Source: Chiloscyllium plagiosum (lineage: Eukaryota). From it: a stretch of DNA of 64,000 bases. Below the pieces are notes generated by a model. That model saw only the letters and a program-made list of their open reading frames with translations. It did no database searches and had not been told where the DNA came from. Shown here in pieces: positions 1-64,000 of the stretch. Numbering within the stretch: position 1 is the stretch's first letter; the number at the start of each line of letters is the position of its first letter. A program made the translations under genes and the position numbers. The stretch lies in NCBI RefSeq assembly GCF_004010195.1, contig NC_057719.1:38105722-38169721 (forward strand), written 5' to 3'.

Positions 1-935
1 TAACTGGTCTATAATTCACTGGCTTTTCCTTACCACCTTTCTTAAATGTTAGCCAACCTCCAGTCTTCTGGCACCTCGCCTGTGGCTGTTGATACAATAT
101 CCCAGCAAGGGGTCCAATAATCACTTCCCTAGCTTCCTACAGCATTCTAGGATATACCTGATCCGGTCCTGGGGATTTATCAACCTTTTATGCAGTACCA
201 TCTCTTCTGTAATTTGGGCATTTTTGGGTCGTTATCTTTTTTTTTCCACATTCTCTATTTTCCATATGCTTTTGCACAGTAAACACTGATACAAAATACT
301 TAGTTAGCATCTTCCCCCATCTCCTGTGGTTCCACAGATAGGTGGCCTTGCTGATCTTTAAGAGGACCTATTCTCTCCCCAGTTATCCTTTGTCCTTTAT
401 ATATTTGTAAAAACCCTTTGGATTCTCCTTAACCCTATTTGCCAAAGCTATCTCACATCCCCTTTTTTGCCCTCCTGATTTCCCTCTTATGCACACTCCT
501 GCCACCTTTTCACTTTTCGATGGAATCACTGATTTCTGCTGTCTTTAACATGGGATTCCTTCTTATTCTTGACCAAAACCTCAATTTCCCTAGTCATCCA
601 GCATTCCCTTCACCCTAGAGGAACATACTGTCTCTTGACTGTCGTTGCCTTTTTTTTTAAGGCTTTTCATTTTCCAGCTGTCCCCAGTCAACTTTTGAAA
701 GTTCTTTGTCTAATACTATCACAATTAGCCTTCCTCCAATTTGGAACTTTAACTTTTAGATCCAGTCTATCCTTTTTCATCACAATTATTAAAACTAATA
801 GAATTATGGTCACTGGCCCCAATTTGCTCCCATATTGATACCTCAGTCACCTGCCTGCCATATTTCCCAACATTGGGTCCAGTTTTGCACCTTCTCTAAA
901 GGTACATCCATGTATTGAATCAGAAAACCTTTTAG
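1..935 (-). mobile_element. CR1/HER1-type LINE ORF2 fragment (decayed)
   Basis: Reverse strand reads ...PVNYRPV at the window start and is collinear with the CR1 copies at 9.7-10.5 kb and 40.4-41.1 kb. Confidence 0.8.
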
Positions 936-944
936 TGCACCTAA

Positions 945-1940
945 CAAAAGAGCTAAGAGCAAAAGTAAGCTATCTCGCTCTTCGAGCCCACTCTGCTATT
1001 CAGTATGATCATGGCTGACCTTTCCTTGCCTCACTCCACTTACCTGCCCTTTCACCATAACCTTAATTCCTTTTCTATTCAAAAAAGTATCACTCTTAGC
1101 TTTAAACACATTTACTGAGGAAGCCTCAACTCCTTCATTGGGCAGGGGATGCACAGATTCTCAACCCTTTGAGTGAAGAAGTTCCTTCTCAATCCGGTCT
1201 TAAATCTGCTCCCCTAATTTTGAGGCTATGTCCTCTTGTTCTAGTTTCACCTGGCAGTGGAAGCTTCCACTCTCCTTGTATGTTATCTATTACCTTCATA
1301 ATTTTATCTTGATATAAGATAGCCCTTCATTTTTCTAAATTCTAATGAATATAATCCCAGTCTACTCAGTCTTTCCTCGTAAGCCAATCCTCTCAACTCT
1401 GGAATCAATCTAGTGAATCTCCTCGGCACCCCCTCTAGTGCCAGTATATTTCTTTTCAAGTAAGGAGGCTAAAACTGCGTGCACTACTCCAGGTGTGGCC
1501 TCACCAGCACCCTGTAGAGCTGCAACATAACCTCCCCTGCTTTTAAACTCAGTCCCTTTAGCAATGACGGGCAATATTCCATTTGCCTTTTTAATTACCT
1601 GTTGTACCTGCAGATGGAACTTCTGCTATTCATGCACAAGGGCACCCAGGTCCCTCTGCACAGCAGCATGCTGTAATTTTTTACCATTCAAACAATAGAC
1701 CTTTTTACTGTTATTCCTACGAAATAGATGACTTCATATTTATAAATATTGTACTCCATCTGCCAGACCTTTGGCCACTCACTTAAAGTAACTATGTCCC
1801 TCTGCAAAGTTTCACAGTCCTCTGCATGATATGTACATGTCATCCGCAAACTTTGACCCACTAGACTAGTGGTCCCCCAACTCCAAATCATCTATATGTA
1901 AATTGTGAATAATTGCAGTCCCAACACTGATCCCTGATGA
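945..1940 (-). mobile_element. CR1-type LINE 3' portion
   Basis: ORF 1688..1891 contains LQRDIVTLSEWPKVWQMEYNIYKYEVIYF (CR1 RT C-terminus); CR1-type 3' UTR near 950-1020. Confidence 0.8.
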
Positions 1941-3793
1941 ACTTATCTTAATTTTGCTTTGGTTGATAGGGTTTTCCATTAATGTTTTTTTATCTGCACT
2001 AAAAGATTTACTGCCTTCAGGTGCTGTTTATGAATTTATGCTTTTGGTACGGACCTTCCCAGAGATTGGACACTATTTTGAAAGTATTTCACCTGGCTAA
2101 TTTGAGTATCGTTTGTTATTATCCTGCTGGGAAATGATGTGTCAAAGGTGAATTTAATTATCTAAAAGCGATGTCAAGAGAAAATGGTTGAAGTGCTCTT
2201 GAGGCATAGTTCGAAAGAGTGACTCGTTTTGTATAGGTGTGGGTTTTCACAGTTGATGGTACCATCTAAATCTCGAAAGAAGTAGAAAAACTTTACGTCA
2301 CACAGGGACTTGGTCAGCTGTTTTTTTTGTGTGAAGCAAGTATAGTGCTTATATATTGATTGGACTGGTAAGCCATGAGACCATGACTGCTGTAGAGATT
2401 CTCAAATAGCAGTTTGAAAATTAGTATGCTGTTTTTTTTTCAATACCTGGAATTAAAATGCTGGAAGCTGTGAAAATGGCATTGAGGTACTGAACTGTTG
2501 GAAAAATATAGCTGATTAACCAATATGTTTGGGAAAGAAAATCTGTCGTCCTTTCCTGTTATGGTGTACACGACTCCAATACCACACTTGAAAAACGAAC
2601 TCTGAAGTGACCTAGCAAGTGACAGTATACTTAAGCTGCTTGGAGAACCAGAACGGCAAACTAATATCAGCCTCGCAAATGAGCCTTGACCCTTGTTAAA
2701 AATGAGTTCCAAATTTCCATGTATGGCTGAGGAACATTAGCTGAGGGTTTTTTCCTCTTGACCGTTCTGATATTGTATGAAATGCTTTCACATCTGTTAA
2801 GGTGAAGATTATTTTCTTAAACTATGGTATGTTTATGTACTTCTGTTGGATGGACTTTATTTCACTACTTCTGGGCATTTTTGAGGTCATTCTGCCAAAA
2901 GTCCTTCAATAGTGGAAAGGAAATCTAGGAGACTTTCTTCTGGTTTATAGCAAATAATGCTCACCAGAAGCTTGCCCAGTCCCATCACATTTGGGTTTGC
3001 TACTTTTAAATCTGCTTATTCCATTCGCAAATGATCCTGAAACGTATTGAACTTTCTATAGCATGTGATTTCCAAATTTCACATTGCTTCTGTTATCTGC
3101 TGCAAACATGTTTCAAGTCATCTTGGCTTAACTTTTCACTAGCCTGAAGTATGAGCAGAAAACATTTAAAGTCCTAGAAGTGGACAATGTCTCCAGAGTG
3201 AATGAGCAGTAAACTGTCAGGGATTCCAGAAATTATTCTGCAGTCCAAGCACTTTTGTTTGTTAATTCATGAAATGTAAACAACATTGTCTGTCTGGTTC
3301 AGAATTTACTACCCATCCTAGTAATTGCCCTGGTGAATGTGTAGTGAGTTGCCTTCTAAAACTGTTGCGGTTCTTTTTGGTTTAGGTACATCCATAATGC
3401 TGTTAGGGATTCCATGCTCAACAATTTTGAAGGAATGATTTCCAAGTTAGGCTGGTGAGTGGCTTGAGGTTATGGTGCTCCAATGTGTGTTGTCCTGTTC
3501 ATCAAGATGTTAGTGAGTTTAGGTTTGGCAGATACTGTCTCAGAAGCCTTGATGAATTTCTACAGTGCATCTTGTACTACTGAGCATCAGTAGTGCTGGA
3601 ATGTTTGATTAGTATCACATTCACAAACAAACAGTATTGTTCTGGGTGGTGTCAGGTTTCTTGTTGTGTTTCTATCCATACAGATGTGGAATATTTCTGA
3701 CCCCTCATGATTGGTGCCTTGTAGATGGAGGGCTGGCTTTGGCAAATCAGGAATTCACATGCTCTGTTTTGAATTTTATCCTATGGTTTTTTA

Positions 3794-3889
3794 AAAAAAA
3801 CAAATTGCTGGGAAAGCACAACAGGCCTGGTAGCATCTGTGGAGAGAAAGCGGAGTTAATGTTTCTGGTTGAGTGACCCTTCCCAAAAC
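3794..3889 (-). mobile_element. Old PLE 3' tail fragment with degenerate hammerhead
   Basis: Reverse complement gttttgggaagggtcactcaaccagaaacattaactc...ctctccacagatgct matches the tail family at 33.8 kb and 35.7 kb. Confidence 0.55.
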
Positions 3890-5053
3890 CCTCCTGAGCC
3901 TATGACTTCCTCTTGTAGCCATAGTTTTAAAGAGCCAGTCTTTCTTTCAATGGCAATCTGTAGGATGGTGTTAAGGTGCCAATCTGTGATAGTACTATGA
4001 CTAAATGTCAAGTGGCAGTAGTTAGATGCTATCTTGGCAATGGTCACTGCCTGGCACTCGTCTGGCAACAAGTCAGCCCAAGTATATTGTCCAAATCTTG
4101 TTCCATTTGGACATTTGAATGTATCATTTTCTGAGGAGGTCTGAATAGACCTGAACACTACAGTCATCAGCAAACATCTCCACATGAGATGAAGCAGCTG
4201 AAGATGGTTGCAGAGATCTTCTGAAACTGAGATCACTGACCTCCAGCAATCACTGTCATCTTTTATTTGTGCTGGTATAACCCCCAACCCTAATTCCTAT
4301 TTACTCCAGTTTTCCCTGGGGCTTCTTGATGGGGTACTTGGTCTGTTGCAGCCTTGATATCAAGGCCAGTGACTTTTGCCTCACTCTGGAATTCTGTTCT
4401 TTTGTCCATGTTTGAACCAAGGCTGCAATTGGGCCAGGAGCTGAATGGCATTGACAGAACATAAACTGTATGCCAGTGAGCAGATTATTGCTGAACAAGT
4501 GCTGCTTCATACCATTTGAGGACAACATTTTCCATCACAACATACAGACTAGCCAAAGAAATCCACCAAAAACTAATTCACCTAATCGAAGATTCATGCC
4601 ACTCCATTCATTCCACCCATCAAATCACCAAAAAGTGGATGAAATGATGGTCTCCTTTGACGTTACAGCCCTTTTTCACATCAATCCTCATCAACCTGGC
4701 CAAAGAAACACTGGCATCACTACTACGACAACCAGGAGCACAAACACCAGACAGCACCAACTTGGTCAGCAAAGACAATATCCTCAAAATAGTGGGCCTG
4801 TGCCTCACCACCCACTTCACATTCAATAACAAAACCTACAAACAAATCAACAGAACACCTATGGGATCACCAATATCAGGGCTCATAGCGGAAGCAGTAA
4901 TGCAGAGACTTGAACAAGCTGCCTTCCCATCTAGCCAACCTAAACTTTGGGTCTGCTATGTAGATGACACCTTTTCGTAGCAAAATGGAACAAATCAGAG
5001 AAAGCATACTACACCAATTTCCTGACGGCGTAAAATTCACAAGAGAAGGAGAA

Positions 5054-5365
5054 GCACGGTGGCACAGTGGTTTACACTGCTGACTCACAGTGCCAGAGAC
5101 CCGGGTTCAATTCCTGCCTCAGGCAACTGTCTGTGTGGAGTTTGCACATTCTCCCAGTGTCGGCGTGGGTTTCCTCCGGGTGCTCCAGCTTCCTCCCTCA
5201 GTCGAAAGATGTGCAGGTTAGGTGAATTGACCATGCTAAATTGCCCATAGTGTTAAGTGAAGGGTTGAATGTAGGGGAATGGGTCTGGGTGGGTTGCTCT
5301 TCTGAGGGTCGGTGTGGACTTGATGGGCCGAAGGGCCTGTTTCAACACTATAAGTAATCTAATCT
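5054..5365 (+). mobile_element. HE1-type tRNA-derived V-SINE nested in the PLE RT
   Basis: A box TGGCACAGTGG, B box GGTTCAATTCC, V-domain tgtgtggagtttgcacattctccc, (TAATC)n tail; splits KFTREG/NNRLPFLDV. Confidence 0.92.
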
Positions 5366-6104
5366 TTAAAAAAAACAACAGACTCCCATTCTTAGACGTG
5401 ACAGTTGAACATAGTTAATGGAGAGCTTCAAACCAGCATCTACAGAAAAACGACAAACACCGACCAAATGCTTAACTTCAGAAGTAATCATCCCAACACC
5501 CACAAACTGAACTGCATCAAGACATTATTTCAACAAGCTACATTTCATTGCAGCACCCAAGAACTATAAAAAGCAGAAGAAAAATATCGATACAATATTT
5601 TCAAGGAAAACAGGTACCCAATAAACAACCTGCCGATTCCTCAGAAACAAACCTATACAAGCAGCCAAAAACTATAGCCACATTACCTTACATCAAAGAC
5701 ATATTAGCAATGACTTCCAGACTACGCAGACCCCTTGGCAAAACTAACGTTATTTATAGAGTATTATGCACGAATTGTTTTTTAAAAAAAATCTGATGAA
5801 CTAGCAGGAAACTTGAAACTGGGATACATGAACATTAACTGCTCACCAAAAGACACGACCCACTCATTAGTTTCAAACATCGAGACAATGAAGGATATCA
5901 CTTTTGACTGGGACAACACACATTTCCTAGGACAGATGAGACAAAGATGCACATGAGAATTCTTTAGATGCATGGCATTCTCCATCAATAAACACATTGA
6001 TTTAGATTCTATCTGCCTTTCCCTGGGGGGAAAAAGCACTGGAAATAACATCTTAAGAAATAAAGACCCATAAATAGAGAGGTGGGACATTTCACCAGAG
6101 ACAC

Positions 6105-6144
6105 TCGCTGATGATGTTACTTAATATAGTGACGAAATGTCTGA
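6105..6144 (+). ncRNA. Minimal type I hammerhead ribozyme motif in PLE tail
   Basis: TCG-CTGATGA-T-GTTACT(taatat)AGTGAC-GAAA-TGTC-TGA; 6-bp stem II, 3-bp stem I, C>T change in the ACGT stem III palindrome. Confidence 0.75.
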
Positions 6145-6444
6145 AAACAAAACCTTCAAGCTCAGTGAGCTAACTTACAGACATCAACCTGAGCTATAAA
6201 CTTTCCTTAAAAAAAAATGCTAATTGGCCAGATTATACTTGTGTATATCTGATATCTGGATAATTTCTCAAGTTGTTAGAACAGCTTGGCTAGGGGTATG
6301 GCAGTTCTGGAGCACACTTCTTTAGTACGGTTGCTGGAATATTGTCAGAGCCAATGGCCTTTGCCATCCATTGCATTCAGCCATTTCTTGATATTTTATG
6401 CAGTGAACCAAATTGGCTGAAGATTGACATCTGAAGGAGGATTT

Positions 6445-6738
6445 TTAAAAATTGTTCAGAGTGGATGCTGCTGGCTTAGCCAGTATTTATTGCTCATCCC
6501 TAAATGCCTAGGGAGTAGTTTGAGTTGACCATACCTCTGTAGATATGGAATTCAATGTAGGCCAGACCAGGTAAAGATGGCAGATTTTCTTCTTTTAAGG
6601 ATGCCAGTGAGCCACGTGGGTTTTTAATGCCAATTGACAGTGGTTACATGTCACCATAGGGGTAGGTTTTTAAAAATTTGATTTGATTCAAATTTCACCA
6701 TCTGCTACAGTATAATTTGAGCCTATGTCCCCAGAACA
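6445..6738 (-). mobile_element. SINE family B (shares ends with LINE family B)
   Basis: Collinear with copies at 10835-11056 and 55525-55921 (gtaggccagaccaggtaaagatggcag, attcaaatttcaccatctgc). Confidence 0.7.
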
Positions 6739-8419
6739 TGTATCAGCATGCTTGAGTCAAGCTCTCAGCTCTGTTTCATCATGGCCAGCATGATGGCAGG
6801 GTAAATACTTTTAGATCATCTTCTAAGCCTTCCTGAGAGAGTGCAATATTGCTATCTACTTCTGCACACCTCCAGATCAAGATTGTCTAAGCTGGACAAG
6901 AGGCATTCGTGAAAATGTCAACCATTTTCAGCCTGTCTGACAGAGTCAATTGAAGGTCAAGTACAAACTAAGGAGCATGAAAAACCACCAATCTCATTAA
7001 GAACTGCGTCTCCTCTATGTCAGGGTATGAAGCTTCAGCAGTTTACATGACTCAAGCTCAACAATAGAAGAAAGTCCTCCTCAGTTTTGACAGTTTGCCT
7101 AAGAACAAAAGACTAAGTGCCTTTGTGTCATTGATCACTTCTGGTACCCTCAATCCCTGAATAACCCTGTGCGTCTAAATGCTTTGGAAGCTGTTTATTA
7201 ATGTCCGGAACTAAGAACTGTTGAGATCTTTGTGCACATTGGGAAGATTTGGATCTTTTTGTATTCTTTGAAATTCAGAGGAAAGTTATAGACCTGACTA
7301 TCTCTCCACACTGCTACATGATCTGAGTATTTCCAGGATTTTCTGCTTTTATAACTGTTTAGCTGGATAGGCCATCTAAAAATAGAATTATATCAAATCT
7401 TTTATTTCTGTGAACTGAGTTTAATTCTAGACTGAGGCCCTTAATCAACACATTGAAAACAATAGTGATTGAATGCGAATTTGGGCCTTCCAAATGAATT
7501 ATATTTGCATTCATGGAAAGTGGCATTCATTTGGCAAGACTGGGGTGTGAGAAGTGTAAGTACAATGCTAAGGAAGGATGAGTTTCAAATAATCGAATAA
7601 TAACGAAAATTTAGTTTCTGAATTTATCTCCTTTCTGAAAGCCCTATTGATTAACTATGTTTTGTGCCCCTAAATGTCAATGCAGCAGTGTCACCACAAG
7701 AGCTGGTGCAGTTTAGCCAATCCTACCTATATATTTATACAATTGTATGTGAGGGCAGGTTGGGCTTTTTACTTTTGTGTTCTCTGCATTGTTTTGAGTT
7801 GTATTGTTTTTTTTTGTATTAAAAAAAAAATTTCAATAAAATATAGTTTAAAAAACTGTTAACAAAAAATTAGCATAGCTGAAAAATCTTAAATGCTCTG
7901 AAGAGATGACTAAAATAGTGGAGAGTTCAGTGTTTCTAGATATTATGTGAACGTCCAGAACAGACTCTTAGTTGAAGCCAATGAAAGCGAACCCAAATTC
8001 TTGTTTCGGAAATTGGCCATGCAGCAGAACATCAGGATGGTCGTTAAGCACTAATTGACAGGATGAGATTAGTGATACATGTAAGCATTTCCCTCTGTCA
8101 TCTTTGTCTTCGTCTTCTGGATTTCTGCTTCACAGGTTACTGATCAGGGGTGATCAGAGACCTTTCTTCATAAATTTTTACCTCCAGTTGTTCTTCGATC
8201 TTTTTTCCACGTGACTAAACAGTCCATTTTTTGACCTACAGATCTTTGGAAGATGGGAGAGGATGTCCCACTAAGTATTGTGATCTGGCATACAATGTTT
8301 GCTTTTTTTTCTACTGCTGTGCCTCATTAAGATGTGATTCAATGCATTACACAACTTCATGAATAAAGTGTTGCTTTGATGTCTGAACAACTGACATAAA
8401 GTTTCTCCCAGTCAGTAAT

Positions 8420-10545
8420 AGAATAAAGAACTTTATAATGCAATACAGGCCCTTTGGTCTTCGATGTTGTGCCGACCGATGGAACCAATCTGAAGCCCTA
8501 CACTATCCTATTCTATCCAATCGATCCAATCTATTTAATTTTCATCCATATGTCGATCCAGTGACCATTTAAATGCCCTTAAAGTTGGCATATCTACTAC
8601 TGTTGCAGGCAATACGTTCCACACCCCTACTGCTCTGAGTAAAGAAACTACCTCTGACATCTGTCCTATATCATCACCCCTCAATTTAAAGCTATGTCCC
8701 ATTGTGCTAGCCATCGCCATCTGAGGAAAAAGACTCTCACTGTCCACCCAATCAAACCCTCTGATTATCTTGTATGTCTTAATTAAGTCATCTCTCAACC
8801 TAGTCTCTAACGAAAACAGCCTCGAGTCCCTCATAAGACCGCCTCTCCATACCAGGCAACATCCGAGTAAATCTTCTCTGAACCCTCTCCGAAGCTTCCA
8901 CATCCTTCCTATAATGTGGTGACCAGAACTGTACGCAATACTCCAAATGTGGCTGCACCAGAGTTTTGTACAGCTACAACATGACCTCATGGCACCAAAA
9001 CTCAATTTTTCTACCAATAAAAGCTAACACACCATATGCTTTCTTAAAGCCCTATCAACCTGGGTGGCATTTTTTAGGGATCTACGTACATGGACACAGA
9101 GATCTCTCTGCTCATCTCCACTACCAAGAATATTGGCATCAACCCAGTATTCTTTATTCCTGTTACTCCTTCCAAAATGAATCATCTCTGTTTTCTGCAT
9201 TAAACTTCATTTGCCACCTCTCAGCCTAGCTCTGCAGCTTATCTATGGGCCTCTGCAACATCCTTAGTCACTATCCACAACTCTCCCGGCCTTGGTGTAA
9301 TTTGCAAACTTACTAACCCATCCTTCTACACCCTCATCCAGGTCATTTATAAAAATGGCAACCAGTTTTGGCCCCAAAACGCATCCTTGTGGTACACCAT
9401 TAGTAACTGAACTCCAGGATGAACATTTCCTATCAACCACCCCACCCTCTATTTTCTTCCAGCCAGCCAACTTCTGATCCAAACTGCTAAATCACCCTCA
9501 ATCCCATGCCTCTGCATTTTTTGCAATAGGCTATCGTGGGGAGCCTTACCAAACGCTTTAGTGGAATCCATATACACCACATCAACTGCTTTACCCTCCT
9601 CTACCTGTTTGGTCACCTTCTCAAAGAACTCTGAGGTTTGTGAGGCACGACCTACCCTTCACAAAACAGTGTTGACTATCCCAAAGCAACTTATTCCTCT
9701 CTCTAGATGATTATAAATTCTATCTCTTATAACCTTTTCCAGCACTTTGCCTAGAACCGAAGTAAGGCTCACTGGTCTGTAATTTCCAGGGTTGTCTCTA
9801 CTCTCCTTGAACAAGGGAAGAACATTTGCTATCCTCCAGTCTTCTGGCACTATTCCTGTAGACAATGACAACATAAAGATCAAAGTCAAAGGCTCTGCAA
9901 TCTCCTTCCTGGCTTCCCAGAGAATCATAGGATGAATCTTAGGATAAATCCCAACTGGACCCGGGGACTTGGCAATTTTGGAAAATGTGAAGATAGAGAA
10001 CACCACCACCATGTGAATGTCAAACCCATCTTGTCTAGTAGCCTGTTTCTCAGTAATCTCCTCAACAACATTGTCTTTTTCCAGTGTGAATACTGATGAA
10101 AAATAATTGTTTAGTGCTTCTCCATCTCCTGAGACCCCATGCACAACTTCCCAACACTATCCTTGATAGAACCTAATTTTTGTCTCGTCGTTCTTTTATT
10201 CCTGACATACCTATATAAAGCTTTAGGGTTTTCCTTGATCCGACATGCCAACGACTTCTCATGTCCCCTCCTGGCTCTTGGCTCTCTGTTTCAGTCTTTC
10301 CTGGTAATTTGTAACTCTCAAGTGCCCTTAACTGAGCCTTCATGTCTCATCCTAACATAAGCTGTCTTCTTCCTCTTGACAAGAGATTCAACTTCTGTAA
10401 ACAATGGCTCCCTCTCTCAAATACTTCCTCCTTGCCTGACCCATGCATGTCAAGGAACACAGCTGTTCCTTGAATAAGCTCCAGATTTCAATTGTGCCCA
10501 TTCCCTGCAATTTCCTTCCCCATCCTATGCATTCGAACACTCCCC
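8420..10545 (-). mobile_element. CR1/HER1 LINE, ORF2 RT region plus 3' end
   Basis: KSPGPVGIYPK, VPEDWRIANVLPLFK, NPGNYRPVSLTSV, GVPQGCVLGP, SKFANYTK in the ORF track; frameshifted. Confidence 0.92.
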
Positions 10546-10632
10546 TTCAAATGACAGTAGTGTCAATATTGTCATTTGAAGAGCTTGAATATTTTTTAAA
10601 AATCCATTTTCTTTGCCCTTCCCTGGATTATG

Positions 10633-10706
10633 AGGAGAAAGTGAGGTCTGCAGATGCTGGAGATCAGAGCTGAAAATGTGCTTTTCCAGCAACACATTTT
10701 CAGCTT
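10633..10706. mobile_element. 74-bp fold-back PLE tail insertion with 15-bp TSD
   Basis: cttccctggattatg at 10618-10632 and 10707-10721; minus-strand tail followed by an inverted copy. Confidence 0.85.
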
Positions 10707-10834
10707 CTTCCCTGGATTATGCCTATTTTGAGAGTTGAGAAAACAGGACCTGACGACCATTACAGTATCTTGCCATCTGGACACCTTATGAAGTCCAGTG
10801 AAATTGTATTTGCTGTGTCTCTTTTTTTTTCCAG

Positions 10835-11056
10835 TCATTCAATGAGGGCATTGCTGGCTAAGTCAGCATTTACTGCCCATCCCTAATTGTCCAGAGTGCA
10901 GTTAAGAGTCAACTACGTTGCGGTGGTTCTGGAGGCCAGACCAGGTAAAGATGTCCGTTTTCTTGCCTGAAGCACAGTAGTGAACTAGATAGGTTTTTCT
11001 GACAATAAAAGGATTCACAGTTATCGTTAATTCCTTATTCTTTTTTTGAATTCAAA
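10835..11056 (-). mobile_element. SINE family B
   Basis: cagcatttactgcccatccctaattg...gttaagagtcaac...ggccagaccaggtaaagatg; matches the other family B copies. Confidence 0.7.
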
Positions 11057-11148
11057 TGAATTAATATTTACCTGAATACTTGTGGAGTTGCCTTTAAGAA
11101 GGACACTGTTTGATTGTCCTCCAGTTGAATGCAGGTGACATGCTAGTT

Positions 11149-11304
11149 CAGGTACACAATCCTTTATCCGAAATGCGTGGGACCAGCTGGTTTCGGAATT
11201 TGGAATTTTTGAATTTCAGAATAAGTGAGAGTTCAATGGTGAAAGTTTGAAAAAAAAACTTAGCGGACAGCAGACTCAGTGTTATAACAGAATTGAGGCC
11301 CCCC
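11149..11304. mobile_element. Tigger/pogo-like (MER46-like) DNA transposon terminus
   Basis: caggtacacaatcctttatccgaaatgcgtgggaccag...tttcggaatttggaattttt resembles the Tigger4/MER46 TIR; no partner TIR seen. Confidence 0.55.
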
Positions 11305-11880
11305 GTGGTGATGCATTTTGGGTGTCCAAATGCATGAGGAAAAAATACAGTAAATGGTTGGACCCTTAGGAGCATTGATGTATGGACGGATCTTGGTGTG
11401 CAAGTCCATAGCTCCCTGAAAGGAGCAACACAAATGAATAAGATAGTAATGAAGGTGTATAACTTGCTTGCCTTCATTGGTTGAGGCACTGAGTGTAAAA
11501 GTTGGCAAGTTACGCTGTAGTTGTATTAATCGAGGCTACATCTGTGTACAGTTCTAGTTGCCAAACTCAGAAGGTTTTGGAAATAGTGCAAAAGAGATTT
11601 ACCAGGAACTTGCCTGAATTGGAGTATATTTGCTGAGTAGAAGATTTTGCTAGTGTGTTGGAGGCTGGAGTGAATAGTTTGAATCTGTTTTCCAGAGTGG
11701 AAATGTCAAATACTAGGAGATAAATTTTAAGAGATGTACAAGGAATTTTTTAAATCCCACAGTTGGAAAGTGTCTGTAATGTGCTACCAGGGGAGATGGA
11801 AGAAGTAGAGACGATAGCAGTTTTTAAGAAGCACTTGTATGAAAAGGCAGGGAATAGGGGGATACAGACCATGTGCAGGC
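11305..11880 (+). mobile_element. CR1/HER1 3' fragment (decayed)
   Basis: Collinear with the young copy at 17999-18705. Confidence 0.75.
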
Positions 11881-11889
11881 AAATTCTCC

Positions 11890-12535
11890 TAACCATCCTG
11901 TCATTCACTGCATACTTTCCTCTTGAATTTGACCCCTCAAAATCCATCACCTCTCACTTGTCTGGATTAACTTCCATTTGCCATTTCCTTTCTACTCCAC
12001 TTTCCAACTTGTCTGTCTGCTCCTGTATCCTTTTGATAACCTTCCTCACTATCCATAACTACTCCAATTTTTGTATTGTCTGATGATCAGACCACCTACA
12101 TTTTCATCCACATCATTTAGTATGTAAAGAGTTCCCTACAGTGATCCTTGTGGAACATCACTGGCTACTGACCTTAAGACAGAAGAGCAACTGCAGTCTC
12201 CTATGACCAAACCAATATTGTATCCAACTTGCCAACTCGTCATGGATGCCATGTGACCTGATCTCCTGGACTGGTCTACCATGAGACCTTATCAATTTTT
12301 TTATTAAATTCTACATAGACAGTATCTAGTGCCCTACCCTCATCAATTACCTTTGTTACCTACTCAAAAAAACTCAATTAAGTTTGACACAAGATCTCCC
12401 CCATATAAAGCCACGCTGACTATCCCAAATATGTCTAATCTTCAATTTCTTGACAACTGATGTAAGGCTTACTAGTTTATAATTTCCTGGATTAGCCCTG
12501 TTGCCTTCCTTAAACAAAGGAACAACGTTTGCTCT
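11890..12535 (-). mobile_element. CR1/HER1 RT fragment (decayed)
   Basis: Collinear with the 9.2-9.8 kb copy, including an NPGNYKLVSLTSV remnant. Confidence 0.7.
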
Positions 12536-12805
12536 AGGTTAAGGTGAGCGAGAGAAAGTTGAAAGGCCATGTGCTAGGCAAATTTTTTTACATGGATGGT
12601 GGTGAGATGTCTGGAATGTACTGCCTGTGGAGTTGGTAGAAGCAGATATGATAACAATGCTTCAGAGCCACTGAGACACATGAACAGGCAGGGAATAGAG
12701 GGGTATGGACCATATGCAGTCAGAAGGGATTGCCATAAAATGGCATCCTATTTTGTACAGACATGGTGGGCTGAAGAGCAGGTGCCTGTGCTTTACTCTA
12801 TGATT
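12536..12805 (+). mobile_element. CR1 3' end fragment
   Basis: Ends ...gggctgaagagcaggtgcctgtgctttactctatgattc, a CR1-type tail. Confidence 0.65.
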
Positions 12806-13144
12806 CATGCTAAATTCCATTTGTTCTCAGGATGTTGTTTCTCAAGAATAACTTAGAATGTTGGAAAATTTTCAACTGCTCGACCCTAAATCCACAGTGG
12901 TAACTGATGTTCTCGATGCTATCTCCTCATACACTGTGGTGGAATCTGTGGGTAAACCTTCATCAATAGACCAGTTGCAATGAGCAATCACAGGATGAAA
13001 GATTTCTTCTCTGGTTTTTCGAATGTGGTGAGGTTTTGCTTCTATCAAGGCCCCTTAGATAAACTGGTTTGGCATCGCCTTAAACTTACCTCCACTAAGC
13101 TGTGCCTGTTAACACAATTATCCAGTTTAATGTAGGATATTACA

Positions 13145-13545
13145 TAGGAACGCAAGTAGGCTATTCAGCCTTTTGAGTCTGTCCTGCCTTTTGATGAAAT
13201 CATGGCTGATTCTTGATTCCCTTGCTGACTAAAAATGTCTATCTTGACCTTGTGCATATTTATTCTGGCTGAACTCAGTTGCATTAAAATGAGCCTTGCC
13301 TAAATCTAGTATGTTCGCTATCCTTTCTAAATACCCAGGCTGAAATTTTCAAACACTTGATTTCATATTTGGTTATTGACAAACTGAAAGCCAACCTTTG
13401 ACCAAATACTGACATAGGTCAAACCTGTCCTTATGTGATGAGTCACTCATCTTAGGAATTGCCTAATGAAACTTCTCAAATACTTCTAATATATGTATGC
13501 CCTTCCTTAAGTGGGGTGACTAGAACTGTAAATAGTACTTCGTGC
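13145..13545 (-). mobile_element. Old CR1 3' fragments (patchy)
   Basis: cataggaacgcaagtaggctattcagcc...atcatggctgat matches the tail at 950-1020. Confidence 0.5.
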
Positions 13546-13899
13546 AAGTTATTTGCCTCCATTTTTGATGAGATATTTTAAAAGTAAATTTTTTTTCTGT
13601 TAGATAATAACCCTCAGTCTTTCTTGGAGAGCTACCCAGTTTCTACTATGCCAGTTCCTATAGTAACTCTCTTCTCTTTTAGGAACTGTTTTACAAGATT
13701 TACAAGAATAAAGCCAGAACTCTTGAGATTATACCTATTAGGAAAGGTATATTCAGAATGGAATAAAAACATTTCACTTTTTCTCTTAAAATGGAGATTG
13801 AGTATTATCAAGTAAAAGCTTAATAAATTATGAAAGGGTTTGAGGGAAGCACCCTGACTACAGATGGTGAAGAATGAAACTAGAATCTGACAATGCACC

Positions 13900-14856
13900 A
13901 AATATGGGGCAAGGTGAAGAAGCAGGCCTTCATTACCAAGATCTTCAACCCAACCATTTTCAGCTGCTTCATCAATGACTTGCTGTCCATCGTAAGATCA
14001 GAAGTTGGGATGTTAGCAGGTGATTGCAGAATGTTCACCAATTAAGACTCAGATACTGTAGCAGTCCATGTTCCAATGGAACAAGATCTGGACAGTATCC
14101 AGACTCTGAGCTGACAAGTGGCAAGTAACATTTGTGCTAAGCAGATGCCAGGCTATGACCATCACCAAAAAGAGACAATCTAATCACTGCCCATGTCATT
14201 GAATGGTGTCACTGTCACTGAATCCCCACTGTCAATGTCCTTTTGGTTACCATTGATCAGGAATTCAACTGGACTCACCATATAAAGACATTGGTTACAA
14301 GAGCAGGTCAGAGATGAGGAATACGGAGTAAGTAGTCTCCTGACCTGTGCATCATCTACAAGGCACAAGTCAGGAGTGTAATGGAATGGTCCCCACTTGC
14401 CTGGATGAGTGCAACTCCAACAACACTCAAGAGGCTTGACACCATTTAGGACACAACAGTCCACTTAATTGGCACCACATTCACAAACTTTCACTCCCTT
14501 CACCCACTGACATCTAGTAGCAGCATTGTGTATTGTCTGCAAGATGCATTTTAGAACTTCATCAAAGATCCTTGGACAGCGCCTTCATCTAGAAGAATGA
14601 GCAGCAGACTCGGGAACAGTGCCGCTACCTGTAAATTTCCCTCCACTCGCTGTCCTGAATTGGAAATATATTGCCCTTCATTCACTGTTGGTTCAAGTCC
14701 TAAAATTACATTCCCAACAACATTTGAGAGTTGAATCACAGCAGGCGTACTGTAGTGGTTCAAGAAAGTAGCTTACCACCACCATCTTGAGCAGCTAGGA
14801 ACAGTCAGTAAATGCTAGTCAGCCGGTGAGACCCACATCCCACAAGTGAATAAAAA
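13900..14856 (+). mobile_element. LINE family B, RT C-terminus and 3' end
   Basis: PTIFSCFINDLLSIVRSEVGMLAGDC, ADKWQVTF; 3' end gtaaatgctagtcagccggtgagacccacatcccacaagtgaataaaaa. Confidence 0.85.
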
Positions 14857-15812
14857 TTGTTAACAAGTGATCAAATAAGGAATTCTGAAGCAAATTTCTC
14901 ACCCAGTGGTGAGAATGGAAGTAGTTGAGGTTGATAGATTGATGTATCTAAGAGAAAGCATAAATCCATTTTGTAAATATACAAAATGGAAAGGAGTAGA
15001 GGGTAATGCTGTTAGCTAAAATGTTGGAGGATAGGAGGAGCCTCTGGTGGAGCATACTTAGAATAGACTGGTTGGGATAGATAGTATGTTTTTGTACTAT
15101 ATATTGTGAAATTGCAAATGTCAATTAACTGCAATCCAAATACCTTTCCTGATTGTCATTTCACCAACAGTAAATGCCCTGTCAACTAATGTTGTAAAAT
15201 GGAAATGCAGCCCTTTTCCTATTTTTCTTAACATTTGACTAACTGCCCACGAAAGGCTAAAATCAAGAGGATATTAATTGTTGACTTGAGGATTATAAGT
15301 TAACTTTTAAAACATCTGAGAGTTCTTCCAAAAAAGGTCGATTTATATGCTGACTATAAAATTTGAACTATTAGTGTCTAGTTTTTCAAGCCCATACTTT
15401 ATCATAAACTGAACATTGCACCTGTATGTACAAACAAAACAGATGTATGCTGGTTAAGAAAGACTTAACAGCAGCTGCTTCCAGTGAAGAGAACTGAGCA
15501 TGAATTCAAATTTTGTATAACACAAGTTATGCTCCACAAATTGTGTGGTTGTTTAAAAAGTATAATTATGACTTTGCCAATCAATTTAATCTTTCTGTGA
15601 GAGCTAAAAATAAAGACCACTGTGCCAAAAACAATGAAGTTGCTGATTTTTGGATATTTTGCTGATGTTTCTGGTTTTTGTTATTAGTATGATAAGCTAT
15701 TTGACAAAATTGAACTGCTTTATATCATTGAAAATTTACTTTAGAATAGGCTTTGTGTCTAAAAGCTGTTTGGACATGTTTGTTCTCATTAAGGTGAGCT
15801 AGATTGGAGTTT

Positions 15813-16139
15813 TAGATTAGATTAGATTAGATTAGATTACTTACAGTGTGGAAACAGGCCCTTCGGCCCAACAAGTCCACACCGACCCGCCGAAGCGTAA
15901 CCCACCCATACCCCTACATTTACCCCTTTACCTAACACTACGGGCAATTTAGCATGGCCAATTCACCTGACTTGCACATCTTTGGAGTGTGGGAGGAAAC
16001 CGGAGCACCCGGAGGAAACCCACGCAGACACGGGGAGAACGTGCAAACTCCACACAGTCAGTCACCTGAGGCGGGAAATGAACCCGGGTCTCTGGCGCTG
16101 CGAGGCAGCAGTGCTAACCACTGTGCCACCGTGCCGCCC
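15813..16139 (-). mobile_element. HE1 SINE, young full-length copy
   Basis: CpG-rich, intact A and B boxes, V-domain, five-unit (TAATC)n tail. Confidence 0.95.
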
Positions 16140-16214
16140 AGTTGTTGGTGGGAAAGCTAGGGATGGAATACAGAATTGTGCTTGCTGGCTGATTTTTTTT
16201 TTAAACCGTAGCAA

Positions 16215-17010
16215 TTTATGCGGTGGCATTCCGAAGTGTTTAGTTTTAAGACCACTGCACTTGGGCATGCATTAATTAATGACTTGGATTTGGGAGTAAT
16301 ATACCAATCTGCAAATGGCATGGAATTCTGAAATCTATTAAATTTGAGAATAGTAATAGACTTTCAGAGAATACAAACAAATGAAATGGTTGGATGCAAG
16401 AGTATTGAGGCAGTGAGTCTGAAGAAAGAACATAAAGTTCAATAGTACACTTTTAAAGCAGGTGCCGCAACAGACATTTTGTGGATGCATGATTGCAAAA
16501 TATTGAAGGTGCACGACAGGATAGTAAAGCAATTAAGAAGACGTGGGATGCTAGGTTAAAGGAATGGGAGCATAGAAGACATCCTAAATCTGGATAAATA
16601 TTACTTTAGTCCCAGCTCGAGTATTTTGTCCAGTGCCAAGCATCATCTTTTAAGAAAGGTGTGAAGGAAATGGAGATGGTATAGAAATGATCCTACTGAA
16701 ACCTAATTATGTCCTAAATTGGAGGAGATGGGGTTATTCCTTTTTGAGAAAAGACTTGTAAGAAGATTTGGTAGAGGTGTTTAAAATAAGGGCCTTAGAT
16801 GGGGAAAAAACAAAACTGTTTCCAGTAGATGGTGGTCAATAACTTGAGGGCATAAATGTGTGATGAACAGCAAAAGAACTTGAGGTGGTCTCAGGAAAAA
16901 CATTTACGCATCAAGTGGTATTTGAAAAACACTGCCTGACAGATGGTGGAAACCAATTCTTATAGAAAAAAAGAATTAGATAAATATTTGAAGCAAACTG
17001 CGGGATTGTG
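16215..17010 (+). mobile_element. Old CR1 3' fragment
   Basis: Degenerate GVPQGSVLGPL / INDLD / LEYFVQ remnants. Confidence 0.55.
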
Positions 17011-17998
17011 TTCAAATAACGACCGAAATAGGTGAGTGGTGAAAATATCCTCTTTATTCAACAACCACAGTAGCACAATTTCGAGGCAGCAATAGAATTC
17101 CAAAATACAGTTCTTAAATTAGCGTCTTTACACACAGTTCTTGCATATGTTAAAATTCCATTACTATGGTGTTATATTGTTTTTTATCTATATATTATAG
17201 TACACAAAGGTTTGAGGGGTTTCTGTCCTGGGAGACAGGAGATCAGTCAAACCTTTGTGTCTGTCCAGCCTGCTTGCATAATTAAGAAGTGTTAGTCCTT
17301 TTGTCCTTAAGCTAGTAAACGTAAAAAAAAAAACTAGGCCTATATGTTCCAAATAAGTTAGCAATTTTACCTGTACTTAAAGAATAAAGGATATTAAACA
17401 GATTACCACAACTGGGTTGTGAGATTCATTTACTATTTGCCGTGTTAGTTTCATTTCATTCATGAAATTTCACAAAGTGCTGTTTTGACAGTTTCTTAAA
17501 GGGATAATGGCCCAGCTAAAAGGTAACAAGTACATTTTATTTGGGGAAACTGGTGGTTTAGGTCTGAGAGGCAGTTGGTAAGGGCTGATTAATATTATAA
17601 TCTTTTGGGGAGACGTGCTGGCTAGGTTGGTATTGTTCTGAATACGCTACACTTATTTATTGAGGTAAATTGGCCTAAACACTACTTGTGGCAAGGGCTG
17701 CTAAGGTGTGAAAACTCAGTAATGCGTTTGAAAGGGTTGCTTTGATTAGAAAGGGTTGTTTTAATTTGCTCTGTTTCATTGTAAAATATACTACAAAACT
17801 GCGGTTTTATGAATTAATGGAAGTGTTACAGTAGGAGTTATGAACGAATGAAACAGGGCCACAGTATTCACTTGTGGGTTAGTAACGGATTTATGAATGA
17901 ATAAATATAAAGCGCTTGTGAGTGGCTTAGTGAAGGGACCTGGAATACTACAACTCAAAATGAATTGCAGGGAGCTATAGTAAGGGAGCAGTAGTAAA

Positions 17999-18705
17999 GA
18001 GACCTTGGAGTGCAGGTTCATAGCTCCTTGAAAGTGGAGTCGCAGGGAGATAGGATAGTGAAGAAGGCGTTTGGTATGCTTTCCTTTATTGGTCAGAGTA
18101 TTGAGTACAGGAGTTGGGAGGTCATGTTGCGGCTGTATAGGACATTGGTTAGGCCGCTGTTGGAACATTGCGTGCAGTTCCGGTCTCCTTCTTTTCGGAA
18201 AGATGTTGTGAAACTTGAAAGGGTTCAGAAAAGATTTACAAGGATGTTGCCAGGGTTGGAGGATCTGAGCTATAGGGAGGCTGAACAGGCTCGGGCTGTT
18301 TTCCCTGAAGTGTCGGAGGCTGAGGAGTGACCTTATAGAGGTTTACAAAATTGAGGGGCACGGATAGGATATATAGTCAAAGTCTTTTCCCTGGGGTTGG
18401 GGAGTCCAGAACTAGAGGGCATAGGTTTAGGGTGACAGGGGAAAGATATGAGAGACCTAAGGGGCAACTTTTTCTCACAGAGGCTGGTACGTGTATGGAA
18501 TGAACTGCCAGAGGATGTGGTGGAGGCTGGTACAATTGCAACATTGAAGAGGCATTTGGATGGGTATATGAATAGGAAGAGTTGGGAGGGATATGGGCCA
18601 GGTGCTGGCAGGTGGGACTAGATTGGGTTGGGATATCTGGTCGGCATGGATGGGTTGGACCGAAGGGTCTGTTTCCAAGCTGTACATCTCTATGACTATG
18701 ACTCT
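17999..18705 (+). mobile_element. Young 5'-truncated HER1/CR1 LINE with 9-bp TSD
   Basis: agtagtaaa at 17990-17998 and 18706-18714; YRTLVRPLLEHCVQF; tail tctatgactatgactct. Confidence 0.95.
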
Positions 18706-20221
18706 AGTAGTAAAACTGTTGCTTTTCAAGAGTTAGTGCTGAATGATTGGTCTAATGGTGTCCTTCTGCAATGTACTCATTTGTTTATTTATTTGGCAGT
18801 TTATCTGTTGAAGTGCAAGTTAAATTGTCCGATTGGAAACTGCGCATTGGCAGTGTGTAGCTATTGCATTACTCTTGATGGAAACTAGGTTCTTAAGCAA
18901 GGTTATATTTTTACTGATTTTAAACAATATGATCTTAGTTACATTGCACTTTTTGTGAATCCCACTTTAAATGTGGTTTACCAGGTTAACTTTATGGCAG
19001 TTTTACAGGCATTCACTTAAGATCATTATGCATTAAAATTCATCTTCATTTCTGAGTGCTTAGACAATATGGCCAAGCTGAGAGAACTTTTAAAGAGGAT
19101 TCCATACAATTCAGCAAGTTGGATCAATTTGCACCCCAGCATGTATCACTTCTACCTGCAACAACCATTAAAATGCAAAGAACATAGAAACCTTTAAGTG
19201 TGCAGAGAAAGATTGTTAGAATAAGTTTCGAGATGAGGGACCTGTTATCTGGAGAGAATGTTTTCCTTAAAGCAGAGAAGGGAAAGGAGCGATTTAATAG
19301 ATGCTCAGAGCTTGGAAGGATCTTTGTGTTTGGCATGGTCTTCCAAATCTATTGAAATGGTGTGCCAAACCACCTTTAATGCTCTTTGTAAGATCTTGTA
19401 GAAATTACCTGGATTCAAGAGCATTGATTTTGTTAACCTTTACGTCTGGTTCAATTTAGTGCCACTTTTAAAGATCATATTGCATTTGAAGTCCATTTCC
19501 ATTTAAAACTACCATTTCTCACCTTGAAAATGCTGCTTCACTTTTATTTCTATAACTGCCCTTCCTGCTCAGGTATCAGTCTTTTCTTAGTATTTTATGA
19601 TCTTTGTTACAAACGATAGTGTTCCCAACTTGGTGCCAACAACTAAATTCTGAAATTGAGTATCCAGAACACTCACCACTGTTTAAATACCACCCATGTA
19701 TGTTTTGACTTTTCGTTTATACCCAGCATTTGCTCTCTGTACTCCATGTGGGCATGTTCCTGAGAATTCTATTTCATCCTTCATTTTCTTCAGTTTCTCA
19801 TTCAGCATCATTTATCAAACTTTTCTCCCCCAAGACATTTAAATCACATCTACTCTTTTCATTTTTTTTTTCCCAAATGAACTTCTGTTTGGGTGATTAA
19901 GCATGATGTGTCTGAGGATTGACAGGGCAAGGTGAATCCTATCTATGCATCTAATTATTGTATAGCCTTTTTGTCAAGTTTTTCCTTCACCTCCGCTCCA
20001 GAGAAAACAACCCTAGTTTTTCTCGCCTCTCTTTTATAGATCATATTCTCTAATCCAGGCAGTATCCTGGTAAACCGCTTCTGCACCCTCTCCAAAGCTT
20101 CTACATCCTCCTTGTAATACGGTGACCAGAATTGAATATAACACTGTGTGGCCTAACCAAAGTATTGCAAAGCTGCAACACGACATCAAGATTCTTATAC
20201 TCAATGCCCCAACTAATAAAG

Positions 20222-20642
20222 CGCAGCAGGTCAGGCAGCATCTAGGGAACAGGAGAATCGACGTTTCGGGCATTAGCCTTTCTTCAGGAATGAGGAAAGT
20301 TGGTCCAGCAGGTTAAGATAAAAGATAGGGAGGAGGGACTTGGGGGAGGGGCGTCGGAAATGTGATAGGTGGAAAGAGGTCAAGGTGAGGGTGATAGGTC
20401 AGACTGGGGTGGGGGCGGAGAGGTCGGGAAGAAGATTGCAGGTTAGGAAGGCGGTGCTGAATTTGATGGATATAAAAGATAGGGAGGAGGGACTTGGGGG
20501 AGGGGCATCGGAAATGTGATAGGTGGAAAAGGGCTAATGCCCGAAACGTCGATTCTCCTGTTCCCTAGATGCTGCCTGACCTGCGCTTTTCCAGCAACAC
20601 ATTTCCATCTCTGATCTCCAGCATCTGCAGACCTCACTTTCT
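20222..20642. mobile_element. PLE tail insertion with inverted 5' segment and 13-15-bp TSD
   Basis: ccccaactaataaag at 20207-20221 and 20643-20657; minus-strand tail to about 20528, then plus-strand tail. Confidence 0.9.
20256..20291 (-). ncRNA. Minimal hammerhead ribozyme motif
   Basis: Reverse complement ATTC-CTGAAGA-A-AGGC(taat)GCCC-GAAACGTC-GATT; one stem II mismatch. Confidence 0.75.
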
Positions 20643-20761
20643 CCCCAACTAATAAAGGCAAATATGCCTTCTTTACCACCCTATATACTTGTGCGGCCAC
20701 TTTTCAGGGAGCTATGGACTTGAACCCCAAGATCTGTCTGCCATTAACTGAATACTTCACT

Positions 20762-20872
20762 AAATGTAGAATAATAGGGTAGGGGAATGGGTCTGGGTGG
20801 GTTACTCTTCAGAGGGTCAGTGTGGATTTGTTGGGCCAAATGGCCTGTTTCCATACTGCAGGGATTCTATGA
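20762..20872 (+). mobile_element. HE1 SINE 3' fragment
   Basis: ggggaatgggtctgggtgggttactcttc...ttgggccaaatggcctgtttcc. Confidence 0.8.
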
Positions 20873-23119
20873 TTTGATCTCCCAAAGTGCAGCACCTCAC
20901 AGTTGCCTGGATTAAACTCCATCTGCCATTTCTCTGCCCATACTGGCAACTGATCTATATCCCATTTTATCCTTTGACACCCTTCTATACTATCCACTAC
21001 TCCACTGGCCTTTGTGTTATCTGCAAACTCATTAACCCACCCAACTACAAATTCATCCATTTAGGTATACCTCAAAAAGGAGAGGTTGAAGCACATTTTA
21101 GATTTGACATTCTTAAATCTCACAGCACAATATTCATTTCCACGTATTTTTTTTAAATACGTGTGTGTGTGAGACTCCGCTATTTCTTCCCTTCTCTCCA
21201 CATCTTCTGATCTTAACAGTTCGGCTCCAGTGGCTTACATGCTTGAAGTTTGAGTAACTAGTTTGTCCAATAGATGAGATAATCAACTTGCATTCACATT
21301 TCAGTATGCAGTTGTGCTGAAACATCTTTGCTTCAACTTCACAGAAATTGTCTTCAGGGGTCCTAACTGTTTTAGTAGCTTGCCTGCATTTCTACTTGGC
21401 TGCTACTTATTGTCTACTTTATAAGCATATAGATTACATCTACCGCTCTGCCCTCATCAATCCTCTTTGTTACTACTTCAAAAAACTCAAGTTTGTGAGA
21501 CATGATTTCCCATGCATAAAGCATGTGCTTCAGCTTTAACTAAAAGGTTCTCCAGTCATTGGTTTGAAAACATGTTTAATTTTAAGTTTATTTAAAACCT
21601 GCAAATTCGAACATTTTGAGTGTGTTATTTTAAAGATTTGGGATCTGGGGTGACCTTTTAGTATCTTAGTATCTTGGTAGATTTAACTAAGTTTTTCATT
21701 TAAATGTTCTTAATGTAAACGGTGACTGAACTTCACATCAACCTATTCAGTCAACTAGCCAAGGTGATTTATCCAGTTCCAAAGAGGAAAAGCATTTGAA
21801 ACATTTGCTTTTTCTCTCTCCACAGAAAATCACCAGATTAGACTATTTACAATATTTTCATTGTAGTAATTTTTATTGTGCACTTCCATTACAAATACAA
21901 ATGTACAGAATGTTTATTATGTTTGCAGCTATGCGTAACTGAGTTTCCCTTGAAGATACTTAGCTATTGTTCCTATGCCATAGTACCCAAGCACAGGAAT
22001 CAAATAGAACACTTTTTTTCCCAGTGCTGGCGAGTTCTGATGGTATTTAAGTGGCAAGAACCTAGTACAAAAGTATACAAACCCAGTAGCACCAGCTTGG
22101 ATCTTCTGCAGTTTAAAAAATTCAGAAGTTGGCTACCTTACATTGAAGATTACATTTTATTTAAAAATGGTGTTTCATTTTGCCACCTTTGCTAAATGTT
22201 GCTACCAAAGTAAGATCTATAATGTGGAGATATGTTGCAAACTAATTTACTTTTTTGAACAGAAATGGCACATTGCACTGAATTTTCTCTTCTCTTAGTG
22301 TTTTGACCACTGAGATTTATGACACCTGGCCTATCATGCCTTTCTTTTGCAATCCTTCACTCTTCACTGTATTAATTATGCAACTGGGTTCTTTGATGTT
22401 GTTCTCGTGCAGCTGCGCAGTAGCGCTGCAGGGAGATTCTGGTGTTACGCTGCTAGTGCCGCAGTTAAAGCCCAGCTACACATTATTCAGATACTGCAAA
22501 TTAGAAACTACCTCTCGTTGGTGTTGATCACTGAGCATTTGGCCCTAAATGCAACAATAAGTTTTTCTGCTCTACTGGAAAGTGCTAATGGATAGGATGA
22601 TAGAGGGAGGACAGTCCCTTTTTTTTTAATATTTTTAATTCATTCATGGGATGAGGATGTCCCTGGCCAGAGCAGCATTCATTGCCTAACCCTAATTGCC
22701 CTTTTCCTGCTTGTTGTCAAATGAGGCTTTTTAACCAGACCTAGCCAGCCTGGACTGAGATAGAGATCTGTGCTGTGTTCTGGGTTAAAAGCAACAGCTA
22801 GCTAAAATTTGTTCGCTGCAAGGGAGAGTGCTACCAACTCCCTCTGCTACTTTGCACACTAACTTGATCACTGCACTCTCATCTCACCAATTGCAAGGTT
22901 CGCTTTACTTTCACTAAGTAGGGACTACCTTCCAGATCAGTGAGAGAACTTTAAAGCACAAAGCCAGCCCTTGCTCTTGGAAATAGTTTTAGTCAGGTTA
23001 TCTCTCACTTTTCATTGACACATTCTGTCCTACTTAATTAGATGGTCTTTCTTTTCAGTGTTATGATTATCATCTTCGTTTTCATCCTCAAAGATTGCCG
23101 AAATCTCTCATTTCTCCTC

Positions 23120-23305
23120 TATGCAGCACATCACCCCCCAGTGTCCAATACTCCAGAAAAAAACAGCCCCAGTCTATTCAGCCTCTCCCTATAGCTCAAA
23201 CCCTCCAACCCTGGCCGCATCTTTTTAAATCTTCTTTTCTGAACCATTTCAAGTTTGACAACATCCCTCCTATGGCAGGGAGACCATTGCATGCAGTATT
23301 TCAAT
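23120..23305 (-). mobile_element. CR1/HER1 fragment
   Basis: Near-collinear with 26510-26680. Confidence 0.75.
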
Positions 23306-23409
23306 AATGAGAGCTATGTAATAGATAGTTGATAGAAGTTGTCCTTTTTCTACAATGTGGGACTTCAAGACTAGGCGGCACATTCTTCAAGTGAGAAGAG
23401 AGGGAGATC

Positions 23410-23421
23410 CAAGATGGCAGC
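23410..23421 (+). promoter_or_regulatory. YY1-like motif at the L1 5' end
   Basis: CAAGATGGCAGC (consensus CAAGATGGCGGC) about 10 bp inside the inferred 5' end. Confidence 0.5.
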
Positions 23422-23585
23422 GGTCTGACTGGTCTACTGTGCTGGGCTCTGTGCCATACCCCCTGGCAAGGTTGACCTTTACCCCACCCCCTCCCTTTCT
23501 CCACCCTTCGGAGAAAAATTGCTAATAAAAAGTTACTGAATATCTGGAGCTGCTAGAATTGTGGTTTGACAGCTCTGAGATCAGG

Positions 23586-24427
23586 ATGAAGGCGAATTAA
23601 GGAAAAGCGGCGAAAGGACTGCAGCAGGCAGGGCACTTCCCTACCATGTCAGAGGTGCCCGTAGCCATTGCTCAAACTCCCGGGACAGCCCCTTTGGATT
23701 TAATGGGGCAGCAGCGTTTACCCTGAGTTTGCCAAACTCTGAGAAAAGATTGAAGCAGCGGTGGAACTGATATCTGCCATGCTGAAAGTATGAGCAGGAG
23801 ATTCAAACACTCGACCAAAGAGTAGAAGTGGTTGAGCAGAGGACCACGACATCGGAGACCGTGGCAGAGGTCTTGGGAGGAAGGATCCGAACACCAAAAG
23901 GTCAGGTTCAGGTCCTTTATGAACAAGTGGATGACCTGGAAAACAGAAGTAGAAGAAACAAAACTTTGCAGCTTATGGGTCTCCTGGAGCGTGAGGTAGG
24001 CGAGGACCTCATTGGTTTCCAGGAGAAGTGGCTCCTGAAGCTCCTGGGGCTGGAGTTGGAGTCTGGCCTGATGAGTGTGGAGTGGGCCCACTGGATCGCA
24101 CTGCGTATATCCGGGCCGTACCCACGCCCCTGCCTGCTCCTATTGCAACTCCTGCACTATAAAGAAAAACAGTTAGTGATTGAAACAGCAAGAAGATTGG
24201 GAAGAGATCCACAGGCTTTAATATACAAGGGGTCAAGAATGTTTTTTCAAGACTTCTCAGGAGCCAAAATTATTAAGAGACAGGCATTTGATGAAGTTTA
24301 AGAGGAAAGTAAAGGATCTGAACATTCAGTATTCCTTGAGGTTGTGGTGCATTTCACTCATGGAGGGACAGTACATAATTTTGGTTCAGCAGAAAAGGCA
24401 AAGGACTTTGTGAACTCTTGGAAATAA
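23586..24427 (+). pseudogene. L1 ORF1p remnant (coiled coil and RRM)
   Basis: EQVDDLENRSRRNKTLQLMGLLE, EWAHWI, RPCLLLLQLLHYKEK, MFFQDFS; contains stops and frameshifts. Confidence 0.85.
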
Positions 24428-24945
24428 AGTACTCTGGTTGGGAGTGGGGGTGGCGTGGTTGGTGGAAAGGGGCACTGTTACGGATGATGGTACAGTTTTT
24501 ATTCTGTCCCTTTTTCCCCTTCTTTCCCCTTTTTTGTGGTTATCGGTTTTATAGATTTTGTACTGACTTGTTGTAAAACCTGATTTAATCTTATTTCAGT
24601 CGGTTGGTTATTGTCTTTGTTTTTTGCTGCTGTCCTTTGTTTTTGGATTGGGGCTGGCTATATCTGTGGATAAGATATGAGGAGGGGGAAGGGTGGGCAT
24701 CCAATGTTTGTTGCATCCATTGCTCCTGATGCAGTCTCCTCTACATTGGGGAGACTGGACGCCTCCTAGCTGAGCGCTTTAGGGAACATCTCCGGGACAC
24801 CCACACCAATCAACCACACCGCCCTGTGGCCCAACATTTCAACTTCCCTTCCCACTCTGCCGAGGACATGGGGGTCCTGGGCCGCCTCCACCGTCGCTCC
24901 CTCACCACCAGACGCCTGGAGGAAGAACGCCTCATCTTCTGCCGT

Positions 24946-25108
24946 GGCGGCACAGTGGTTAGCACAGCTGCCTCACAGCGCTAGAGACCCGTGTCCAATT
25001 CCTGCCTCAGGCGACTGACTGTGGAGTTTGCACGTTCTCCCCGTGTCTGCGTGGGTTTCCTCCGGGTGCTCCGGTTTCCTCCCACAGTCCAAAGATGTGC
25101 AGGTTAGG
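24946..25108 (+). mobile_element. HE1 SINE nested in the PLE, running into an assembly gap
   Basis: ggcacagtggttagcac and V-domain. Confidence 0.9.
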
Positions 25109-25187
25109 NNNNNNNNNNNNNNNNNNNNNNNNNNNNNNNNNNNNNNNNNNNNNNNNNNNNNNNNNNNNNNNNNNNNNNNNNNNNNNN
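25109..25187. other. Assembly gap (79 N)
   Basis: N run. Confidence 1.
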
Positions 25188-25418
25188 CTCACTTCCCCTT
25201 CCCCCACCTCACCCTAGTTCCAAACTTCCAGCTCAGCACTGTCCCCATGACTTGTCCTACCTGCCTATCTTCTTTTCCACCTATCTACTCCACCCTCCCC
25301 CTGCCCCCAACCTATCACCTTCATCCCTCCCCCACTCACCTATTGTACTCTATTCTACTTTCTCCCCACCTCCACCCTCCTTTCACTTATCTCTCCACCC
25401 TTCAGGCTCTCTGCCTTT

Positions 25419-25454
25419 ATTCCTGATGAAGGGCTTTTGCCCGACACGTCGATT
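25419..25454 (+). ncRNA. Hammerhead motif with mutated core (GACAC)
   Basis: ATTC-CTGATGA-A-GGGC(tttt)GCCC-GACACGTC-GATT. Confidence 0.65.
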
Positions 25455-26134
25455 TTGCTGCTCCTCGGATGCTGCCTGAACTGCTGTGCTCTTCCAGCAC
25501 CACTAAGCCAAAATCTGGTTTCCAGCATCTGCAGTCGTTTTTACCTATCCAATGTTAACTCTCAGGAATGTAAATAACATGTTCTGTTTGTCTGTGAATT
25601 GCCTGGTGCTGGGACCTGGCTTCAGCTGAAAGGAGCCAGGATGATTGCAAGGATTGGGAGGATTGTCCCCTGTGGGAAGTGGGGAGATCTCTAGTGAACT
25701 GGGGTTTATTTGGGTGTTTACGTTAAATGTAGTGGTTAGTATTTTTAGTTGGAGTAGTTTTTAGACTTTGTAGAGTTAATGTCTTTGTTGCTTGCTGCAT
25801 CTCAGATAAGCTTCCTCCTCTTGGGAAACCACGGGCTGCCTTGTTCAGGTAGTGAGTGCATCTGCAATGTAAAAGGCGGCCATTCCCCCATTTTTGGAAA
25901 AAAGGAAGGAAAGGGTTGACATTGCCCTGCTGCAGGAGACACGTTTTAACTGATAAGGAACATGTGAAGCTGCAGCAGTGGGGTCACGACAGGGTATTTT
26001 TCTTTTCCTTTAGCTCCAAAAGTAAAGGGTTAGCTATACCGGTAAGAAGGAACCTCCCATTCCAAGTAACTGAGCAAATTAAGGACGAACATGGATGGTT
26101 CATCATTCTTAAAGCTCGAAGAGGAGTATGGTAT

Positions 26135-26732
26135 CATAGTCCTAGAGATGTACAGCACAGAAACAGACCCTTCGGTCCAACTTGTCCATGCCGACCAGAT
26201 ATCCCAACCCAGTCTAGTCCCACCTGCCAGCACCCGGCCCATATCCCTCCAAATCTTTCCTATTTGTATACCCATCCAAGTGCCTCTTAAATGTTGCAAT
26301 TGTACCAGCCTCCACCACTTCCTCTGGCAGCTCATTCCATACACGTACCACCCTCCATGAAAATGTTGCCCCTTAGGTCTCTTTTGTATCCTTCCTCTCT
26401 CACTCTTAAACCAATGCCCTCTAGTTCTGGACTCCCCCACCTCAGGGAAAAGACTTTTTGTCTATTTATCCTATTAGTGCCCCTCATAATCTAATAAACC
26501 TCTATAAGGTCACCCCTCAGCCTCCGATGCTCTCGGGAAAACAGCCCTAGCCTATTCAATCTCTCCCTGTAGCTCAAATCCTCCAACCCTGGCAACATCC
26601 TTGTAAATATTTTCTGAACCCTTTCAAGTTTCACAACATCTTTCCGATAGGGAGGAGACCAGAATTGCACGCAATATTCCAACAGTGGCCTAACCAATGT
26701 CCTGTATAGCAGCAACATGACCTCCCAACTCT
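26135..26732 (-). mobile_element. Young HER1/CR1 3' fragment inserted in the L1 endonuclease
   Basis: Closely similar to 18110-18705; splits EEYG/LNIYCPP; gtat flanks both sides. Confidence 0.93.
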
Positions 26733-27986
26733 AGTATTCCTAAATATTTATTGTCCTCCAATGCACCCTCTTAAACTTCCTAATTAACGCAGTTGCCAAA
26801 TTAATCAATCTTGGGGTGTGCCACATGATCATGGGAGGGAATTTTAACCGCCTAATGGATCCCAGGGTAGACAGGATGCCAAGGGGCCCAGCAGGTACGC
26901 CCTTGCATTCTAGGCAGTTGATGAACTTGTGTGAGGAGTAGGGATTAGTGGATGTGTGGAGGCAGCTCCACCCTAATGGGAGAGACTTTACTTTTTATTC
27001 CAACCCACACAAGTGCCACACACAAATTGACATATTCCTTATGCTATCAGTTTGTTTCGACAGAAACATTGGCTTGCAAAATTGGGGGTATAACTATCTT
27101 GGACCATGTGGCGGTATATTTAGATGTTAAAATCAAAGGTGGTGGAATAGATGTATGGCACTGTTGCATGGACCCATTCCTGTTAAGGGATAGCAAACTT
27201 GTTGAGTACATTACAAGTGTGTTCAGGGCCTTCTGGGATATCAACTCAGGTACGGCCAGTAATCCGGCAATACTTTGGGAGGCACGAAGGCATATTTGAG
27301 GCCTGATCATTTCATATTCAACAATTAGAAGGAGGAGCAGCAACGGAGGCTGGAGATATGGCTGAAGGTAGCTGAGGAAGCATGCTATAATAGGCTTTCA
27401 TTGGTCAAGCTGCAGCGTATCATGGCACTCCAGGCTGCTCGCGACTCATTGCGCACACAGGTGGCAAAAAAAGAGGTCTCCTCTTTCCTGAGTGAGTTTT
27501 ATAAGGAATTCATAAATGTGTTGGTGGAGCCACTTTTGAGGATGTATAGCTATTCATATACACAGGATTGTCTTCTACATTCTCTTGGGGAGGCTAATAT
27601 CTCCCTCATTTTAAAGAAGGGGAAATACCTCAAAGACAACGCTTCATACAGTCCAATTTCATTGTTGAATCTAGACTTAAAACTCTGTCAAAGGTGCTGG
27701 CCCTGAGGTTGGAAAAGGGATTGCCCTATATTGTGAAGAGATGAGACGAGTTTTATCAAGAGCCGTAGCTCTTCCAATGATATCGGTTGGGGGGTGTCCT
27801 GAACATAGTGCAGGTATGCCAGCAATGGTTGATCCCGGGTTTGGTGGCCTCCCTAGACGAGGGAAAGGCATATGACCGGATAGAATAGCCATACCTGTTT
27901 GGGGTCCTAGAGCGCTTTGGTCTTGGGGCAGCCTGGTGGGTGGCGGTGTTGTATAATGATCCTAAGGTGATAGTCATCTCAAACAG

Positions 27987-28405
27987 ACAAAAGTGAGGAC
28001 CGCACAAGCTGGAGATTATAGTCAAGATTAGAGTGGTGTTGGAAATGCAGGTCAGGCAGCATCCAAGGAACAGGAAAATAGACGTTTCGGGCAGGAGTCT
28101 TTCATCAGGAATGAGGCTGGAAGCCTCTGGGGTGGACAGATAAATGGGAGGGGGTGGGGCTGGGGAGAAGGTAGTTGGGAGTGCAATAGGTAGATGGAGG
28201 AAGGGGTAAAGGTGATAGGTGGAGCGGATAGGTGGGAAGAAAGATTATGATAGGTGGGACAGGTCACTACGATGGTGCTGAGCTGCAAGTTTGGAACTAG
28301 GGTAAGGTGGGGGGAGGGGAGATGAGGAAACTAGTGAAGTCTACATTGATCCCTGGTGTTCAAGGGTTCCGAGGCGGAAGATGAGGTATTCTTTCTCCAG
28401 GCATC
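27987..28405 (-). mobile_element. Neptune-type PLE 3' end with degraded hammerhead (28077-28112)
   Basis: Reverse strand has the YLIFRLGTLE remnant, a C-rich UTR and attcctgatgaaagactcctgcccgaaacgtc. Confidence 0.85.
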
Positions 28406-28576
28406 CCTCGGGGATTGAGTCTATTTAGTTTGAAGCCTCGCGGTCGAGATGTCCCCAAGTTAATCTATTATTCGTGGATAAGATTCAATCTGTGATCAAA
28501 CAGTGTAAGAGCCCAATCATTTTAAATATGGTGAATGCTTGGAAAAAGCCCAGGTCTTATGGGTGGTACAGGCTGG

Positions 28577-28762
28577 ACCCAATATACCAACCACTACAGC
28601 TGAAACTGACAACCGGAAGCGGCAGGGACAGACCACTATAAACACCGGAGGAAATATCAAAGAAGCGCTTCGCAGGAGGCTCCCAAGCACTGATGATGTC
28701 GCCTAGCCAGGGGACGAAACGTTTGCAACAAAAACTTCCAGCTCGGCGAACAGAACCACAGC
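28577..28762 (+). mobile_element. 186-bp Poseidon-type PLE tail insertion with 9-bp TSD
   Basis: acaggctgg at 28568-28576 and 28763-28771; CpG-rich; tail architecture resembles 6060-6180. Confidence 0.85.
28687..28726 (+). ncRNA. Minimal type I hammerhead ribozyme motif, core intact
   Basis: GCA-CTGATGA-T-GTCgCCT(agcc)AGGgGAC-GAAACGTT-TGC. Confidence 0.8.
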
Positions 28763-29220
28763 ACAGGCTGGTAATGGAGCATCTCCCCCAAGACTACCTC
28801 TCAAATATGGTGCACCACAAAATGGAGCGGTTTTATTATTGACACAGACGTTTTGACAATATTAATTAGGGCTGTGATATAGCCGTGGGCATCAGTTTGG
28901 GTGCTCATTGGGCCTTGGGAGGGGGAGGTTAGTTGAAAAGTACAGGTACAATGATTGGTGCTCCCAGGGGTGGGAGCTTCTGTGGAGGTGTGGTAGTGAA
29001 ATAGAATAAAGTAATGTGATTTAATTCAATTTAAGTTAATTTGAATTCAGCTCAACTTAATTTTTATTTAATTTGATTATAGTTTAATTAGGTACATTTG
29101 TTCTGGTAGAATAGTAGGTAGTTTATTATTATAGTATTGTGATATGACATTTAACTACCTCTATCTTGTATTTTGGTATTGTTTTTATATGTAGTTGTAA
29201 AAGATTTGAAAGCTTTTAAT

Positions 29221-29465
29221 AAAAAGACATGAGGGACTTTTATTGCACAGAGGGTGGTTTGCGTGTAGAATGAACTTCCTGGGAAAGTGGTGGATGCGGG
29301 TACAACTACAATGTTTAAAAGACATTTGGATAAGTACATGAATAGGAAAGATTTGGAGGGATCTGGGCCAGCAGCAGGCACATGGGACTGGTTTTGTTTG
29401 GCATTATGTACAGCATGAACTGGTTAGACCAGAGGTTCTATTTCTGTGCTGTATAACTCTGATAT
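29221..29465 (+). mobile_element. CR1 3' end (right half of the copy split by L1)
   Basis: Continues the sequence of 23306-23400; collinear with 18450-18700. Confidence 0.75.
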
Positions 29466-29947
29466 GATGATTGGATTCTTGGTCTTTCTAATGATTTAGT
29501 ATGTTTTTGAAATTACAACACTTCTTAAATGGAAGTCTTTTTTTTTCCCCCAATATAGCTACACATTAAGCTTGTATTTGGTTTGACCTTCAGTATTGCT
29601 CAGTTTCTTGGAATTTTCTTTTTCTTCCGAGATTGTATTTTGTTGTGCATTTATTTTTATTGCTTCTATGTATATTCCTTTTTATGATGGGTAGATACTA
29701 CTTTTGTAAACTGATTTATTTTAGAGTTTGACCAAGTCACACTTTCTCATGCAGATAATCAGCTAACATCAAGTATTTGTTGCCATGTACCATATTATAT
29801 ATTGGAATGAGTGAAATAGATGACATTAGGCTTCTCTAGTTCCAAGGCTTGTTTGCTTTCTCAATTTGTTGGAAATTTGCATCCATTCACCAGTAGGATA
29901 ATGTAGACAATTTTCAATGTGGTATTTAAATACACTGAATACACTGT

Positions 29948-30223
29948 GGGGTGGCAAGGTGGCTCAGTGCTCAGTGGCCTCACAGCACCAGGGTCCCAGG
30001 TTTGATTCCGCCCTTGGGCGACTGTGTGAAGTTTGCACATTCTCTGTGGGTCTGCGTGGGTTTTCTCCGGATGCTCCGGTGTCCTCCCACAGTCCAAAGA
30101 TGTGCAGGTGAATTGGCCATGCTAAATTGCCCATAGTGTTAGGTACAATAGTCAGAGGGAAATGGGTCTAGGTGGGTTTACTCTTCGGGGGGTCAGTGTG
30201 AACACGTTAGGGAATCTAATCTA
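29948..30223 (+). mobile_element. HE1 SINE
   Basis: tRNA-like head, V-domain, aatctaatct tail. Confidence 0.9.
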
Positions 30224-31149
30224 AAACTATTAAAATGTGCTGTTAAATGTTCACAAATGTCAAGTTTGTTTCAAATAGACTATTAAAATCGAGAAAGTTC
30301 AATTTAACGTTATAGTAGTGCTTGTCTAATTCAGGTTGTAGGTATATAGTCTGTCAATTACCACACTTACACTTGTAAATTATTATCCAAATCCTAAAGG
30401 TAGATTTGTAGAGCCACAAGCATGAGAAAATAATTCCTCTTTGCTTCCCCTCATTGCACAGAGGAGCAAGCCAGTTGTTCTGTTGAGAATTTCATCTGTC
30501 AAGCCAGGAATAGTTACAAAGCAGCATATTCATTATATTGTTGTACTGGCTGAGAAAGGAGTTCTTGGTGGATATGTGTGCGATTTTCTGCAAAATCTTG
30601 ACCAACATCGATTTAACTGAAATGTTATCACTTGCCTAGTATTTGAATTATAATTTATTGTCTCTTCTGCCTGCTTTTAGTTTTTGTAATCTTTATGTAA
30701 TATGGTATTTAGTTTTTCTTGCACTGAATCTATTTATGTTCTTTTTTTGTTCATGCTGTGATCCTGCGTATGATTAATTTTTCTTTATATTAAGTGAGCT
30801 ATGAGGCACAGTGTATATGAAACAATTGTTACCATTGAAAACATTTTTAGAAGAATCCCCATAATGGAAGGAGCTAACTTTTTTTGCTTTATAAGCCACT
30901 GCTTTTACTGCACCGACTTGCCAAGGATGTATGTTTGGAACTGCCGTCACTCAGCTTCATGATTTAGTTAGTATTGTGTCCCGTTTCTTGCTCAGCAGTT
31001 CAGTGTGGTGCAGTCCTGTTTTGCTGTTGACTTTCAACATCGTTAATGTAGATTTCTAGATTTGTTTTAATGAAGCATCAGAATAGACTGGAATAAGGTC
31101 AACACATGCAGTCAGGAAACAAGAAGCAGCAGGGATAGCTAGCTGGCTA

Positions 31150-31880
31150 TAAGGCAGAAACTAAAGTGTAGGTAAAAGGTAAAGCTATTTATAATGACAA
31201 AAGGTAGAAAATGTAGTTCCACAAAGATCAGTGTTCGAACACTGTTGTCTAGAATTTATTTTAATAATAATTTGGACTATGGATTTGGAAAAAAAAGCAT
31301 TTGCACATGACAGCTTAGGGGGCATGGGCATTTTTCAGGGATGTTGAATGTTACACAAAGGCATTTATTACAGAATTGACAATTAACTGGCAAGTGAGTT
31401 ACAACATAATAGGAAGTGGCAGATGTTTTAATAAGATAAATAGGGGTGTCTTTTCTTTTTGGGAAAATATGAGTGTAAATGGGGGAAAGAAGCAAAATGC
31501 ATTAACCACCAATGGCAACTTAAAAAAAACATTAAACCATACATCAGGATGTACTGCCAGATGAATAGAATAAATAGCTTTGAATTATGCTAAGCTTGTA
31601 CTGAACATTGATTAGATCACACCTGGGAGTACTGTGTGAAGTTCTGATCATATATTTAAAGGCATTGGAGGGGGTATAAGAAAGGTGAGGAAGAATGATG
31701 CCAAAATTTCAAGATTGTACCCTTCAGAAAGGGATGAACTGCCTTGGTCTCACCAGAAAAGTGAAAGTTGACAAATGGCCTAATAGAGGGCTTTAAAATT
31801 ATAAACAGCTTGATAGAATAGATACAACAATGTCTCCACTAAATAGTGAATAAAACTAGAGGTCATCGATTTGAGGGATA
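31150..31880 (+). mobile_element. Old CR1 3' fragment
   Basis: Degenerate VPQRSVFEHC / HLG.YCVKF remnants. Confidence 0.5.
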
Positions 31881-32389
31881 ACTTGATAAAGCTACAAAGG
31901 AGAAGTGTGTGTTTTGTTTTTGTTTGTTTAATAGTAAATTGATGGCATAATTCCCCATCCATACCATCTAGCTTCCAACTCTTCGGTGATCTCTCCACCT
32001 ACCCTGAGAATTCTCTTAAGTGTTCTGTTGAATCCTCCCTCTGGTGCACCATTAGCAATGCTTTCGGTTATCTAGGTTTTGTGCTCTAAGTTTCACTTCC
32101 TAAACACCACCGCCTCTTTCTCTCCCCTCCTTCACCCTTTGTTTAGTATCTATTTCAAATTTCACTTCCAAATTATCTTTTGGTCACTTTAGTGTATCTG
32201 CTTTGGCTTGATAGATACATCTTTTATTGCAACTCAGATTTTATCTCACACCTTTTCTGTCTCTTTCTTGCCAACCTAGTGTTTCCCTTTGTCTCCTTCT
32301 GAATCTGTTTTGGCTCTGATTCGCTCTATTTTCTTCTCGTTCCTTGTCTGTAAATAGATTTTAAGAAGATTGCATTGGCTCTTTGTTCA

Positions 32390-33885
32390 CCAGTGGTTCA
32401 GGTTTGCTGCTGAAAGCGTGGTCTCTTGTACATAACACTAAGTACAGATTGAGGTGCCCACTTTGAGAAACCCCTCCATTCAATCTGCAAACAAAGCCCG
32501 AGCTTTTGGTAGTCTGCAAATTTAATTCTCTAACTTGTTTTCATGCTGGCATCTCAAGCTCTGGCCTACTGCATGGTTTTGTGAGGCTAAATGTAAACTT
32601 CAACAATAGCAACTCATCCTTCGATAATACACCTTACAGCCTCAATAATGCGTTTAGAACTTTCAGGCTGTAAACTGTCTCCTGTCAATTTTGTTCTATA
32701 GAGTCATCGTGTCATAGTTATACAGCACGGAAACAGACTCTTCAGTCCAACTCGACTGTGCTGACCAAATTTCCCAAATTAAATTAGTACCACTTGCCTG
32801 TGTTTGATCCATATCCCTCTAAACCATTCCTGTTGATGTACCTATATAAATGTCTTTTAAATGTTGTGCCTGTACCTGCATTTACCACTTCCTCTGGCAG
32901 TTTGTTCCACATATGAACCACAGTCTGTGTGGAAAAACGTGCCACTCTGGTCCCTTTATAAATCTATCTTCTCACTTTAAAATAATGCCCTTCAGTTTTG
33001 AGCTCCCCCACCTTAAGCAAAAAGGCCTTTTGCTATTCACCTTATCAATGATTTTATAAAGGGTTATAAGGCCACCTGATAGTCTCCTACACTCCATTGA
33101 AAAAAGTCTGAGCCTTTCTCGCCTCTCCTCAACTTGAACCCTCCAGGCACAGAAATTTCCTTTATAAATCTTTTCTGTACCCGTTCCAATTTAATAATAT
33201 CCTTCCTATAGCAGGATGACCAGAACTATATACAATATCTCACAAATGGCCTTGCCAGCATCCTGTATGACTACAACATGATGTCCCAATTTTTATATTC
33301 AATGGTCTGAGCAAAGAACGCAGTGTGCCAACCACATTTATCACCTTGTCTATCTGTGATGCAACATTGAAGGAATTATGCACCAGAACCCCTAGATGTC
33401 TCTGTTCGACAGTACATTCCAGGGCCTACCATTAATTGTGTTAAGTCCTGCCAAAATGTAACATGTTATATTTATCAAAGTTAAATTCTGTCTGCCACTC
33501 CTCAGCCCATTGGCCCCGTTGATCAAGGTCCCTTTGTACTGTTACATAACCTTCACTGTCTACCACCAATATTGGTGTCATCCGCAAGCTTATTGTCCAT
33601 GCTTCTTGTATTCTTGTCCAAAATAATTTATTTGATTTACTTTATTTTGCATTCAGAATGTAACACACCCACTTCTTGGTCCATCTTTTGTTTCTTGTTC
33701 TGTTACCATTCCCTTAGACTCTGGAGAGCTAACTCCTCTGTCACTTCGTTGCCATGTTTTGTACCCTGTCTGACAATATCTCAAACTTTTCACTGTTTTG
33801 ATGAAAGGTCGTCATCAACCTGAAACCTTTAACCCGGTGTTTGTTTTTAAATAGTACCTGACCTGTTGAGTATTTTTCTAATTTC
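32390..33885 (+). mobile_element. Old PLE 3' part (GIY-YIG and tail) split by a CR1
   Basis: Degenerate CGLLYI...FEKPLHS...CKFNS remnant at 32.4-32.7 kb; tail with degenerate hammerhead gttttgatgaaaggtcgtcatcaacctgaaac at about 33795-33833. Confidence 0.6.
32698..33628 (-). mobile_element. CR1/HER1 3' fragment
   Basis: Tail atagagtcat...cagcacggaaacagac; reverse-strand KLADDTNIG. Confidence 0.85.
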
Positions 33886-34109
33886 AAAGTCCCTCTTGTA
33901 CTTCTGCTGTAATGTATTTGTACCTTCAGCACAAAAAACACTTCAGTGAGAAAAATTCTTATCAAACTGAATAAGTTGCATGTTTTATCAGTTAGGGTTC
34001 TGGGCAAAATATTCTGTATGGACTTCGTTGAAGAAACTTCATCGTTTCATTTACCTGCTTTTGTGTGTGGAGAATTTGAGTCTTTTTTGTTTGCATCTTC
34101 CATATAACA

Positions 34110-34737
34110 AGCCAGATAGAGTGACAATGACTGCTTTTGACATTAAGGCAACTAAGCCAAATTGAAATAATTGAAGGGTTTTTGCTCTGGATCTATATGA
34201 GAGTTATACCTACTATGAAGAAAAATGGTTTTGGTTGCTGGAAGCCAGTCACCTCAGCCCAGCACATCAGTGTAAGAGTACCTCAGGGTAGTGTGCTAGA
34301 GGTTCAACTATTCAGCTGCTTAACCAACATTCCTTCCATCAAAAGGTCAGAAGTGGGGATCTTCACTGCTTGTGCTGCTCATAATATTTACACTGCTTCA
34401 GTAGCTGAAGAATTGTATACTTGCCTTTAACAAGACCTGACCGACTTGGGCAGACTGGCAAATTATAGGTCTGCCAAGCAATCATTGTCGCCAATGAGAC
34501 AAAATTCAAATACCTCATTCTACAATGGCATTATCATCACTCGAACTCTGAAAGTTTAGAAGGTTGCCATTGAGCAGGTGCTAACTGGACTAGCATTTGA
34601 CTAATGTGCCTAAAGGAGGCTTGAAATTCTGTAGTGTATAACTCTCCCCTTGATTCCCCAAAGCTTGTGCACTACCTACATGGTGCAAGTCAAGAATGTG
34701 ATTTATTTTCACTTGCTTGGATGAACACAGCTCCACC
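34110..34737 (+). mobile_element. LINE family B RT fragment
   Basis: AFDIKA, VPQGSVLEVQLFSCLTNIPSIKRSEVGIF. Confidence 0.75.
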
Positions 34738-35689
34738 TGTTAGGTTCTTTTCCTGAGGTTTTGCATATGAGATGTAAATCACGCACACGGACTTCTGCAA
34801 ACTGTTAAAGTTTGATAAAGCTTGTACAAGCTCGGTAATCCCTCTGATACGGTTTGTGGGTGTGCAAAGTTGAGTCAGAAGAGAGACCCCGAACAAAGAG
34901 AATGCATCCCCTTGTACGAATCAGTTGGCAATGCTCCAGATGTTCTGGCCACTCCCCTATAGTCACATGCCACTGAAGACAACCCAGAGTCACTCAGTCA
35001 CATGTTGCCCCAAGTACGATGGCAGGATGAGATCATCCTCAGAGGTGAAGCAAGTGCTAGTGCCCTATCCCTAAGGAATCCTTATGCAGACAATTTCCAG
35101 ACTCTGTGATTCCCCAAGACAATCTAGGTGTGACATATCTCTGGCCAGAAAGCATTTAGAACATAGAACAGAAGAGGCCCTTTGCATGATGTTGTGCCGG
35201 TCATTTATCTTAATCTAAGATTGACCTAACCTACATGCCCCTTAATTTACTGCTGTCCAGAGTGTGCTTGTCCAGCAGTCACTTAAATATCCCTAACACT
35301 TGCCGAACGACCTGTTGTTGCGCTGTTCTGTTCAACATTCTAAAAAACTCAGCTGTTACCAATGTGAAAAGTTCCTGCCTCCCCACAAGACCAATCAAGG
35401 CAAATGATTGAAAAATCTCACTGTCAGGAAATTTTGGTACGCATTTATTAACAGAAACTCTTACAAGCTGTCTTGGAAAATATGAACTCCCATCCCCAGC
35501 CCCCCTCGTGCAAATGAACAGCATGATGGTGGGGGGTGGGTGTGACGGCTTTATTGGTTTGGCTTTCGCTCCAAACATTCCAATTCAGCCTGCTTCCTGA
35601 GAATTGCAAATAGAGATTCAAATGCTAATTACGGCTCTAACAGCAAGGTAATGGCTTGATAGCAGCTGTGCAATCAAAAAGCAAGGTCT

Positions 35690-35810
35690 AAAAAGCAAAA
35701 TAAAGCAAAAAATTCCAGTAAACGAAACCTCAGCATCTATGGAGAAAAAGCAAAATTAACGTTTTGGGTACATTGACCCTTCTGAAGGGTCCAGCAATTT
35801 CTGTTTTTGT
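35690..35810. mobile_element. Old PLE tail with fold-back at the hammerhead
   Basis: Minus-strand tail ends in gacccttc-t-gaagggtc, then a plus-strand tail; gtctaaa flanks both sides. Confidence 0.55.
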
Positions 35811-36577
35811 CTAAACATTAGAACCTGCAGCACCATGTGCGGAGTCAGTGATCAACTGCACCTCATCTCTGTTGGTAGCTACTGAGCACGTGCATCAATG
35901 CTTGTATCAGGACAAGACTGATCTTGAGCCAAAGGATGAAGGCTCTGAAGCTCTATCCCACCCTCTCTCACTCTTTTATGTTCAATGTGCACTTGGATCT
36001 GACTTATCTGCGCAAGCATCAGTAGTGCAGCCTCAGTCAACAGATGGGAATCAGAAAGCTTCCCCACATAAAGACAGTACAGAAGAGGCCCCTTGGCCCT
36101 TTGAGTCAGCATTGACAAAGCTACTCTAAATCTGCACTAGTGCCATTTTCTAGCACTTGGCCTGTAGCCATGGAAGTTATGACATTTCAAGTGCTCATCC
36201 AAGTACTTTTTCAAGGTTTAGAGGTCTCTCGCCTCACTACCCTCCCCTCCCAAGCAGTTCATTCCCGCCACCTTCTGGGAAACTGCTTCTGGAAAGAAGA
36301 GATTAAATAATAGTCTAATTTAACAACAGCAGGGGAGTAATCGCAAATGACTGTCTAAATGAAGTGTAAATTATAATGGATAGTCTACATGCTTCTTCTG
36401 AGACAATGTTGCCCCTACCTCTCTCCAGAATATTCGGTTTTGCAGTCTAACTCTTTAATATTACATTAATGTCCAGAAAGGTTTCCCATTCAATCTTTTA
36501 ACATTAAACTCCAACACCCAAATGTGTTGCCAACCATGAGAAAGCAGCCCACCTGCTGACACTACATTTAACACCTT

Positions 36578-36781
36578 AAAGTTAAAGGTAAAGTCACCAT
36601 TGTCCTTGAGGACCCTAGGGCTGATCTTCTGTCAGAGACAGAGAGATGACTGATGGTGAGGAGTTCATCTGAGGTGAGCTTGCGAAAGTGGACCTTCATA
36701 GTAACTTTGGTCAGTGTGGGAATTGAACTGGCATTGTGCTGCATCTCCAACCAACTGCACAGCCAAAAGAGCTAATTGGTC
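36578..36781 (-). mobile_element. tRNA-derived SINE (third family) with ACCTTT-type tail
   Basis: Reverse strand has TAGCTC.TTGG and GTTCAATTCC boxes and ends ggtgactttacctttaacttt. Confidence 0.55.
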
Positions 36782-37149
36782 TCTGCCACTGTGCATAGTG
36801 GCAGCATGCGAGCCATTTACAAAATACACTGCAGCAACTTGACACCACTTCTTTGACAGCACCTTTCATGTCCACTACCTCTATCACCTAGAAAAACAAA
36901 GTTCGCATAGTTGTTGTTAATGTTTGATCATTTACTATCATTTGTAATGAAATGATAATTAGTCTAATTTAATTTAATTTGTCATGAGGGGGAGATGCCA
37001 TGACAGGGAAGTGGGGTTTAAAAAACAGCTTCAGCACCTAGTTTCTTGAATGTTAGAGTCCTGGTGTGCTCATGTGCCAACTTGGGATTTGAGTTCCACT
37101 ATGCTGAAGTGTGCTATTTAGGGACACAGCTGAGAACTTCACCAGAACC

Positions 37150-37605
37150 ACCTCTGGACAGGATTCAGAAGAGATATACCAGGATTTTGTTGGGAATGGA
37201 GGGTTTGGATTAAAGGAGAGGCCTGGTAGGAGTGTAGGAAGTTGAGGGGTGACCTTTTATAAAGGTTTATAAAATCATGAGGGGTATAGATAAGGTGAAT
37301 GACACTTGAAATCTCCCAACCTAGGGAAAAGACAAGGCCACGGGGCATATTTATAAGTGACACAAGAGACAGAGATTTGAAAAGGGGATGGGGGGCATTT
37401 TGTTTTGCAGTGATATATGTGTAGAATGAACTGCCAGAGGAAGTGGTGGGTGCAGATATAGTTAAATTTAAAAGACATTTTAGATAAGTACATTAATAAA
37501 TGTTTGGAGGGATATGGGCCAAGCACAGGCAGGTGGGCTTAAATGAATTTGGGATTATAGTCTGCATGGGCCGAAGGGTCTGTTTCTATGCTGTATGACT
37601 GTGAT
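37150..37605 (+). mobile_element. CR1/HER1 3' fragment
   Basis: Ends gggccgaagggtctgtttctatgctgtatgactgtga. Confidence 0.85.
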
Positions 37606-38555
37606 ATGGGAAAACCACCTGTATGTTTCTGCCAATCCACATACTTTCCTTCCGGAACTCCTTTTCTCGCAATAGGATGTCTGTATCTATATCTCTGGCT
37701 GTAGAATTTTCAGAAAGTAGTTCACGTTGTCTTCCTGAGGGCAAAAAGTTGGGAAACCAGCAACACACATTCCATAAATAAATTTTTAAATGTCGGAATA
37801 TAGGCTAGTCTGCTATTTTTATAGCACGGCTTGTGATATCTTTTAGCTATATAATTAACAACCCCGTTGTACTTCCGTGTTTGTTTCTTTTTGAAACTGA
37901 ATTAATCCACAAAGAAATTTGCCATAATGCTTCTGGTTTTGGAGAGAACCAATTGTAACAGTTGCTGCCTCATGTAAATCATGTAGGGTGTTTGATGCTA
38001 ATAAGCCAACCTGAACTGAATTCTATTGCAGGAAGAGTGCAAATAGTCTAGCTTTTATAATTAAAAAAAAAAGACAAATGGATTTGAAAAAAAGTCAGTA
38101 AGAAAAAAGAATTATTTAGGTCAGTTGTACTTGTTTCATTGTGGCTTTCACTGTTCTGTTAAGAAAAGGAATGATTCAACTTTCCTAAAATGATAGGATC
38201 TCTTGAGCAATGCAATGTGATTTTTACACTCTGCATTTTTTTAAAATAACAATGTAGTTAGAGCTCCTGATTTGGTGTGTACAAAATTAGTTGTACAGAG
38301 GGAAATTTTACTAATTTCCTGTGCTCCTTGTAGTTATTGTTAAATGTGATTTGAATGGCTTTTTAAAGTAATTGAAGCAACATATGTTTAGACATGTTCA
38401 TTCTTGCGCTGCCTTTGTGTAGAAAATAACTAAACTTTTCATATTTGCGTTTGTTATCTCTTTTGAAATTGCTTAAAAGTTGTAGGGTTTGACTGAGTTT
38501 TCCAACTTCAACAAATCATTTTTGTGCTGCATGTTTTGTTTTCAACCAGGAAGCA

Positions 38556-38864
38556 AATCACTAGAATTCCTATGGTGTGGAAGCAGGCCATTTGGCCCAT
38601 TGAGTGGACTCCAATCCTCCGAACAATATCCCACCCAGATTCTTACACTCCCCTCCCCCAAAACAAATCCTTGTAACCCTGCATTTCCCATGGCTAATCC
38701 ACCTACCCTACACATTTTTGGACTGTGGGAGGAAACTGGAACACCTAGAGGAAAAACCCACGCAGATGTGGGGAGAACATGTCAACTCCACACAGTCATT
38801 CGAGACTGTAATCAAACCTGGATAGCTGGCGTTGAGGCAGCAGTGCTAACCACTCAGCCACCAT
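38556..38864 (-). mobile_element. HE1 SINE (older)
   Basis: V-domain and gaggcagcagtgctaaccac head. Confidence 0.85.
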
Positions 38865-39184
38865 TCACAACTCTCTGTAAAGAACCTACCTCTAACATCT
38901 CCTTTCTACCATCCTCCTAACACCTCAGTCCTACGCTGGGGAAAAGTCTCCGGCTATCGACTCTCTCTATTCCTCACATTATTTTGTACACCTCTATTAG
39001 GTCTCCTCTTCGTCCTTCTCTCCACAGAGAAAAGTCCGAACTTATTCAACCTTTCTTCATAAGGCAAGCCCTCAAGTCCAGGCAGCATCCTGGTAAACCT
39101 TCTTTGCACCCTCTCCAAAGTCTTTGTATCTTTCCTATAGTAGGGCGACCAGAACTGGACGCACTATTGCAAGTGTGGCAATAG

Positions 39185-39273
39185 TGAAGAAGGGCTAATG
39201 CCCGAAACGTCGATTCTCCTGTTCCCTAGATGCTGCCTGACCTGCTGCGCTTTTCCAGCAACACATTTCCATC
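39185..39273 (+). mobile_element. PLE tail fragment starting inside the hammerhead core
   Basis: tgaagaagggctaatgcccgaaacgtcgattc..., essentially identical to 20529-20610. Confidence 0.85.
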
Positions 39274-39888
39274 TCACCAGGGATTTGTAGAGCTGCAGCA
39301 AAACCTCGCAGCTCTTAAACTCTATCCCCCTGTTGATGAAAGCCAAAACACCATATGCTTTCTTAACAACCCTATCCACTTGGGTGACAACTTTGAGGGA
39401 TCTGTGCACTTAAACACCATGATCCCAATGTTCCTCCACTGCCAAGAATCCTGTCTTTAATCCTATATTCAGCATTCAGGTTCGACCTTCCAAAATGCAT
39501 CACATTGCGTTTATCCAGGTTGCACTCCATCTTGCATTTCTCAGCCCAGCTCTGCATCCTGTCTATGTCGCCCTGCAGCCTGCAATAGTCCTTGATACTA
39601 TCAATGATACCTCCGACCTTTGTGTCATTGGCAAGTTTACTAACCCACCCCTCCACCTCATCCAAGTCATTTATAAAAACTACAAAGAGCAGAGGCCCAA
39701 GAACAGAACCCTGCATGACACCACTCCCCACTGATCTCCAGGCAGAATACTTTGCATCTACAATCATTGTCTTCTGTCAGCCAACCAATTCTGAATCCAG
39801 ACAGCCAGATCTCCCTGTATCCCACATCTCCTGACTTATGAATGAGGCTACTGTGGGGAACCTCATCAAATTCCTTGAAGTCCATATA

Positions 39889-40257
39889 CAGGACAACGTT
39901 TTACTGGTTGACAGGTTCCACCTTTGCCCTGTACTGGACAATATTAGAGAGGTTATCTGGGGAAAGGGGCTTTAAGGTACACCCTTGTGTAGAGCTCCAG
40001 GGAAAGTGAGAGGGGAGAGAGAGCGAGGGCAGAAGGTCAGTCATTTGGAGATGATGCCTGGACTCTCATCGATGTCCAGGACTGTTCTTGGCATCATTTC
40101 AGTAAGCCAAGTTCTCTTTTAATAACTGTAAACAAAAGACACGATCTGTGTTGGAAACTCGTCTTTGATGTAATGTTTCTATCGGGACCTTGAGATCATC
40201 ATCTTCGGATAATCCGGAATTCGGATACTTGATATTCGGATAATCGAGGTTCCTCTG
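39889..40257. mobile_element. Tigger/pogo-like non-autonomous DNA transposon
   Basis: TA on both sides within the CR1; right end cggataatcgaggttcctctg with repeated TTCGGATA; left TIR mostly missing. Confidence 0.7.
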
Positions 40258-41392
40258 TACATCACGTCCACTGCTTGACCTTTGTCAACTTGTCGAATCA
40301 CCTCCTCAAAGAACTGTCATACTTGTGAGCCATGACCTGCCCCTCACAATGCCATGCTGACTGCCTTTATTCACACTGCGCTTTTCCAAATAGTCATAAA
40401 TCTTATCCCTCCGAATTCTTTCCGAAACCTTGCTGACCACAGACGTAAGACTGACTGACTGGTGTGTAATTACCCCTCTTGAAAAGAGAAACAACATTTG
40501 CCTCCCTCCAATCCTCTGGTACAATTCCCTTGGAGAGTGAGGAAGCAAAGATCTTCGCCAGTGGCTTGGCAACCTCCTTTTCTTGCTTCCTGGAGCAACC
40601 TAGGATAAATCTGGTCTGGCCCTGGGGACTTAGCAACCTTAATATTTACCAAAATTTCCAGCAAATCAACTTCTTCAATCCTGATCTGTTCAAGCCTATT
40701 TCCCAGCTCCTCAAAGTTCTCATTCACAACAATATCCCTTTCTTTAGTGAAAACTGAAGCAAAAAAACTCATTTAGGGCTTCCCCTATCTGCTCAGACAC
40801 CAGCACATGTTCTCTACACTATCCCTGATCAGCCCTACCTTCTCCCTGATCATTCTCTTGTTCCTCACGTATGAGTAAAATGCCTCTGGGTTCTCCCTAA
40901 TCCATCCTGCCAAGCCTTTCTCGTGCCCCCTGTTGGCTCTCCTCAATCCATTTCTGAGCTCCTCTCTAGCAAGCCTGTAATCCTTTAAAGCTGTGCTTGA
41001 CCCTTGTTTCCTCCACCTTGTGTAAGTTGGCTTTTTGCTTTTGCTGAGAAGCTCCTCTGTTCTCGTATCTGAGGCTCCTTGATCTTACTCCTTGCCTGTC
41101 TGAGAGGAACAAATTTATGCATCACTCGAAACAACTGCTCCTTAAACAGTCTCCACATGTCTGTTGTGTCCAGACAGATGTCAATAGATATCAAATTTTT
41201 CTAATGCACCTTTCCAATTTTGACACGTGATTTTCAAGTTGCAGTTCCACAATATTAATTATGGGGTTGCTATTGCCAAAAATAGCAACATGGTATTTTA
41301 ATATTTGTGATTTCTGCAAGGAGTGTCCTGTCCAGATGGTTCTGATGCTTATGCATGATAATTATTGCTCTTGTTGCTAAGTCTTATTAAAT

Positions 41393-41487
41393 GATTTCTG
41401 ATGAAGGGATTATGCTCGAAACATCGACTCTCCTGCTCCTTGGATGCTGCCTGACCGGCTGTGCTTTTCCAGCACCACACTCTTCGA
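41393..41487 (+). mobile_element. 95-bp PLE tail insertion starting at a decayed hammerhead
   Basis: TSD cttattaaat (41383-41392) / cttgttaaat (41488-41497); ctgatgaagggattatgctcgaaacatcga. Confidence 0.8.
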
Positions 41488-43479
41488 CTTGTTAAATCAC
41501 AACCCATTCAAACTTGCAATACGCAAATATGTCTATGCATTCTGCTCAATTACAAATAAGATAATCAGCTTATCATAGTAGCATTGAAATAACTTGTGTA
41601 TGGGGGAAGGGATAATGGCGGAAGATAAATTTAAATCTTGAAATTGTGAACTTTTTAATATGTTGAATGGACAGTTTGATCCTTTTAAAATTTGGGACAT
41701 GGACTATAGTGGTTCAAAAAGGCAGCTCACTACCACCACCACAAAGGCAACTGGGGACGAGCAATAAACGCTGACCCAGCCAGTCTTGCCTATGTTCCAT
41801 GAATGAACTTCGAAAAGCCATCTAGTCGTGCCAATCTATTCTAAATTTCTTCCATTTGCTTTTAGCACACCTCTTCTCCCACCTCACCCCAAAGCATAAT
41901 GCAGACTGGTTTAATTGAAGTTACATATGTTGTTATAATGTAACTGCTACCCATTAGCTTTGGTATTTTAATATTTAATTTAAGGTAACTATATATGTAG
42001 TGAATATAAACTTCTATCTTTGCATTTCTCCCCATGCACAGAAGTTGCAAAGAATTGCCAGGAACGAGAGAACCTTGGAATGCTGGTCTGGTCACCTAAT
42101 CAGAATATCTCCGAGTCCAAATGTAAGTTTGCACTTCATTTTATATTTTAGATATTAAATGTTATGTTTATAGTCTTTTCACTTTTAAAACCTTCAAGAG
42201 GTCGATTTTCAAATGCTTTTTTTTCTCAAATTGCTTACAGATGGTTTCTGCTGGATCTTCACTTTTACTTTTTAAATGATTTTATTCCTTTTTCTTATTC
42301 CATTCCTATGACTTTATTTTTCTCTGCATGAATGATTTGCTGTTTTTTGTCAGTCATAATTGTGGTTAGAATAATAAAAATCTTGTTTTCTGCTGTCCTA
42401 AAGAATAATTCAGCTGGTATTCAACCAATAGTAATAGGACGCTAGTGCCCATTATCAGACAGATTCTCAGAGGAAACTGTAAACAACATGTAAAATATGT
42501 TAGGTGTGAAGAGTTTTGCTTGTTGTTCAAATCATTGGAAACCCGTCCACCCACTTTGAATAACTATCTTCACAATGAATAGGTGTTTACCTCTTGTTCT
42601 GAAAAATGTATATGCAGTCTTTCCCAGTCTAGCTATCCATTTCCATGGTTGTAATGGAACTAATAGTGGCTTTTCTTCTGTTTGACCTGGACTGTTGCAC
42701 TGTCTGTTATGTCCTTACATAACCTATTTCATCAAAATTTTTGGCTAGACTCTATCAAACTCATTCTTGAGTGTTGATCATGAAGGTGTCATAACCACAG
42801 TAATCTGTAGCTTTCAGCAATTGCCACTCTAGGTCTGCACAGCATAACCTCTGACAACTAACAGCTCTTGCTTAACCACCACAGGGGTAACTCAATTACA
42901 CTCAATCTCGATTCTTTCCACTTCTTGCCTAAGTTCTCTTAGAGAATATGTCTCTGGATGGAGCTTGTGATCCTTTAAGCCCATATGTTGGCCTTAGATT
43001 CTTGAATTTGTTTGGTGACTTTACTAAATACCTGAAGTATTTAACTCATTTTGTGTTGTGAATTTTACTTCTTTCAGTTTAACCTGACTGCTACCAATTC
43101 AGCTGCTTTCTTGCAAGGCTGGTTTTTAACACTTCACTACGGTGATGGGCAATTTTGCACTTAATTCCAGTCACGTGTAAGGAACAAATACACTCCTTGT
43201 TAAAATGGAAACTTTTTCTTCTCGATAATGTCAGAAATCAGGTGAGATTCCTCCAGTTGCTGCTTGCTGAAACTTGTCATGCTAGTTGATACTCCTCTGT
43301 CAACTTCCTATTAACTGGTGCTTCATCCAATGCTACTTGAATGGCAGTGCTTACCATGGCTCAATTGGCACAGTGGTAAAAGATCTGGATTCAAGTCTCT
43401 CATGCCCCACATGTGGCAGCACGTGTCGAGTTGATTTTAAAATATCTTTTGGTCATTTGACGTTTATAGTCGCAGAATT

Positions 43480-45135
43480 AGTCTATTTGGCTAACCATGG
43501 CTTGTATGTTTCTCAACCCCATTCCTCCTGTCTTCACCCCTAAACCTTATTCCCTTACTGATGACGACCATATCTATATCTGCCTTAAAGGCACTTATTG
43601 CCTCGTCCCTCAAGAAATTCTTCCACATCTCACTGAGGCTGTGCCTTGTGGTCCTAGTCTCCTAATAGTGGAAACATCATCTCTGCATCTGTTCTATCCA
43701 GGACTCCCAAGTATTCCGTAAGCTTCAATCACCACCACCACCACCAACACTCCCCTCCACCCCCACCCCGCCATCCTCTGTGTTCCATTAAGTACAGACC
43801 CAGAGTTCTCAACTGTTCCTCATATGATTATCCTTCATCCCTGAGATCATTCTGGTAAACCTCTGGGCATCTCCCAAGGCCAGCACATCTTTCCTTAGAG
43901 AGAGGGCTCAAAACTCTCAATATTCCAAATGTGATCTGACCAAAACCTGATTCTCTGTTTGCGTCGTCTTAAAATAAATCTTCACATTACATTTGCCTTC
44001 CTAACTGATGAGTGAACCTACTTGTTGCTCTTAAGCGAATCCTGAGCGAGGACTTTCAAGTCCCCTTTGAACTTCAGATTTCTGAAACCTTCTCTTTAGA
44101 AAATAGTCTGTGCATCTATTCTTCCTACCAAAGTGAATCACCTCCCTTTCCCACATTGTATTCCATCTGTCACTACTTTGTTCACTCTGCTAGCCTGCCC
44201 AATTCCTTCTGCACTCTTCCTGCTTATGCAGCACTACCTGTTCCACTTATCCTTGTATATCATCAGCAAATTTAGCAACAGTGCCCTCCATCCCTTTGTC
44301 CAGATTGTTAATATGACATGAATAGATGTGGTCCCAACATTGACCCCTGTGGAACTCTACTAGTCAAAGACTGCCATCCTGAAAAAGACCCCTTTTTCCC
44401 TATTGTCTGCCTTCTGCCAGTCAGCCAGTTGTCTATCAGGGCCAGTACTTTGCCTCTCACACCATGAGCTCTTAACATTTGGGAGCCTCTTCTGCAGCAT
44501 CTTGTCAAAGGCTTTCTGGAAATCTAACTGGATTGCACCCACTTGCTCTCCTTTGTCTAACTTGCTTGTTGCCATTTCAGTAAATTCTAACAAATTTGTC
44601 AGGCATAATCTTCCCTTGATGAAGCTGTGCTGACTCAACGCTATTTTATCATGCACTTCCAAGTACTCTGTAATCTCGTCCCCAATAATGGACTCCAATC
44701 TTACCAAGACCAGGCCTATAGCTTTCTGCGTTCTTCCCTTCTTAAGCAGAGGCGTTACATTAGCCATTTTCCAAGTCTGTGGAACCCTCCCAGACTCCAG
44801 TGATTCCAGTAGGATCACCACCAATGCTCCTAAAATCTCCTCACCTACCTTCTTCAGAACTCTGGGGTGTAGTCCATCTGGTCTGGGTTACTAATCTATC
44901 TTCAAGTCCTTTCAGCTTTCCTAGTATCTTTTTTTAGTAATGCCCACTGCACTCACCTCTGTCCCCTGACTTCCTTGAAGTTCTGGTGTACGGTTGATGT
45001 CTTCCATTGTGAAAACTGTTCTCCATTACTACTACAGGCTCACTTTCCAGTGGTCCAATGTCCACTCTTGTTGCTCTCTCACTTTTTAGATATCTTAAAA
45101 AATACTCTTATCTGCTTTCATATTACTAGCTTTTC
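43480..45135 (-). mobile_element. CR1-type LINE ORF2 RT and 3' end
   Basis: VPQTWKMANVTPLLKKG, CLTNLLEF, LDFQKAFDK, VPQGSMLGPHLF. Confidence 0.9.
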
Positions 45136-47877
45136 AATTTGGGCCATCATCGACCTGCTGTTGTTTGAGAACTATATGCACTGATTGCCCATTCCTCCAG
45201 CCAGCATTTTGTCTATTGTATTCTTTAGTCTTGTCTTGACAAGGTGACCCTACTTCTTATACCTGTTCCACTGAATGCAGAATTGTCCATTTCTGAAGGC
45301 TATATTGGCGAAGTATTTGCAACTTTGTATTGCTACTATCTGTGGGGCCTTTGGCTTACTCAGCTGCAACTTACTTACTTCAGAAGATTAGTTATTAACT
45401 GTGTCTGATGAGTCACGTTCTTCTGTGTTCATGGATGGTGCTGATTTGCAAGCTATGTCAAAGTTAACTTTGGCGATGTCAGTATCTACTTTGAATGCAT
45501 TGACTGTTTTAAGCCATGCACAAGTCAGTCTTGTAGTGCTGTCTTAAAATTTCCAAATTATGTTGAATATATAGGTTTTGCAAAGCCACAATAAACTCTC
45601 TAAAGCCCTCAATGTTAGTCGATTCTTGTTTTGAAACACTCAGCAATCCCCAGCGGTTTGGGACTGTGATGTATTCACATTTATACAAAATGTCTGACCA
45701 TTGCAAATCTTTGTCTCAGCTGGGACAAGCTGTTGCTATCCCCTCCGTGGGAAAAAAAAGAGCCTGATTAGAAGTTAGCTTATTCGGATCTTTGCAGTTA
45801 TTACTAACATTCAAAAACAGTAGTGAATGAATTGTATGCATCACTGACCATCACTCTTGTCATGAATTGCAGTACTGATTTCCCCCCCTTCTAATGTGAC
45901 TTTAGAGTTTGGCATCAACTACTGGGGATATGTGCAGATCAATAATTATAAACTAATCAAACAGCTTGATCAGCCAATCAGTTTAAAGAATTATTACAGC
46001 AAACCAGGAAATAAAATGCAAAAGTTGTAGTTATTTTATAAAGTGCTTAATTATGATTGAGACAGACATTTGGATTAAGGTAGAAGCTGTTGTCATAAAC
46101 TTAAATATTTTTCATTGTCTAATTTTCTTTTAGAGAATACATTTTGTAATTTATAGTGTAGTGACTGAAAAAACTACTGTGAATTTCCTCTTGTCGCTGT
46201 GCATCTTTGCAGCTTGTGCATAGCTGCTGTGGTGCCATCCCAACACTAGGTCTGTGACCTGTCTACTTGGAAGTAGACTTGTGTCAAGGACCCCAGCTGA
46301 AAGAGGTCTGGTGGTGTTGGATCAGAACCTCTATCAGATGTAGTGGGGACAAGTGTTGCCATGTTCCCAATCACTGTGGGCCTGTTAGAGCCCCGTATCC
46401 TGAAGTACACCCTAGTCCTGGGTACTGGAGTCAGGCCTTCTGTCTCGGTGGGAGGAATCCAATTATACTTTTAAATTCTTGGGTTTCAGTATCTAAATCG
46501 CTGTTAACTATTGTCAAAATTGTTCAAATGAAAAGATGGAGGAACCGTAATTCATTCTTTTTGTGATCTCTGCATTTGACTGTCAATTCATTCCTGGATG
46601 TGTTATCGGCTGGGGGTCTGACAGCAGCGAGGGTTGAGGGGATGGACTGTGAGTGAAGTGTTGAAAGGAGATATTGGTCCTCATTACCAAATTACAGACT
46701 AGTATGTTGAGCATTAAAAGGGTTGGAAAGGCAGTGTAATGTTGTGAGAAGCTTGGTACCCCTCCCACCTAGATTTCTGGCCCCTCCATTTCTGGTCTCT
46801 GGCTTCATCAGCATAACTGCCCTGTTGAAATGTCCCTTATTTTATTATACAGATGCCACATTAGTTGCCATCTCAAATTTAGGGAAACTTGTCATTAGAT
46901 AGCCAATTCCTAATTTGACTGTCCCTGTCAGTGACACACGATACTGCTTGCATCTTAACACACACCCTTTTTCTGAAACTTAATTTTAAAATATAAGTTT
47001 TCTATCCCCATTTCCAAGTACAGTTTTGTCCACTAATGAAAATGAAACGTCTTTCAGATATGAGATATTGCCTTGTGCTCCATTTATAAATGGTATATAC
47101 ATAAGAAGAACCTTGTGCCAATCATCTTGGCTTTTGATATCAAAAGCGTTTGATCACTTTGTGAGAAACCTTAGGGTTAGCAGTTCGTCATGTCTTATGG
47201 GTAATCAAATGTCACTGCAAAGTGGATGGGAAATATTTCTTCGATGGTTTGTTGGATAAAAGTTTTTGCCACAGGATGTAATTGATGCAATAACCATAAC
47301 GTCTTTTATAGGAAAAATAGACACTTACTTGAAATAGAAAATATTATTGGAGTATGCTGCACAAGTTTTACTCTGGTTAACTTTGGGATACTATTGGATT
47401 CCAGTTTGTGATCTTGTAACCTTACTATAGTGAGTGTGCTCAAAAATGACAAGTAATGTGTAAATGGAACAGGTAAATTTGAACTACGTTAGCTTGACAT
47501 TTCTTGTAATTAAATTGTTGATGAATATGAGGACATCAGCTAATTGTTGGCAGATTTGAAATAAGTACATGTGAAACAGGGAGGAGAGAGAATCTCCTGA
47601 ACAGTTCTTGACACTTATTTTCTTCGTTGGATGGCTGCATGACATGCACTGAAATCCATCACTCTGTTTAGTTTAGACATATAACAATTGAGGCAATTTC
47701 CCTTCCCATGTGGTTAAAGATGCCCTCCAACGCATCTCGTCCACATCCTGCACCTCCGCCCTCAGACCCCACCAACCGTAACCAGGACCGAACCCCCCCT
47801 GGTGCTCACCTTCCACCCTACCAAGCTTCGCATAAACCAAATCATCCGCTGACATTTCCGCCACCTCCAAACGGACC

Positions 47878-48154
47878 NNNNNNNNNNNNNNNNNNNNNNN
47901 NNNNNNNNNNNNNNNNNNNNNNNNNNNNNNNNNNNNNNNNNNNNNNNNNNNNNNNNNNNNNNNNNNNNNNNNNNNNNNNNNNNNNNNNNNNNNNNNNNNN
48001 NNNNNNNNNNNNNNNNNNNNNNNNNNNNNNNNNNNNNNNNNNNNNNNNNNNNNNNNNNNNNNNNNNNNNNNNNNNNNNNNNNNNNNNNNNNNNNNNNNNN
48101 NNNNNNNNNNNNNNNNNNNNNNNNNNNNNNNNNNNNNNNNNNNNNNNNNNNNNN
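47878..48154. other. Assembly gap (277 N)
   Basis: N run. Confidence 1.
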
Positions 48155-48446
48155 CCACTGCAACTCCCAGGTCATTTCCTCTGCCCTGAAGCTTTTCAAC
48201 CATGTCCTGAAACAGACTCGCTACCACAGCCACATTTGCTTCCTCATTACCTGCCTCCGTTACCAAATAATCCTCCACGGACTCCGGGCCACCTTTAAAC
48301 CAGCAGAGTTCGGATCCGAACAGGTCACTCCACCCTCCTGTCTGACCTATCCCCCCACGCCCGCCCCCACCCACCTATTGTACTCAATGCTACTTTCTCC
48401 CCACCCCCACCCTCCTCTCATTTATCTCTCCAGGCACTGTACCTGT

Positions 48447-48482
48447 ATTCCTGATGAAGGGCTTTTGCCCGAAACGTCGATT
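48447..48482 (+). ncRNA. Minimal type I hammerhead ribozyme motif, intact core and stem II
   Basis: ATTC-CTGATGA-A-GGGC(tttt)GCCC-GAAACGTC-GATT. Confidence 0.82.
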
Positions 48483-49067
48483 TTACAGCTGCTCGGATGC
48501 TGCCTGAACTGCTGTGCTTTTCCAGCACCAATAATCCAGAATATAACAATTGAGATACACTGCAGTAGCTCACAAAGACTTACTTGACACATTACAAATC
48601 TCTGTCCTCTATCCGCCAGAAAGACAGGGCCAGGAGAATGCAAGTACCCTGTAGGTTGCACGCCATCATACTTTTGAATTATATATTGCTGCTGTTCCTT
48701 TACTGTTGCCAGGCTGAAAATGCAAGAACTCTGTTCCTGCACGACATAAAACTGTAGCAGTTCAAGAAGGAAATTTTAGATGTTCAATGTCATTGGCAGA
48801 GTCGACATTTAAAGTCATCCTAAGAATGAATAAAAACAAACTTTTTTGTGTACAAGTTTGTAAAGCTAACATTTAGAAAGCCAAAGGGATGGTATAGTGT
48901 ACCACTGGTTAAAAGGAAAGAGTTTGCGGAACAACCTCTCTTTTATGGTATTACCATCCTGTTCTTTACTAGGTTTTTAATAGAATTTTAAATTGAAAAT
49001 TCATTCTTTGAGATTAATGAAGTTCGTATCTCAGATTTAAAGCTTTAATGCTAATTCTTACTCCTCA

Positions 49068-49360
49068 GCAGGGCTCATTGGTTAGCACTGCTGCCTCAAA
49101 GGGACCTGGGTTTGAGTCCATCCTTGGGTGACTGTCTGTGTGGAGTTTGCACATTCTCTGCATTCCTAAGTAGGTTTCCTCCGGGTGCTCCTGTTTCCTC
49201 CCATAATCCAAAAATGTGCAGGTTAGGTGGATTGAACATGGTAAATTTCCCAGTGTCCAGGGATGTGCACACTAGGTGGACTAGCCATAGTAAATGCAAG
49301 GTTAGCGCGATGGGGTGGGTCTGGGTGGAATGCTCTTTTGGAGATTCAATGTGGAGTCAA
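49068..49360 (+). mobile_element. HE1 SINE (older subfamily)
   Basis: ggttagcactgctgcctca head and V-domain. Confidence 0.85.
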
Positions 49361-49383
49361 TCAGCTGATTTGGGGAAAAAAAA

Positions 49384-49687
49384 GGGCGGCACGGTGGCTC
49401 AGTGGTTAGCACTGCTGCCTCACAGCACCAGGATCCCAGGTTCGATTCCAGCCTCGGGTGACTGTGTGGAGTTTGCACATTCTCCCCGTGTCTGTGGGGG
49501 TTTCCTCCGGTGTCCTCCCACAGTCCAAAGATGTGCAGGTCAGGTGAATTGGCCGTGCTAAATTGCCCACAGTGTTAGGTGCATTAGTCAGAGGGAAATG
49601 GGTCTGGGTGGGTTACTCTTTGGAGGATCGGTGTGGACTGGTTGGGCCGAAGGGCCTGTTTCCCCACTGTAGGGAATCTAAATCTAA
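49384..49687 (+). mobile_element. HE1 SINE, full length
   Basis: TGGCTCAGTGG, GGTTCGATTCC, V-domain, aatcta tail. Confidence 0.93.
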
Positions 49688-51489
49688 ATTTTTAAAAAAT
49701 CATGAAGATATCAAATTGGAACTTAAGTTGCAGTGCTTGATTTGGGACATTTCTGGTTGAAACACCTGTCACAAGATTATATCCTACTTTGTGCAGCATC
49801 TCAGCAAATGCAATCAGTTGACAGTCATTTGATAAAGCTTTAGCTTATGAGAAATATTGCAAAGGTAAGTTACTATTTAATTATGTATGATTTCATTTTT
49901 GAAGGTTATTTGAAATAGTAACAATTTGAGGTCAGTTTCACAGTTTATAATATTTTGAATCCATTTATCTGATTGTTTCATGGTAAAACAGCAAATAGCC
50001 TTGCTTACTGAACCAATAATGTAGATGTGTTGCTAAAATAGAATTGTCAGGATACACCTTTAGCAATTCAATTGTAAATCCTCGGACCAATTCAAATTTC
50101 AATATTAGGCTGCCATTTAATAATATTTGATTTAATTGATTAACTTTTTAATGTTGGTGGCTGTTTTCTTTAAAATCCTTCCTAAAGGAAGAGGTAGCAA
50201 AGTTTTAGTGTCAGCGCTAATAATTGAGGCTTGGCCTAATGCTCTGGTGGTATAAGCTGAAATATCACAAATACTATACCTGGAATTAAAACTGGTCAAA
50301 TGGTGACCATGAAACCATCATTGTTGTAAAAACTCGCCTGGATCACCTGTGCTCTTTTGGGTAGAAAACCTAGTATCCTGATCTGCTTTGACTTGCATAT
50401 GACCCCAGGCCCATAACATAGTTGACTTTTGGCTTCCATCTGAAATGACCTAGCAAAGTACTGTTGTATGTGACCTCCTGGAAAGTTTTTAAAACAAAAA
50501 AAAACAGACGGACCACCTGGAATCAACTGAGACATTGAAATCCAGTACTGTGAACCCTGCAAAGTAAATCCTGCTTACTCTTGTCTGAAGACAAGTGCCA
50601 CAATTGGGAATGCTATCTCTCAAACCAGTTAAGCAACACTGTGGAAAATGTCATGCTCTCAAATTCCTATCTTGCAAACAATGCCCTAGACAATGCCATC
50701 ACCTTTCTCTGGCCTGTGCTGTCCCACCAGCAGGACTACAGTGTGCAGTGTCCAGAGTGGCAGATCAGTATGTACACTTGGGAGGACTTTGATCTGGGAA
50801 TCTTCAACATTAACTCTGGAGTCCAGGAATTTTCATAGTTTCCTTGCTCACATCTGACTTGATACCACCTGTTGATTATTATCTACCACATCAAATGAAT
50901 CAGTACAACTTCATCTTGAACACCAATTGAAAGAAGTACTGAGCAACAAGAGCATAGAACGTACTCTGGTGCCATCTTTACCTAGCAAGAATTACTGAAA
51001 TGCATGAGAGCTTGGCATGCCCTTCGTCAAACTATTGCAGTGTAGTTGCAACACTGGCATCTATCTGACAAGGTAGAATATTGTCCAGCGATGTCCTGCA
51101 TAAGAAATCATACCTGGCCAATTTCTGTTCCGTCTGTCTACTTTCAATCATCAGTGAAGTGATAGAAGGTGCTATTAACAGTGCAATTAAGCAGCATTTG
51201 CTTAGCAATAATCTGTCAGTTGATGCCTAGTCTAGGTTCCACCAGGGCCACTCAGCTCCTGACTTCACGTATGAACCAAGGTTGTAATAGACAAGAGAGC
51301 CAAGTTCCAGAGATGAGGTGTGAGTCGACTACCGTTGGGGTAATTGCCAAACTTGAGAGAGCCCGAGATGCCTTCGCAAAACTGGAATCAATGGTCATTA
51401 TTCAATGACATTTTCATCACTGAATCCCCCATCCTCAATATACTGAGGATTATCATTGACCATAAACTGAATTGAACTAGCCGTATGAA

Positions 51490-51594
51490 CTAGCCCATTC
51501 CTGAAGAAGGGCTTATGCCTGAAATGTCGATTCTCCTGCTCCTTGGATGCTGCCTGACCTGCTGCGCTTTTCCAGTAGCACATTTTTCAGCTCT
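51490..51594 (+). mobile_element. 105-bp PLE tail insertion starting at a hammerhead (51497-51532)
   Basis: TSD tagccgtatgaa (51478-51489) / tagccatatgaa (51595-51606); attcctgaagaagggcttatgcctgaaatgtcgatt. Confidence 0.85.
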
Positions 51595-51845
51595 TAGCCA
51601 TATGAATGCTGTGGTCTCAAATGTAAACATTTTAATATAATTCTTATGGTACAGACATGATCGTCCAAAAGACCTATTCTGTAATGCATGATTGTAGCGC
51701 AGATCAGGCTAGCAATGCTGCAGTGAGTAACTCAAATCTTACACACACGCGCCACATACGTAGCACAGATCAAAAGTATGATGGAGCACTCTCCACTTGC
51801 CTGAATGTGTAGTTCCAACAACACTTGAAACTTGATATTATCCAC

Positions 51846-51930
51846 TCGGATGCTGTCTGAACTGCTGTGCCCTTCCAGCACCACTAATCCAGAATCTGGT
51901 GTCCAGCATCTGCAGTCATTGTTTTTACCC
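51846..51930 (+). mobile_element. 85-bp PLE tail insertion with 9-bp TSD
   Basis: attatccac at 51837-51845 and 51931-51939; matches 25464-25545. Confidence 0.85.
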
Positions 51931-52582
51931 ATTATCCACAACAAAGCAACTGATTTGAATGGCACCCTATCCAATATCTTTAACATTCATTTCTTTCACC
52001 ACTGACACAGTAGCGCCAATATGGAGCATCTGCATGTTACATTATAGCAACATACCAGAATTTCTTTTGACAGAAACTTTCAAACCTGAAAACCGTAACA
52101 CCCTTCATTCCACACGTCATTCTGACTTGGAATTGTTTGCTGTCCTTTTGCTGTCTCTGGGTCAATATCCTGGAGTTCAAAGACTGCAGCTGTTCAATGA
52201 AGCAGTTTGCCACCATCACCTCCATGGGAATTGAAGGCAATAAATGCTTGCCTAGCCAGGGCTGTCCATATTCCCTGAATGATTTAAAACCACTCTATCT
52301 TTCCACTTTGTCCAAGCTTTTGAAGATCTGGTACGATATCTCCCCATAAAGCTGGTGTCATATTTTATTGTACAGTACTGCACAACACTATGAAAAAGTC
52401 ATGCTGTCAGATTCCTATCTTGCAGACAATGCCAGGATGTTTCATTGTATTGAAGGTGTTATTACTGCTTTCAGATACCTTGATGCTTGTCAAAGGGTAA
52501 GCTTGCTTGATTCTGTTTGTTGTTTTCATGTTCTTGCTTCACTCTTCTTTCTATCTTTAGCTTTCTGTTCTTTCTTTCTCAC

Positions 52583-53655
52583 TTCTCATACAGCACGGAA
52601 ACAGACCATCAGGCCAACTCGTCTATGCTGACCAGGTACTCTACATGAATCTAGACCTATTTGACAGCGTTTGGCCCATATCCCTCCCTATTCTTATACC
52701 CATCCACTTGCTGCTTAAATGTTGTAATTGTAACAGCCTCAAAACCACGTATGGTAGTCATTACATATACACCATCTTCTCTGAAATAGTTGTCATTTTA
52801 GGTCCCTTTTAAATCTTTCCCCTCTCACCTTAGCCTATGCCCTCTATTTCCGGAATCCTCTACCCTGGGGATAAAACCTTGACTACTAACCCTATTGATG
52901 CCCCTCATGGCCTTATAAGCTATGCGTTTACCACTCAGTCTTTGATGCTTCAGGGAAAATAGCCCCAGCATATTCAGCTGCTTCCTATAGCTCAAACCTT
53001 TCACCCTTTTATAAAAGGCAATATCCTTGTAAATCTTTTCTAAACCCTTTCAAGTTTCACAGCATCCTTCCTCTAACAGAGGCCAGAATTGAATGCAGTA
53101 CTCCAAAATTGGCCTAATGAATATCCTGTACAGCTGCAAGATAACATCCCAATCCTATATTCAGTGCATTAACTAATAAAGGCAAGAATACCAAATGCTG
53201 CCTTCACTATCCCGTCTGGGAGAAAGTGAGGACTGCAGATGCTGGAGATCAGAGCTGAAAATGTGTTGCTGGAAAAATGCAGCAGGTTCACTATCCCATC
53301 TACCTATGACTGTGCTTTCAAGGAACTATGAAAGTGTACTTTAGGTCTCTTCTGTTCGGCAACACTCCCAAGACGTTGCCATTAAGTGTATAAGTGTTGC
53401 TGTGATTTGTCTTACCAAAATTAAGCACCTCACATTTATCTAAATTAAATTTGCCACTTGCCCATCTGATCAAAGTCCTGTTGTCCTCTGAGCAATCTTC
53501 ACTGTCCATTACATCTCCAATTTTGGTGTCATCTGCAAACTTACTCACCATACCTCCTATATTCACATCCAAATCATTTATATAAGTGATAAAAAGCAAT
53601 TGATCCTTGTGGCACACTGCTGGTCACAGGCCCCTAGTCTGACAAGCAGCCCTTT
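52583..53655 (-). mobile_element. CR1/HER1 3' fragment
   Basis: YINDLDVNIGGMVSKFADDTKIG. Confidence 0.9.
53218..53286 (-). mobile_element. 69-bp PLE tail insertion with 15-bp TSD
   Basis: ttcactatcccgtct (53203-53217) / ttcactatcccatct (53287-53301). Confidence 0.85.
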
Positions 53656-53747
53656 TGGCCATTTCTCAAGTAACTTTTATAATAAATTTCCTCAGGAGCT
53701 TCTCAAGAACATTATAAAACACAAAAAGACAACCATATTAGATGATT

Positions 53748-54400
53748 AGGAGATGCTGGTGTTGGATTGGGCTGTACAAAGTTAAAAATCACACAACACC
53801 AAGTAATAGTCCAACAGGTTTATTTGGAAGCACTAGCTTTTGGAGTGCTGCTCTTTCAGGTGTTTTGGGCGGCGCGGTGGTACAGTGGTTAGCACTGCTG
53901 CCTCACAGCACCAGAGACCTGGGTTCAATTCCCGACTCAGGCGACTGACTGTGTGGAGTTTGCACATTCTCCCCGTGTCTGCGTGGGTTTCCTCCGGGTG
54001 CTCCGGTTTCCTCCCACAGTCCAAAGATGTGCAGGTCAGGTGAATTGGCCATGCTAAATTGCCTGTAGTGTTAGGTAGGGGGGTAAATGTAGGGGAATGG
54101 GTGGGTTGCGCTTCGGCGGGTCGGTGTGGACTTGGGCCGAAGGGCCTGTTTCCACACTGTAAGTAATCTAATCTAAAAGATTGTAAGACTCAGAATTTGT
54201 AGCAAAAGTTTACAGTGTGATGTAACTGAAATTATATATTGAAAAAGACCTGGATTGTTTAAGTCTCTCATCTTTTAGAATAATCATGTTGATTTCAGTT
54301 CTCATTTGTAAATTGCAAAACCTTTTTTTTTTAAACAATAGTTACATTCTCAAGTGAATTTTAACAATTGGTGTCATGTTGGCCCAGATAATGTATTGAA
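53748..54400 (-). mobile_element. Fourth PLE tail type with degenerate hammerhead (53831-53862), split by HE1
   Basis: Reverse complement CAC-CTGA..-AGAGC(agc)ACTCC-AAAAGCTA-GTG: CAC/GTG stem I, AGCT palindrome, damaged core. Confidence 0.55.
53867..54175 (+). mobile_element. HE1 SINE, young full length
   Basis: Closely similar to the reverse complement of 15813-16139. Confidence 0.95.
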
Positions 54401-54401
54401 G

Positions 54402-54661
54402 CCCCTTACCTATCCTCTAACTGTGCATTTGCCATGGTTAATCCACCTAGCCTGCATGTACCTGGGTACTATGGACAATTTAGCATTGCCAATCCATGTA
54501 CCTGCATATTTTTGGGGTGTGGGAGGAAACCAGAACACCTGATGGAAACCCACGCAGACACAGGGCAAACATACAAACTCTGCATTGAGTGGTGCGTAAA
54601 TGTGGATTCAAAGCTTTGTTTCTGGTGCTGTGAGGTAATAGTGCTAACCACTGTGCTGCCC
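54402..54661 (-). mobile_element. HE1 SINE (older)
   Basis: V-domain and agtgctaaccactgtgctgccc head. Confidence 0.8.
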
Positions 54662-54949
54662 TTACAGTCTGAAAAATACATACATAAACGTAATGCTCAG
54701 GAATTTTGTACATGACAACGCATGTGGGATGTTTAAGGCTGTAACATAGTTCATGAGCATTAATAGTGTTTCTGGTGCGATTATGCAATATGTAAGTTAG
54801 CTGTACCAACCCTAGTCAAATCTACTAATTTGACATAGACTGGATACTGTAGCAAATTATCATCTCTGTAGATTAATGCTACAGCAGGTCATGCTCTTAG
54901 TAGAAAAGAAAGCTGTTGCTCTTGAGGTAGCAGCAACCATTTAATCTGT

Positions 54950-55520
54950 AGAATGTGGTTACAGCACAAAAGGAGGTCATTCTGCTTTTCTAACTAATCT
55001 CCTTTTGACCTTTTTCTTGAAGGAAATTTGCCACAGCCTCTAATCTCTGAAGCAATTGAAACTCCTCACTCATGGAACCATTCTTGTGCATGTTTTCTGC
55101 ATGCCCTGACATTTTCATGTCCTTCATAAAGGATACCACAAACATTTGGATAAATACTCCATTTGAGGCTAAAGCATAGTTTATACAAATTTATCAGAGG
55201 TTCCTTGCTTTTGTATCCCATACCCTTACTTTATAGAAACTGGAACTCGTGCTAGTTGACTGTTCTCAATCTGCCCAGCCAACCTTTTGTTAATTTCTGC
55301 ACAGATACTGAAGGTGTCTGTACTCTGCATCCTTTTCAGAATTGTACTGTTAATTTTAAGTTGCCTTCTTTGTTCTTCCAATCAAAATGAATCACTTCAC
55401 ACTACTTTACTTTGCTTTAGGTTTCAGCTGTCAACTTGTAAGCCCTTGACCCACCAGCCTGCCTACATCCTGTTGAAGCCTACCATTATTCTCCTCACAT
55501 TTCATAGTGTTTCCATGTTT
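54950..55520 (-). mobile_element. Old CR1 3' fragment
   Basis: Degenerate similarity to the 945-1940 copy. Confidence 0.5.
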
Positions 55521-55524
55521 TTTA

Positions 55525-55921
55525 AAAAATTAATTCACTGGATGAGGGCATCCCTGGCCAAACCAGTATTTATTGTTCATCCCTGATTGCCTGAGGGCAA
55601 TAAAGAGTCAACCACATTGCTGTGGGTCTGGAGTTACACGTAGGCCAGATCAGGTAAGTATAGCAGTTTCCTTCCCAAAATGACATTAGTGAACCAGATG
55701 GGTTTTGAGAATTTATAGTAGTCATTAGACTCTTAATCCAGATTTTTGAAAAATTGAATTCCAATTCTGCCATTGCATTGGCAGGATTCAAACCTGGATC
55801 ATAGAGTCCCACAGTGTGGAAACTGGCCATTTGGCCCAAATTGGTCCATGCCAACCACATTAACAGCCCAATGAAAATACCACTGGCCTACACCTTTACA
55901 TACTGCAAGATTATCGCCTCC
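55525..55921 (-). mobile_element. SINE family B, near full length, with an HE1/CR1 tail piece at about 55799-55858
   Basis: Reverse strand has B box GGTTTGAATCC, A-box-like TAGGCCAGTGG and a LINE-B-like 3' end. Confidence 0.75.
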
Positions 55922-57689
55922 CTTTCAATTTGTCATTCACCACTCGAAAGTGTGCTCTGTGCATGCCAGTCTAGACCATTAATAATATTGAGCAAAATAG
56001 AGGTTCTAGCACTGACCCTGGTGAGCCCCTCACCGCTACTCTTTCCTGTCACTCAGCTGCTATCCCTTTATTCCAACTTTGTTGAAAAGTCTGATATTTG
56101 GAATGTCTATTGGAACTTCTTTGCATTACAGCAGCCAGGTTACCTACATCAAGCCTCTCATTTCACCACAAAACACAGTTAGTTAAACACGATTTGCCTT
56201 AAACACACCTGTTTCTGTAAGTGAAATTAATTTTGTCCTAAATTATCACTTCTGAAAGCTGCCCCATCAGTTGGTTTAACATTCACTTTCCACCTTGAAT
56301 TTATCTTCTGACTAATGAATAATTCGTCTACCAATAAGCCAGTTCAAAAATATTTTTAAAATATTTGTTTCCTTTCACTAAATAACGTTTTGCTGATTCC
56401 AGTTGTTTTGTAATCTCTTGTTTATCAAAGTTGGTTTTTGTTTTGCAGTCCTATTCAGTAATATTGTTTAAGTGAATGCCATTATTTCAGCTCAGCAACA
56501 ATGCCCTAGATATTATAATTGCACACATTAACAAGCAGACATATTGTCGAATTATTGAGTATAGTTAATTCATTTCCAATGGTCTGGTTTTGATAAGCTC
56601 GTGTTTGAAATAAGAGGGATGAACAGTGAGGAGGAGGGATAGTTCATTTTAATTCAGCAGAGGTGCACTTTATTGCGTCTTTTTGAAGGTGACTGATTAG
56701 TGTTGCATTTATGACAGTAATTTAGAATAATAATAAACATATCCTATGTTCTTGTACCCCCTGTAGTGCTATTGTATTTACTTGTCACTGTTAAACGTTT
56801 TCTAGAGCCACTTCCACTTTACCAGTGTTTATTTTCAACTGGGAATTTGAGAATTCACATTTCAAGTCAAAATTTAATCGGATGTGGTAAACCAACCCAA
56901 ATCAGAACTGATCGACATGCAGCAACATTTAACTCCTCTGCATCTCCAGGATTGAATGTACAGTGAAATATCAAAAAAGTTGCATGCTTTCTTGTGCTTT
57001 ATGTAAAAGTGCTGAAATAATGTTATTGCTGGTATTGAAATGCCTTTTATCTGAAACAATAAGTCTTGTGTTACTTAAGATCTGTTCATGGAAGACTTGA
57101 AAAACAACTGCCATACAACTGCCATACTTTGGGGGGAGAACAATATCTGCAGTTTATTCCCGTGCACGGAATTTCAATTTAGAGTCAGCTTGGTTGCATT
57201 TAGAGATTGCACAGCACAATTTTGAAATTGGGATCTCTAACAAATGATGGTAACTCGTGCAAAGCTTATATGGACTATGTCACCACCTGTGACATTGCAA
57301 GTAAAAGCAGTCTTGTTTATTATTTCACATCAAACTTCTAGTTTTTTTGTATCTTAAGTTTGGCTTGGGTGCATCTCAATTCTTTCTATCTTCTGACTTC
57401 AATTGTTTTAATATCAGTCAATGCTTTTAGTTAGTTACCCAGATATTTCCTCAAAAGTAGAATGGTGTCATATACGACCTTGCTTTTAGCTTTAAACTAC
57501 TAAGCAAATTCATTCAAAAACAATGCACTTGTGTTGAAAGGTAGCTTTTGTGTGTGTGAATACATTTCCAACCTAATGGAACACTGCTAAACAATTCTCC
57601 TCTATCTCTGCTTAACGTTTCAAGGTCACTGAAAATCCTTCCGGTTAGTTAAGGCTTGTTTGTAGAGAATTGCCATAACTTTCATCTAA

Positions 57690-58340
57690 TCATCTTCATC
57701 TGCTCCATCAATGATCTTCACTTCATTATAAAGTTACAAATAGCAATTATGCTGTCATCCGCAAGCAATGTTCACCCCCATTTCTGACTTTTCAGACACA
57801 AAATCAGTCCATGTCTGAATGACCATGACCTGGAAATTATTAAGGCTCATGTTGACCAGTGGCAAATAATGTCACAAGTGGGGCAATGAACAGTAACCAT
57901 TTCCAACAGGAGAGAATGTAACCACCACCTCTTGAGTATTCCGTAGTATTCACACTCTGAATTCCCCACTGTCAACATTCTGGAGTTATTATTGACCAAA
58001 ACCTCAACTGGACTAGCCTTATAAGTACTGAGGCTGTGACAGCAGGCCAGATGCTAGGAATCCTGCAGTAAATAACTCACTCCTAACTCCCTAAAGTCTG
58101 TTTACCATCTATAAGGCACAAGTCTGAGTGTGAATGAATACCTATCATTTGCTTGGATGTGCGCAGCTTCAGCAATACTTGAGAAACTTGACACCACCTA
58201 GGTCAAGCCACTTGATTAGCACTAAATCTTTAAACATAGTTCCCTCTTCCATTGACACTCAGCAGCAGTGTTTATCTATATGCGATGAACTGTAACAGGT
58301 CAGTGTTTCCTTAGCACTTCCAAATCCTTGGCCACAACAT
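57690..58340 (+). mobile_element. LINE family B RT C-terminal fragment
   Basis: Collinear with 13960-14600 (IFICSINDL, VDQWQI, NILELLLTK, IYKAQV). Confidence 0.75.
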
Positions 58341-59756
58341 TTAGACAGCCAAGTGCTTTTATATTTTGCAGCTGAAACATTGCCACTTGCTACGTTTTCA
58401 TGATTGAACTCTTCTGCAGTATAGGAAATCCAAGTTGATTTTAAAGCCATGAGTTAGCATTGGCAGTTACTTTTATGCAAGAAGTTAAACAGAAAAAAAC
58501 AGTGATGCAAAGCTGCATGTTCCAGAACAATTACCTAATGTTTGAACAATGACATCTTCCTTGATGCATGCTTTCATTCCCTGCCCTTCCTGTCTCTGCA
58601 TTCCCCTACCCAACAATTATCATTAAATTCCTGTTACTATCATGCCTTGCTGAGGTACTGCACTGGAAGTCAAGCCCTACTATTCCTAGTTGTTGCGTAA
58701 GTTTAAAATCTTCCTTAAATGTACACAGACTTCATCAATTTATCTGCCTTTTAGATCTAAATTCACAGCACGACCAGTTTACTGTACTGAACAAACATTA
58801 CCTGTAGCTAAAGTCTATTTATTGGTAACAATAAGCAATTATGAACAGTCAGCATATAACTTGACTAGTTAAAACTCCTAACCCCTTTAATCTTGCCTTA
58901 ATTCAATGCATACAGCACAAAAAAAGTGTTATAGGCAGAGAGAAGATTGGACAAACAATTGTGCTTACGGGATCAACTGAGATTCTTGTGCTGATCAGAA
59001 ATCTACTGTCTGTCTTGCCTGGATGCTTCCACTGGTTTGTACGAGACATGGTATAGCAGATTCACATTTATGAAAGATCTGACCTATTAATTAAAAGTCA
59101 CAACTAACAACAACTGCTGAAGAAAAATAGTGGTTTTCTTTTGGCTTATTGGCTATTATTGCAGAAAACAGATCTCCTGATTTGCTCAGAAATTGCTGGT
59201 TTCCCACCCAACTAAGAAGCAATCGCAGTTGTTAGTAGGCAGAAGGCCTCTGTCATGATTAGTCAATAGATCAATCAGCTACTTATTGTTGACTGTACAT
59301 CCAGTTGTGCACACCTTTTGACTTCCGTTCTCTGAAATATTACTGCTTGAAGCAGCTGTTGTATAAATGGTTGTGTAAGTGGTGCTTAACGGTGTCTGGT
59401 TACTTGCTTTCAAAAACATTCGGTAATCCTTCAGCAATCCTTGGTTCTTAAAGCAGTTCTTTTCTCATTTCAGTCTATAATCAAAATGATTTTTAAAAAA
59501 AAACTCCTTTATTGGTTCATTCTTGTTCAACTTCTTTCCATATACTTGAGTTGCATTCTTCCCATTTAACGCCCCCCCCCACCAACCCCGCCTCAGATTT
59601 GCATAATGTTGTGGTTTTGTCTTTGGGTCAGGTATTTCATAACTGTATAGTGTATGTATAAATTGCCAGCTATATTTGTTGCAGTGTTTATTCTGTCAGT
59701 CATGACAGACCCTAGCCCTATTGCACAGTTAAATTTCTAACAGTGTTACTATGTCA

Positions 59757-59770
59757 CCACTAGAGGGTGC
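59757..59770 (+). promoter_or_regulatory. CTCF-like binding motif
   Basis: CCACTAGAGGGTGC, one C>T from the consensus CCACTAGAGGGCGC, in non-repeat DNA. Confidence 0.45.
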
Positions 59771-59915
59771 ATAGTGACTTCCTAAAAAAAACATTTGAAA
59801 TATTTGTTCGCAATTTAATCAATAAAAGCTCCATTAATATTTTAAATTATTTGAAATTAGAAGCCTCTTTCCTAGGAGATAGAACATCACAATAGTTATT
59901 TATTTTGTGTAGTAC

Positions 59916-61260
59916 AATTGAATTGAATTGAATTTAATTTATTGTCATGTGTACCTGAGGCACAGTGAGAAGTTTTGTCTTCCGAGTAATATAGGCAGAT
60001 CATAGAGTTAAGTAGCATAGATAAGTAAGTAGGTAAACAGCGACAAAAACAAAAACACAGGTACAGGTGAATGTTAAGAGTTTGTGAGCCCATTCCATAT
60101 TCTAACAGTAGGGTAGAAACTGTTTCGAAATCAGCTGATGCATGTGTTCAGGCTTCTGTACCTACTCCCCGATGGTAAAGGTTGTAGAAAAACATTGCCA
60201 GGGTGGCATCTTTGAGAATGCTGGCAGCTTTCGTTGACAGCGGGCCTGATAGATGGATTCTGTAGGTGGGAGGTTGTGTTAATGAGGATGAAATATTGTC
60301 CCCAGTCTTCACTGATTGTGGTCTGTGGGTCAGGAAACTGAGGATCCAGTTGCAGAGAGTGGAGCTTAATCAGAGATCACTAAGTTTAGTAATCAGTCTC
60401 GAGTGGATGATAGTGTTGCAGGCTGAACTGTCGTCAATGAGTAGGATTCTTGATTAGCTGTTCTTGGTGTCAAGATGTTCTAGGGAGGGGTGAAGGGCAA
60501 GTGATTATGGCATCTGACATGGATCTTTTGGTCCAATAGGCAAATTGGAGTGGGTCAAGTGTAGTAAGGAGGCTGGCGTTGATTAATGCCATGGACTAGC
60601 CTTTCAAAGCACTTCATGACCACAGAAGTTATGGCCACTAGGTGTTAGTCATTGAGACATGCTTCCTTAGGCGCAGGGATAATGTTGGCCCTCTTGAAAC
60701 AGGAGGGACAGTGGCCTGCTGCAGGGAGAGGTTGAAGATGTCCAAGAAGACCTCTGCCAGTTGATCTGCGCATGCTCTGAGTGCACGGCCTGGTACTCCA
60801 TCTGGTCCCATCGCTTTCCTTGAAGTCATATGAAAAAACTGATCTGACCTCTGTAGTGACTGTTGGGATAGGTTCGTCAGGACTTGTCAGAATAGGTGTT
60901 ACCTCTCTGCTGAAATTCTGCTCAAAGCGAGCATAGAAGGTGTTGAGACAATCTGGGAGGGATGTGCCATTGTCTGCTATCTTGCACTCTCTTTTTGGAA
61001 CCTATGATGTCATTTAGTCCTTGCCAAAGTCACTGGGTGTCTGTCTGGGTCTCTAGTTTGGATCAGTATTGGTCCTTGGCTGCAATGGCTCTGTGAAGGT
61101 CATACTTGGATTCCTTATAATTGAGTGGGTCTGCTGATCTGAAGGCTTCACGTCTGGTTTTTAGCAGGTTCTGTATGTCATGATTCATCCAGGGTTTCCT
61201 GTTGGCAAACACCCGGATTGATTGCCTCATGCACACTCCACACTCTTGCTGATAAGTTCA
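59916..61260 (-). mobile_element. Rex1/Babar-type LINE fragment, internally deleted
   Basis: RKAMGPDGVPGRALRACADQLAEVFLDIFNLSLQQATVP, RILLIDDSSACNTI; (ATTCA)n tail. Confidence 0.85.
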
Positions 61261-61479
61261 AGTATAGTCAATAAAGTCAAGCAAGTCAATGCAAGCTTAG
61301 CAGTGGCAACAATCTTAAGATTAGCATACCTATTTCTGTATAACTGTGTGCACAGTATGAACATATTGCTCTTATTCCTAGCCCTAATGATAAAATAATG
61401 GGCGCATATTATGTGTTATTATTTGGTGCACTGCACTGTGCATTTTTCTCCTCTAAGCTTTTCTTTTGCTATTTAGATA

Positions 61480-62146
61480 TGCACAAATCCATGCTGACTA
61501 TCCCTAAAATCCATTCTTTTCCAACTAAGAGTAAATCCTGTCCTAAGAATCTTCTCTAATAATTACTCTATTACTGATGTAAAGCTCACCGGCCTATAAT
61601 TTCCTGGATTATCCTTGTTGCTGTAGAAAATCAACATACCCTCCTGAATCTTTGCATTGGTTAACAGCAAGACGGACATGGATAATGCTAAGTACTCATT
61701 TAATGAAGTCTCCCACTTCCTTTTGTCCTTGAGTGGACCTGTTCTTTCCCTGGCTACCATTTTTAGCCTTTAATATATGTATAAAATGCCTTGGGATTCT
61801 CCTTAATCCGATTTGCCAATGACATTTCATGGCCACTTTTAGCCCTTCCTATCTCTTTACATTACTCCCTACTTCCTTTGTATTCCTCAAGGGCATGTCT
61901 GATTTCAGTTTCCTAAACTTTACATTTGCTTCCTTTTTTTCTTTTTGACCAAGTTTCTAAATCTCTTGTCATCCCGAGTTCTTGCCATCCTTATCAGTTA
62001 TCCTCACAAGAGCATGAATGGTCATTATCTCTGACCATCTAGCCTTCAAAAGGCTCTTAAAACTTATAGAATTATGATTGCTATTCCCCACTGAAACTGA
62101 CTTCCTGGCTCACTTCTCAATACAAAGTTTAGTATGGCCCCTCCCC
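61480..62146 (-). mobile_element. CR1/HER1 ORF2 fragment (deleted)
   Basis: VARERTGPLKDK, DNPGNYRPVSFTSV. Confidence 0.8.
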
Positions 62147-62869
62147 TGTGTTATATAAATTTTCACAAGCTATCTTTAATACAGCTACTTATTAAGAAAT
62201 CGCTCACAATCCAATACTGAAACAATTATTTAAACTTTATTGCATGTAGACCCTTCAAAGTAAATATGACCTTCAAGTAAGCAAGTATTGCCTCTCGACC
62301 TAACTTAACTGTTACCTCATTAATGGTGGAATTTAGCAACGATTCCAACCAACAATGTCTGTCTCTCGGTGTCCATGGTTCAATCCTTGTGCAGAATAAT
62401 TCTCTGGAGTTCTGATAAAGAATCCCAAAGTTGAACTCTTGTAGGATTTTGTTTTGTTTAGTTTGTGGTTTGACATTATTTATGACGCATGAAGTAACCA
62501 AGTCAGTAGCTTGCTTACTGGGTGTAAAAACTAGCTGCACTCCACCTAGTTCTCTGTTCGTTGTTACAGTCAGTGTTAGCTGTTCGTTTGAAGCACAGTC
62601 TCCCATTAACCCCTTCACCTCAGAACATTCCTTCTGCTGGCAATCGTATTGCCAATTTGTCTCATAGCTAGTTACCTCCTCTCCTGGGAAATAGTATATG
62701 TTACTTTGACGCCTTGTTCTTAGGAATGGTTAATTGGCATGTTGTTTTTTAATTCCTTTTGTGTAACTGTTTGTAAACATTTACTCAGTGTTTGCTGGTT
62801 CTTTCAATCTATGAACAGTTACTAAAGTTCTAGAGTATAGAGGTTGCAGTACCAGGGAGGCAACACGCA

Positions 62870-63400
62870 TCAGGATATTGCATAGGCTGGAAAATTTCTG
62901 ATGAGAAATTGGACAGACTGGTGTTGCTTTTCTTAAAGCACAGGAGGTTGAGAGATGACATGATTGAGATGTATAAAATTGAGGGGAATTGATAGGGTAG
63001 ATAGAAATAAATTGTCTGTCTCGATGGAGAGATCAGTGACCAAAGAGGAGCATAGATCTTAAACTAAGGGATAGAAAAAACTTTTACCCAGCAGATGGTG
63101 AGAATCTGGGACTCACTGCCTTTAAAGGCAGAAACCCTCAACATTTGAGTATTTAAATCGATAGTGAAGAAGATTATCTAAGATCACAAAGAGATCTTGA
63201 GTGACAGATGGAGTTTAATTTGGATAGATGTAAGGTATTGAATTTTTGTAAAACAACAAGCACAGGACTTGTACATCTAAAAGTAGGGCCTTGGGTAGTG
63301 TTGTAGAACAGAGACCTAAGGGTTCAGGTATATAATTCTTTGAAGTTTGCATGGTGGTTAAGATACCTTCATTGCTGAGAAGTTTTGAGTATAGGAGTTG
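62870..63400 (+). mobile_element. Old CR1 3' fragments
   Basis: RRLRDDMIEMYKI and QMEFNLDRCKVLNF remnants. Confidence 0.65.
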
Positions 63401-64000
63401 AGTAATTGGGAGGCAGGAAGTTACAATTGGTGTTTGTAAAATGGGGAAAGCATTGTGTGGTCCCTTTTAAACAAAAAGGTGCTTTTTGGTGCTTAGACGT
63501 TTAAATGCCAAGTACACAGCCCAAATTGAAATATTTGTATGGAAAGGCCATATGGTTCGCAGGCCAAGCAGCAGTTTGTACCAAGACAACAGGCTTTTAA
63601 ATTTAGCCAGTCAATTTGAACCAGGTACTTCCCAAAAACCTATTAAATTTAAATCTGGTTTTGACAAAAGACCAGTCTAACTGTAAGAAATATTGATATG
63701 TCATGATTGAGATGTATAAAAGGGTCATTTGGACAGAGACTCCGAGAGCTAGTTGCCGCTCACCAGTGCTAATGGCCCTCAACACTGTTTTGAGAGAGTA
63801 TCGCTGGCTTTCAGCCTTATCTATGACTTAGAGAAAACAAAATCTAAATACCAAAGGTACCAATGATAGAAGGCACTCCTCACAGAAGAATTGACACAGA
63901 AGGCACGTAATCTGGCTGTTATTTTGAGAGTCTAAAGTCTTTTTTTCTAATGAGTGGGACTTCTATTTATTGGAACGCTATACCATTAGAATCTTGCTTT

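Follow-up and report, generated by a model that had tools for sequence, protein, structure and literature searches.

Minimal type I hammerhead ribozymes in the ends of Penelope-like elements (PLEs) represent a kind already known (Cervera 2014). The motifs described from PLE pseudo-LTRs share with those analysed here the CUGANGA core, an extra base before stem II, the G10.1-C11.1 pair, a palindromic 15.2-16.2 position and the lack of a helix III loop, and in both cases there are many families per genome, mostly single truncated copies and some close pairs on opposite strands (PMC4209133). In Schistosoma, stem II has 7-8 bp and helix I 4-5 bp, whereas here they have 4-6 and 2-4 bp. The same report describes monomers of this minimal class as inactive in vitro and cleavage as weak even in dimers. 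For an Anolis PLE it is reported that the ribozyme needs the element's protein, that it is dispensable for insertion and that reverse transcription starts internally (PMC11167929). PLEs of the Neptune clade have a CX2-5CxxC linker between the reverse transcriptase (RT) and a GIY-YIG endonuclease at the C-terminus and leave inverted 5'-truncated copies with a one-sided tail, both of which are also found here, and the role of their hammerheads is called unclear (PMC8557442). Non-LTR retrozymes are PLE-related, carry a type I hammerhead and reach a very high copy number, with 126,247 in axolotl, as the elements here do (PMC7229834; bioRxiv 10.64898/2026.07.22.740005). They are tandem repeats of 170-400 nt with canonical ribozymes, whereas the copies here are dispersed or inverted and their ribozymes minimal. 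A literature search for shark hammerhead ribozymes, with few subscription journals covered and the supplements of PMC4209133 and of the bioRxiv study outside it, returned nothing relevant; the bioRxiv study sampled one chondrichthyan, and either supplement may contain shark motifs.

The 64,000-nucleotide stretch of Chiloscyllium plagiosum DNA analysed here (the window) carries motifs that very probably belong to the terminal repeats of Penelope-like retrotransposons, with five or more lineages represented, and are type I hammerheads of the minimal form. The insertions are short, 5'-truncated, often mirror-image and likely decaying without selection. All 14 places listed in the original prediction carry the sequences described, with C3 no more than a few bases from the quoted coordinate at the plus-strand sites, and the pairings quoted for stems I, II and III are present. 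At least four types had been claimed; we find the five lineages A, B, C, D and E. The features are:

3794..3890, minus strand: old family E stub, core broken (blastn 85%; profile match at 3884-3794, E 1.6e-22)
5708..6213, plus strand: family C Penelope/Poseidon-type 3' fragment (descriptor match, blastn)
6105-6144, plus strand: family C hammerhead, C3 6108; intact core with a 6-bp stem II and a 3-bp stem I, the centre of the palindrome having decayed to UG
20218..20633, both strands: family A1 head-to-head insertion with a 15-bp target duplication
20471-20218, minus strand: A1 minus arm of that insertion, C3 20287, G10.1 changed to A
20529-20633, plus strand: A1 plus arm of that insertion; core truncated, start of CUGAAGA missing
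24730..24939, plus strand: GIY-YIG endonuclease fragment of an A3 element (Pfam GIY-YIG E 0.025, below cut-off; 84% to the L065 RT-endonuclease frame)
25188..25547, plus strand: family A3 3' UTR, hammerhead (25419-25454, C3 25423) and tail; A14 changed to C (GACA in place of GAAA)
27998..28405, minus strand: older copy of A type that includes the C-terminus of the endonuclease; its hammerhead (C3 28108) has a broken stem II
28573..28763, plus strand: family B Penelope/Poseidon-type end; hammerhead 28687-28726 (C3 28690) fully intact
33795..33875, plus strand: degenerate E-like remnant (profile E 5e-6; no blastn match at E 1e-4); C3 changed to U, no palindrome
35731..35783, minus strand: family E remnant, core broken (blastn; profile match at 35783-35731, E 2.7e-10)
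39185..39275, plus strand: family A1 stub that starts one base inside the core, without C3 and the 5' strand of stem I
41394..41479, plus strand: A-type stub that begins at -4 (C3 41398), with intact core boxes, a 3-bp stem II and CA instead of the CG palindrome
47695..47876, plus strand: PLE coding fragment between RT and endonuclease (tblastn E 1.6e-14), upstream of the 48451 copy
48326..48542, plus strand: family A3 end with intact hammerhead 48447-48482 (C3 48451), stem I 2 bp
51496..51594, plus strand: family A1 stub that begins at -5 (C3 51501), with intact core boxes and with G.U pairs that result from two CpG transitions
53742..53858, minus strand: family D stub of the AGCU palindrome type, 91% identical to family D; core with a deletion and G12 changed to A

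A strict descriptor (CUGANGA, an optional extra base, stem II of at least 4 bp, GAAA-NN-UH, stem I of at least 2 bp, G.U allowed) is passed by four of the 14 sites, with C3 at 6108, 28690, 48451 and 51501, and has no match in any of 20 dinucleotide shuffles. If one core mismatch is permitted, 25423 matches as well, giving five sites against a shuffle mean of 0.45. Only 28690 and 48451 retain both G10.1-C11.1 and the S-S palindrome centre and are thus perfect. The predicted dozen motifs are therefore real as remnants, all 14 being present, but only two to four are intact. The four sites termed degenerate are true family members with broken cores, three of which are matched by a profile built from 32 copies outside the window (best match in the reversed window, E 0.64). 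An Rfam search gave seven matches at E<=10, none of them to a hammerhead family, and so no model match of the kind that marks a canonical type I hammerhead.

The CUGANGA and GAAA-NN-UH boxes are found in all eight family majorities, as is an extra A or U before stem II. G10.1-C11.1 is G-C in seven of the eight and G-U in the old family E. The palindromic 15.2-16.2 position, with no helix III loop, is CG or GC in six majorities, while those of C and E reflect CpG decay. Pairs I.1 and I.2 are kept in all eight with three pair types each, and pair II.3 in all eight with four. In four lineages pairing is kept in 30 of 32 cells, whereas shuffles average 17.7 and none of 100,000 reaches 30 (uncorrected for kinship), so that the predicted covariation of the stems across families is borne out. 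It is extremely improbable that the motifs are chance look-alikes within a repeat family. The missing Rfam match and the helix I of only 2 bp in A1 and A3 would fit such look-alikes, but the descriptor finds nothing in shuffled sequence, the genome has 166,330 exact cores against 263 in the control, the anatomy equals that of the published PLE motifs, and the compensatory changes between lineages refute them.

The PLE origin of the motifs is supported by fragments of GIY-YIG and RT, which lie upstream in families A, B, C and D, for C by eye. For family A, an RT-like YIDD motif, a CX4CxxC linker and GIY-YIG occur in the L065 frame, which is an in-frame fusion of a PLE piece with other RT-like DNA; the resulting assignment of family A to Neptune is by motif and not by tree. 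An L065-type protein lies within 900 nt upstream in 15 of the 28 intact motifs of the main A3 cluster, a set that includes loci picked by their endonuclease, and A1 and A2 copies have it as well. Family A2 is not the stub-only family for which it might be taken, since long copies exist: six of 28 arms have the 3' UTR, one of them with endonuclease DNA. For family B a Poseidon-type endonuclease was seen (endonuclease only), which the DNA 5' of the family C hammerhead resembles by eye, and for family D a GIY-YIG piece lies 589 nt upstream at one locus. In family E we found only stubs and no PLE coding DNA; its tail is homologous to that of family A, and all nine intact copies reach at most 16 nt upstream. 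The Poseidon element PAc of Anolis has an ATG (PMC11167929) that is lacking in families A, D and E, and in A3 the frame apparently starts about 165 nt behind C3. The family B copy at 28573..28763 has an ATG at A9-U-G10.1. At the A3 endonuclease fragment the frame is broken upstream, and a SINE follows at 24943.

A first look for endonucleases in the genome gave 85,295 candidates, and the long open frames listed among them were mostly runs of N, so that no full-length element was recovered. Full-length 5' ends or copies with two repeats were sought in 30 loci, which gave only internally deleted or gapped composites. Out of 30 arms with the A3 frame start, one visibly began at -3, one ran into the 3' UTR and most began in the tail or at a gap. 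The 3' ends form two groups, a 30-40 nt tail being optional.

The 1.13 Mb sampled contain 276 remnants, or one per 4.1 kb, which makes the predicted density of about one per 5 kb typical for remnants; for intact motifs it is not, with one per 21-27 kb. The 166,330 exact cores, one per 21 kb, agree with the very large number expected genome-wide, and extrapolation gives about 870,000 remnants. Published counts are lower, with about 4,000 in coelacanth, about 9,000 in Xenopus (PMC4209133) and the axolotl number given above, although the descriptors differ.

Within 1.5 kb, 126 of the 276 remnants have a head-to-head neighbour (randomised mean 22, maximum 42) and 32 a direct neighbour (randomised mean 44). 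Head-to-head neighbours are not the tandem arrangement that dimers need. Rare head-to-tail cases exist, but the tandem repeats each with a hammerhead that define retrozymes were not found, and the inverted 5'-truncated partner and optional tail of endonuclease-positive PLEs were. Priming from both cut strands would give such palindromic insertions.

The suggestion that these motifs form a large working repertoire, cutting host pre-mRNA when introns are read through, is not supported and is very improbable. In its favour are the number of exact cores, the family reads on both strands in one RNA run, and the state of 264 tail-selected copies, of which 75 have an intact core and 42 also stem II and the palindrome, 18 of these without an inverted mate. 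In family A, core positions outside CpG also mismatch less than the tail (29/850 against 300/3416), but tail subfamily differences and the requirement that alignments cross the core both bias the comparison in this direction, so this is not a clean test, even though the result does not favour neutrality. Against it, G12 decays at the neutral CpG rate (mismatch in 21 of 85 A copies against 39 of 154 tail CpG positions), antisense mates are enriched and direct neighbours are not, and the dimeric hammerhead is the lowest-energy two-strand fold in none of seven families; in vitro, as cited above, monomers of the class were inactive and dimers weak. Read ends do not pile up at cleavage sites, and among 150 of the 230 unique open frames of the window no host exon was recognised, with one weak chance match. 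Host read-through transcription would seldom give cleavage. The copies look like decaying fossils rather than a working repertoire. Selection may keep the fold only in a few master elements, where it would likely depend on a partner copy or on the protein of the element itself, a dependence reported for other PLEs.

The 5' ends of the copies have a preferred position. Of 112 young A and D copies, 50 begin between -7 and +2 relative to C3, at the 5' edge of helix I, as do 18 of 52 solo young copies; D starts at -72 to -74 come from the reference sequence and were counted as long. Truncation at the cleavage site was rejected as the main class, as only four of the 112 start within 3 nt of it, two of the four being one internal duplication. 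The modal start follows the length of helix I, with -4 in A (AUUC) and -3 in D (CAC), and genome counts by start fall from 54,424 at C3 to 35,659 at -4 and at most 21,542 at -9. Family B has no 5'-edge pile-up. All eight young random A2 copies are stubs. A comparison among the upstream flanks of 57 solo stubs showed most of them to be unrelated, with several matches resembling missed inverted arms; three stubs of family E have upstream DNA in common, and some of the E stubs may therefore extend further. Inspection by eye found no consistent extra G, such as a cap might leave behind, ahead of the -4 start. A pile-up of 5' ends at helix I is not found in the available part of the account of Neptune-clade PLEs (PMC8557442).

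The RNA reads examined are about 2% of one run of a single-cell library made from poly(A) RNA. In this sample there are loose ends and strand-switch joints at -4, but molecule starts are not piled up there, and cleavage-site ends of the hammerhead families were not seen. That family reads lie on both strands fits read-through somewhere in the genome and is not tied to the window.

The start of the copies at the front edge of the ribozyme likely marks the start of the copied RNA. There is about an even chance that RT copies uncleaved RNA from an internal priming site in the tail, 90-130 nt behind the ribozyme. With the first repeat of the transcript as template, it would run off the RNA 5' end at the foot of helix I and leave the common stub of 95-135 nt. 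We tentatively propose, at somewhat less than even chances, that the Neptune-type transcript begins at the first hammerhead base, that the commonest insertion is a strong-stop-like product of ribozyme and priming tail, that these make up a hammerhead set among the largest recorded (166,000 or more exact cores and, by extrapolation, about 870,000 remnants), and that the insertion ends point to uncleaved RNA as the template in vivo.

Instead of an RNA start, the pile-up might reflect RT stopping at the foot of the ribozyme in its folded or protein-bound state, or microhomology joins made there, which is possible though rather unlikely. The modal start tracks helix I length, in B, C, D, A2 and E the folded monomer closes at the foot of that helix, and no molecule starts at -4 were seen in the reads, all as expected of such a stop. 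Junctions often have microhomology to the target duplication, which in several A2 copies shares letters with the element start, and this could shift or create the 5'-edge peak. However, the fold of B is stable and gives no pile-up, and where the ATT word recurs at +29 in A1 there is no peak, none of the 32 young A1 copies starting within 3 nt of the cut. The initiator consensus is YYANWYY; the A1 and A3 starts, TCATTCC and TTATTCC, fit it, while D does not. It is improbable that ribozyme and tail form, as stubs, a non-autonomous unit of their own, SINE-like or retrozyme-like, that is transcribed and re-copied alone. Stubs do outnumber long copies, and the intact E and young A2 copies are uniformly short, but long A2 copies exist, 5' ends differ from copy to copy, and tandem arrays like those of retrozymes are absent.

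Transcript initiation at the ribozyme remains our tentative reading, and what stands out is the copy number, with more than 160,000 exact cores, together with the many copies that start at the ribozyme front edge. Counting motifs overstates the number of working ribozymes, because roughly 16% of the remnants are intact and the neighbours are mostly antisense. As the ends lie at the front edge and almost never at the cut site, they agree with in vitro work in which uncleaved RNA served as the template, and the hundreds of thousands of copies are a fossil record of the PLE insertion step.

The sequences described in the original prediction were present at all 14 places in the window for which a hammerhead motif had been proposed, and by blastn and profile search the four sites regarded as degenerate were also found to be true members of the motif families. 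Far fewer passed a strict minimal-hammerhead descriptor, which matched four sites, with the core C of the CUGANGA box (C3) at 6108, 28690, 48451 and 51501, and gave no match in each of 20 dinucleotide shuffles of the window. Permitting one core mismatch added the site at 25423, resulting in five matches compared to a shuffle mean of 0.45. The exact core pattern is present at just two sites, 28690 and 48451; the remaining window sites are truncated or mutated. No hammerhead model of Rfam matched the window motifs. Outside the predicted sites, the window also contains tail remnants of Penelope-like elements (PLEs):

7298-7359, forward strand, PLE tail remnant without ribozyme
10677-10705, forward strand, PLE tail remnant without ribozyme
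51845-51929, forward strand, PLE tail remnant without ribozyme
53287-53237, reverse strand, PLE tail remnant without ribozyme

The motifs sort into the PLE end families A1, A2, A3, B, C, D1, D2 and E. The A3 copy at 25423 is preceded by a GIY-YIG fragment that scored below the Pfam cut-off (E 0.025) and shares 84% identity with a reading frame elsewhere in the genome, at locus L065. In that frame YIDD and GIY-YIG (E 1.6e-4) motifs occur together with a CX4CxxC linker, an arrangement matching the Neptune PLE layout given in PMC8557442, and the same RT/GIY-YIG protein precedes A1 and A2 copies too. Family B is found downstream of a Penelope/Poseidon-type endonuclease and has an ATG where stem II begins, as reported for an Anolis element in PMC11167929; by eye, the family C copy at 6108 resembles B. 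In family D a GIY-YIG piece was detected 589 nt upstream at one locus. Family E was seen only as stubs, short 5'-truncated insertions of ribozyme plus tail, and its tail is homologous to that of A.

Several further features of these elements were observed. L065:5508-7001 holds a single 497-aa open frame of other RT-like DNA that continues into a 5'-truncated PLE frame. In many A3 insertions the element's 5' region, with the reading-frame start, is joined directly to the 3' UTR at a junction that differs per copy (L282-L311; window about 48150-48330), and a 33-mer from the A3 reading-frame start has 1,072 exact matches. A (CA)n run is present in the 3' UTR of family D (L017, L107, L128). An abundant tRNA-like SINE, which we take to be HE1-like, lies at 24943-25109 with copies at 5054, 15872 (reverse strand), 49100 and 53872; one copy of this SINE interrupts the A3 element. 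About 26800-27990 is, by eye, presumably decayed LINE-1-like coding DNA.

The predicted covariation across families was borne out. All eight family majorities, each derived from real copies, keep pairs 1 and 2 of helix I (three pair types each) and pair 3 of helix II (four pair types), and the stem III centre alternates between CG and GC. Grouped into four lineages, 30 of 32 cells are paired, compared to a mean of 17.7 in shuffles; none of 100,000 shuffles, in which kinship was not modelled, reached 30. Judged by sequence, all features defining a PLE minimal hammerhead are present at family level. Helix I of A1 and A3 consists of only 2 bp plus U.U. The dimeric hammerhead was the lowest-energy two-strand fold in 0/7 families under a model that ignores tertiary contacts, and these energies would fit with a need for folding help.

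Genome-wide (3.56 Gb), the core pattern, which does not include pairing, has 166,330 matches, or one per 21 kb, compared to 263 for the reversed pattern. The family patterns gave 54,424 (A1/A3), 14,648 (A2), 13,859 (B/C), 17,454 (D) and 6 (E) matches. We also searched with tails only in 1.13 Mb, made up of the window, 100 kb next to it and 100 stretches taken at round coordinates on large scaffolds. This gave 276 remnants, one per 4.1 kb, which extrapolates to about 870,000. The proposed density of about one motif per 5 kb thus holds for remnants and not for exact cores. Of the 264 remnants left once 12 at gaps were excluded, 111 begin within the core or downstream of it, the core is intact in 75, and 42 keep core, stem II and palindrome, 18 of these without an inverted mate. 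The very large genome-wide number that had been suggested is supported; a working repertoire is not. About 4,000 and 9,000 hammerhead motifs are reported for coelacanth and Xenopus (PMC4209133) and 126,247 canonical motifs for axolotl (PMC7229834), a rough comparison because the descriptors differ.

With C3 as position 0, cleavage is predicted at +28 in A, +29 in D, +30 in E and +34 in B and C. In 112 young A/D copies, chosen independently of the core, 50 start at -7 to +2 and four lie no more than 3 nt from the cut; one internal duplication accounts for two of these four. The peak recurs in copies without an inverted mate (18/52) and in tail-selected A1 arms (17/30 in the same interval, including one at a gap). 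Genome counts fall with 5' extent, from 54,424 to 35,659 when the pattern reaches -4 and to no more than 21,542 when it reaches -9, where the pattern is shorter at its 3' end than the others. The most frequent start is the base that opens helix I (-4 in A, -3 in D); family B has no such peak. The target duplications at L252, L257, L259, L276 and L277, about 9-15 bp long, end in letters that also begin the stub.

We prefer, at about an even chance, the reading in which the 5' edge is the RNA start: the RNA would begin with helix I, and reverse transcription primed internally would run off its 5' end. In Drosophila Penelope, a start site and internal promoter within the repeat are described (PMC2377424). 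The main rival, in which reverse transcription stops at the fold or joins there by microhomology, appears less probable. At -4, sequencing reads show loose ends as well as strand-switch joints. A search for full-length elements at 30 loci yielded only internally deleted or gapped composites, which favour neither the RNA start nor the rival.

Once inserted, copies probably seldom function. The catalytic G12 is part of a CpG; 21 of 85 A copies no longer have it, a proportion resembling that at tail CpG positions (39/154). However, non-CpG core positions differ in 3.4% compared to 8.8% in the tail, which counts against seldom-functional copies and is confounded by subfamily differences and copy selection. 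A head-to-head mate within 1.5 kb was found for 126 of 276 copies (22 expected), as at 20218-20633 with its 15-bp target duplication. RNA through such a pair would contain a single sense copy base-paired with the antisense mate and no dimer. Reads of a poly(A) single-cell run mapped to both strands of an A1 copy (1,508 reads) with no pile-up of molecule starts or ends; a second run yielded no mapped reads. A search of 150 of the window's 230 unique frames recovered no recognisable host exon. In the published tests of PMC4209133 monomer cleavage was absent and dimer cleavage low, and PMC11167929 describes cleavage as protein-assisted and dispensable for insertion. The most frequent read differences at L015:1000-1560 in RNA sequencing run X19 include A>G (13) and T>C (14); these could be hairpin editing and are indistinguishable from copy variation. 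Rare head-to-tail stub pairs (L265, L011, L308) are the only places with two sense ribozymes close by.

A non-LTR retrozyme array was rejected, since direct mates within 1.5 kb occur for 32 of 276 copies compared to 44 expected and the excess is head-to-head instead. The motifs of the window and the genome are a very abundant new set of PLE minimal hammerheads, of a kind already known.
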